Assembly (NCBI GenBank): GCA_964016885.1
Contig: OZ024747.1
Span: forward strand, 2,418,001 to 2,482,000
DNA length: 64,000 nucleotides
Origin: Eledone cirrhosa
Taxonomy: Eukaryota
Direction: 5' to 3'
Within the stretch, counting starts at the first letter, position 1, and each line of letters opens with the position of its first letter. Below the pieces are notes generated by a model. That model saw nothing but the letters and a program-made list of their open reading frames with translations, did no database searches and had not been told where the DNA came from. The position numbers and the translations under genes were made by a program. This document shows positions 1 through 64,000 of this stretch, one piece after another.

Positions 1-615
1 TATTCTTATCACTTCTTCCTGCTGTTATTCTTATTAACTCCCTTAATACCACCACTACTACTACTACTACTCCTACTACTACTAATACTACAACCACCAC
101 CACCACCACCACTACTACTACTACTACCACTACCACTACTACTACTACTACTAATAATAATAATACTACTACAACCACCACCACCACTAGCACTACTACA
201 ACCACCACCACCACCACCACCACTACTACAACCACCACCACTACTACTACTACTACTACAACCACCACCGCTACTACTACTACAACCACCACCACCACCA
301 CCACCACTAATACTACTACTACAACCACCACCACCACCACTACTACTACTACTACAACAGCCACCACCACCACCACCACCACTACTACAACCGCCACCAC
401 CACCACTACTATTGCTACTACCACCACCACCACCACCACCACTACTACTACTACTACAACCACCACCACCACCACTACTACTACAACCACTACTACTACA
501 ACTACTACAACCACCACCACTACTACTACTACTACAACCACCACCACCACTACTGCTACAACCACCACCACTACTACTACTACTACAACCACCACCACCA
601 CTACTACTACTATTG

Positions 616-651
<36 letters not shown>

Positions 652-689
652 TAACCACCACCACTACTACTACTACTACTATAACCACC

Positions 690-723
<34 letters not shown>

Positions 724-725
724 TA

Positions 726-756
<31 letters not shown>

Positions 757-758
757 TA

Positions 759-805
<47 letters not shown>

Positions 806-842
806 AACCACCACCACCACCACTACTACTACTACAACCACC

Positions 843-874
<32 letters not shown>

Positions 875-963
875 AACCACCACCACCACTACTACTACTA
901 CAACCACCACCACCACTACTACTGCTACTACCACCACCACCACCACCACTACTACTACTATTG

Positions 964-999
<36 letters not shown>

Positions 1000-1065
1000 T
1001 AACCACCACCACTACTACTACTACTACTATAACCACCACCACCACCACTACTACTACTACTACTG

Positions 1066-1149
<84 letters not shown>

Positions 1150-2095
1150 TAACCACCACCACCACTACTACTACTACTACTATAATCACCACCACCACCA
1201 CTACTACTACTATAATCACCACCACCACTACTACTACTACAACCACCACCACCACCACCACCACTACTACTACTACTACAACCACCACCACCACCACCAC
1301 TACTACTACTACTACTACAACCACCACCACCACTACTACAACCACCACCACCACCACCACTACTACAACCACCACTACCACCACTACTACTACTACTACT
1401 ACAACCACCACCACCACCACTACTACTACTACAACCACCACCACCACCACCACCACTACTACTACTACAACCACCACCACCACCACTACTACTACTACTA
1501 CTACAACCACCACCACCACCACTACTACTACAACCACCACCACCACCACCACCACTACTACTACTACAAACACCACCACCACCACCACTACAACCACCAT
1601 CACCACCACCACCACCACTACAACCACCACCACCACCACCACCACTACTACTACAACAACCACCACCACCACCACTACTACTACAACCACCACCACCACC
1701 ACCACCGCTACTACTACCACTACTACTACAACCACCACCACCACCACCACCACTACAACCACCACCACCACCACCACTACTACTACAACCACCACCACCA
1801 CCACCACCACTACTACTACTACAACCACCACCACCACTACCACTACTACTACAACCACCACCACCACCACCACCACTACTACTACTACAACCACCACCAT
1901 CACCACTACTACTACAACCACCACCACCACCACCACCGCTACTACTACCACTACTACTACAACCACCACCACCACTACAACCACCACCACCACCACCACT
2001 ACTACTACAACCACCACCACCACCACCACCACTACTACTACTACAACCACCACCACCACTACCACTACTACTACAACCACCACCTCACCACCACC

Positions 2096-2127
<32 letters not shown>

Positions 2128-2302
2128 AACCACCACTACCACCACCACTACTACTACAACCACCACCACCACCACCACCACTACTACTACTACAACCACC
2201 ACCACCACCACTACTACTACTACTACTACAACCACCACCACCACCACCACTACTACTACTACTACTACAACAACCACCACCACCACCACCACCACTACTA
2301 CT
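1..2302. repeat. Compound (CCA/CTA/CAA)n trinucleotide microsatellite
   Basis: About 2.3 kb of interleaved cca/cta/caa triplets; the overlapping poly-P/L/V ORFs are artefacts. Confidence 0.98.
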
Positions 2303-2359
2303 CTTGCTGATAATGTCAACCACAAAACTGACAACAGTTATGAATCGTTCTAATGGTCA

Positions 2360-2486
2360 TAATAATGATGATGATGATGATGGTGATGGTGATGATGATG
2401 ATGTTGATGGTGATGATGATGATGATGGTGATGGTGATGGTGATGGTGATGATGATGATGGTGATGGTGATGGTGATGGTGATGAT
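2360..2486. repeat. (GAT/GGT)n microsatellite
   Basis: Direct reading of the sequence. Confidence 0.95.
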
Positions 2487-2552
2487 ATTTCTGTTATTCC
2501 CAACAAGAATTATTTAACAAAAGTTATATTCTTGGAAAAAAGTTTCAAACTA

Positions 2553-2720
2553 ACAATGGTTTCTGATTTAGGCACAAGGCCAACAATTTGTTTGGAGACG
2601 GAAAGTTGATTAAATCAACCCAGTACATTACTGGTACTTTATTTTATTGACCCCCGTAAAGATGAAAGACAAAGCTAACCTCGGCAGGATTTGTACTCAG
2701 ATCGTAAAGGGACATAACTG
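2553..2720 (-). mobile_element. tRNA-derived SINE family 1, partial copy
   Basis: Reverse complement of the family seen in full at 56360-56545 (gcctttcatccttacggggtcgataaaataaagtaccag ... ggccttgtgcc). Confidence 0.85.
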
Positions 2721-2811
2721 TTGGTCAATCAATGATAAAAATTGATTGCCAGCTGAATTATTTATAGAAATATAAAAATATACTGAAGTGAAACCCAAAC
2801 AGTGAGTGTGT

Positions 2812-3990
2812 TTTAAAATAATCATGAACATATTGTGTACAGTGCTCAGGTGCACTACAACTCATCAAAAAGTGTATGTATAGTACATAGGGTAATGTAC
2901 AAACGTCAGGAAAATGAACAGTGCATGAGTCATGATATACACATGTGTGCATGTGTATGGAAGGGGGACATCAGGTGTAGTTTTGGCAAATTTCGGGAAG
3001 CATGAGTGTTTTAAAGGATGCAGTGTCTCGGCAGCTAACAACTGATGCAGGTAGTTTGTTCCATGCTTCAGCAACTCTGAGCATGAAAAAATGTTTCCGA
3101 AAGTCATGGGAGTTGTGCTGTTTTCTGACATTGTAGGCATGTCCATGTGTGTTAGACACATGGAGATCAAAAAGGTGCTCAGGGTTGTTGTTGGCGAGAT
3201 GGTTAATAACTTTGTGGGTGTTTACCAAGTCCATTGCCAGACGTAGGAGCTTCAATGAATACATGCCCAGGGAAGCAAGGCGTTCAGAGTATGGTAGGTG
3301 TCTGATGGAGGGTATGCGCTTGGTTGCACGTCTCTGAACAGTTTCCAGGAGGTCAATGTTCTGAGCAAGATAGGGGTTCGAGACTGATGATGCGAATTCC
3401 AAGTGTGGTCATACCATAGCTGTATACAGCTTTAAATAGATGGCTGGAGAGCGGCTAACAAAGGTCTTGCTGAGTGATGCCAAGACACCCTCGGCCTTCT
3501 TGACAATTTTAGAGATGTGCTTTGTCCAACGCAAATTGCTGCTGACAGTAATGCCCAGGTCACGTTCACAAGAGGACTTCTTGATATCAGTGTTGTGGAG
3601 GGAGTATGTGGACGCTGGATTTTTCCTCCCAAAATGCATGGTGGTACACTTGTCCACAGCCAGCTTCAGTTGCCATTCTGTGATCCATTGCTGCATTGTG
3701 TCCAGGTCTGATTGTAGGAAAGAGTTGTAGATTTCAGGATCTGTCCTTTTGATTTCAAGGTACAGCTTGATGTCATCTGCATATTTCAGTACCGTGGTAT
3801 TCTGTAAGTTGGCATCTATGTCATTAATGTATGCAACAAACAAAAGGGGACCAAGAACAGATTCCTGTGGTACACCAGATCACATCTCATATGGTGAAGA
3901 ATGCTGTCCTAGAACCGTGACTACCACTTTTCGGCTGAGAATGAAGGATTTCAACCAGTTAAAAAGATCATCCTTCACACCCATTGCAGA
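2812..3990 (-). mobile_element. CR1-clade LINE, 5'-truncated and frameshifted (RT C-terminal half plus 3' UTR)
   Basis: Minus-strand peptides GVPQESVLGPLLFVAYINDI, YADDIKL, LQSDLD..W, ERDLGITV, LETVQRRATKRIP and RKHFF..RV..AWNKLP are typical CR1 ORF2 motifs. Confidence 0.93.
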
Positions 3991-4009
3991 TGTTATTTTG
4001 TAAACCACA

Positions 4010-4047
<38 letters not shown>

Positions 4048-4281
4048 GCATGTATCAATTTATATATCTGTATATATAAATATATATATATGTGTCTGTG
4101 TGCATACATAAAATATATATATATCTGTGAATATATATATATATATATCTGTGAATATATATATATATATATATCTGTGAATATATATATATATATATAT
4201 CTGTGAATATATATATATGGATTTTAACAAACAATGTAATATATGGATGGAAACAGTTTGTCTCTGTATAAAATATCTTCA

Positions 4282-4334
4282 CAGACAGCTGGACTAGTTT
4301 GATCTTGTGTTGAGATTTCATCAGTAATTGACCA
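4282..4334 (-). ncRNA. Degenerate type I hammerhead ribozyme relic
   Basis: Minus strand CTGATGA-A-ATCT-caacaca-AGAT-C-AAAC-TA-GTC. The G of GAAA is missing, helix III is the palindrome ACTAGT, and helix I is decayed. Confidence 0.45.
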
Positions 4335-4605
4335 GGCTCATTAATTGTCTACAGAGACACTGTTTATAAGCTAACTATTATTAAGGGCTTAAGTAAAAGG
4401 GATGTATGCAATACAGTTTTGATAATTGAACTAGCTACAAAGGATGTGTCATAGCATACAAATTATTCTATTTGATTGAAAATCTCTGCATATATATGTG
4501 TGAGTATATCATCATCATCATCAACGTAGAGACAATTTACCAGGATGAAGACGATGATGCTGTTCATTTATACACACACACACACACACACATGTATATG
4601 TATAT

Positions 4606-4639
<34 letters not shown>

Positions 4640-4643
4640 ATAT

Positions 4644-4677
<34 letters not shown>

Positions 4678-4856
4678 ATTGTTTCTATTTTTGGCACAAG
4701 GCCAGCAATTATCACAGTGTATTACTGGTACTTTATTTTATCGACCCCGTAAGGCTGAAAGGCAAAGTTAACCTTGGCGGGATTTGAACTCAGAATGGCA
4801 AGGGCCGTAACTCTATGCGTCAAAGCATGGCGTCCAACCCTCTACCGATACTGCCA
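4678..4856 (-). mobile_element. SINE family 1, near full-length
   Basis: Tail, core, B box (gagttcaaatcc) and A-box head are present on the minus strand. Confidence 0.88.
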
Positions 4857-4859
4857 TAT

Positions 4860-4951
4860 AATGTCTGCGGTGTTGAGATCAGGGGAGTATTCTATGGGAA
4901 AAACTGAGTAGAGAAAGGTAAACCCCGACTGTGGTTTCGGCTTGTATTCAG
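4860..4951 (-). mobile_element. Short element starting with the 3' half of a hammerhead ribozyme
   Basis: Minus strand ...aagcc-GAAAC-CACA-GTC-GGGG..., abutting a (TA)n run; the 5' half is absent. Confidence 0.4.
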
Positions 4952-4963
4952 ATATATATATAC

Positions 4964-5150
4964 CATCATCATCATCATTTAACGTCCATTTTTCCACGCT
5001 AGCAGGGGTAGGACAGGCTCTCATTTTGTGAGAGATCAGGTTGGAGGACCGAGTTTCACTCACAAAGAACTGATTTGGGATTGGTTTCTATGGCTGGATG
5101 CCCATCCTTACACTAATAATCACATTTACAGTGTGGACTGGGTGCTTTTT
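4964..5150 (-). mobile_element. SINE/RTE-type 3' tail ending in (GAT)n
   Basis: Matches the 'gggcatccagccatagaaacc ... ggacgttaaatgatgatg' tail shared with 21820-21965 and 57790-57900. Confidence 0.75.
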
Positions 5151-5192
5151 GTCGTGATACATAATTGTATGTATATATATATATACATAATC

Positions 5193-5427
5193 ATATCAAA
5201 TAATAATAATATTCAATTCATTTGCAAGCAAACAGCCTCATTAGTCTAAGGTTTTTTAGATGACCATCGCCCTCCTTTTTTTTCTAGGGGTGACACAGAG
5301 AAACAATCTTTTCCCTGTTTCTCTATGTCACCCCTACAACAAAAGGGAGGTGATGGTCATCTAATAACCAAACAGCCAATGAGGCTGTTTGCTTGCAAAT
5401 GAATCAATTATTATAATTATTTGATAT
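5193..5427. repeat. Long imperfect inverted repeat (about 110-bp arms, 10-nt loop at 5306-5315)
   Basis: Arms include tttgcaagcaaacagcctcatt / aatgaggctgtttgcttgcaaa and ggggtgacacagagaaaca / tgtttctctatgtcacccc. The right arm continues to 'atgttagagcgaaa', like the 18-kb element. Confidence 0.9.
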
Positions 5428-5772
5428 AAAACTCACAAATGTATTTACATATCTGCTATGTTAGAGCGAAAAACCTAATTCTAATTTTGTTTTTTTTATA
5501 TATACATACACACACATACACACACACATACACACACACATATACAAACATATCTGCATATATATTTTTGAGTATGTGTTTATAAATGTATATTTATTTA
5601 TTAGTCTTAGTGAAAACAGTGGAAGGAATACAATACTAAAGTTGATGTCTGATTCAAGAGAAGTTCTGTAACCTTACCATAATTATTGAGATATTTCAAA
5701 TATTTAGTCAGTCAAGACTAGAAGAGTTATGTACCTTGCATCTTGTCAGTCGTTGCAGGCTTGTTCTAGTTC

Positions 5773-7097
5773 CATGTGGGTGTGTTCTGTACATGTGGGT
5801 GTGTGTTCTGTACATGTGGGTGTGTTTTCTGTACATGTGTGTGTCTGTGTTCTGTACATGTGTGTCTGTGTGTTCTGTACATGTGGGTGTATTCTGTACA
5901 TGTGGGTGTGTGTTCTGTACATGTGGGTGTGTGTTCTGTACATGTGGGTGTGTTCTGTACATGTGGGTGTGTGTTCTGTACATCTGGGTGTATTCTGTAC
6001 ATGTGGGTGTGTGTTCTGTACATGTGGGTGTGTGTTCTGTACATGTGTGTGTCTGTGTTCTGTACATGTGTGTCTGTGTGTTCTGTACATGTGGGTGTGT
6101 GTTCTGTACATGTGGGTGTGTGTTCTGTACATGTGGGTGTGTTCTGTACATGTGGGTGTGTGTTCTGTACATGTGGGTGTATTCTGTACATGTGGGTATA
6201 TTCTGTACATGTGGGTGTGTGTTCTGTACATGTGTGTGTCTGTGTTCTGTACATGTGTGTCTGTGTGTTCTGTACATGTGGGTGTATTCTGTACATGTGG
6301 GTGTGTGTTCTGTACATGTGTGTGTCTGTGTTCTGTACATGTGTGTCTGTGTGTTCTGTACATGTGTCTGTGTGTTCTGTACATGTGTGTCTGTGTGTTC
6401 TGTACATGTGTGTCTGTGTGTTCTGTACATGTGTGTCTGTGTGTTCTGTACATGTGTGTCTGTGTGTTCTGTACATGTGGGTGTATTCTGTACATGTGGG
6501 TGTGTGTTCTGTACATGTGTCTGTGTGTTCTGTACATGTGGTGTGTGTTCTGTACATGTGTGTCTGTGTGTTCTGTACATGTGTGTCTGTGTGTTCTGTA
6601 CATGTGTGTCTGTGAGTTCTGTACATGTGTCTGTGTGTTCTGTACATGTGGGTGTGTGTTCTGTACATGTGTGTCTGTGTGTTCTGTACATGTGGGTGTC
6701 TGTGTTCTGTGCATGTGTGTCTGTGTGTTCTGTACATGTGTGTCTGTGTGTTCTGTACATGTGTCTGTGTGTTCTGTACATGTGGGTGTGTGTTCTGTAT
6801 ATGTGTGTCTGTGTGTTCTGTACATGTGTGTCTGTGTGTTCTGTACATGTGTCTGTGTGTTCTGTACATGTGGGTGTGTGTTCTGTACATGTGTGTCTGT
6901 GTGTTCTGTACATGTGTGTGTCTGTGTTCTGTACATGTGTGTCTGTGTGTTCTGTACATGTGTCTGTGTGTTCTGTACATCTGGGTGTGTGTTCTGTACA
7001 TGTGTGTGTCTGTGTTCTGTACATGTGTGTCTGTGTGTTCTGTACATGTGGGTGTGTTCTGTACATGTGTGTCTGTGTGTTCTGTACATGTGGGTGT
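5773..7097. repeat. Minisatellite, 19-25 bp units (ttctgtacatgtg[gg/tgtc]tgtgtg)
   Basis: Dozens of tandem units; it produces the stop-free ORFs of about 450 aa in several frames. Confidence 0.97.
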
Positions 7098-7686
7098 GAA
7101 TGACTGTATTGCTATAGACACACCCACACATTCTTTACAGTAGTTATGCTGGGTTCAGCTACTTTCAATCATATAGAACCCAAGAAGCAGAAAAATATAG
7201 AACCCAGTACTTCCACGAAGAAGAATATAGAACCCAGTATTTATTTCAGTCTGGTCCTTATTTTGTAAGGACCTGTAACTAATGATGGAGTCGTAAGGGT
7301 GCCAGGGTCATATTTTAAATCTGGTGGAGCCCATTATTCTCCAAATCTGAACACAGCCGATTTCCTCCAGAGAAGAAGTGAGGTGAGAAAGAGATATAGA
7401 GGAAGAATCAAGCCCAGTACTAGACTGCTACTACTTTTATCAACCTCAAAATTTTGAAAGGTAAAGTTGACCTTGGTGGAATTTAAATTCAGTGCCAAAT
7501 GCCAGAACAAAGACCGAAAAACATTCTATTTGAGGTTCTACCAAGTCAAATTGCTGTTATTTTATTGGTTGCTTTATAACAAATTACCAAGTTATCTTTT
7601 GATATAAAGGGAGGCAATTCGCTAGTTTATTTTCTGGTTCCTGAAGTGAAATGCCAGTCTTTGTGATAAAATCTTTGCTATGTTAA

Positions 7687-7907
7687 CCCTTTAGCATTTA
7701 CATTACTCTGTATATACTATTGTATTTCCGTGGTAAAGGCTTTACCTCACATAATTATTTCACATAATATGGAATCTATAAGATTTTGATGTTATTTATT
7801 TTGAGAACAATGCCTTAACTTCAGTATGAGTGGCAAGTTATGACTGGTTTGAACAGAAAAAGGTAAGAGAATTCTGGCCGGATATGGCCGGTTTAAATGC
7901 TAAAGGG
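7687..7907. mobile_element. piggyBac-type MITE
   Basis: TIRs CCCTTTAGCATTTA / TAAATGCTAAAGGG flanked on both sides by TTAA (7683-7686, 7908-7911). Confidence 0.85.
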
Positions 7908-8949
7908 TTAAGATGTCTAATACCAGCTTCTACTTCCATGTTGTTCTTACTAAGGGTTAGGGTTACTAAGGGTGGAATTATTAAATTGATTTCTTCATAT
8001 GTGCAACTATCAGTTACCCTGACTGAAAGTGTTTTTAGTAATTTATTTAAGTATTTGCTGTCTGTATGTTCTTGAATGAAGGCGCCTCCATGAGACTACA
8101 TGACCTGCTTGAAATAGCAACTAAAATGACCTTATCACACCTTACTATCTTCAAAGAAGTGAAAGCACTTTAGATATTGTAGTCTATGTTACACCTCAAA
8201 TTGCAATGTAATGCCTTAGAACCTTATGTGATTTAGGGTGGAGGTAAATTCCTTATCTGCAATATGCTGCAACATGTTCTCTGCCTCCAACCTAGATTCT
8301 TCAGCCATAAACCCTAGTACTGTAGCCTGTAATACAGAGGACAGGAAGATAAACAAATGCCGGGGCTTGTCCAGCTGCTGCTTCATTGCAGCAGTCAACA
8401 TCGAAACCTCAGAGGTCCTCAGACTCCATACAGCTGATCTACTCTGTAAAATCAGAATGACAGCAGCCTACCTGAGGAAGGAGCTTCACAAGGTGGAGTG
8501 GCTGGTGCAGTGTGTGTCACTGGCTATTGTCCACAGCAATGCATTTGCCATTTTGTTCGTGGTGCACAGCCAAAATATCATTCTAGGTGTAGAGTGTCAC
8601 CCTCTGCCCTTCCCCTTTTATTGCTCAACAAGCCTTGACTTTTCCCTCTATTTTGTTTTTATTAACTATTCCGTTCAATAAATTATTATTTTGTTAGTGG
8701 AGTTAAACTAATTAAGTCTACCTCCAAACAGTTATACAGTTATTGTGTCACCTTGTTTAACATTACCACCTGTTCCTTGAATGGTGTTAGAGGCACCAAC
8801 ACTATTAGAAGTATTCCAAGTATTCACTTAAGCCACTGAACAAAAATAACTGTTTCTTCTGATTCACACTAAAAACTATTTCACTTTTCTTTTCTTGCTA
8901 ATGACCTTAAGAAAGGCATGAACATCACAACTTCTCATATCATTAGTGT

Positions 8950-9120
8950 GTCAGACATGCTTCACAAATTTGTTCTGAGTTCAAATCTTGCCAAGGTCAA
9001 CTTTGCTCTTCACCCTTTTGAGGTCAATAAAATAAGGTACCAGTAACTCACTCGGGTTGATTTAATTGACTTTCTGCTTTCCCCTAAATTGTTGGCCATG
9101 TGCCTAAATCAGAAACTATT
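8950..9120 (+). mobile_element. SINE family 1
   Basis: ctgagttcaaatc B box, core and ggccatgtgcctaaatcagaaac tail. Confidence 0.8.
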
Positions 9121-10091
9121 ATCACATCCAGACATAATGATGTATTAATAGATAGGTCCAAAGAAGGTCAAGCAATACATCCTGTTTATTACATTGACCC
9201 AAGATAAATCAAGTATTGTATTGATTCCGATGTACAGCAGTGTGGCCACCATTATTTCACTTAATACACTAAATCAGTAATTTGGTGGAGAGAAAAAAAC
9301 ATTTCTTTCCTTTTTGTTTGGGAAAACAAATTAATTAAATTGAAAACACACAGACATTAAACACAGAGACATACACACATAGACACATAAATACATAGAC
9401 ACATACACACATAGACACATAAACACATACATACACATGCACACACAAACGTAAACATACACACACACAAATGTAAACATACATATACATACACAAACAA
9501 ACATACACTCACACACAAGCACTTAAACACACACACAAACACAGAGAAACACAGACAAACAGACAGACACAGAGATTGGGTAAATGAAAGAGAGAGATGA
9601 TACATTAATGTACTTAGTACATTTAAAAAATAACTGATTTTAATAAATATCTCAATATGTGTGTATTGGATGTATATGTAAACAGATAGATATATCTATA
9701 TGTTTATACTCACACACAGCACACACAATCATCATTATTGTATAATGTCCATTTTCCATGGTTTCATGGGTTAGATAGGTTGTCATGTCAGGAGACAGGT
9801 CCAGAGGCCATATCTTACCATACAGATCTGTGTTTGGCTTCGTTTCTAGGGCTCGATGTCTTTCCTAATACCAACTACTTTGTGGACTGTAAGCATATAT
9901 ACATATACACACACATATACACATATATATATAAACACACATATATATATATATACACACACACATATATGCACACACATACACACATACACACACATAT
10001 ACACACACATATACACATATACATACACACACATATACACACATATACACACACATACACATACACATATGTATATATGTGTATATGTGTG

Positions 10092-10167
<76 letters not shown>

Positions 10168-11874
10168 TCCTGGTAAATCCATTTTTTTCTCCCTTTTCCA
10201 ATCTTCTCTTTCATTGACTTTACCCTTTCCTTGTGAAGGACTCAATATGTTGAAACTTTCCTTTTCTAACCAGCCTGAAACTAAGAAGACTGAGTAATTC
10301 TTTTGCCTGCTTGGCTTTGTTTGAAAAGCGAACGTAAAATGATGATGATGATGATATATACATACATACACACCCTTGTGTGTGTATGTATGTATAAATA
10401 TATACATGCTCCACCCTTCCAAGCAGGGAAAAGCGGACGTAAAATGATGATGATCATCATTTTACGTCCACTTTTCCCTGCTTGCAAGGGTGGGATGGGT
10501 CCTATTTAGCACAGCATCTCTCCACTTGTCACATACACACACACACGACAGGTATAAGCTTGGTCAGCCGACCAGCTACTGCCCACAACAGGACAACCCG
10601 TCTAACCCATGCTAGCGTGGAAGAACGGACGTAAAACGGTGATGATGATGATGATATATGTGTTGTAAAAGATGACAGTCAAATATATCGGTATTCAAAA
10701 CTTCTTGAGGTATGCAAACATTTTGGCCACAACAAGATGAATCGTTTTGAACATAGCAAAAACTCTGAGAAGCAACAGAGTGAATAATCAACCTTTTCTA
10801 AATATATATATATACACACATGCATATACATATAAATACATACATACACACATATATATACATATATGTGTGTGTGCGTTTATGTACACATATATATCAA
10901 TGTATGCTCAAGACACTCACAAATACTCATATACACATAGATACATTTCTATGCACTACTACATTCTAGAGACTGGGAGATGTGGATGTTATCTCCTCGA
11001 AATGGCTGGAAGGGAGATAATCTTCTTATTGACAAAAGAGATTTAGCTTGGGTTTTCAGTATAGTGAATAACATAGTAGACTGTAACCAGTGTAAGATCA
11101 ACTCTGCATTGGTGCATGTCAGTTTGTATAAAATAATCAAGTGATGAATGTTGAGTGAATCCCATCAGTTGAATTGACATCAATCCTCTTATATACTACT
11201 ATATCGTTAGAGAGGTTTTAATTCTGCCTATTCAATTAATGTCAATGGAACTTTTATCAAATTATATATACATAAATAATATTACATATATATACATAAA
11301 TAATATTACATATATATATACATAAATAATATTACATATATATATACATAAATAATATTACATATATATATACATAAATAATATTACAAATTGCTCACAA
11401 TTCTTTAAGAATAACATTACAAATATAATGTTGTGATGAACATCATCATACGTCCACTTTTCCCTGCAAGGGTGGGATGGGTCCTATTCAGCACAGCATC
11501 TCTCCACTTGTCACGATCCTTCGTCATGTCCTCCGTGAGCTTCAGCGATCTGAGGTCTCATCTCACCAAACATATATAACAAATACAACCAACCATCACT
11601 AGGAACCTCACAAAAACAACACCGAGAGTGACCAGAGTGAGAGAAAGATAAAAAGAAAAAAAGGGGGAAGCAAAAACAAAAAACGACCCTCAATTCACCC
11701 CCCAAGTGCGACAATCGGCCACACATCGTAAGGTCAATGGAACACTTTAAGGCAAGATAACATGCTTGCAACATTATAGTGGGTGATGGCGAGGCTAAGG
11801 CACTGAAATAACCAGGCACCCCCATCTACATCACCTCACACCTCAGGTTTAAATTGTGTTTGGAAATGTGATAT

Positions 11875-12250
11875 CATCATCATCATCATCATCATCGTTT
11901 AACGTCCATGTTCCACGCTTGCATGGGTTTGGACGGGAGTTTTCCCACTTGAGGCAAGAGTGGTTGTCTTGCTCGCATAGGACTGTCTGGCGGGTTTTCT
12001 ACAGCTGGATGCCCTTCCTAACACCAACCACATTTACAGTGTGGGGCTGGGAGGTTTTTACCGTGTTGCCTACACGGCCACATTACAGAGTGGACTGTGT
12101 GTTTTTTTTGTCGTGACACCTACACGATCTCATTTGTTTCGGCCTGGATGTTGTGGCACCAACATAACTTTACATTGAAAGGGGCGGTGTGGATGGGGTG
12201 GGGTGGTGGGATGGGGGTGATTTTGTTAGAGGTGCCTACTGACTGTAGTA
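11875..12250 (-). mobile_element. RTE-associated 3' UTR/tail copy
   Basis: Reverse-complement match to 21612-21965, which follows the RTE ORF; ends in (GAT)n. Confidence 0.85.
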
Positions 12251-12345
12251 GGTTTTACTTTGTATTTAGGTAAGGCGGGTCTTCTCTATTACAAGCAAGA
12301 CAACCAGATGCATCACTGATCTTTCGTTTTATGTATATATATATG

Positions 12346-12414
<69 letters not shown>

Positions 12415-12676
12415 TAAACCAAAAGATATATGCATATATCTATATATCATAAGAGAAACGCACAGTATTTTGTAAATATATATAAAGCATGTGTTCGAGA
12501 AACAGTATATAGTTTAAGGTGGAAAAGTTATAACTTTTCCACCTTAAATGATATATGGCTATATGTATATATCATTTGGTTTGAATTATTAATGCTCTTG
12601 ACAAATGTCCATTGAGCTTTTCTGCTGAGAAACATATTCATCATATGTAATATATGTTATGATACTTTAAATCAGT

Positions 12677-12736
<60 letters not shown>

Positions 12737-12741
<5 letters not shown>

Positions 12742-12874
12742 AACCAGTAAGACCCCGACGGCTTGAGCTCAGCCGTCGGGGTCTTACTGGTTCCTATTTC
12801 CCACTCTACTACCCTAAGTACTGAGTACTTTGGTGCGTTATGGTCCACCTGGTTCCTTACCACACTTCCTTCAT

Positions 12875-12875
<1 letters not shown>
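12737..12875 (+). mobile_element. Fold-back element: perfect 27-bp-arm palindrome plus tail, inserted in (TA)n
   Basis: ataggaaccagtaagaccccgacggct-tgagctc-agccgtcggggtcttactggttcctat. The tail matches the reverse complement of 42411-42447. Confidence 0.85.
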
Positions 12876-12912
<37 letters not shown>

Positions 12913-12946
12913 CATATATATATATACATATATATATATTTATATG

Positions 12947-13130
12947 TAGGGTTAGTTCCACAACAAATTAACAAACCATGAGGACACGTGTTTCACTGAA
13001 CAGTTTGGTGAAACATGTCTCCTTGAGTATGGTTTGCTAATTTGTTGTGGCACTAACCCTATACCAAGCTTGTCCTTTGTACTGAGCGTTCTACCAACTA
13101 CGGATATAACCTTCCTGTTTCATACCACTA
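12947..13130 (+). mobile_element. Fold-back element with hammerhead 3' halves in both arms, in (TA)n
   Basis: Inverted repeat 12947-13061 centred at 13001-13003; the arms carry GAAACACGTGTC (minus) and GAAACATGTC (plus). Confidence 0.7.
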
Positions 13131-13187
13131 TATATATATATATATATATATATACACCAGTACGGATATTACCTTCCAGTGTTCTAC

Positions 13188-13223
<36 letters not shown>

Positions 13224-13439
13224 GTATATATAATTTGAAAGATTTGGTTGCTATATCTATAGAGTGTAAATCCTAGCATTTGGACAATTTTGACATTTAA
13301 TTGAAGAGTGTAACGTACAGCATTGTTTCTGCTAGGTTCAATGATTAAAAAGCAGGGGTGCACTGAGTGGGTTATTTTACATTCATAGAAAATCAATGAA
13401 TTTATCTTCCTTTGTAATTTGAAGATCATGATTTCAATT

Positions 13440-14000
13440 CTCACCTGTGGATCTTATTATTGGTTCATTCAATGTGATTGGTTTATACACTAATATCCCA
13501 CATAATTATTGACCAGAGGCTATTCAATATTGGCTCAACACATACATATGCGAATTACTGGACTGTTTAGAAACAAATTTCTTTATCGAAGGTCTCAGGT
13601 TTATTCTACAAAATAATTAATCTATGTTCAATGTACTTACCATAATGCCAAATTTGGGGAACAGCAATGGAGTGTACAAAAGTAACACTAACACATGCAA
13701 ATCTAGGTATGGGTTACCACGTCAAGGTAACCCATAACTAGATTTATGAAAAGCGACTTAAACAATTTGGAGTCAACTTAACATTTAAAAAAAATTTTCA
13801 TTTATCTTGGTGACTGTTTTATTTTATGGAAAGAAATGGTAGTACACTAGAGGGATTTAAAAATATTATAACCACCATAAATACCAATATATAATTCTCG
13901 ATAGAATTTAACAAGGAAGAACTTAACTTTTGAGATATTTTGATAATGATAATAGATGGACTGATTGAAACATATATTGATTATATATTCACAGACTCAA
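13440..14000 (+). mobile_element. Degraded Penelope-like reverse transcriptase fragment
   Basis: Manual translation across frameshifts gives SFNVIGLYTNIPH..EAIQYWL, FILQNN, GTAM, ANLGMGY, DCFILW and ELNF*DIL, in PLE RT motif order. Confidence 0.75.
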
Positions 14001-14004
14001 AACA

Positions 14005-14215
14005 CACTGCATCCTTTAAAACCTCCATGATTCCTGAAATTCACCGACACTACACTTGATATCCCCCCTCCATACACACACACACATGTCTATCATGACT
14101 CATACACTGTTCACTTTCCTGACATTTGTACATTATTCTATGTACTATACATGCACCTTTGATGAGTTGTAGTCCACCTGAGCACTGTACACAATAATTT
14201 CATTATTATTATCCT
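14005..14215 (+). mobile_element. CR1 3' tail copy
   Basis: Matches the 3' end of the element at 2812-3030 (ctgcatcctttaaaac ... cacctgagcactgtacacaat). Confidence 0.85.
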
Positions 14216-14224
14216 TAATATTAT

Positions 14225-14268
<44 letters not shown>

Positions 14269-14307
14269 TGTGTTGTGCTATGAGATGAATTATTATTATA
14301 TACATAT

Positions 14308-14340
<33 letters not shown>

Positions 14341-14871
14341 CACACTGTGTTGTGCTATGAGATGAATCATCGTGAATTGCTGTAACCTTTCTTCGGAAAT
14401 AGAAAAGAGTTGAGCAAGACAATAACAGTCTCTTCTCATAATAAAAAAAAAGGATATACTACTGGAATGGTTGAAACAGAGATGTGCAGCACAGCACAAA
14501 ATAGAAATAAACAAAACATAATTATATTTTATGTATGTCTATATAGGCACAACATAAACTCTGAGACATAGTTTTGATTCCTACTTTATTGTTTCATCTT
14601 TAAATCAAATCTTCCCACTTTTTAGAATAATCTTGTACATACTTTGTATTATTTCTCAAATGAACCAAATAAATAATCAGTTGCTTGGTTTAACACCACC
14701 ATCTCTGGTTATTGGATTTCTTTTGTAAAGTTCATTCTGTTGTAAACATTTGATCTAGGTCTTTGGTTTGAAGATAATCTCTTTCCTTTCTCTTACCAGT
14801 CTTGAAAAATTTGAAGAAATATAACTAAAAAAAATAAACCAACTGAACTAACAGTTAAGATATAGTGTAGA

Positions 14872-15117
14872 CCAACATTTCTCAACTGGTCTTCCCTAGA
14901 ATCCTAGGGTTTGGTAAGAGGTCACTAATTTGTTCCCTGAGAAACAGTGATAATTTGTAATTTTATTATAGACATATGGCATATTGTTGGCAAATCCTTT
15001 GTTATTTTAGTAAAGGCTTCAGCCTCTTATATTATTCAAAAGTATGTCTTTACCCATCGCTGTGTTGCTGGTGTTTTTCAAGGGTTCTACAAGGGTAAAA
15101 ATATTGAGAAACTCTTG
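14872..15117. mobile_element. hAT/Charlie-like MITE, diverged
   Basis: Ends catttctcaac ... attgagaaactc with subterminal gggtt motifs; no clear TSD. Confidence 0.45.
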
Positions 15118-15304
15118 TATAGATTGATTCACAGTCACAGAAAAGGGATTTCACATCATGTCTCTAAATCAGCTTACTTGAATTACACAGCTAATGCTCA
15201 TGAGTAGGGGAACCATGAAGATCACAACTTGCCACAGTTTCCACTTTACATCTAGCACTATGTACCCATAAAGTTTATTTTTATGTACAAACATGTATGT
15301 GTGC

Positions 15305-15530
15305 AACCTTAGTGGTTAGAGAATTGGATTCACAATCGGGAAGTTGCAGGGTTGATTCTCAAACTGGGTGATGCATTGTGTTCTTGAGCAAGATACTTTA
15401 TTTCACATCGCTCCCTCTCTCTCTGCCAGGAGTTGCAACTGGTAGATAGTATCAACAATGGAAAGACCAATAGAAACATTGTTTCCTTGGTCAGATTTGA
15501 TGATGTCCACCCCACTCGGCAAGTGAATGA
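15305..15530 (+). mobile_element. SINE family 2 variant
   Basis: cttagtggttagaga head and 'ttcttgagcaagatactttatttcacat' core; the 3' part matches the reverse complement of 42690-42790. Confidence 0.75.
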
Positions 15531-16069
15531 AATCCAGGATCTTATTGATTAGGACATCAAGATGTGTGTGTCTGCTTGCATGTGTATTTGTCTCCTTATA
15601 TATGTGTGTGTGCATGTGTGCATGTGTGTGTGCATGTGTGTGTGTGCCTACCCATATACAAACGTGTGTCAAAACAACACCCATTACGACCAATTGCATC
15701 AATGACATATTCTAGCTATATAAAAGACCCATTAAAAATAAGTAGCCAAGCAAGAGGAGATAATAATGTAGAAATACATATAAGTAGAACTTAGTAAATG
15801 TGGAGCTTCACAAATTGGATATCAACAGCTATATTCACAATACAGAAACCTGATTTAATCAATCAATGTATATATTTATGTATATATTTATGTATAATTT
15901 CCTGTTTTATTTTATCATCTTTCTATTTTTGTTGTTATTACTCTCTCTATATATATTTTCTCCCTCTCTCATCATGTATGTATATATACATATATATATA
16001 CACATATGTGCGTGTATATATATATATAAAGGATTATGAGTTCATGCAATTGACTTATGTTTCGTCACT

Positions 16070-16144
<75 letters not shown>

Positions 16145-16268
16145 CATATATATATACATATATATATATATATGTATGTATGTATCTATATATATATATG
16201 TGTATATATATATATATAGACATATATATATATAGACATATATATATAGACATATATATATATGTGTA

Positions 16269-16310
<42 letters not shown>

Positions 16311-16739
16311 CTATGTTTGTGTGTATGTAATCATGGTAGTGCCTTGCAATCTGCAAAAGGAATTATCCCTAAACTAGAACCTATAAAAAGGGACCATTAA
16401 GTATTACACCAAGATCTTAATCAGGTCTCTAAGAGATGAACAGCAATAGGGAATTAAAATAATAATAGGTGATTGATTTAGAAAGATAACTATAGAAATA
16501 TTACTAATTATATAAAGAGATTCCAACATAAACACACCAAACATACTTTCTAATGGCTTCCTTTTTATTTGTTTTGCTGTGTGTGTAGTTTTATTATTGT
16601 TTTATATATTTCTGCCTTTTATTTATTTACTTATATTTTTAGTTTGATATTTTCTTTTCCTTTTATTGGAACAAAGATTTCATTGTCTATCAATGCCTAA
16701 ACATACACATACATATACATATATACACACTCACACACA

Positions 16740-16795
<56 letters not shown>

Positions 16796-16820
16796 AGTGT
16801 GTGTGTGTATATATATATAA

Positions 16821-16990
16821 ATCATAGATCTGATAGAAATGGCTTCTATGGAACTAAAACTGTTTCATTCAAAAGAAATCATCAGGGCTTTCATGATTAT
16901 TTCTTTTGAATAAAACAGTTCTAGTCCTGTAGAAGCCATTTCTATATTAGATATGATGTTTACACTCTACTAATGTATTGAGTACACAGA
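16821..16990. mobile_element. Head-to-head inverted pair of hammerhead motifs plus tail
   Basis: Inverted repeat 16821-16957. The left arm on the minus strand reads CTGATGA-TTTCTTTTGAAT-GAAACAG. The right arm has a mutated core but keeps CTGTA-GAAGCC. Confidence 0.75.
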
Positions 16991-17568
16991 CACACAAAAG
17001 CACATATACATATGCATGATGTGTGCATTAGTATATATAATATTAAATGCATACTCATGATTTCATAGCAGAAAATAGTTTGAAATGGAAGAGATAGGAT
17101 ATCATTCAAATCTTCTTTCTTTACTTTATGATATCCAGTTAGGTTTACATTCAACTGGATACCAACATTAACATATGTTATGTGTTAAATGCTCTAAAGA
17201 TCAATATAGAAATAAACATAGAAACAGGCTTTTATGTTCCTCTTCACTTAAAGTTTATACTCAGCTCTTTAATATTTTCATACTGAAAAAGAAAAGCATT
17301 TGCCTTGCTCTAAAAGAAACAATTACACACACACACATTAACCAATAACATTTCATAAGACAACAATGAAGCTGTGAACATCTAGAAACATTGATGATGG
17401 ATTTAAGATTTGTATTGTTCCAAACTAATAATAAGAGACTTGTACAAAATATATTAATAGATAATGAGAAAATCTTGATTAAAAAAGGGGAATATTGTCC
17501 GGTGTTTTTAAACAACCTAACTCCACCACACAGACATATCAACATTTTACTGCGATTTTTGACCTCCA

Positions 17569-17780
17569 TACTGCATCCTTTAAAACCCTCATGCTTCCCG
17601 AAATTCGCCAAAATTACACCTGATATACCCCTTCCATACACATGCACACATGTGTATATCATGACTCATGCACTGTTCATTTTCCTGACGTTTGTACATT
17701 ATCCTATGTACTATACATACACTTTTTGATGAGTTGTAGTGCACCTGAGCACTGTACACAATATTTTCATTATTATTTTA
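17569..17780 (+). mobile_element. CR1 3' tail copy
   Basis: Near-identical to the reverse complement of 2815-3025. Confidence 0.9.
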
Positions 17781-17900
17781 TATGATGCTAGGTGGGTCAA
17801 ACGTTATCTTGCCATTCGTTGTGGTCCTTCATTTCATATAGACACACAGCAATAGAAATAACTGGTTAGCTTTGTGGAGTATATCGTGGCTTTTTTATTG

Positions 17901-17936
<36 letters not shown>

Positions 17937-18013
17937 GGTTAAATTTATACATATAAAATGTATATTGATAAAGAGAAGTTTTGTATATCGTTTAAATTTG
18001 TATAAATAAATAA

Positions 18014-18044
<31 letters not shown>

Positions 18045-18206
18045 ATGTGTGTGTGTATGTATATGTATATATATATATAAATGTAATCTGAGTTTTTCGA
18101 ATATTAATAATAACATTTGTTTCGTTTGCAATTATGCAAGCAAGCCTCAATTTTATAGCCATGTCAATAGAATGAACCCTTCATTCTTGCTCTTGTGTTG
18201 GTGTGC

Positions 18207-18268
18207 GAACAGACCCGCAGACACTAATGTTTCTGGGTATCACCCTTCATCAGTACAGCTCACTGTTC
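18207..18268 (-). ncRNA. Type I hammerhead ribozyme motif (left arm)
   Basis: gaacag-tgag-ctgta CTGATGA a-gggt-gat-accc-a GAAA c-a-ttag-t-GTC tgcgg-gt-ctgttc. Confidence 0.7.
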
Positions 18269-18554
18269 ACCTGTCAAACTGTCAGAGCTAGTGAAAATAT
18301 ATGATATTTTCAAAAATACACATGTAGAGCGAAATTTTTTTTTTTATTTGAATGTGGCTAAGCCGGCCATTTATCGCTTGTATACAGGAAATTGACTGGC
18401 CAGACTTCTGATATGCAAATCTGGCTGATTAGTGGATCTGCTAATATGCAGATCTGACTGATCAGCCAGTCTGCTAATATGCAAATCAGGCCAATCGGTC
18501 ACTGTATTTTTGAAAATATCATATATTTTCACTAGCTCTGACAGTTTGGCAGGT

Positions 18555-18616
18555 GAACAGTGAGCTGTACTGATGAGGGGTACTACCCAGAAACATTAGT
18601 GTTTGCAGTTCTGGTC
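18555..18616 (+). ncRNA. Type I hammerhead ribozyme motif (right arm)
   Basis: agctgta CTGATGA (18570-18576) g-gggt-act-accc-a GAAA cattagt GTT tgcagtt; helix I agctgta/tgcagtt. Confidence 0.7.
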
Positions 18617-19322
18617 GCATGCCAACACAAGAGCAAGAATGATGTGTTCATTCTACTGACATGGCTATAAAATTGAGGCTTGTTTGCATAATTGCAAACG
18701 AATCGAATGTTATTATTAATATTCGAAAAACTCAGATTACATTTATTTTATTCAGCCATGTAGAGCGAAATTTTCTTTTTATATATATATATATATACAT
18801 ATATAATGTGTGTGTATGTGTATATAAATATGTGTGTGTATGTATGCATATATATGTGTGTGTGTCTGTACATATACATATATATGTATATGTATCTGTG
18901 CACATATATATTTAAGTTTTGCAGACATATATGAAAGTTACAATAGGATAACAACATAAATACTTTTGGTGATTTTTCTCAATTAGAGAAGATTTTTTAG
19001 TTGCAGAGAGAAATTGCTACAACATAAAGCGAAGAGATTAGATGAAGATTCTCAGATGCAAGGAACTACCTAATTACTAATCTTTACCAATGCCACCTAA
19101 TTACTAATCTTTAGCAATGCCACCTAATTTTGTTCATCTAACAGGAAATAGTGTTGTTTGTGCCAATTGGCTTCAACTTCTATAGAACTATTTATGTGTT
19201 TGTACATGTATATAGTTTAGTATGTGTGTATGAACACATACGCATGTACACATATACACACACACAGAATAGACTCACACACACACACACACGTATATAT
19301 TTATATAAATATTTATATTTAC

Positions 19323-19353
<31 letters not shown>

Positions 19354-19492
19354 GACTCACACATACACGCACACACACACGTATATATTTATATAAATAT
19401 TTATATTTACATATATATATATATACACACACACACAGACTCACACATACACACACACATGTATATATTTATATAAATATTTATATTTACAC

Positions 19493-19527
<35 letters not shown>

Positions 19528-19859
19528 GACTCACACATACACACACACACACATGTATATAAATATTTATAGTTACATATATATATATATATACACACAC
19601 AAATATCTATATGTATATGTATGCATACATAGTCCAACCCTTGCTAGCAGGAAGAGTGGATGTTAAAATGATGATGATGATATATGCGTGTGTGTGCATA
19701 TATATATATATATAATTATGTATATATATATTTATGCGTGTGTATATAGGCATACAGAGAGTGAAGGAGAGCTAGATAATAATATAGTATATAAATAGAT
19801 ATATACTATATGTACTTTTGTGTGTCTATGCAAATATATATATACACTGCTGAGTAAAT

Positions 19860-19915
<56 letters not shown>

Positions 19916-20034
19916 TTTTATATATTCCTATAATTAGAAAGAAAAAAATAAAGAATCTGATTCTTCTTTACTGACAATTTTTAATTAATTAAAGTGCTAC
20001 ACACACACACACTTAAAGTGCTACACACACACAT

Positions 20035-20068
<34 letters not shown>

Positions 20069-20165
20069 GATAATTCTTTCTTATTTGTTTATGTATATTA
20101 TTTATATATTTAGTTTCTGAATTTGTTTAGCAAGATTCTTTATCTGAAATCGTGTGTTGAAACCG

Positions 20166-20239
20166 ATATTGTTATACTTTGGGAGGGTCATGTTGCCAAT
20201 AAGTATTGGCAACATGACCCTCCCAAAGTATAACAATAT
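20166..20239. repeat. Perfect palindrome, 36-bp arms with a 2-nt spacer
   Basis: atattgttatactttgggagggtcatgttgccaata-ag-tattggcaacatgaccctcccaaagtataacaatat. Confidence 0.95.
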
Positions 20240-20597
20240 TTATATATTTATTTATATATATAATAATAATAATTCTTTCTACTTTTGGCACAAAGCCATC
20301 AATTATCCCAGTGTATTACTGGTACTTTATTTTATCGACCCCAGAAGGATGAAAGGTAAAGTTAACCTCGGCAGGATTTGAACTCAGATTGGCAACTTTC
20401 CCTAATCTATTGGCTGTATTATTATTATATATATATTATTATATATATATTATTATATATATATTATTATATATATATTATTATATATATAAGGGCGGTG
20501 GATTGGCAGTATCGGTAGAGGGTCGGACTCCATGCTTTGCAGCAAAGAATTACGGCCCTTTATGGTCTGAGTTCAGATATATATATATATATATATA

Positions 20598-21965
20598 CCG
20601 GAGGAGTTCAAGACCGGCTGCCCATGGGAACTTCTATACACAGATGATCTAATGCTCATAGCCGAATCAATGGCTGAACTAGAGAAGAAATTCCAAACAT
20701 GGAAGCATGGCCTAGAATCAAAGGGCCTTAAAGTTAACTTGTCTAAGACTAAAGTTCTAGTATGTAGGAAGGAAAATAGGGCACCAGTCCCATCTGGGAA
20801 ATGGCCATGCTCAGTGTGTAGGAAAAGAGTAGGCAGAAACTCCATTTTATGTCCCAAATGCAAAGTATGGGTGCATAAAAGATGTAGTGGGATCACAGGT
20901 AAGCTCACTAAGAATATAGATTTTATATGTGGCCAGTGCTCAGGTGCAATAAGTAGTAGCAAGTGCCCACAAGATACTAGCTCCTTCCATTGCCCAGATG
21001 GTTCTATAGAAATAGTGGACACGTTCCGTTACCTGGGTGACAAAATCAGCAGTGGTGGAGGGTGCTCTGAAAGTACAGTAGCTAGAGTCAGAACGGGATG
21101 GAAAAAGTTCAGAGAGCTTACACCACTATTGGCCGCTAAAGGTTTCTCTCTAAAAATAAAAGGCAGACTGTATGATGCCTGCATACGAACAGTGATGTTA
21201 CATGGCAGTGAGACCTGGGCATTGTGTGCAGAAGATAGACGCAGACTGGAGAGGAACAAAGCTTGCATGCTCCGTTGGATGTGTAATAGTAATATACGTG
21301 AACGGCAAAGCATAAATGAACTAAGTGAGAAATTAGGAATAAGAGGGATCAGATGCTGTTTACTTGAGAGAAGACTACATTGGTATGGTCACGTGATGCG
21401 CATGAAAGACGACAATTGTATAAAAAAAGTGCAGGGCGATAAAAATAGACGGTAGCCACGGAGTAGGCAGACCCAGAAAAACCTGGGACGACTTGATAAA
21501 TTCTGACCTCACACACTTACACCTCTCCAAGACAATGTCACTGGACCGAGATCTTTGGCGCTACACAGTAATACAGAAGACCCGCCTTACCTAAATACAA
21601 AGCGGAACCTCCAGTCAGTAGGCACCTCTTAACAAAAATACACCCCCGCCCCACCGCCCCCATCCCCCCTTTTGATGTAAAGTTATGTTGGTACCACAAC
21701 ATCCAGTCCTAAATAAATGAGGTCGTGTAGGTGTCACGACAAAAAAAACACACAGTCCACACTGTAATGTGGCCGTGTAGGTAACACGGTAAAAACCTCC
21801 CAGTCCACACTGTAAACGTGGTTGGTGTTAGGAAGGGCATCCAGCCGTAGAAAACCCGCCAGACAGTCCTGAGCAAGACAACCAATCTTGCCTCAAGTGG
21901 GACAATTCCCGTCCAGACCAATGCTAGTGTGTAAGATGGACGTTAAACGATGATGATGATGATGA
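20598..21965 (+). mobile_element. RTE-clade LINE, 5'-truncated, with 3' UTR and (GAT)n tail
   Basis: ELLYTDDLMLIA, GLKVNLSKTK, FRYLG, MLHGSETW and RRLHWYGHVMRM, followed by GRPRKTW across a frameshift. Confidence 0.93.
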
Positions 21966-22152
21966 TGATATATATATATATATATATATATATCTTATAC
22001 ACACAGATATATATAATGTACATATTATGAATGTGGATGTTGCAGTATAGTCATTTATTTATTTCTTTGTACTATTCAGAAATTATCTCTAGCTGAATTC
22101 TTAATTTAGATAATGGAAGACAACAATTAGAAACCTATATATAAATATAGTC

Positions 22153-22842
22153 ATGTATGTCTCTATCTCTGTATGTGTGTGTGTATGTGTCTATCTCTAT
22201 ATGTGTGTGTGTATATGTCTATCTCTGTATGTGTGTGTGTATGTGTCTATCTCTGTATGTGTGTGTATATGTCTATCTCTATATGTGTGTGTGTATATGT
22301 CTATGTGTGTGTGTATGTGTCTCTATCTGTATATGAGTGTGTGTATGTGTCTATCTGTGTATGAGTGTGTGTATGTGTCTCTATCTCTGTATGTGTGTGT
22401 ATGTCTGTCTATCTCTGTATGTGTGTGTGTATGTGTCTCTATCTCTGTATGTATGTGTATGTGTCTCTATCTCTGTATGAGTGTGTGTATGTCTGTCTAT
22501 CTCTGTATGAGTGTGTGTATGTGTCTCTATCTCTCTATGTGTGTGTGTATGTGTCTATCTCTGTATGAGTGTGTTTATGAATCTCTATCTCTGTATGAGT
22601 GTGTGTATGTGTCTCTATCTTTGTATGTGTGTGTGTGTATGTGTCTCTATCTCTGTATGTGTGTGTGTATGTGTCTCTATCTCTGTATGTGTGTGTGCAT
22701 ATGTGTCTCTATCTCTGTATGTGTGTGTGTGTATGTGTGTATCTCTCTATCTCTGCATGAGTGTGTGTATATCTGTATCTCTCTATCTGTGCATGTGGTG
22801 TGTGCGTGTGTGTGTGTCTCTCTCTCTCTGTGTATGTGTGTA
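22153..22842. repeat. Degenerate (TG)/(TC)-derived minisatellite
   Basis: Repeated ctctatctctgtatgtgtgtgtgtatgtgt units. Confidence 0.93.
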
Positions 22843-23035
22843 GTAAAGGAGGATGTTGTAGTGGTTTGGATCTTTGGCTCATCATTAAACGTTTGTGTTC
22901 TGTCCTTGATCAAGACATTTAATTCAATGTTACCCCAGTCCACTCAGCTGGCAAAGAAGCAGTCTTGTGACATACTGTGTTGTGCTGAAACTCTCTGAAG
23001 TCTGTGAAATTTTCTGCCACTTCTATGTTAATGTC

Positions 23036-23199
23036 CAGTGCTAGATTTACCATTGTACTTAGGTGTGCTAAAACACAGGACCCTGTTGGCCATGGGATCC
23101 TATCTTCCTGCTCAAAACTGTTTACCTTCTTCAGGGCCCAAGTAAGGGGTTTATTAACTTAACTAGCACAGGGCCTTGTGTGTCCTAAATCCAGCACTG
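23036..23199. mobile_element. hAT-like MITE
   Basis: TIRs cagtgctagattta / taaatccagcactg; the 8-bp TSD is not conserved. Confidence 0.5.
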
Positions 23200-24010
23200 A
23201 TTTTATCAGCAGGCTTATTCTTTGGTCCCTCAACTAGAACAGTCATCATTGTAACTGATGGAAGTCTGACATACATACAAGTGCTTATATGTTTGAAACA
23301 CCATTTTACGTAAGCTTACCCATAATTTGTCGTTCACACACATTAAACTTGCACATCCAATGAAGCAAGCTTGCTTTATTTCTCTCTAACTTTCACATAT
23401 CTTCTGCATTTACTCCCCAAGTCACAAATTACAAGAAATTTATTAGGTTAACACATAGTGAAAGGGAAAAAAAGAAAGTGTCTTCAATATTTTGTTTGTT
23501 AGTCCTTCATTAAGAAGTTAGTGGGAGGTTACATGAACAAAATGTTATTCTTTCTCTTAGACTTCAGGTATTTTTTGAAAGCTAAATATTGGCCCCTAAA
23601 ATACTACAGTGGGCCCTGCAATGCTACTGTGGCCGCCCTGGGACCCACTTGCCATTGGGCAACCTGGCCAGTCCGTCACTGTCTATGTCTATATATACAT
23701 TCAGACATTTGTATCTGATGGGAATGGTTATTATAATGATGACAATGATGATGATGATTCATGTGCAAAGGACAACACGAAAAGGTTGACCAATCAGTAA
23801 AAAATGTACATACAAATACTCAGATAAATGAATAGCTAGATAGATATACTGAAAGATATATAAATATTAACTAATTTTACATCGTCACCTCATTATAGTC
23901 CATCACAAAACAATAGAAAAAAAAAATATATATATATCAATGTGTGTCTGTGGGAATTTGGGCATGTATTTATGTATATATGTGTGTATAAGAGCATGTG
24001 TGCATGTATT

Positions 24011-24585
24011 CTAGGGCGGGTAAAATTCCCGAGATCCATGGACGAGTTCTCTCCAGCAGTCTCTGTCCCTCATTATCGCTGCCATGTCCTGCGTCTCCAA
24101 CAGACCAGTGTCTGTCCTTAGGGCAGCAACATACGTTAACCCTGGTCTTCCTCTTCCAGTGTGTCCATGTAGTGGCTCCCACAGGAGCACTGAGTGCAAT
24201 GTCAACTCTGGATGTCGGTGAGCATGTCCAGCTAACCCCAGTCTCCTCTGTGTCACTTTTGAGCTGACTTTTGGGAGGCTCCCATACATCTTTTCATTCT
24301 GTTTTTCATCCTCAGTGTATACTGATTAATGTTCAGAGCCATTCTCGTGTAACACCCATCCACCATCTGGGTGAGTTTCTTGGTCAGTGTCCAAGTCTCA
24401 GACCCGTACAGCAGCACAGACTCCACTACAGCAATGAATAGGCAGATTTTCAGGTCTTTATGAAGGTCCGACTTCCACACCGATCTCAAGCTGTGGCACA
24501 CCGCCCAGGCTTTGCTCTTCCTCTCAGCCACATCATCTTCCGTATTCCCAATCTTTGCTCCCAAATACAGGAAGTCCTCAACCAG
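24011..24585 (-). mobile_element. RTE-type LINE 3' fragment, second family
   Basis: DFLYLG, VESVLLYGSETWTLT, YTRM, RRLGLAGH, GRGRP and MRDRDCWR. Confidence 0.88.
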
Positions 24586-24792
24586 TGTGCATGTATGTAT
24601 GTGTATTACCAGACATATAACAATATGTGTGCCTAATATCGGCAGATTGTATCAATCTTCATGTTTTTCTTTTCAATAATGGCTTACATACATATGAAGC
24701 ACGCACACATATATACATACATACATACATACATATCATCATCATCCTCATCATCATCGTTTAACGTCTATCTTCCACGCTAGCATGGGTTT

Positions 24793-24828
<36 letters not shown>

Positions 24829-24891
24829 ATGTATATGTATATATATATTTGTATGTATATATATTTGTATGTGTATGTATATATATTTGAA

Positions 24892-24924
<33 letters not shown>

Positions 24925-24928
24925 GTAT

Positions 24929-24984
<56 letters not shown>

Positions 24985-25071
24985 TGTAACTATACATTCT
25001 AAACATGAAGAAGATGGTGATGAGATTTCTTTTTTTCTTGTATAAAAACATTTTATTTTATTTTCCATTAG

Positions 25072-25192
25072 TTTTCAACTGTCTCATTTATTATCCAATT
25101 ACTGACCCCTGATATTTTCTGTGAGACAAACCATGTTTTCTATGTCATTAATAAGCTCTATGATCAGCTAAATAAACTTCCGAGTACTAACA
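25072..25192 (+). CDS. Candidate internal exon of an unknown host gene
   Basis: Pyrimidine tract plus AG, 121 nt open (FSTVSFIIQLLTPDIFCETNHVFYVINKLYDQLNKLPSTN), GTAAAT donor; no recognised homology. Confidence 0.25.
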
Positions 25193-25871
25193 GTAAATAT
25201 TCTTAGCATTACAATAATTATTTTCATTTTGTTTAAGTACTCTCTACTTTTCATCTCTTGTTTGTAAACTAGAAAATAGACAAATACTTGTTTCAATTTG
25301 AGTGTATGAGTGTCAGCTGCAATGTTCATTGACTGACCAAGATACTCTCATGGAATGACAAAATGAGCTTTACTTTTCAACATAATCCCTGGCCAATGAT
25401 TTTTTGGGAGTGGAGGATGTTAATTAAATTGACCCCAGTGCATTACTGGTGCTTTATTTTATCAACACCTCGTAAAGATGAAAGGCAAAGCCAACCTTAG
25501 TGAGATTTGAAATCAGAACATAAAAGGCTGTAACTATATACTGAAAAGCATATTGCTCGACGCTCTACCAATACTACCAATCCACCATCTATATAAATAA
25601 TGAAGCAAGACAGGCGTTTGGTTTACAGAAATATGATGTGTCCAATGTTAAGTAGATATTTTCACATGTGTTTGTATAATTTGATTTATCTGAATTGTTT
25701 CACTATGTTTTATATTTGTCATGTAGACTGTCACAGCTTCAGATATACTAAATTATTGTTAACTATTTATCAAACACTTTCTCTATTATGTCACAAATTA
25801 GATTAGTTGGAATGTGTTGCAGTCAATACATGTCTGTCTAAATCCTACACACAGACACACACACACGCAAA

Positions 25872-26043
25872 TATGAAGGTGGGCTGACAATGAAGGAATG
25901 ATGTTAGAGCTGTGAAATATTTTCAATTCTTCTTAATAACTGTATTGTCTTTTTCCAGGGACTATGTTGAAAAGTAAACCTCATTTGGTCATTCCATGAG
26001 AATATCTTGGTCAGCCTATGAACTTGTCAGCTGAGCCTCGTAT
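25872..26043 (-). mobile_element. Tc1/mariner-type MITE
   Basis: Inverse copy of 52922-53117; ends tatgaagg... / ...cctcgta. Confidence 0.7.
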
Positions 26044-26929
26044 ATTGTAATTTATTTGCCTCCTTGAGGTACATGGGGCTTCATTAAATATTGCCTCGCC
26101 GTCTCTTTTACATCATCTCAATATACCTGGCTATCACTCCGGTTGCATCCCTTTCTTAAGTATGTTTCTTATGGTCTGTCATCCTTCTTTGTTATCTGTA
26201 GTACAACTGAGTACATCTAAAACAACGCTTTCTTCTCTACTAGAGATGTATAGTGGGTAGAAATAGATTATTAGTTTGTCACCAAAAGTCTTCACTAAAT
26301 ATAACAGGATTTTAATTTGATATAATGTTATTGAATGAATTGGTCAGTGGTTCGTTGTAGTATGGCAGGAATTTGAAGCAGTAACTGTTGGCTTGATGGG
26401 TGAATCTATAAGTTGTTCTTTCCCATATAAGGGATTGGTGTTGAATGGCGTAGTGAATGAACGATAAACAAGAGCCACTATTTAAATAATTTTAGTAATG
26501 AATAACTTGCTTCAAAGTTATTGTGATAATATAGGAAAAACAACAGACAGTCATTGTAAAATTGTGTGATGGTTTGGTATGGATGTTTGTGGTAGTAGTA
26601 GTCTTAAATTGCTGTTTGTAACTAATATTTGTTGACAGACTGTCTTAGCTCATTGGCCTAAAGGATGAAACCTAATATGTAGGAGTTAAGAATTACATCG
26701 TTCTGTGTCTTTTGGGAATTTCAGCAAACTCCCCTGAATAACCGAGGGCAGACGTTTTTATGAGGATACCCTTATCTTATTACAATAAGTGGATGCCATC
26801 TCGAAAACCATTCCTCTAGACAATTTGGTGGCACTGGTCCCAAAACAAAGGAAGTAAATATCTCTGAGGCCAAAAGGTCAGCCTGTGAGGTCGCAATGAC
26901 CTATTAACCAACCAGAGAACAAAAGTTCA

Positions 26930-27400
26930 AATCTCTCTGCTTAGATTCCCTACAGATGTATCCCAAATATCTCCAACATGACCTCTGTATAACATTTTCA
27001 ATGGTAATACATTAACCATCTCTCCCAATGTCCCATTGCTCTCATGATCTTTCTGTCTGATTTCTAATGTTCTACTTAAAAGTTTGTGTTCTAAAGCTGT
27101 GACTTCAGCTTCAGATGTAGAGCTATACTGTGTGAAGATAATAAGTAATATTGATCTTACTAAGGATATATATATTTTTACTTTGGTGTATACCAACAGA
27201 TAGTTGGACTGCAATCTAAATTTCAATATGTCCATTGATTCTGCTACTTTATTAACTCTATTCCCTAAACTCCAATTGTTTGGAACCATCATCTCAAGTA
27301 ACTGAAATAATCAGCAGTCATTATTATTGTTCCTACCGCAATGTAATTCAAATGATTGGCATTACTTGTATTTGTCACTTTAGCTTCCATGTTTGGCATT
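26930..27400 (-). mobile_element. Highly degraded RTE-type LINE fragment
   Basis: TKVKIYISLVRSILL ... ALEHKLLSRTLEI, and yLGyicR in an adjacent frame. Confidence 0.6.
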
Positions 27401-27504
27401 AAAGCCACTTATACACATCAGCAAAACAAGTTTTACTATCGTTCCAGCCATTACTTGAAGCTTGTTATAAAAATTCATGTTTTTCTTGGGGGAGGGGGGT
27501 GGGG

Positions 27505-27716
27505 TGAAATGGCAGTATTTGTAAAGTGTCGGACACCATGCATTGCAGCATAGTTATGGCCCTTTACGTTCTGAGTTCAAATCCTGCTGAGGTTAGCTTT
27601 GCCTTTCATCCTTACAGGGGGTCCATAAAATAAAGTGCCAGTAAATCACTGGGGTGGATTTAATGGATTTTCCCTCCCCCAAAATTGCTGACCTTGTGCC
27701 TAATTTAGAAACCATT
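27505..27716 (+). mobile_element. SINE family 1, full-length
   Basis: A-box head tggcagtatttg, B box gagttcaaatcc, core and tail. Confidence 0.88.
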
Positions 27717-27832
27717 ATATATTGTTTCATTAGCATAGCATACACATATACAACCATTTCCATGTATAGACTTAAACCTAGCTTCAGAAACCATGAGGAA
27801 GAGATACATATATATTTCATCAAGAAATGACA

Positions 27833-27880
27833 TTTACAGGACTAGAACTGTTTCATTCATTTGAAATCATCATTCAACAC
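27833..27880 (-). ncRNA. Degenerate hammerhead motif, same family as 40664-40714
   Basis: Minus strand aTGATGA-tttcaaatgaat-GAAACAG-ttctagtc-CTGTA; C3 is mutated. Confidence 0.55.
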
Positions 27881-28408
27881 TTGCTATCTCAATACCCCAG
27901 AGAAGGATTGATTTAAGAAAGTGTTTTTTGTGGTGTTTAGTAGTTGAAGGTGTCTGGTCTAGTGATTTAGGGAACTTAAGATCCTAATGCTGGGGGTTCA
28001 ATTCCTGGACTAGGTGGTGGCTTGAGTTCTCGAGCAAAATATTTCATTTTACATTGTTGCAGGACATGAAAATGACAACAATGACATTGATGATGATGAT
28101 TATGGCGATGATGATGATAATTATGACAATAATATTGATAGCAATAATAATAATGGTTTCTGATTTAGGCACAAGGCCAGCAATTTGGGGGAAGGAGAAA
28201 GTCAATTAAATCGACCCCAGTGTATGACAGGTACTTTATGGGTCATAACTGTATGCTGCAAAGCATGTTGTCCTCTGATGCTCTATCGATTACTGCCAAT
28301 CTATGACCCTCAATGGCAATGATAATAATAGTAGTGATGATGATGTCAATGATGATGACATCTATGATGTCAATGAGGATGATGACAGACAATTTTGAAG
28401 CTGGATTA

Positions 28409-29010
28409 TGACAATAATGGTGTTGACAGCCTGGTGACAGTACAGTCAATGACAATAATGGTGTTGACAGCCTGGTGACAGTACAGTTAATGACAATAAT
28501 GGTGTTGACAGCCTGGTGACAGTACAGTCAATGACAATAATGGTGTTGACAGACTGGTGACAGTACAGTTAATGACAATAATGGTGTTGACAGCCTGGTG
28601 ACAGTACAGTCAATGACAATAATGGTGTTGACAGACTGGTGACAGTACAGTTAATAATGCTGTTGACAGGGTGACAGTACAGTCAATGACAATAATGGTG
28701 TTGAAGACTGGTAACAGTATAGTCAATCACAATAATGGTGTTGACAGACTGGTGACAGTACAGTCAATGACAATAATGGTGTTGACAGGGTGATGGTACA
28801 GTCAATGACAATAATGTTGACAGACTGGTGACGGTACAGTCAATGGCAATAATGGTGTTGGCAGACTAGTGACAGTACAGTCAATGACAATAATGGTGTT
28901 GACAGGGTGACGGTACAGTCAATGACAATAAGTGTGTTGACAGTCTGGTGACAGATATGATGGTGTGACAGACTGGTCACAGTACAATCAATGACAATAT
29001 GATGGTGTTT
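28409..29010. repeat. 41-bp minisatellite, about 14 copies
   Basis: Unit tgacaataatggtgttgacagcctggtgacagtacagtcaa. Confidence 0.95.
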
Positions 29011-29247
29011 CTGCTAGACTGAGCCTGACAAAACTATAACATAATGAATGACAATGTTTATAGTTTGGTAATACCATTTTATTGCGGACAGATTCAGCAG
29101 CCATGACTATAAAGTGATATATGTACAAGTGTATATATATGTGTTGGAGGTGTATATATGTGTAGAGATATATACAAATATACATTTGGTTCTGAAAGTA
29201 ATATATAAATACACACATGTATGTATTTATGCATGTATGTACATGTA

Positions 29248-29297
<50 letters not shown>

Positions 29298-29896
29298 CAA
29301 GTGTGTGTACACACATATATATATATGCACTGTATGTACATACATACATGCATACATATATACATATATATATATATATGTATATATGTAAGTATGGTCA
29401 CACTTAGGGTTAGAGATAGAGTATGACTTCCTCTATTGATGTACTAGAATGGTACATGTTTAGATATTTAGTTGGTTGCCGCTTCAAAGTTAAATACACA
29501 ATAGAATTAGATTGTACAATAATGAGCAACAGTTGATATAGATAAACAATAACGTGAAGAGAATACAGAGTTAAGTATACACATGGTCTAGTGGCTTCTA
29601 TAAAGTGTGTTGTCTTCTAGAGACACATTATATATAAACTTATATATTTATGTTTCTATATAAATGTATATATATATATATTTTATTCATTGTTTTTATT
29701 AATTTATATATATATATATATATGTGTGTGTGTTCATGTATGTATGTGTATGTATATATATGCATATGTATATGTATATATATATATATGTATATATATA
29801 TATCAATGATATTATACCCCAGAAGAATGGTCTAGAGTGCTTTGAATCTGTTATAATTAAATTTGTTGAATAATCAACAAATTAAATAACTCTTTG

Positions 29897-29965
<69 letters not shown>

Positions 29966-29968
<3 letters not shown>

Positions 29969-31545
29969 TATATATAAATAATATATATATATTTATTAAA
30001 ATAACAGATTAAAGTTTAAGCAAAGAATCGCTGTGAAAAACAATTACGCGCAAAGACAGAACCACGTTTATGGTATAAAAGAAGTCGTAGACTAATATTC
30101 TCTTAGGTGGTCCATAGAGACGTTCTCTGGCAATGAACGGAAAAAACGAAGATAATACGTCATATGTGGAGCGTGGAGAATAATTGCACGCAAAGACAAA
30201 ACCACGTAAATGGTATAGCTGAAGTCGTAGACTAAATTCTAACTAGGAAACCAAATGAATCTCCGCTTCAGAGTTAAGAATAAAGTAAATAAATACAATA
30301 CAGAGGTAATAGAAATTAAATAAATTCATACACAAGCATACGCAAAACACTTGCCATAGGTATACAAAACGACGCACATATAAATATGTGTGTGTGTGTG
30401 TATACAAATAAATAAATAATTAAATAAACGTATATAAATAAATAAATACGTATATAACAAGCGCACACACATACCTACGTGTAAATACACAAATGTTCGG
30501 AGACGTAAGTCAACCAAAACATGAAGTATACATATACACACACCCTACATACGTACGAACCCGCATACTCACGCAGACGCAAAACTCCCGTATACACATA
30601 ACCAAACCATATGTACCAGAATATATAAAAAATGTATACGCCATAACATAATCAATCAAATATACGTATGAGAAAGTATACGCACCTTCACAAAACATAC
30701 AGGTAATATATACTTACCTATGCAAATAAGTAATGGTATAAACAAAACATATACTTACCTACCACATCAAGACGTAAAATATCCACGTATAGATCGTACT
30801 ATCCGTTAAGGTATAATGTGCGGCTGGAATACAGGAAAGTTTTGTGCAATTTATGTTTACAAGCCGAAATTGCCTCAGATTTTTTGTTTAAGATGCCGTC
30901 TGTGGCGTAGAGTATTTCCAGGGCCTCAGCGGCGCAAAGGTCACATGGTCTTTTATTTCCGTTATACGATCTAGCCCTAGCTATGATCTCTCAGTAACTT
31001 AAATTTGGTGTGGTTGTCTTTTAGACTCCAGATATAAGCTGAAAGTGACGTCATATTCCTTCTTAGAGGGTAACGAAAAGAATGGGTATGCGTGTAAAGA
31101 TGCTGCTTGAATCTATTGGCGGTTAACCCCATGTAGGCTCTACGGGATGTGGGTGTTTCAACCTTACATTTGTAGACAATGTTACTAGAGAGGCATTTCC
31201 GGACAGGGGGCAATCAAACCGATTCCTACAATTACAGTTAGTACTAACTACAGGGTTGCACGTGTTTCTACGGCTAGGCAGTTTAGCTAAATTTGAAGCT
31301 GTGATGTTATGTGCAAGGTTAGGAGTCGTAGAGTAAGAAATTTTAATAGTATTTCTATTAAAATTTTTTACTATATTTATGTGTAGGGGGAAAATGCAAC
31401 GCAATAAGGGAAATAAAGATCTTAGCTAATGGTGTAGCCACCTCCATATTATAAGGTGGGTTATACCAACAAATGCGACGGGATCTATTTCTTCTAGGTC
31501 TATTTTCGTACTCTGTATATGCTACCTTATCTGTATATGGTATCT
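29966..31545 (-). mobile_element. Penelope-like retroelement, 5'-truncated (RT thumb, linker, GIY-YIG endonuclease, long 3' region)
   Basis: RRICWYNPPY..HFPPTH..FNRNTIKISYS, CNCRNRFDCPLSG, NIVYKC..AYMGLT..FKQHLYTH, YIWSLK and CDLCAAE. Frameshifted and bounded by (TA)n on both sides. Confidence 0.9.
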
Positions 31546-31925
31546 TATATATATATATATATATATACAATAAAAGCACCCAATCCACACTGTAAAGTGG
31601 TCGCATTGGTATCATGACAAAAAATTACCATTTCGCGCTGTAAAGTGGTCATTTTATTGCCACGATAATAGGCACCCAATCCGTACTGTACACGTGTTTG
31701 GTTTTAGAAGGGCCTTAGAAACAAAGCTAGAAATGGTTCTGTGTGAACAAGAGATGGTCATTTGATCTGACTTGTCTCACATGTCAATTAAATATTTATA
31801 CTCTGCTATGTATTGAGTACCTTATTGTGGTTACCCCTGATTGAACCCAAGGTACACATACAGACACACACACATACACACACATACACACACACATAAT
31901 GGAAAATATTTTTATAAAACCATAT

Positions 31926-31977
31926 TTATTTTATTCAAGTGTACTAATATTTTAGTACACTTTCGTCAGATAAAATA
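31926..31977 (-). ncRNA. Hammerhead relic lacking helix III
   Basis: Minus strand tattttat CTGACGA aagtgtactaa-aata-ttagtacactt GA ataaaata. Confidence 0.45.
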
Positions 31978-32145
31978 CAATAATTGATGTAAAGATAGTG
32001 ACATATCTTCATGTGAACTTCGTGTTATAAGTTCAGTGAAGATATATATATATATATATATATACACACAGATCGATATATATATAGAGGGGGATAATGA
32101 TTGAGTACCTTACTTACTATGGTTACCCCCGATTGAACCCAGGAT

Positions 32146-32182
<37 letters not shown>

Positions 32183-32536
32183 GATCGATATATATAGAGA
32201 GGGATACGTGGGAAATTTACAGAAAGAGAAGAGGGATCAGTTGAGCAGCAAAGAAGCAGTCAGTGAAATAGAGAGAAAGAGGTAGAGTGAGAAAGAAAGA
32301 GAGTTAAAGAAAGACATGTGTGAAAAAGAAAGAAACGACATAGTTTTGTGCGTAAAGTGGCCTCATGTCCTTCATGTTGATTTATTTGTAGAAGTCTCTA
32401 TTAGCTGAGAGGTTGAGCTTACATTTTTATTAGAACCACTGATGTTAATTCTAAAGTTTATAAAATAGTTTTTCTCAGTTTGTTTAAGTGATTGCATTTC
32501 ATCAGTTTTTGAAGAGGTTTTTTTTTATCATTTCAT

Positions 32537-32591
<55 letters not shown>

Positions 32592-32735
32592 ATATAACTA
32601 TCTATCCATATATATGTATATATGTATATATATATATATACATGTATACATATATACCTATATTTTACAATGTCTATATCCAGTCTCAGTTGAATTTTAT
32701 TTCTTCAATTGATTGAATTATCCTTGCTTTTTCTT

Positions 32736-33266
32736 GTGTATGTGTGTGTCTCTGTGTATGTGTGTGTCTCTGTGTATGTGTGTGTCTCTGTGTATGTGTG
32801 TGTCTCTGTGTATGTGTGTGTCTCTGTGTATGTGTGTCTCTGTGTATGTGTGTGTCTCTGTGTATGTGTGTGTCTCTGTGTATGTGTGTCTCTGTGTATG
32901 TGTGTGTCTCTGTGTATGTGTGTGTCTCTGTGTATGTGTGTCTGTGTATGTCTGTGTATGTCTCGCTTGCTCTCTCTCTCTGTATGTCTGTGTGTATGAG
33001 AGTATATGTATGTATGTGTGTGTATGTCTGTGTGCGTGTATATATAGGTGTGTGTGTGTGTGTATTTGTATCTGTGCATGTGTATATCTGTGTGTGTGTG
33101 TGTGTGTGTATCTGTATCTGTGCATGTGTGTGTGTGTGTGTGAGTGTGTGTATCTGTATCTGTGTATGTGTTTATCTGTCTGTGTGTGTATCTGTATCTG
33201 TGTATGTGTATATCTGTGTGAGTGTGTGTATTTGTATCTGTGTATGTGTTTATCTGTGTGTGTGTG
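32736..33266. repeat. 18-bp (tgtgtatgtgtgtgtctc) minisatellite grading into (TG)n
   Basis: Direct reading of the sequence. Confidence 0.93.
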
Positions 33267-33586
33267 TTAAATTTCGTTATTTTTTTCTCTGTTTTATGTT
33301 ATTGGTTTATATTTTCAAACTCTGGCCTAAAGTATTGACTGGAAACCAAGAAACCCAATGAGTGGTGAGAATACGATAGAATTACCAATAGTACATAAAA
33401 CGATGTAAGCCTAAATTTGGAAAGAATTGTGAAAGCTTTCTTTTGTATTCCCAAGTGTTTATTTACTTTTACTTTTTATTTAATGTTTATTTTTATTTTT
33501 GTTTTTGTTATTATTTTGTTGTTTTTTCCTCTCATTTCAGGTTGTTTTCTGTTAATAGAAAACAACCTTTTTTTATGTTCCTTAAC

Positions 33587-33621
<35 letters not shown>

Positions 33622-35439
33622 ATCACTCTCCCTCTCTTTCCTCCTCTCTTTTCCTCTCACTCTCTTTCCTTTCTCTCTCCCTCTCTTCCCATCTCTCTCT
33701 TCCTCCTTCCTCTCTCTCTCTTTCCTTTCTCGCTATCTCTTTCCTCTCTCTCTGTCTTTCCTTTCTCTCTCTGTCTATTTTCCTGTCCCTCTTCCCCCTC
33801 TCTCTTTCTCTCCCCCCCACTCTCTCAATCCTGTGCATGTGTGTAATAGAGTAGGGGGGGGGGGAGATCTAGAAATAGAAATGTTATTTAGGCATTCGAA
33901 CTGAGAAAACAAACAAACTGATTATTTGCTCCACAAGAGATTAAATTGAAGAAGGTCTCGTCAAACATACAACACTTTCAGGTGTTCTTTCTAGCTTCTT
34001 TTTGATCTGTGTAAACTCTTATAATAATATATACACAATTCCTTGTACAGTGTGAATAGCATTTACACATTCCTCTGTAAAAATTACATTCCAAGCCATA
34101 TATTCCATACAATTCTAAGCCATGTACTCTATACAATTCTAAGCCATGTATTCTATACAATATCCCTCAACAACTGTTAACATTTGTTCATTTATTTAAC
34201 TATGATGCTCAGAATGAAAGGAAAAGATGCGGTGTTAAACCCTTATATTACCAAGTTCCATCAGACTGCTCTATGATACAAAAACTCTATGATACAAAAA
34301 TGTTTTAAAGTGTTAAAGTGTTCATATTTAAATTAAAACTTCATAATTTCATCTCAGAATATTTTTATTATTTCTGTTTATGTTCCAAACATCAGTTTTT
34401 TTTTTTTAAATGTTGGTTGTTTTAACGAAATCCTCCAAATTCTTGATTAATTTCAAAACTAATTGAAACATGAAGGTAGTGTATTTCATTAGAAATATGG
34501 TCAAATATTCTTATTTTGTCTGTGGAGGAGGTTTGAGGGGAGGAGATGAGGAAGAAAAAGAAGGAAATTGCTGAAACAAGAGAATATGAACCATTTTTCA
34601 TACAATCAGGCAAGCTAACGTTTCTTAGAAGGATTTGATAACATTCAGATCTGCTAATGATGATAAAATTAAAGGGTATTTTGTTTCTAATTAAAAGAAA
34701 TTACAGGAGCAATGGAAGTTGAAAGCCATATCAATTATATTCCTTTATTATCTGAGATCTAATCTCTAGAAGGCAGCCATTTCTACAAGCAAATAGTTTC
34801 AGTTGCTTGTACAAGACAAGATTTTTTTTAAAAAGCTATTTGGACACTTATGAGTCATAAATAAAACCTGCTTCTCAAGGAATCTAGCTAAGAATAATGG
34901 ACAGTGCTTTAAACAGCTATAAAACCCATTACTACATCTTAAATAACCCTTTAAATATAAGACTGTAAAAGTTGTGAAAAGAAATTTTTGCTAGACATTT
35001 ATTTGAATGCAAGAGGTTACTGCCTAATTTCTTTTTTACTGTCTTACCAAAATAAAAAAAGAAATGACAAAAAACATATAGAGGTGAATAATTGCAAACT
35101 TATATATAGTAAAATATATTACATAGAGGATTCTGGTCTGGCAATCATAGTAGTCTACAAGTATGAAAGAACTTCATATTAATAGCAGACTGTTGTAGAA
35201 TTTGATTTATTTATATTTTTACAACATGACCAATGTTTCAGCAAAGTGTTTAATTGTTATGTTTCATTGAATTATTAAATTTAGTAATAATTTGTAACCT
35301 GAAAAAAAAAATTGTGAAATAGAGAGAACAAATAAGTGTCATGCCTATTTCATTTCTTTTTTAAAACATTTTTCATACTAATGGTGGTGTTCCAGCATGG
35401 CCCCAGCCTGTCAACTGGAACATGTAATAGAGTAAATAC

Positions 35440-35969
35440 TAAATATCCTAAAACCAGCTCTAGTTGATACAAACTCTTGAACTATTTGTATTTAAATTTA
35501 AACCTTCCATCATAATTTTATATATGAAACTTTGTTATATTCCAAACCCAAGATTGATAATGTGAAAATTAGTTATATTTTTAAATCTCTAAAAATTCTT
35601 GATTATTTTCAAAATTAATTGAAAATCATAAGCAGTGTCTTTCATTAGGAATATGGTAACGAAAGGGTTAAACCATAGGGGACAGTGTCTTTCATTAGGA
35701 ATATGGTAACGAAAGGGTTAAACGATAGGGGACAGTGTCTTTCATTAGAAATGTGGTAACGAAAGGGTTAAACCATAGGGGACAGTATCTTTCATTAGAA
35801 ATGTGGTAACGAAAGGGTTAAACCATAGGGGACAGTGTCTTTCATTAGGAATATGGTAACGAAAGGGTTAAACGATAGAGGACAGTGTCTTTCATTAGAA
35901 ATGTGGTAACGAAAGGGTTAAACCATAGGGGACTGTCTTTCATTAGAAAAATGGTAACGAAAGGGTTAA
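35440..35969. mobile_element. piggyBac-type MITE fragment whose terminus is amplified as a 50-bp tandem array (7 units, 35633-35969)
   Basis: Unit cagtgtctttcattaggaatatggtaacgaaaGGG-TTAA-accatagggga; a related MITE body is at 34235-34505. Confidence 0.75.
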
Positions 35970-37456
35970 TAGCTTAATGAAAGGAGGAAGAGCAGTGTCC
36001 ATAATACTTTCAAGGCCTCCGTGACTAGTGGGAGGTTAGGTGAAAGTTAACTGAAGATCAGAAGCTTGGATCAAATACATACAACAAAACACCTTTGGCT
36101 TCTGAAGGCAGCCAACAGTCAGGTGGTAGTGCTTAACATAGTGACAGATTATGTCTGCTGCACAAATATATTGATAGTGGTCTGCTAAAGTTCATGTGTC
36201 AGCATACAATATATAAGAGCTTACTTGTATGCTACACTGTCTTTTAGGAAATTTATCCATTATGACACAGGCAAAATGAAATACATTATCATAGTTTTCT
36301 CATTGAACAAACATGAAATAGGCATAGGTTCAATAGCATTACAGTAGTAATAGCTTAAAGTAAAAATCTCTTTTTATTCTGTTTGCTATTCCAACTTGAA
36401 GTGTTTGAATGTGGCTGAATATTCAATGGAGAAAATCTGACATCTTCCTAATTAATATGGATGTTGGTGTTTATAGACCATAATGTTGTGGACCTGATGT
36501 AGCTAAATGATATATTCGAGAGATATTGAACACTATTAATATAACATACAACAATATTTTTCCACCTCACTGACAAGTAGAAACCATTTCCAAAAATAAA
36601 CCAGAAAATTATAGACATGGCTCTTCATTGAAAACAATGAATCAAGTGTAATGAGTCATGAAGTAATGGTATTGTTAAAATCCATTCGTTGAATCCCAAT
36701 TCTAACTGATATTTTCTTTATCATCTAAAAACGGTGATGGTGAGGATGGTGGTGGTGGTGGTGATGGTGGTGGTGGTGGTGGTGGTGGGGTGGGGTGGGG
36801 TGGGGGAATTCATGTTTAAAATAAATAGTGACCTCTTTCTGGAACCCAAGACAATGAACATTGTCATCTGGTCAATATCTGATGTATTATTTTTATATGA
36901 AATAGACAAGTAATTTTCTTTTATATATAGCAATTATTTTACAACTAGATTCTTTCCCTCTCCATCCTCCACCCACACCTGTCTTTCATCCTCCCCCCTC
37001 ACTCCTGTCTTTCACCCTCCCCATTCTCCACTCCTGTCACCCTCAACTCTCCCCTTCATCATAGATAAGTGTAATGGCTAAAATAAAAAGAATTTTTTAT
37101 AACATCACAACACTATAAACTGGATGATATGGTAGTTACTGTCATAAAAGGAAAATATAAATTATCTTTACAAAGATGGTTTCACACACACACACACACA
37201 CTCCCACATGTACTCCCACACGTGCAAGCACACACACAGACATACACACATGTGTGCACACATACACAAAAAATGAAAGAACTTGAATCATAATGATGTC
37301 AAACAAAACCAGGCGTTCCCTATCTCTTTGTGCCATGCATTCTTACTCTGAGTGTGTGTATATATATATAGAGAGAGAGAGAGGGAGGGATATATATATA
37401 TATATATATATGTGTATATATAGAGAGAGGGAGAGACATATATATATATGTGTGTG

Positions 37457-37508
<52 letters not shown>

Positions 37509-37552
37509 TATATGTGTGTGTGTATATATATATATATATAGAGAGAGAGACA

Positions 37553-37593
<41 letters not shown>

Positions 37594-38379
37594 CTCATTT
37601 TCTTCATCACCATCCATAGCTTTAAATTTCACTTTATTTTTAACAATAAAACCAATATAATGTATGAAGTTAATAGCTTCATTTAATCTAACCTGTCTCA
37701 AGCCTCCTTTAGACTAAAGTAAAGGACCATGTGATGTTATATATGCTGTTAATATTCTATTGTATTGAAGAATGTTCCGTTACTATGGAGTAGTGTTGGC
37801 TTTTTGTTGTTGTTTAACCCTAGGTTGGCCCTCATCAAAGAAAATGATCATGAAAACCATTACAACCATGACCACCCTATCGACTTTTTTAAGCATATTG
37901 TATGTGTTCTTGAAAAGTATGTTTTAGGGGAAATTTTTTTGCTATTTCTAGCAGGTCTAATAACCACTTAGAGGCTCCATTATTGGCTTCTTAAAGATAT
38001 TTTGTGCAGGAGTCAATGTTATAGGGTTCATTATTGTGATGGTACATTGCTGTGTCTTTACCCCAGGATCTGTGAGAAAAAGTATTCCAGTAGATTCCGT
38101 AAGGCAGCTGGCCTTAGGAAAGACATCCATCTATAGAAACTGAGCCAAATATGGAATATAAGACCAAGTGTCATCCTCTAGTTTGGCTAGTTGTAGACTA
38201 GAATTGTCTGGTCAATCCATAACAGAGGGAGAGGGAGAGAGAGAGAGAGAGGGAGAGAGAGGGAGAGAGAGATTGTAGAGAGAGAAGAGTTACTGTGTAG
38301 AGATTCTAGAGATAGTAATAATAATATAATAATAGTGTTGTTATTGTTGTTGTTATCATTACTATTATTGTTGTTGGCG

Positions 38380-39240
38380 TTCTATAGAGTATTAGTGGAG
38401 GGGAAGAGCGACGATGTACTTGGGGAAAATCTAGGCGTCGACGAAAATCAACTAGCCAATCTCTTTGGAAGAACTTTCGGGCCAGGGCCTATGGACAACT
38501 TCCAGAAATCCCTGGCAGTGTTACTGAGGAGCTTTGCCAGTTCGGGATAAACTCTACAGGCATGGAGGTGCCGTCAGCCAGGCATGTCCGAGATGCACGC
38601 AGGGCAACGAAACCATCCTGCATGCACTCGTCCAGTGTCCGAGCATTGCTGACTTGTGGGTTTATGTTGAACACCTGCTGTCGCATGTAGAACGGATCTG
38701 ACTATCAGCTGAGTCCATCGTGAGGTGCCCCACCCTCTTTCTTTAGCCGGGAAGGGCAGGCAGTTTTTATCTGTCTGGTAGCCATGGCGAAAGAGATAGT
38801 ATGGTGGACGTGTCTGAAAGGGCTGAAGACGAGCACTTACCTCTTCGGTGATGCCCTGATTAACTTTTTCCAATTTCATTTGAAAAGGAAAATCAGGGTA
38901 GAGAGGGAGGTGCTCTCTTCCCAGCTTTTTGTTGAAAGATGGGTGAGAGAGGCAAGAATGGCCCGAGTGAGTGGACCTACTCTGAGTATATGCCTGTAAA
39001 TTGAAGGTGGAAAACTGGGAGAGGACAGGGTCACCGTGGCTTTTTTTAATGGGCTTTCTCCACGATGTCCCTTGGAAGTCTCCCCCCTATTGGGGAATTT
39101 TTTCATTGTTCTATTATTACATCCTCTATTTTTTTTGTTTTTTGCACGCAGAAATGCCCATTTGTACCGTCCTGTATTGTCCTGTTCTGTCCTTAATGTC
39201 TACTTTGTGTAAACCCTTGTGGTTAATAAAGAAAGCATTA
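38380..39240 (+). mobile_element. L1/Tx1-type LINE 3' fragment
   Basis: C-terminal zinc knuckle ACPRCTQGNETILHALVQC, then MAKEIVWWT..F.ERW. The 3' UTR ends in AATAAA plus (TTA)n; related tails are at 46025-46315 and 11570-11700. Confidence 0.8.
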
Positions 39241-39504
39241 TTGTTGTTATTAATATTATTACTATTACTATTATTATTAATTTATTTTTATTGTTATTAT
39301 GTTCAATAATGAAATTAATCAGATGATTCTGCAAGCTCATAACAAACATCATCTTGAAAGAATGTGATACAGCAGAGTTAGAGAGTTTATAGAATCTAGG
39401 AGGTGACATTTTAGGACAAGAACTTTTTCAAGTAGATCTTCTCATGCCACTGGCAACTATTCTAATATGAAATGAGACAGAAATTGCAATTTCTAGTGAA
39501 TATG

Positions 39505-39789
39505 TTGACTACTTACTTGTGTGATGTGCCTGAACTAGCGTAACATAATATCTTGACTACTTACTTGTGTGATGTGCCTGAACTAGCGTAACATAATATC
39601 TTGACTACTTACTTGTGTGATGTGCCTGAACTAGCGTAACATAATATCTTGACTACTTACTTGTGTGATGTGCCTGAACTAGCGTAACATAATATCTTGA
39701 CTACTTACTTGTGTGATGTGCCTGAACTAGCGTAACATAATATCTTGACTACTTACTTGTGTGATGTGCCTGAACTAGCGTAACATAAG
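39505..39789. repeat. 48-bp tandem repeat, 6 copies
   Basis: Unit ttgactacttacttgtgtgatgtgcctgaactagcgtaacataatatc, essentially identical, with no spacers. Confidence 0.97.
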
Positions 39790-40108
39790 AGTCATGTAAA
39801 ATATCAGTTTATGACATTTCTAGTGAGAAATACAATAAACAGTAACAATATTGGAAAAGTAAAGAAAACTCAGGCAGAAAAAGAAATTATAATTTAAGTA
39901 CAGGCTTGGCTGTTTGGTTAAGAAGTACACTTGGCAACCACAGGGTCTAGGTCTCTAGCCTGTCTTATGGAAACTTGGGCAAGGGGCTTCTACTATAGTC
40001 TGGGGGTCACCAATGCCTTGTAGACAGAACCTGTACAGAGACCATAGTTTATAGTATATATACATACACACACACACACATATATATATATATGTATATA
40101 CACACATG

Positions 40109-40140
<32 letters not shown>

Positions 40141-40306
40141 CACCCACATACATACATACATATATATATACACCCACCCCTCACATACACTACAGGCAAA
40201 AACATCCCTATAAACTAATCCACCAATCAAAACAAACTTTATTGACCAACATATGAACTTCTGACTTTATCATACAGCATGTATTCATTTTCTACTAGCA
40301 TTACAA

Positions 40307-40403
40307 GGGGTCCGACGAGCCGCACATTACAGAGTCGGGTAAGATTGATACAGATCAAACCTTGAGCTGATCAGTGGTGAAACACGTGTCACCAACCAAT
40401 AAA
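40307..40403 (+). ncRNA. Variant hammerhead motif (CCGACGA core, long helix II)
   Basis: ggt CCGACGA gccgc-[~50 nt]-gtggt GAAA cacgt GTC acc, then AATAAA at 40398; second copy at 43188. Confidence 0.6.
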
Positions 40404-40545
40404 CATAATGAAGGAGTAACCAATCGTCCTTGTTATCTTTTCACTATAATACACTCTGTCTAGCTCTACACCTCCACACTGAAGTGAACCTAAACATCGA
40501 GTGCTCACCCGGGTGAACCTACAGTAACTCCAAGTTACACTCCCT

Positions 40546-40581
<36 letters not shown>

Positions 40582-40663
40582 GTTATTCCGGGTTGAATTG
40601 GAGGTAACCACAGTAAGTAAGGTACTCAATACATAGCAGAGTATAAAAGTTTTAATATAGATG

Positions 40664-40714
40664 AGATTCTACAGGACTAGAACTGTTTCATTCTTTAGAA
40701 ATCATCAGGAATCT
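40664..40714 (-). ncRNA. Type I hammerhead ribozyme, complete
   Basis: agattc CTGATGA t-ttc-taaa-gaa-t GAAA cag-ttctagtc-ct GTA gaatct: 6-bp helix I, 4-bp helix III, GUA site. Confidence 0.8.
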
Positions 40715-41013
40715 GGGTATCAAAAAATAAATATGGTATTTATAGGTCTCTTCAGGTGGTAGGAGAGGGTAGGGAGTGGGATGGGTAGAGGTCATTGGTT
40801 GATAGAAAAGGGAATTCATTAAAAGCTAATTCTTTAAGGTTCTACTTAGTGACAAAGGCCTAGAGAGTTCTATAGACCAGTTCAAAATATTATCTTCAAA
40901 TTTCTCTTAAACTATATTCCAAAAGTCAACAGACACATTCACACTCACACACACTCACACACACACTCGCGCGCAACCCCCCCCACATACATATATACAT
41001 AAATATATATCAC

Positions 41014-41045
<32 letters not shown>

Positions 41046-41105
41046 ACATATATATATATACATATATATATACACATATACATATATATATATACATACA
41101 CACAT

Positions 41106-41153
<48 letters not shown>

Positions 41154-41439
41154 TACACACATACACACACATATACATACATATACATACATACACACAT
41201 ACACGTATATATACACATACATACACACATATATATATATACACACATATATACATATATACACATATACACGTATGCATATATACATATATACATATAT
41301 ACACACATATACATACATATACATATATACATAATATATTTATATATATATATATATATATATTCACATATATGCATATACATATATATATATACACACA
41401 GACATACACACATACATACATACACATATATATACACAT

Positions 41440-41502
<63 letters not shown>

Positions 41503-41864
41503 TGAGGGGGTAGGTGTGAGTGTATATACAAGTCAACCAACATAAGCCTTTTATTTCTAAATTTTCTAAACTATTTAAGTATTTGACTCTAACCATTATT
41601 TTAAGTATTACCACCCCAGATTAATTCCTCAATTTGTATGTGTGGATGTGTGTGTGTGTCTGTGGAGGTGGGTGTGAGTGTACGTGAAAGCCAACCAACA
41701 TAAGACTTTTTATTTGTAAATTACTAGCATCTACAAACTGACCAATGAGAATTAAGACTATTCCTGCTGACAACATTAAATTATTCCTAACAAGCTCATA
41801 TGTCCCAAGGCTCTGATACCATCAACACCATAAACACAGAGCTGGCATATCTAAGAACTGACTA

Positions 41865-41922
41865 ACTGCCTGATGAGGTCATAGCCATTCAATGGCTATA
41901 ATCGAAATATATATATAGCAGT
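41865..41922 (+). ncRNA. Type I hammerhead ribozyme, complete, with palindromic helix III
   Basis: actgc CTGATGA ggtcatagccat-tca-atggctataatc GAAA tatatata TA gcagt, followed by AATAAA. Confidence 0.85.
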
Positions 41923-42104
41923 AAATAAAGGATAATGAGTTCATGCAATTGACTTATGTTTCATCACTATATATATATATATAATCATCATCGTTTAACG
42001 TCTATCTTCCATGGTAGCATGGGTTAGACGGAAATTTTCCCACTTGAGGCAAAATTGGTCGGGTAACCGTGTCTCGCTCAAATAGGACTATATATATATG
42101 TATA

Positions 42105-42410
42105 TCATCATCATCATCATCGTTTTATGTCCGCTTTTCCCTGCTTGCAAGGGTGGGATGGGAACTGATTCTGGGTTGATTTCTACAGCTGGATGCCCTT
42201 CCTAACACCAACCTCATTTACAGTGAGTGCTGGGTGCTTTTGCAGTGGAATGATGTGGACCCCAGTCCCTATCATCTCATTTCTACAGCTGAGTAAACTG
42301 GAGCAATGTGAAATAGAGTGTCTTGCCCAAGGAAACAACACATCACCTGGTCTGAGAATTGAACTCACAATCTTTAGATTGCAAGGCCAGTGCTCTAACC
42401 ACTAAGCCAT
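42105..42410 (-). mobile_element. SINE family 2, full-length
   Basis: Reverse complement of 57560-57900. Confidence 0.9.
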
Positions 42411-42566
42411 AAGTACTCAATACTTAGAGTAGTAGAGTGGGTAATAGGAATGAGTAGGACCCCGACGGCTGAGCTGAAGCCGTTTCGACGGCTAATTCTG
42501 GACTAATTTAGTCCAGAATTAGCCGTCGAAACAGCTTGAGCTCAGCCGTCGGGGTCCTACTCGTTC
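42411..42566 (-). mobile_element. Fold-back element: 59-bp-arm palindrome (42448-42566, centre 42507) with hammerhead 3' halves
   Basis: The arms read outward as GAAAC-(G/A)GCT-t(c/g)agctc-AGCC-GTC-GGGGTC; same family as 12737. Confidence 0.85.
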
Positions 42567-42603
<37 letters not shown>

Positions 42604-42860
42604 CATATACATATATATATATACACACATACATGGAAGGAAAATTGATAGATAAGATCCCAACCTCATTTTCTTACTAGGTTGGGTGGAACTTGTGAAA
42701 TCAAACAAAAGAAACAATGTTTCCATTGATGATAATATCTACAGGTTGCAGCTCCTGGCAGAGCAACATGAAATAAAGTATCTTGCTTAAGGACATAACC
42801 CATCACCCAATCTGGGAATCAAACTCGCAACCACATGATTGCAGATCCAATTCTCTAACG

Positions 42861-43040
42861 ACCTTCACATACATATTCCATACGTGTACCTTCACATATA
42901 TATTCCATACGTGTACCTTCACATATATATTCCATATGTGTACCTTCACATATATATTCCATATGTGTACCTTCACATATATATTCCATATGTGTACCTT
43001 CACATACATATTCCATATGTGTACCTTCACATATATATTT
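42861..43040. repeat. 27-bp tandem repeat, about 6.5 copies
   Basis: Unit accttcacatatatattccatatgtgt. Confidence 0.95.
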
Positions 43041-43187
43041 AAGGATGACGACTTCATAAAGAAATGCAAAGCAGTGAAATTCAAAGGAACTCACGGGAGG
43101 GGAAGACCTAGGAAAACTTGGTAGGATGTGGTAAAGGCTGATATCATGAAGAGAGAGAGACATATATATATATATATATATATATAT

Positions 43188-43285
43188 GAGGGTCCGTCGA
43201 GCTGCCGATTATTGAGTTGGGTAGGACCGATATAGATCGAATCTTGAGCTGATCAGTGGCGAAACGCGCGTCACCTATCAATAAA
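43188..43285 (+). ncRNA. Variant hammerhead motif, second copy
   Basis: gggt CCGTCGA gctgccgat-[...]-atcagtggc GAAA cgcgc GTC acct, then AATAAA at 43280; embedded in (TA)n. Confidence 0.55.
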
Positions 43286-44197
43286 TGCAATGAAGGCATA
43301 ATCAATCGTCCTTTTTATCCTTTCTATATATATATATATATGCATTATATATATATATATATATTTATGCATTATATATATATATATATAATATATATAT
43401 ATACACACACATATATATATATATGTGTGTGTGTGTGTAAATATATATATAAAATAGATTTCTGCACACTTCCAAATATCATTCACAAGGTGCATATATT
43501 CATATATGTGTATGTGTGTATGTGTGTGTATGTGTGCATGTATATGTGTATGTGTGCATGCACATAGATACTGCAGCTATATTTGCTGGATGAAATGATT
43601 CAATTGTTGTCTCTGAAAGAAACTCTAGCAATAATTTATAATACCAATGCCAACAATTATGGAATAATGTAACGTGATAGGGCTCAAATTATATTTGCAG
43701 TGACTATTATAATTTCATATGAGCAACCTCATGAGAAAACAATACCAGTGTGGGATTTAAACAGATGCAACTACTTTGAGGCAATGAACTGATTAAGTGA
43801 CCCCTGACAATAACTTTTGAATGATGCAATCTAAGAACTTCCCAGAATTTCCCTTATCCTGTATAATATTATTATTGTTGATAGCTTTCGGCTTCTAGTA
43901 ATACACAGTAAGAAGACGAAAGAGGAAATGAGATTTATAAATAGAAAGGAAATATAGGATATAACATCAAAATTGCAGATGTTCAATGGAAAAAATTTTT
44001 AAATAGAAATTTTTAAATCACAAGAGTCAATTTTTGTCCTATATAATTTATTTCACCAACTTTTAGCTTATTAGGCCTTTTATTGTATGATAAAAAATGA
44101 AATTATTATTATTATTATAATTAGGTGTCAATTTTCTTTTTCGTCAATTTTATTTTAATACATTATTTTTAGATAAAGATTTAATTTATTTATTCAG

Positions 44198-44472
44198 GTA
44201 TGAAATCTTGTCCAGAAGAGCAGCTACTGAAGACAGATAGGAAGTCTTTACCATGGGCCATCACGAGACAAAAAGATGTCTCTACCACAAAATTTTCAAA
44301 ACTACCAACTTGTGATAATAAAGCACCTTCTACAGATGTTATTGATCTAAAATCTTTTAGGGTAAGCAATACTACCAGTTCTTCAAAACCATGGAACTTA
44401 CCAAGCAAAAACAGTTTTAGTACATACACTAAGGCATCACCAGTTGTACAACCAAAGATCCTTCATTCTTGA
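44198..44472 (+). CDS. Candidate terminal coding exon of an unknown host gene
   Basis: T-rich acceptor (tttattcag), about 91 codons of non-repetitive S/T/K-rich sequence to TGA, followed by unique sequence; no recognisable domain. Confidence 0.35.
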
Positions 44473-44974
44473 CATTTTTTATCAAACAAAATTCCCTCCC
44501 GTGTTCATTTATGTCTTGGTGTCATAATGACAATCAGAAACTGGTGACGACATCCAAGCTGCATTACTAGAAAATTTACCAAAGATGGCACAAAAACAAA
44601 CTAACATAAAATGAATTAGTGCAGAATATTCTTAATACCTTTGCCCAACATGTTTGTCTTTTGTCATTCTAGGAATGAAGTAACAATAGATTGTGAGCAA
44701 TTGTAAAACTACTCTCACTGCACTGGTGCTAAATGGGTTGTGCATTGCATTGATAATATAGAATAATGGTTTACCACATTCATACAAAGTCATTCTTTTT
44801 TTTTAATATAAAAAGGTTATAGTTGATTATTATACACCAGTATATTACTGCTATTTATTTCATTAAACATGGAAGGCTGGAAAATGAAGTCAGTCCAGAG
44901 AGACAAAACTTATAAAACTATTATAATGCATTTATTCTGGAATTCTATCATTTAAGCAAATTTAGTTCCAGTAC

Positions 44975-45550
44975 TTTAGGCTTTGAGTTCAAATCCTGCT
45001 GAGGTCAAATTAGTCATTCATCATTTTGGGCTCAATAAAATACAGTACCAGTAATGCACTTGGGTTGATTTAATCAACTTTCTCCTTCTCTTCAAGTTGC
45101 TAGCTTTGTACCAAAAGTAGAAACAATTATTGTTATTACTATTAGCATTGTACAACATGCTTCACAGCATAGAGTTACATCTCTTTACAGTCTGAATTCA
45201 AATCTTGCTGAGGTTAGCTTTGCCTTTCATCCTTACGGGGCCAATAAAATAAAGTACCAGTAATGCAGTGGGGTAGATTTAAACAACTTTCCACCCACCA
45301 AATATTGTTGGCCTTGTGCCCAATTCAGAAACCATTGTTATTATTATTATATAATAAGTATGGTGGATTATCCAGAATGTTAGAGCATTGAACAAATATG
45401 CTTTGTGGTATTTGTTTTAGATCTTTACATACAGAACTCAAATCCTACAGAGCTCAAATCCAGCTGAGCTCAACTTTGCCTTTCATCTTTCCATGGTTGA
45501 TAAATTTAGTGCCAGTTAAGTACTGTGGTTAATTTAATCAACTTTTTCCC
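44975..45550 (+). mobile_element. Three tandem SINE family 1 copies
   Basis: Three successive B box/core/tail units separated by (TTA)n. Confidence 0.85.
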
Positions 45551-46711
45551 TACCATCATAGAATATCAAAAATGGTTGGAATTTGCAGAATAAATACATT
45601 GTAACATTTTAGTTTTGTAAGAAGAGACAGGTGTTTATTGTGACATAATACTTGTAAAGACATTGGCAGATTAGCCACAGGCATGTTCCATATGACAGCA
45701 AAACTTGAATCTGTAAATACTGTTAAGTCATCATTCTCACACAAAGGTGTTAACCTTAAATGTTTTGATGCATGTTTTCCAAGATGTATGTAATTCCTTT
45801 TGAAATAAATAAATAAAACAAACTTGTCATGTGTTTCTCAAACTTTGAATAATAATAATAATTATTGCCTTGTGCCAAATATAGAAACAATAATAATTAT
45901 TATTGTTTCTATATTTGGCACAAGGCCAGCAATTTGAAGGGAAGGGAAAAGTCGACGAAATCAACTGGTACTTTATTTTATCGAATTGTTGGCCTTGTGC
46001 CTAAATCAGAAATGATTATTATAAGATTGTTGAAAGGTGGATGAGGGTGGTGAAGATGGTCTGAGTGGGCCTCCACTGAGTATGTGCCTGTAGATTGTCC
46101 GAAGAGAACTAGGAAGGGGCATTACTCTGTCAGTCAGAATGGTTTTTTGTAAGTTTTCTACATGAGTGGAATTTTTTACATGTGTGTTGTTTTATATGCA
46201 AACCTCACATTGTACCATCTTGTGACATCCTGTGACATCTTGTCACATTCTGTCACATCCTGTGCTGTCTTGAATGTTTTCTTGATGTAAGCCTTGTCTG
46301 GCTAATAAAAAATCTCATCATCCTTATTAATATTATTATCATTATTACTATAAAGGTGAGTTTTATTCTGTGAGAATAATGTGGTCATTTTACGAAGATA
46401 AAAAATAACTGATAACATGGAACTTAGAGACAATGTTCTCTCAAAAGGTTGGCACTAAACAGGCAGGCCTCTCTCTGGATATCAGCAAAAATTAAAGAGA
46501 AAGTTGGACAAAAATCGATGACTATAATGAAGTGTTATATACAGTTTACACAGCAGCAGTGTAGCCAAAACACACGAGTACCAGAAAAGAGACATTGGAA
46601 CTATGGAGGAAAAGAAACCAAGACATAAGGAAGACATTTAAGAACAACTACACTAGGAAATGTGTAAAGAATTATTGGAGAGGTTAAAGTCTCCAGAATT
46701 GAAACAGAGAA

Positions 46712-46830
46712 ATAGAATGAAACAGATCTAGTCCTGTAGGAGTCATTTCTATATAATAACTATGTTTATTGACTAGTAACGGATTGAGTACCTTATTTAA
46801 CTGTGGTTATTTCCTGATCCCTGCCAGTCT
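46712..46830 (+). mobile_element. Hammerhead 3' half plus tail (family of 40664)
   Basis: gaat GAAACAG-atctagtc-CTGTA-ggagtcatttcta ... attgagtaccttattt..tgtggtta. Confidence 0.6.
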
Positions 46831-47035
46831 ACCATCATTAATTATAGGCAGTATCGGTAGAGAGTCAGATGCCATGCTTTCCAGCATAGTTATGTCCCTT
46901 TACGGTCTGATTTCAAATCCCGCCGAGGTTAACTTTGCCTTTCATCTTTACGGGGTCGATAAAATAAAGTACCAGTAATGTACTGGGTAATTTGCTGGCC
47001 TTGTGCCAAAAGTAGAAACAATTAATTATATATGA

Positions 47036-47347
47036 GTTTATTGTAATGTTTACTGTTAGTGTTAGGTATGTGTTTATTGTAATGTTTACTGTTAGGTATG
47101 TGTTTATTGTAATGTTTACTGTTAGGTATGTGTTTATTGTAATGTTTACTGTTAGGTATGTGTTTATTGTAATGTTTACTGTTAGGTATGTGTTTATTGT
47201 AATGTTTACTGTTAGGTATGTGTTTATTGTAATGTTTACTGTTAGGTATGTGTTTATTGTAATGTTTACTGTTAGGTATGTGTTTATTGTAATGTTTACT
47301 GTTAGGTATGTGTTTATTGTAATGTTTACTGTTAGGTATGTGTTTAT
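47036..47347. repeat. 30-bp minisatellite
   Basis: Unit gtttattgtaatgtttactgttaggtatgt. Confidence 0.96.
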
Positions 47348-47849
47348 ATATATATATATGTGTGTGTGGATGTGTGAAAAAACTACATTAGATATTTTAG
47401 ATACAAGGAATTAAATTTTCTCCAAAGTGGTTCGTTTAAAAATTAGGTCACATGAATATTCCTAGGAGAATATTGGTTCTGTTTCTGGTATGATGATGAT
47501 GATGATGATAGTGGTGATGATAGTGATGATGATGGTGATAGTGTTGGTGGTGGTGATGGTGGCAGTGGTCGTGATAATGACGATGTTGATGATGAAGTTC
47601 ATGATGACACGATGACAGTGATGATGGTGATGATGGTGGTGATGATGGTGATGATGATGATGGCAGGGATGATGATGATGATGATAGTGTTGGTGTTGGT
47701 GATGATGACATCATGACAGTGATGAAGACAATGGTGATGGTGACACTACGACAGTGATGATGACATAATTTCACAATGTCTGTCATTTGTCAGTTTTCTT
47801 ATTTTCAGCAATCTGTTATATTTGCTTTAAATTATTGCCCAGCAAAGAC

Positions 47850-47920
<71 letters not shown>

Positions 47921-47975
47921 GGAGTGAAAGTGGGAAAGAGTGTGTTTGTAGTTTGTAGTTCTCTCTCTCTCTGTT

Positions 47976-48055
<80 letters not shown>

Positions 48056-48169
48056 CTTATTCTTGCTTTGATTATTTCTATCTTTTCTTTGTATGTTGTT
48101 CCACTCCATGTTTGTTTATATACATACATAACATTTATACATTTATATATATATATGTAACGATGATGA

Positions 48170-48224
<55 letters not shown>

Positions 48225-48243
48225 ATATATATATATATATATG

Positions 48244-48277
<34 letters not shown>

Positions 48278-48344
48278 ACATATATATATATACATATACA
48301 TACACACACACACATATATATATACATATACATATATATATGTA

Positions 48345-48379
<35 letters not shown>

Positions 48380-48667
48380 GTTAGTGTGTGTGAGTGTGTG
48401 TGTTTTCTCTAATGTAAACTAGATATTTCTTACCAACCAAGTAGAAGTGTTTGTTTCTTTAACAGTTCATTGAAATAGAATGTCTTGTGAGAGTGAAGAC
48501 AATTATTTTCCTGTAACTATCCAGGGTTGAGATTTATGTGGAAAGTGTGGATTAGGGTTATATTTAGTTATGTTTATCGTTAATGTTAGTGTAGCAGTTA
48601 TTTTCAGGGTTAGCTTTATATGTCGGGTCAGTTTTATGTTTAGGGTGAGGTTATACTTAGGGCTATG

Positions 48668-49535
48668 GTAATGTTTACAGTTAGGTATGTGTTTATTGTA
48701 ATGTTTAGTATTAGTGTTAAATATGTGTTTATTGTAATGTTTACTGTTAGGTATGTGTTTATGGTAATGCTTACTGTTAGTATGTGTTTATGGTAATGTT
48801 TACTGTTAGGTATGTGTTTATGGTAATATTTACTGTTACTGTTAGGTACGTGTTTATTGTAATTTTTACTGTTAGTGTTAGGTATGTGTTTATTGTAATG
48901 TTTACTGTTAGTGTTAGGTATGTGTTTATTGTAATGTTTAATGTTAGTGTTAGGTACGTGTTTATTGTAATGTTTACTGTTATTGTTAGGTACGTGTTTA
49001 TGTAATGTTTACTGTTAGTGTTAGGTACGTGTTTATGTAATGTTTACTGTTAGTGTTAGGTACGTGTTTATTGTAATGTTTACTGTTAGTGTTAGGTACG
49101 TGTTTATTGTAATGTTTACTGTTAGTGTTAGGTATGTGTTTATTATAATGTTTACTGTTAGTGTTAGGTATGTGTTTATTGTAATGTTTACTGTTAGTGT
49201 TAGGTATGTGTTTATTGTAATGTTTACTGTTAGTGTTAGGTATGTGTTTATTGTAATGTTTACTGTTATTGTTAGGTATGTGTTTATTGTAATGTTTACT
49301 GTTAGTGTTAGGTATGTGTTTATTGTAATGTTTACTGTTAGTGTTAGGAATGTGTTTATTATAATGTTTACTGTTAGTGTTAGGTATGTGTTTATTATAA
49401 TGTTTACTGTTAGTGTTAGGTATGTGTTTATTGTAATGTTTACTGTTAGGTATGTGTTTATGGTAATGTTTACTGTTAGGTATGTGTTTATGGTAATATT
49501 TACTGTTAGGTATGTGTTTATTGTAATGTTTAGTA
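48668..49535. repeat. 36/30-bp minisatellite, same family as 47036-47347
   Basis: Same unit with an optional gttagt hexamer. Confidence 0.96.
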
Positions 49536-51294
49536 TTAAGGTTATGGTAAGATTTATAGTTAGAGTCATTTCATGTTTAGAGTGAGGTTTAACGTTAAAT
49601 AGTATTTTGTAAAAATAAGAATGAAAAAACATCTGAATGTTATGTTTTAATAATAATATTCATATAATTGAAACTGAAATAAATGTTATATCATGAAGGG
49701 GAGATGAGGAGCTTTTTTATATGTTGCAGAATATCACCTCCTCCCTCATCATCATCATTATCGTCACCATCACCACCACCACTACCACCAACACCACCAC
49801 CATCAATCCCACTACTACTACTACTACTACTACTACAAGAAACATCTTGATAACAATAATCATGCATTACAACAACAATAACAGCTAAAATACCACAGTA
49901 TATGTGATGATGATGATGATGATCATCATCAGCAGCAACAACAACAGTAACAACAATAGCAACAACAGTAACTGCAATGCCAATAACAACAATAACAACA
50001 ATAACAACAACAATAACAGTACAACACAGCAGGATGAAAAGGAATGTTCTTATTGCATGAACCCAATCAACTGATTTGAAATGGTCAGTTTGGAAAAGTT
50101 CTTGAAGAAAGCATTCCACCATAAACTCTAACCCCCCCCCCCCACCACTCCACCATAAACTCTAACCCCCCACACCACCACCACCACCACCCACCACCAT
50201 TCCACCCCACCTCCACCACCATTCCACCATTAACTCTGCCCTCCCACCATTCCATCCATCTAACCATTGATAGAGACCAAAACACAGCATTATATAAGTT
50301 CTTTTCTCAGTAAGATTAAAGATGGACACCCTTCCCCTTAATATTGAAACTTTCTACAAACAATGAGAAGTTAAAAGTTGCAAATCAGATTTTGTGTGAG
50401 AGTTAAGATAATTAAAAGAAGTAAAAGACCTCTATTGGTTTCAACAATCAATATTCCAGCTGTTCAATCAATATTATGGTTTACTCATTGAATGAATGTG
50501 TAAAGGAGTAAGTATTCTATAAGCATGTTTACCCTTAATATAATTGATAGGGAGATAGGTTGGTGTAAATGAGGTTGGTGTTAGGAAGGGCATCCAGCTG
50601 TAGAAATCAAGCCAGAATCAGTTCCTGTATGAGCAAGACAAGGTCAGCTGACTGGACACTGCCCACAACAGGACAACATGTCTAACCCATGCTAGCGTAG
50701 AAGAACGGACGTAAAACGGTAATGATGATGATGATGATGGTAGAAAGGGCATCTAGCTATAGAAAGCTTGTTAAACAAAGTGTTGGCAGGACTTTTCAGT
50801 GGTGTTAAAGATATGGTGGCCTCCCTAGTGCTGGTGATCTACATGATAAATACACCCTGTATACACTGTAAATTGGTTGGTGATAGGAAGACAATCCAGC
50901 CATAGAAAGCTTGCCAAACAAGGGGTTAAGAGGCCCTTCAGTTGTGTCAATGACATGATAACCTCTTCTGTGCACTTGATAGAATGTGAGACTGTATGTA
51001 AACAAAATAACTGATCACTAGCCTGTCTAGGTAGTCAGTAATCCTGCTTCAGTACTGGCTTAGTCTATGTAGACCTGTCTACCCTTGTTAGCTAGAAAAG
51101 CAGATGTTAAAATGATGACGATGAGGATGATGGTTCAATGTGACACAGTGTGTGACAAGGCATACATCATCATCATCATCGTCATTTTACATTCACTTTT
51201 CCCTGCTTGCAAGGGTGACACGGGTCCTGTTCAGCACTGCATCTCTCCACTTGTCACAATAAATTTTTATGAAATATCAGTAAAAACACCTTAC

Positions 51295-51374
51295 CTTGCA
51301 AACCCTGAGAATCTCTTCACAAAGTGCAAGGGTTCTTCAGCAGTGTTTGAAAGGAAGTTTGTATAGTTCTGCAT
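51295..51374 (-). CDS. Weak candidate first coding exon
   Basis: ATG..MQNYTNFLSNTAEEPLHFVKRFSGFA followed by a consensus donor AAG|GTAAGG, in non-repetitive DNA. Confidence 0.2.
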
Positions 51375-52237
51375 GTTATCCCAACTGATTGTGAAGATTT
51401 GATAATGCTACTCAGAACTTATATCTATATCAACCTTGCCACCATTAGAAGATTATGGATTGGGAATTTTCTATAATTTCTTTCTCAATAGTCATTTCTC
51501 TTTTCTCAGTAATCTACCAAAAATGCACACAATCAAAAAATGTTTCCTCTTAACAATTCTATAAAGATATACTTGGCAGATATGACTAGAATTTACAGGA
51601 AAGATCATCTACTTCCTATGACTTGTCTCATAATCTCTTCTGCTTCAACTTCTGAAATAGATTTTTCATCAGATGAGATGTAAAATGTAGGCCTCATTCA
51701 AAACTGCTCCTTAGAAATAATTGTTTCTACTTTTGGCACAAGGCCAGCACATACCCAGTACATTACTGGTATTTTATTTTATCGACCCCGTAAGGATGAA
51801 AGGCAGAGTTAACCTTGGCGGAATTTGAACTCAGTCTATAAAGGGACGTAACTCTATGTCGGAAAGCATGGCGTCTGACCCTCTACTGATACTGCCAATC
51901 CAGAAATAGTGGAACAGAACAAAAGAACTACAAGTGGAAGCTATTAAATGCTGCCCACCAAAATATAACATTATGTCAACTTGTCCCTCCCCCACTCCTC
52001 TGATCTCTCCACTTTACTATATTGTTTAATATTCAGCACATTATTTCATATAACACCACAATCTTGCTAGACACGTATGTATTAGTCTACATGACCATTG
52101 CTTTATAGAAATTGAGATCCTTAGGGTGATTGAAAATTTGTACAAATGTCATTCTAGTGACTACATTAGAATTATAGAAATATGTCTAATTAACTCAGAA
52201 ACCATATTATTATTATTATTATTACTATTATTATTAT

Positions 52238-52920
52238 TGGTTGATTGCTAGTATCGGTAGAGGGTCGGACACCATGCATTCCAACATAATTACGTCCCTT
52301 TATGATCTGAGTTCAAATGCTGCCAAGGTTATTTGCCTTTCATCCTTACAGGGTCGATAAAATAAAGTACCAGTAATACACTGGGATAGTTGCTGGCCTT
52401 GTGCCAAAAGTAGAAACAATTATTATTATTATTATTAGGTCGGTGGTTTCGCAGTATTGGTAGAGAGCCAGACACCATGCTTTGTAGCTTAGAAGTTATG
52501 GCCCTTTACGCTCTGAGTTCAAATCCCGCTGAGGTTAACTGTGCCTTTCATCCTTACAGGGTTGATAAAATAAAGTACCAGTCACGCACTGGGGTTGATT
52601 TAATCGACTTTCCCCTCCCCAAAATTACTGGCCTTGTGCCTATACCAGTAATGCACTGAGCAATTGCTGGCCTTGTGCCAAAAGTAGAAATTATTATTAT
52701 TATTATCAGTGTGGCAGTAGTAGAGCATAAGACAACACGCTTTGTGACACAGAGTTATGGCCCTTTATGTTCTGAATTCAAATCCCACTGAGGTTAGCTT
52801 TTCCTTTTATCCTTACAGGCTCAATAAAATAAAGTACCAGTAATGCACTGGGGGCAATTTAATAAACTTCCCCTTACCCCACTAAAATAGTTGGCCTTGT
52901 GTCTTTATAAGAAACCATTA
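52238..52920 (+). mobile_element. Three tandem SINE family 1 copies
   Basis: Each copy is inserted in or after the (TTA)n tail of the previous one. Confidence 0.88.
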
Positions 52921-52921
52921 A

Positions 52922-53117
52922 TACGAGGGTTGGTTAAAAAGTTCATAAGATGAAAACTTCAGAGGCTGACCAAGATACTCTCATGGAATGACGAAATGAG
53001 GTTTATTTTTCTACATAGTTCCTGGAAAGAAACAATGCAGTTATTAATAAGAAGAGTTGAAATTAATGCATGCAAGATTTCACAGCTCTAGAATCATTAT
53101 TCAGCCAACCCTTGTAT
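52922..53117 (+). mobile_element. Tc1/mariner-type MITE
   Basis: TA-cgagggttggttaaa ... ttcagccaacccttg-TA inverted ends; partial copy at 25300-25390. Confidence 0.8.
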
Positions 53118-53205
53118 TGTAATTAAGGCAGTAGATTGATAGAATCAGTAGAGTGACAGACAAAATGTTTTGTGGCATTTAGTTGCATACTTATTTGTTG
53201 AAAGG

Positions 53206-54522
53206 GGTGATGGTGGTGGTGGTGGTGGTGGTGGTGTTAGTAGTAGTGATGGTGGTGGTTATGGTGGTGGTGGAGATGGTGTTGGTAATAGTAGTAGTGA
53301 TGGTGGTGGTTATGGTGATGGTGGAGATGGTGTTGGTAATAGTAGTAGTGATGGTGGTGGTTATGGTGGTGGTGGAGATGGTGTTGGTAATAGTAGTAGT
53401 GGTGGTGGTGGTTATGGTGGTGGTGGAGATGGTGTTGGTAATAGTAGTAGTGATGGTGGTGGTTATGGTGGTGGTGGAGATGGTGTTGGTAATAGTAGTA
53501 GTGGTGGTTATGGTGGTGGTGGAGATGGTGTTGGTAATAGTAGTAGTGATGGTGGTGGTTATGGTGGTGGTGGAGATGGTGTTGGTAATAGTAGTAGTGG
53601 TGGTTATGGTGGTGGTGGAGATGGTGTTGGTAATAGTAGTAGTGGTGGTTATGGTGGTGGTGGAGATGGTGTTGGTAATAGTAGTAGTGATGGTGGTGGT
53701 TATGGTGGTGGTGGAGATGGTGTTGGTAATAGTAGTAGTGGTGGTTATGGTGGTGGTGGAGATGGTGTTGGTAATAGTAGTAGTGATGGTGGTGGTTATG
53801 GTGGTGGTGGAGATGGTGTTGGTAATAGTAGTAGTGGTGGTTATGGTGGTGGTGGAGATGGTGTTGGTAATAGTAGTAGTGGTGGTTATGGTGGTGGTGG
53901 AGATGGTGTTGGTAATAGTAGTAGTGATGGTGGTGGTTATGGTGGTGGTGGAGATGGTGTTGGTAATAGTAGTAGTGGTGGTTATGGTGGTGGTGGAGAT
54001 GGTGTTGGTAATAGTAGTAGTGATGGTGGTGGTTATGGTGGTGGTGGAGATGGTGTTGGTAATAGTAGTAGTGGTGGTTATGGTGGTGGTGGAGATGGTG
54101 TTGGTAATAGTAGTAGTGGTGGTTATGGTGGTGGTGGAGATGGTGTTGGTAATAGTAGTAGTGATGGTGGTGGTTATGGTGGTGGTGGAGATGGTGTTGG
54201 TAATAGTAGTAGTGGTGGTTATGGTGGTGGTGGAGATGGTGTTGGTAATAGTAGTAGTGATGGTGGTGGTTATGGTGGTGGTGGAGATGGTGTTGGTAAT
54301 AGTAGTAGTGGTGGTTATGGTGGTGGTGGAGATGGTGTTGGTAATAGTAGTAGTGATGGTGGTGGTTATGGTGGTGGTGGAGATGGTGTTGGTAATAGTA
54401 GTAGTGATGGTGGTGGTTATGGTGGTGGTGGAGATGGTGTTGGTAATAGTAGTAGTGATGGTGGTGGTTATGGTGGTGGTGGAGATGGTGTTGGTAATAG
54501 TAGTAGTGATGGTGGTGGTTAT
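53206..54522. repeat. GGT/AGT-derived 51/45-bp minisatellite
   Basis: Units gatggtgttggtaatagtagtagt[gatggt]ggtggttatggtggtggtgga; open in two plus-strand frames. Confidence 0.95.
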
Positions 54523-54811
54523 GCTAATACCAATCTTTTGTTGTAAGAAGGCTTTACAGAAATAAGATGGAACAGTATAAAAGATACAATATGTATCTTA
54601 TCACAGTTTAGTATCAATTTCTTACTAATTCTGTAAAAATCTTCTTTATACTAGAACTATTTAATTTGCTACAAATTACAGTCATATTCTACATTTTATT
54701 ACCTACAATCCCTCTCCAAAAAGTGTTACTAGTTTAAATGAAATACTTAATAAAAGTCTATTTTGTTACAAAAAAACTTCAGATACTAAACGAAAATAAT
54801 AAAACTACTAA

Positions 54812-55000
54812 TAATTGTTTCTACTTTTGGCACAAGGCCAGAAATTAACCAGTGCATTACTGGTACTTTATTTTATCGACCCCGTAAGGATGGAAGGCAA
54901 AGTTAACCTCGGTGGGATTTGAACTCAGATCGTAAAGGGCCGTAACTACGCTGGAAAGCATGTCCGACCCATTACCGATACTGCCAATTCACCGCCCTTA
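54812..55000 (-). mobile_element. SINE family 1, full-length
   Basis: Head-to-tail match; aaaactactaataat flanks both sides as a probable TSD. Confidence 0.9.
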
Positions 55001-55326
55001 AAACTACTAATAATATAAAACAGAGACTGTTGCATTCTTTGATTTAATTTTCCCACAGAAATCATTCCAACTATTTATTCTTTTCATTAATTTGTTATTT
55101 TTTATAGTAAAAATAATTCACATACAAAACCAAAAACATGACAAAAGTAAAAAACAGCGCAAATAAAAGCTCGTTGCCATTGTGTCTTGATCTTAAGTAT
55201 TCCTTTTTAGAATAGTTTAAACAATTGTTTCTTTTCTTTTGATATTACTATTATTTTCTTAGAAACACTCCCCAAATTGTGTTAATCATTCCAAGATTGA
55301 GGACCAGTACCTCTCTTACTGATAAC

Positions 55327-55360
55327 TGTTGTTGTTGTTTTTGTGGTGGTGGTGGTGGTT

Positions 55361-55391
<31 letters not shown>

Positions 55392-55650
55392 TTGTTACTG
55401 TTGTTGTTCTTGTGGTTATAGCTGTTGTTACTATTGTGGTTACTGTTGTTATTACTGTTGTTATTGTTGTTGTTACTGTTGTTATTGTTGTTACGTTATG
55501 CTATTCTTGTTGTTGTTATTGTTGTGGTTACTGTTGTTATTGTTGTTACTGTTTTTGTTATTGTTGTTATTGCTGTTGTTACTATTGTGGTTACCGTTGT
55601 TATTACTGTTGTTATTGTTGTTGTTACTGTTGTTATTGTTGTTACGTTAT
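55327..55650. repeat. (TTG/TTA/CTG)n compound microsatellite
   Basis: Direct reading; the Cys/Tyr-rich ORFs are artefacts. Confidence 0.95.
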
Positions 55651-56224
55651 GTATTGGATGTTTTAGATATTAGGTCGACAGTTTCTGATTTCAACACAAG
55701 ACCAACAATTTTGAGGGAGGGCAAAGTCACTTAAATCGACCCCAGTACATTACTGCTACTGTATTTTATTGACCCTGTAAGGATGAAGGCAAATCTAACC
55801 TTGGCAGGATTTGAATTCAGAACATAAAGGGCTGTAACTCTATGCCACAAATAATGTTGTCCAATGCTCTACCGATACTCCAATCTTCTGATCTTAATAA
55901 GGAATCCTAGTTTAGGCACAAGGCCAGCAATTTGTAGGGAGGGGAAAGTTGATTATATCGACCCAGTACATGACTGGTATATTATTTTCTCAACCTCAGA
56001 GAAGTGAAAAGAAAAGATGACCTTGGCGGGATTTGAACTCAGAACATAAAGGGTCATAGCTAAATGCTGCAAAGCATATTGTCTAATGTTCTAATGATTC
56101 TGCTTATGCACCTCCTTCATATTGGCTAAATAAGGATTTCTAATGTAAGCACAAGTCAGCAAATTTGGAGGAAGGGCAAAGTTGATTAAATCAACCCCAG
56201 TATGAGAATAGTACATTATTTTAT

Positions 56225-56545
56225 AGTGGATTGGCAGTATCGGTAGAGGGTCGGACACCATGCTAGGGCGGTGGATTGGCAGTATCGGTAGAGGGTCGGA
56301 CGCCATGCTAGGGCGGTGGATTGGCAGTATCGGTAGAGGGTCGGACGCCATGCTAGGGCGGTGGATTGGCAGTATCGGTAGAGGGTCGGACACCATGCTT
56401 TGCAGCATAGTTACGTCCCTTTATGATCTGAGTTCAAATCCCTCCAAGGTTGACTTTGCCTTTCATCCTTACGGGGTCGATAAAATAAAGTACCAGTAAT
56501 ACACTGGGTAATTTCTGGCCTTGTGCCTAAAGTAGAAACAATTAT
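56225..56545 (+). mobile_element. SINE family 1 with a four-fold tandem 45-bp head
   Basis: gggcggtggattggcagtatcggtagagggtcggac(a/g)ccatgcta x4 (first copy partial), then B box, core and tail. Confidence 0.9.
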
Positions 56546-57361
56546 TTTATAGATCCTGGAAAGATGAAAGGTAAAGATGGTGGAGGAGGGGGGTCAAGCT
56601 AGAGTATAAATTATTGGCTTAATAATAAATATTCTAATTATTGATTCTTATATACACTAAGGTTAAAACTGTAGTGTGTTTGTTCTTTCATCAAAACAAT
56701 GTAAAACAACATCCACAACAATGTTATCATTTTAAAGTACATATTTATCTTTAAAAAAGAAACTTTTAAATCCATGTTTAATGGAACTAGAGATCAAATG
56801 ATAACATCTGGAACAGTTAAATGTTGGATACAGAACTTTCATTTTTGTTTTGTTATTTCGTTTCAGTTTTATATATCTGCTATTAAATTGTGGTTTGAAA
56901 GTAGAATGAAGCACATCCATTGAAAATCTAAGGTCTAATCATTAAAGAAAAATGCATAAAGCCTTATATAGTTTCTGAGAGATGTTTCCATGGTCTGTGA
57001 GTAAATATACTCACAAAAACCATTGTTAATTCTTTATAATACTTAAAACTACATCTCTATATGAAAAACCATTGTCCTACATAAAAAAAAATTCTTAACA
57101 ATACATTTATCAGGATAAGGTTTTTTTAGATCTTGATTTTTCAGCTGATAAGCTATTGTCGCCAAGCAGTTATTTATGCCTTGTAACCTAACTATTGAAA
57201 ATGTATAACTAATAGATATAGATAGAAATATTCATAGGCTTTTTTTATATACCAATCAACTTTCATATATGCATGTGTATTTGTGTCTGTATGTATACAT
57301 ACAAATGTATATATATATATATATATACATACATACATATATATATGTGTATATATATATA

Positions 57362-57550
57362 TAATAATGAAATTATTGTGTAAAGTGCTCAGGTGCACTA
57401 CAACTCGTCAAAGGTGCATGTAGAGTACATAGAATAATATTCAAATGTCAGGGAAGTGAATGGTGTATGAGTCATGATAACCATGTGTGTATGTGCTTGG
57501 AGGGGGAACATTAGGTGTAGTGTTGGCGAATCTCTGGAAGCATGGAGGTT
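57362..57550 (-). mobile_element. CR1 3' tail copy
   Basis: Same orientation as, and similar to, 2820-3010. Confidence 0.85.
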
Positions 57551-57559
57551 ATATATGTG

Positions 57560-57900
57560 TGTGGAGGCACATGGCTTAGTGGTTAGAGAATTGGCCTTAC
57601 AATCGAAAGGTTGTGAGTTCAATTCTCAGACCAGGTGATGTGTTGTTTCCTTGAGCAAGGCACTTTATTTCACATTGCTCCAGTTTACTCAGCTGTAGAA
57701 ATGAGATGATAGCACTGGGGTCCCTATCATTCTACTGCAAAGTGGTCGTGGAGGTGCCACGGCAAAAAAGCACCCAGGACTCACTGTAAATGAGGTTGGT
57801 GTTAAGAAGGGCATCCAGCTGTAGAAATCAAGTCAGAATCAGTTCTCGTCCCACCCTTGCAAGCAGGGAAAAGCGAACGTAAAATGATGATGATGATGAT
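57560..57900 (+). mobile_element. tRNA-derived SINE family 2, full-length
   Basis: A box TGGCTTAGTGG, B box GAGTTCAATTC, central tccttgagcaaggcacttt, and an RTE-like tail ending in (GAT)n. Confidence 0.92.
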
Positions 57901-57905
57901 ATATA

Positions 57906-58822
57906 TCATTATCTATAAAAGGCAGAGTGTTGTTGTGTCTGTGTGTGCATGTTCCATGTTTATACATTTGCACAATTTCAAACCGATTCGACTCAAAGTC
58001 TGTAAGAATGTTGTAAATGGTCTAACTTAGGTCAACGACTATGTATTTCTTTCAAACTCACCCACAATTACGGAAATAATCGATAAAACTAAATACATGA
58101 CGCTTTACCTCCCTAATACAATCTGATTTTTTCTCTCTACTCCCCTTAAAATTCGATAAAACTACATACATGCTGCAACTTTCTCTTATATACGCTTAAA
58201 CTTACAAACTTCCTTTAGGAACACCGAAGAAAGAAGAGAGAAAAGCAACAGTATTCAACATGTATTCAACAACAAAAAAATAGCGATAAATCTTTTTAAA
58301 ACGAACGTGGAAGAAAGAAGTGTCAGTTTATTTACTATACACAATAATATCCTCTATGAGGTCACTAAACCTGCTAGAAACAGCAGCTAACTTTCCCCCA
58401 TATCACACCCCTCCCTACCGTCTTAAATTTAGAAAACACATATCCTCTATGAGGTCACTAAACCTGCTAGCAACAGCAGTTAACTCTCCCTCATATCACA
58501 CCCCTCCCTACTGTCTTAAATTTAGAAAACACACATTAGACAACCATGCAGAACAACTCCATCGCAGCTCTGTTGTTCGGCTGGCATCGTCTACGCGTGT
58601 GTTGCGCAAGATATGTGAAACAATAAATTTCAACACTTCTTTGCACAGAGATAATATTCATAGGCGAAACTACAATTGTCACTGCTGGCGCAACTGCTGC
58701 TTCGGCAGTCCAGGTCTGCAATTCATTCACCCAGTGCCTGGCAGACAAAAAAGTGCTGCCAAGTGGTGCAACCTAACTTTGGTAACTTACTAACCCCGAG
58801 CAACGCTGGGCTTTAATGCTAG
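57906..58822 (+). mobile_element. Non-autonomous Helitron
   Basis: 5' TC..tatctataaaaggcag; 3' GC hairpin cccgagc-aac-gctggg followed by CTAG|T. Contains an internal ~92-bp tandem duplication (58347-58532). Confidence 0.75.
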
Positions 58823-58839
58823 TATATATATAATGTTTA

Positions 58840-58895
58840 ATATAGAAATGGCTTCTACTGGACTACAACTGTTTCATTCAAAAGAAATCATGAGA
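58840..58895 (-). ncRNA. Degenerate hammerhead motif (family of 16821/40664)
   Basis: Minus strand tcATGA-tttcttttgaat-GAAACAG-ttgtagtc-caGTA-gaagcc. Confidence 0.55.
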
Positions 58896-60318
58896 ATTTT
58901 CCTATGGAGGTCATCCATCTTTTCATGCTGGTATGGGTTGGACAAGGAAGGAGACCTCGGGGATGAGAATGGGGAGAAGACTAAGCTTGGGGAGAGGAAA
59001 AAAGGAGAGGAAATGTGTGAGGGGAAGACTAGGTGAGGGAGGGGGTTTAGATTGTGGTGATGGAAGGGATCATATTGAGTGTAGGAGGGGAGACCTAAAT
59101 GTCATTTGAGCTCTCTAATTTTACTTCTATCCTCTCCATACACACTTCACCCCACAGGTGTGGGGAAAGTCTTCTCTAGTACAACATATTGTTACTTGCC
59201 TTAGTCATGTGACATCTTTGTAAGATTCAACTTCCTGTGGTTAGACTTTACCTCATCATCCCAACTTTTCCTTTGTCTACCTCTTCTGCAGTTTCAACAG
59301 TTTCTTTATGCAGCTCTCATCTTCCTTATACATCACATATCCATACCACAAGTCTTCTATCTTGTTCTATACTTCATCTAGTCTCTCTTATGCGCAGCTT
59401 TGCACTTAGTTCTCCCTTTCTATATATATGTATGTGTATATACATCTCTCTCTCTCTCTCTATATATATATATTTATATATATATATATAAATATGTTTA
59501 TATATCTATGTGTGTATATACATACATGTAAATATATATATGTACATATAGGTGTTTATACACACACATATATATATATATATATAAACAGACAAAGGGA
59601 GAAAGATCAACGAGTACTTTGACCTTTATAAATAAACTTCCAAAAATTCATGCTCGTTTTCAGACATTTTTTAACCTTCCAAATCAAATTACCACCCAAA
59701 ACGAATTATGTATATATGTATTACCTTTTATTCTGTAATCTATTTATTGAATGTAACAACCAACAACAATTGTATTTACCATTTACTTTTGTATAGCACT
59801 GTCTCGCTCAGAATAAAGTTTCAACAGAACAGCATATCTTTTATAAAAATCCAATAATTTCTTATTTACTTCCATTTACTTAATACTATTTATTTAAATT
59901 CACCAAAGCTTTATTTTATTTATCATCCTTCAAGGTTTCTTTAAGAAATCCTGATGTCCACAAAGATCTTCATTTTGTTTTTTTATTTTAAATCCAAAAC
60001 AACTCCCAGAGAATCTAGTAGTAAGTTTATAGACAACTTAAAGCAACAAAGTTGCTTTTTTTCACTTATATATATATTTTTGTTCTATTTATTCATTTAT
60101 GTTTCTGGGTTTTCTTCCTCTTCTTTTTGTTGAAGACAATTTTCTTTAAGATAAGTTTAAAGAAATTCTAAATTACATGACCAAAAATATACATATCATT
60201 CTTGACTCATTCTTTCTTTAAAATTTCTGATCAATTTTTCTATTAACAAACCTAAAGAAACTATTTTTTTCTTCTCTTTCTTATATATATATATATATAT
60301 ATATATACATAAATATAT

Positions 60319-60349
<31 letters not shown>

Positions 60350-61087
60350 AATATATATATATATGTTATTAATGTATAGAGCTTGTCAATGGAAAGATAA
60401 AAAAAAAAGAATTCTTCTTGTAAGAATAACAAGTTCTGTTAACCTCTTTTCCATTGTTGGAAGCACAATTCTTGTTGTCATGGTGAAGATAGTTCAGAAA
60501 TTTCCATTATCTAAAAAAAAAATGGGAGAAGAAAGAGAGATGAAGAGAGAGCTATTTCTATCTGGCTATTATTAGGTTATAGGTAAAACTTCGCTCATTT
60601 GGTGGAAATCTAGAAGCATTGCAAAAATTAGGCATTGTAGATTTATGCAGTTTTAATATTCTATATTTATTTATTTACTTATATTATTATACACCATTAT
60701 ATTTTATACACCATTATATTTTATACACCATTATATTTTATACATATATTTCTTTTACTTATCTATTTATATATTTCTTCTTACATTCTTTGCGTGTTTT
60801 TATATTTTTGGTATTTTCTTATTTGTTCTGCTGTTAAAACTAATTTAGGAAAAATTTATTTCATATGGTTTAGAAATATGAGGAAAATGATTTAATATGT
60901 AATATGATTAATTTCATCAAAAATTCTATATTCTAAAATTTTCAATTTACTTCTATATTTTGGAATAATTCATATTTTGAACAATAAATGATTAAAGTTT
61001 GGTACAATTAAATTTAATGCTGGAAATTATTCTTATTAAGAACTCTGTGTTCCAATTAAATAATATCGATCTTTCTCAGGAATGGAG

Positions 61088-61146
<59 letters not shown>

Positions 61147-61315
61147 GAGAGAGGTGGAGAGACAGACAGAGAGTTGGGAATTATTTATGTTTCTTGTAAT
61201 TCTCTCTTTAAAACTCCAGCTACATTCAATTACAGTTCAAATTATTCAGTAAGTGTAAAAATGTTATGATTACTTTCACTTCCATTTCTGGAAAATTCCA
61301 GCAATATATATATAT

Positions 61316-61641
61316 CATCATCATCATCATTTCATTTTACGTCCGCTTTTTCCCTGCTTGCAAGGGTGGGACAGGAACTGATTCTGGCTTGATTTCTACA
61401 GCTGGATGCCTTTCCTAACACCAACCTCATTTACAGTGAGTGCTGAGTGCTTTTTTTACCGTGGCACCTCCACGACCACTTTACAGTGGAATGATAGGGA
61501 CCCCAGTCCTATCATCTCATTTCTACAGCTGAGTAAACTGGAGCAATGTGAAATAAAGTGTCTTGCTCAAGGAAACAACACATCACCCGTTCTGAGAATT
61601 GAACTCACAACCTTTCGATTGCAAGGCTAATGCTCTAACCA
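61316..61641 (-). mobile_element. SINE family 2
   Basis: Reverse complement of 57575-57900. Confidence 0.9.
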
Positions 61642-61756
61642 CTATATATATATACATATATACATATATACATAACTGTGTATATATATATATATATATA
61701 CATATAAATGAAGTAATTCCGTTGGAATTATATATATTATATACATATATACATAA

Positions 61757-61802
<46 letters not shown>

Positions 61803-61803
61803 T

Positions 61804-61839
<36 letters not shown>

Positions 61840-61840
61840 A

Positions 61841-61872
<32 letters not shown>

Positions 61873-62774
61873 TCATATATATATATATATGTTTGTATGT
61901 GTGTCTGTGTGCGTTAGTTTTATATATGTACAAACATATACCTACACACATACTCACACATACGTATATATATATTTGTGTGTATGAGTATGCATATATA
62001 GAGAGCGGATCACATCAGATCTGTCCATGTGATCAAACCTACTTCTAACCCCAATATATTTTCTTTTGCCATCTTTCCCATGAGATTCTCCCTTAACATC
62101 TAATATGTTCACTAACAATCACACATTATCATCCTCCTCCATTTTAACATCTGCTGTCCCTGCTAGCAAGGATTAGGTGGTTCTACATAGATCAAGTTTG
62201 TAGTTACTGATCTCCCAGACAAGCCACGGATCTGTTGTCTTGCTTATGTTAATATGCCTCACTTGCTCTTTCCTAACATAAAACATTCATATTGCTATCC
62301 CCTCACCTTGATCATGCTGTTTTCTAATCATTCTGCTATGTAATCATACCAATCAACATATAGCTACAATTGTCTACTGCCCTCATGTCTTATCACTTTG
62401 TTTCTCCCTTTACAATCACACACATATCATAGAGACTACATGAAGTGGAGAGGACATTTTAAACCTGCATCAGAGAGATACGACCACTCCTCGAGTACTG
62501 ATGCCATAATAAAATGCACTTAGTACACCCTGTAACGTTGATGGTATGTGAATGGCAATGACATAAAGTATAGAAGTTTCCTAAGTTTTATCGAGGACAT
62601 AACAATCTCTGTAGTGAAAATGTTATGACAAAATACACCTAGTAATAAAGTAATTCAAGTTTGAAAGGACATCCAACCATAGAAACCAAGCCAAAACAGA
62701 GAAGGTGTGAAAAATAATTGGAAGTCCCACACATCTAAATGGGCACCAACTTTCAATAAGAAGTAGAAGTAGTT

Positions 62775-63290
62775 GATATTTTCTGTTACCTGGGTGACCA
62801 ACCAAATTAGCAGTGGAGGAGGATATTCTGAAAGTACATTAGTCAGAGTATGAAGGGGATGGAGAAAGTTCAGGGAGCTACTACCGCTGCTAACTACAAA
62901 ACACTTTTCTCTCAGAAGGGGAAGATTTTATGATGCTGTGTGCAGAGGGCCTGCGAAGATTGGAAAGAAATGAAGCTTGCATGCTTTGATGGATGTGTAA
63001 TAGTAATATATATATGTGAACGGCAAACCATGAGGGAAACTAGGCATAAGAGGGATCAGATGCAGTGTGCTAGAGAGGAGACTGCATTGGTATGGACACA
63101 TGATACATATGGAGGATGAGAGTTGTATAAAAAAGTGCAAGCCACTTAAAGTTGATGTAAGCTATGGACTACTAGGAAAACATGGGATGAGATGATAAAA
63201 GCTGACCTGGTACCATTGCACCTCTTGAAAGTGATGACACAAGATTGAGATCTTTGGTATTATGCAGTAATACAGAAGACATGCCTTCCC
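62775..63290 (+). mobile_element. Degraded RTE LINE copy, same family as 20598-21600
   Basis: Nucleotide match (gttacctgggtgac..agcagtggagga; aagagggatcagatgc; cattggtatggacac) with deletions and stops. Confidence 0.85.
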
Positions 63291-63569
63291 TTGAGCACGG
63301 GTTGAAGCATGCATCTAGAATACACCACTATCCCCTATCCTCCTTCCTCTACCAAACACCTCCCACACATTAACACTCCACCCACGTCATTGCACCCCTC
63401 CCTTCACCTAGATCTTCACACCCCCTGTCCCAGCTCCCAGTCCACATTGTAATGAGGTCATGTTGATGAAAAAGTGGTTGGCATTAGGAAGGGCATCCAG
63501 CCATAGACAACAAATGAAAAAGAGTTTTGTATGACAAAAACACGGTCACCTGACCTGGCGTATCTCATA

Positions 63570-63707
63570 CACCACCACCACCACCACCACCACCACCACC
63601 ACCACCACCACCACCACCACCACCACCACCACCACTACCACCCCACCACCACCAGCACCACCGTAACCACCACCACCACCACTACCAGCACCACCACCAG
63701 CAGGAGC

Positions 63708-63738
<31 letters not shown>

Positions 63739-64000
63739 GCACCTCCACCACCAACACCCTCACCACTATACCCCACACCTCCACTATGGTCTATAGTCCA
63801 ACACCCTCACCACTATACCACACACCTCCACTATGGTCTACAGTCCAACACCCTCACCACTATACCACACACCTCCACTATGGTCTATAGTCCAACACCC
63901 TCACCACTATACCACACACCTCCACTATGGTCTATAGTCCAACACCCTCACCACTATATCACACACCTCCACTATAGTCTATAGTCCAACACCCTCACCA
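63570..64000. repeat. (CCA)n microsatellite followed by a 47-bp minisatellite
   Basis: Unit ccaacaccctcaccactataccacacacctccactatggtctatagt, running to the window end. Confidence 0.95.

What the first reader, a model, noticed from the sequence alone, without database searches (positions are those of the whole stretch)
12737..42566. DNA palindromes centred on ribozyme helix loops: one family, two inversion points
Seen: 12737-12797 and 42448-42566 share arm and tail sequence. In the 42-kb copy each arm reads GAAAC-GGCT-loop-AGCC-GTC-GGGGTC, and the symmetry centre (42507) lies upstream of GAAA, where helix II would be. In the 12.7-kb copy the centre is the helix III loop (tgagctc). In both, the CUGANGA half is replaced by an inverted copy of downstream sequence, and one arm is much shorter. 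Inference: nascent cDNA stalls in a ribozyme hairpin, snaps back and primes synthesis on itself. The ribozyme fold would then dictate the 5' inversion breakpoint and the inserted copy would lose its catalytic core. Inverted 5' pLTRs are known for PLEs; I do not know of this positional rule being described.
Basis: partly seen in the sequence, partly recalled or inferred. Interest (0 to 1): 0.8.

Follow-up and report, generated by a model that had tools for sequence, protein, structure and literature searches.

The report
Retrotransposon palindromes record RNA start points
These mirror-image DNA stubs are insertions of an abundant Penelope-type jumping gene, and their fold points likely mark where the element's RNA began (its predicted transcription start or its predicted ribozyme cut) rather than where a ribozyme hairpin stalled copying, which would make the genome a fossil record of how such elements insert.

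Summary
Both palindromes are real. They are 5'-truncated insertions of a Hydra-clade Penelope-like element (about 20,000 tail hits; intact 718-aa ORF in locus L121) in (TA)n. The parent has a hammerhead with a UUGANAA core, not CUGANGA. Centres are strongly non-random, but the loop/snap-back rule fails. In 53 of 66 palindromes the centre falls at an initiator-like site next to the helix II loop, and no arm crosses that loop. Helix III copies are rare (198) and keep the loop on either arm (15:18). In a sister family the centre sits at a TATA/initiator site upstream of the core. A second sharp class (431) stops at the predicted self-cleavage bond with untemplated A/T, whereas arms ending at the initiator site are more often followed by C than T (43:9), as expected for a capped end. 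Best model: one RNA is copied twice from two fixed start sites, both copies run off its 5' end and are joined head to head. Inverted ends and tails are known; this positional rule, and a genomic trace of ribozyme cleavage, were not in the papers I found. No RNA data were available.

The parts
12737..12763 (-). Copy A: short inverted arm, element positions +61 to +35 (+1 = A of the TTAGTCC motif); outer end abuts (TA)n
12758..12875 (+). Copy A: tail-bearing arm, element positions +22 to +139; the first 6 bases (ACGGCT) are microhomology shared with the short arm
   Evidence: BLAST to natural copy L061, 94% over 118 bases
12764..12770 (+). Copy A: helix III loop TGAGCTC (+28..+34), the symmetry centre
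12777..12778 (+). Copy A: predicted hammerhead scissile bond (+41/+42, after GUC)
   Evidence: fold of parent copies; activity not tested
12798..12875 (+). Copy A: 78-base tail present on one arm only, followed by (TA)n
42411..42506 (-). Copy B: tail-bearing arm, positions -1 to +94 (+1 at 42504); tail cut short by an unrelated repeat
42507..42566 (+). Copy B: short arm, positions about -2 to +57 (+1 at 42510); outer end abuts (TA)n
42502..42512 (.). Copy B: junction at the initiator-like TTAGT motif of both arms, the main inversion hotspot of the family (inferred transcription start)
42300..42410 (-). Unrelated dispersed repeat (looks tRNA-derived by eye) that replaces the rest of B's tail; limits approximate
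   Evidence: three further partial matches in the window; ARAGORN finds no tRNA gene

Best explanation
The palindromes are truncated insertions of a Hydra-clade Penelope-like retrotransposon, each likely built by copying one RNA twice, with the fold point likely marking that RNA's 5' end. Shown: two head-to-head arms with fixed outer ends at +61 and +139 in (TA)n, the same subfamily on both arms, variable junctions, a hard edge at an initiator-like motif (+1) and a second edge at the predicted scissile bond (+42). Inferred: the enzyme nicks both target strands, primes at the two fixed sites near the RNA's 5' end, both cDNAs run off the template, gain untemplated bases (C at a cap, A at an uncapped cut end) and are joined by end joining. 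Helix III copies such as A would arise when the two ends anneal through the stem's own inverted repeat. In this family the inferred start lies inside helix II, so short copies lack the 5' half of the ribozyme because the RNA would never have contained it.
For: Edge at +1: 53 of 66 palindromes have their most upstream arm end in -4..+8, 95 of 132 arm ends lie there, none further up. Symmetry: short arm reaches further in 31, tail arm in 24, equal in 11; helix III loop polarity 15:18. One template: subfamily letters agree between arms in 48 of 51, against 42% expected if independent. Fixed outer ends; in L121 the tail is on the inverted arm instead. Sister family F2: 32 of 40 palindromes have their edge in 0..+8 of a CCAGATT motif with TATAWATA 30-32 bases upstream in 4 of 5 reference copies, upstream of the core. 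Tandem units restart at +1, +2 and about -2 (L033, L104, L119 twice). Cut-site class: 431 hits, control 6; of 43 fetched, 19 have both arms ending at +42 with an insert and 5 read CCCCGGGG; no arm end at +40 or +39. Next base at +42: A 19, T 14, C 5; next non-A base at +1: C 43, G 48, T 9 of 100 listed (hand count), and 16 of 26 C cases are not explained by the partner arm. In vitro, a Poseidon element nicks and extends both strands and starts at two internal sites that bound the tail (PMC11167929). For MMLV reverse transcriptase, caps favour +C and uncapped G-ended RNA gives +A/+AA among others (PMC6885630).
Against: No RNA 5'-end data and no ribozyme assay. The strict TATA+initiator match holds for only 1 of 4 reference copies of this family. 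In this family the hotspot is also next to the helix II loop and directly after a pyrimidine-rich TTTAG that could be a splice acceptor. The cap signal is modest: in the first 30 unselected rows unexplained bases were C 3, G 7, T 3, and A additions cannot be seen because they match the template. F2 has no cut-site class (45 hits, none of that form), which fits an inactive minimal ribozyme but equally fits stalling at the stable helix III of this family. Later trimming of palindrome centres could blur polarity. The hammerhead is not recognised by Rfam and its fold is no more stable than shuffles (z -0.32). The supporting biochemistry comes from other enzymes.
Confidence: 0.64

Rival explanations
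1. One cDNA runs off the RNA's 5' end, folds back at or near its own 3' end and copies itself; fixed outer ends come from endonuclease resolution, and later trimming of the centre removes the polarity. The centre still marks the RNA 5' end, but only one priming event occurs.
For: Arms agree in subfamily in 48 of 51; long arms tend to pair with long arms (about 23 head-to-head pairs among 100 listed cores, hand count); 23 of 66 junctions leave room for a loop. Self-priming and endonuclease resolution have been proposed (PMC3846280; PMC8557442).
Against: In 31 of 66 the short arm reaches further upstream than the tail arm, by up to about 79 bases, while still ending at the hotspot; helix III polarity is 15:18; both arms carry untemplated bases in cut-site copies.
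Confidence: 0.17
2. One reading: the cDNA stalls in ribozyme hairpins, snaps back at the helix II or III loop and primes on itself, so the fold dictates the breakpoint.
For: The hotspot edge (-4) touches the 3' side of the predicted helix II loop; 198 palindromes are centred on the helix III loop; the +42 edge is 2 bases from the base of helix III.
Against: The helix II loop is retained in 0 of 66 called palindromes; helix III polarity is even; F2 centres lie upstream of the core; family F3 centres also lie at or upstream of the core by eye.
Confidence: 0.07
3. The hotspot is a 3' splice site: the template is a spliced or splicing-derived RNA whose second exon begins there.
For: Both F1 (TTTTCATTTAG) and F2 (T-rich tract then CCCAG) look like acceptors; in Drosophila virilis Penelope an intron ends at the 5' end of helix I (PMC4209133; PMC2377424).
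Against: Arms often include the AG itself; no recurring first-exon sequence at junctions (59 of 66 distinct); TATA spacing in F2 fits a start at the A.
Confidence: 0.07
4. The palindromes are copies of a few master hairpin elements, products of later deletion of long inverted repeats, or assembly artefacts.
For: Long inverted repeats exist (L121) and palindrome centres are deletion-prone (general knowledge).
Against: 59 of 66 junctions are distinct across several subfamilies; edges are base-sharp at +1 and +42; B's arms have diverged; contigs of a public run show similar varied joints across the centre (that run may not be independent of the assembly).
Confidence: 0.05

Closest known systems
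Hydra clade of Penelope-like elements (Craig et al. 2021, PMC8557442), e.g. Hydra-1_Obim
   Same: C-terminal GIY-YIG-type nuclease, RWK/RWR, DKT, CxCX5C linker, CxxC and CxH near the end, (TA)n target, hammerhead near the 3' end.
   Different: By eye a different family from Hydra-1_Obim in protein and ribozyme sequence; U3-A8 core, long helix II and 6-bp helix III; the paper does not map inversion centres in the passages I read.
Inverted pLTR plus tail of Penelope elements (Arkhipova et al. 2013, PMC3846280; Schostak et al. 2008, PMC2377424)
   Same: Head-to-head inverted 5' copy, tail on one arm, partial tandems, promoter within the pLTR.
   Different: The tail is 78 bases here against 30-40; those papers explain the palindromes by self-priming, possibly on an antisense template, and the passages read give no rule tying centres to the start site or the ribozyme cut.
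Poseidon from Anolis, in vitro (Frangieh et al. 2024, PMC11167929)
   Same: Two internal start sites for reverse transcription bounding the tail; both target strands nicked and extended; AT-rich target.
   Different: Other clade; the paper does not address inverted arms, found cleavage dispensable in vitro and saw no reads ending at the cut site.
PLE hammerheads with U3-A8 core (Cervera and De la Pena 2014, PMC4209133)
   Same: U3-A8 covariation, type I topology, pairs of motifs on opposite strands.
   Different: Theirs are minimal motifs with little activity as monomers; this one has a full helix III and a helix II that encloses the inferred promoter.
Twin priming of LINE-1 (recalled, no call)
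   Same: Both target strands prime on one RNA and give an inversion.
   Different: In LINE-1 the two cDNAs cover different parts of the RNA; here both would cover the same 5' part, giving a palindrome.

Membership tests
Hydra-clade PLE | Single ORF with RT and C-terminal GIY-YIG-type endonuclease | tested here: met
   Open frame of 786 codons in L121, 718 aa after the first in-frame Met; YRDD in 26 of 26 aligned homologues, YIG in 20 of 26. Pfam and PDB searches gave no hit, so domain names rest on motifs and by-eye likeness to the published alignment.
Hydra-clade PLE | RWK motif and DKG changed to DKT | tested here: met
   RWR here (RWK in 20 of 26), DKT in 25 of 26 (definition)
Hydra-clade PLE | CxCX5C linker; no CCHH finger between GIY and YIG; CxxC and CxH near the end | tested here: met
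   CNCPDRSIC, one Cys only between IY and YIG, CNLC and CKH
Hydra-clade PLE | Insertion into (TA)n | tested here: met
   TA repeat follows the short arm in nearly all of 60 scored and the tail in nearly all of 77 scored
Hydra-clade PLE | Placement in the Hydra clade on an RT tree | not tested
   No tree with named reference elements was built
Neptune-clade PLE | CX2-5CxxC linker and CCHH finger | tested here: not met
   Linker is CxCX5C and the CCHH cysteine pair is absent
Type I hammerhead ribozyme | Three helices around (C/U)UGAN(G/A)A, GAAA and NUH with a 3-8 pair | tested here: met
   The unconstrained fold of L061/L121 gives this topology; TTGANAA in 77 of 100 listed, position 7 variable; 20 of 100 have C3 with A8, a mismatch (hand count)
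Type I hammerhead ribozyme | Match to an Rfam hammerhead model | tested here: not met
   No hammerhead match up to E 10
Type I hammerhead ribozyme | Self-cleavage after NUH | not testable with these tools
   Indirect only: arm ends pile at +42
Snap-back (self-primed) inversion at a hairpin loop | First-made, tail-bearing arm retains the loop | tested here: not met
   15 of 33 for helix III; 0 of 66 for helix II
Pol II start site at the hotspot | TATA at about -30 and initiator at +1 | tested here: inconclusive
   Met in 4 of 5 F2 references and 1 of 4 F1 references; about 0.0003-0.0012 such sites per position in shuffles
Pol II start site at the hotspot | Capped RNA 5' ends at +1 | not testable with these tools
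   No RNA holder listed

The most novel reading that the evidence does not exclude
Tens of thousands of Penelope-like palindromes are base-resolution fossils of RNA 5' ends. Each insertion is made by double target-primed copying of one RNA; centres map the promoter and the ribozyme cut; untemplated bases record cap status. The +42 class is genomic proof that a PLE hammerhead cleaves in the germ line and that the cut RNA is retrotransposed. In this family the promoter sits inside helix II, so the capped mRNA carries only half a ribozyme while read-through RNA carries a whole one.
Probability: 0.45. Interest if true: 0.8.

Novelty: new variant of a known kind. Interest (0 to 1): 0.62.

Why it matters
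How Penelope-like elements make their inverted ends, and whether their hammerheads cut in vivo, are stated as open in the papers read (PMC8557442: function unclear; PMC4209133: no in vivo evidence; PMC11167929: no reads at the cut site). If centres mark RNA 5' ends, any genome assembly gives start sites, ribozyme activity and priming sites for these elements without RNA data, and the two-strand priming seen in vitro gains an in vivo footprint. It also gives direct bench predictions: move the template's 5' end and the centre should move; disrupt a helix and it should not.

Tried and rejected
Rfam scan of the window: only microsatellite-driven noise in the 150 listed of 252 matches; none for the parent hammerhead. 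Pfam and PDB: no hit for the ORF. RNA runs: no RNA holder listed, so expression and start sites are untested. Contigs of public runs: no piece bridges either window palindrome by the tool's 31-base rule; this says nothing either way. The 30 loci were selected for full-length match to B and were not used for counts. Neptune assignment, my first guess, was dropped on motifs. Automatic junction calling failed on family F3, so F3 is described by eye only. Family F4 (2,718 hits) has few inversions and a truncation hotspot at a TA microhomology, so it is uninformative. The F2 cut-site test was negative and does not separate cleavage from stalling. Discordant arms as a sign of two RNA templates: only 3 of 51, rejected as a general rule. 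CpG decay as the source of the A/T at +42 junctions: undecayed forms are almost absent among the 43 fetched, rejected. Two searches for papers on cap copying by retrotransposon enzymes gave nothing useful.
Full report
Observation. Both palindromes are in the window as described. A spans 12737-12797 with 27 identical bases per arm around TGAGCTC; B spans 42448-42566 with centre 42507 and 3 differences in 59 bases. They share arm and tail at 90%. The host assembly is 3.0 Gb and rich in TA repeats. A 30-base piece of the tail has 19,949 exact hits and the reversed control none.

The element. I took the first 90 of the 100 listed tail hits, all on contig C1, as a sample chosen only by the tail; exact matching favours young copies. 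Six run far upstream without a nearby inversion. One, in L121, continues into an open frame of 786 codons with 2,219 database relatives among 8,000 candidates scored. It carries RWR, DKT, YRDD, a CxCX5C linker, YIG, CxxC and CxH, the diagnostics given for the Hydra clade (PMC8557442, section read). Pfam and PDB gave no match and I built no tree. L121 shows the known layout: an inverted arm of 830 bases, a truncated upstream unit, then the full ORF.

The ribozyme. Parent copies fold unaided into a type I hammerhead in the best case, L061; other copies need the core held open or misfold. The 5' core half has 5,071 hits; in the 100 listed it reads TTGANAA 77 times, CTGANAA 20 times, other 3, CTGANGA never (hand count). 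U3-A8 is a described variant (PMC4209133). Rfam does not recognise it. I number from the A of TTAGTCC as +1, with 0 the base before. The helix II loop is then -7..-4, GAAA +19..+22, the helix III loop +28..+34, the scissile bond +41/+42, the short-arm end +61 and the tail end +139.

Where the centres are. The script called 66 of 90 as short palindromes. The 24 left out are, by eye, 6 long copies, 4 divergent palindromes it missed, 3 tandem restarts, 1 complex locus and 10 simple truncations into TA. In 53 of 66 the most upstream arm end is in -4..+8; 95 of 132 arm ends lie there and none further up. Copy B belongs to this class. Two of 66 are centred near helix III. Genome-wide, the helix III form that copy A shows has 198 exact hits; the patterns differ, so this is only roughly 1% of the family.

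Test of snap-back. A first-strand cDNA primed at the tail that folds back must keep the loop on the tail arm. Of 35 helix III copies fetched, 33 have one tail: 15 keep the loop on the tail arm and 18 on the short arm. At the main hotspot neither arm passes the helix II loop, 43 of 66 junctions leave no room for a loop on the tail arm, and the short arm reaches further in 31 cases against 24. Arms agree in subfamily letters in 48 of 51, against 42% by chance, and 59 of 66 junctions are distinct. So each palindrome is made anew, from one template, without polarity. Later trimming of centres could have contributed.

A natural control. A sister family in the same window, F2, has 12,045 tail hits. 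Of 69 loci analysed (70 fetched, one mis-fetched), 40 were called palindromic; 32 have their edge in 0..+8 of the A in CCAGATT, two lie far upstream and six downstream. That A is 6 bases upstream of CUGAUGA, so 31 of 39 copies with an inverted arm keep the core half. TATAWATA lies 30-32 bases upstream in 4 of 5 references. In the family of this finding the strict TATA plus initiator test passes in 1 of 4 references, though all four share an AWATACCA motif with F2 at a similar distance. A third family, F3 (3,888 hits), has centres at or upstream of its core by eye. The hotspot thus follows a promoter-like site and not the helices. Tandem units that restart at +1, +2 and about -2 after ORF or 3' UTR sequence (L033, L104, L119) also fit run-off from a fixed 5' end.

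The cut-site class. A pattern for palindromes centred between +39 and +46 gives 431 hits, control 6. Of the first 50, 43 were examined in loci: 41 have one tail; 19 have both arms ending at +42 with an insert, 5 read CCCCGGGG, 6 have an arm that continues on the template, 13 have a shorter or mutated arm. No arm ends at +40 or +39. Simple truncations into TA also start most often at +42, about 36 of 65 distinct loci (hand count). The base after +42 in cDNA sense is A 19, T 14, C 5 (G excluded by definition). After +1, the 100 listed non-A bases of 7,536 are C 43, G 48, T 9 (hand count); 16 of 26 C cases are unexplained by the partner arm, but in the first 30 unselected rows unexplained bases were C 3, G 7, T 3. 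The contrast fits a capped end at +1 and an uncapped end at +42 (MMLV data, PMC6885630), and is suggestive only. Against a general rule, F2 has no such class: 45 hits, 6 of them one unrelated tandem array and the rest joins within the helix III region. This fits a weak minimal ribozyme, but also stalling at the stable helix III of this family.

Mechanism. I favour double priming on one RNA. A Poseidon enzyme nicks and extends both strands and starts at two internal sites that bound the tail (PMC11167929). [quoted passage not shown] Helix III copies would be microhomology joins through ACGGCT/AGCCGT. The start site, the cleavage and the double priming are inferred, not shown.

What is known. 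Inverted ends, tails, tandems and pLTR promoters are described (PMC3846280, passages and Discussion; PMC2377424, passages; PMC8557442, passages, one section and supplement searches). I read parts 1-2 of 4 of PMC11167929 and PMC4209133, part 1 of 5 and a term search of bioRxiv 10.64898/2026.07.22.740005 (its supplements not seen), and passages of PMC3681739 and PMC9977147 with nothing on this point. Ten searches turned up no statement that centres map to the start site or the cut site. The library lacks most subscription papers, including early Penelope work, so prior description cannot be excluded. One earlier AI note on another genome also concluded that the mirror half is built at each insertion; it is not independent evidence.

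Verdict. Interest 0.62.

Noticed in passing
window 16833-16945; further pieces near 40605-40708 and 31806: Palindrome and copies of sister family F2 (CTGATGA core, centre just upstream of the core); used as the control family.
   Followed up: yes
window 12947-13061 and 13062-13190: Another hammerhead-like hairpin with a one-sided tail, related to family F3 by its tail; F3 parents carry GCGCATGCGC (recalled as an NRF-1-like site) upstream of a pyrimidine tract where arms end.
   Followed up: partly
window about 41860-41950: Complete CTGATGA...GAAA hammerhead of family F4 (2,718 tail hits); many copies are 5'-truncated at one CATATG site about 70 bases upstream of the core and few are inverted.
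   Followed up: partly
window 18079-18744: Inverted repeat with 233-base arms, each holding a full CTGATGA...GAAAC motif (18253 minus, 18570 plus): a further family with the centre well upstream of the ribozyme.
   Followed up: no
window 20166-20239, 45867-45926, 10411-10493, 5216-5404, 12506-12555, 13699-13745: More short hairpins outside microsatellites; some recur in other loci and may be further Penelope-like stubs.
   Followed up: no
L038, L009, L018 and 20 of 100 rows: A lineage with C3 opposite A8, a mismatch in the catalytic 3-8 pair, has still spread; a natural test of whether cleavage is needed.
   Followed up: partly
L119 and L122: Insertions made of several short units, each beginning at the hotspot and ending at different places in the ORF; they look like end-to-end template jumps.
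   Followed up: partly
L121 minus strand, about 1-1170: Unrelated 392-codon frame with a YADD reverse transcriptase motif, a different retrotransposon next to the element.
   Followed up: no
window 1-2084 and 53206-54529: Long degenerate 3-base-period tandem arrays in opposite orientation.
   Followed up: no
L121:3849-3987: RNA starting at +1 is predicted to form a different hairpin (+12..+27) that competes with helix III.
   Followed up: partly
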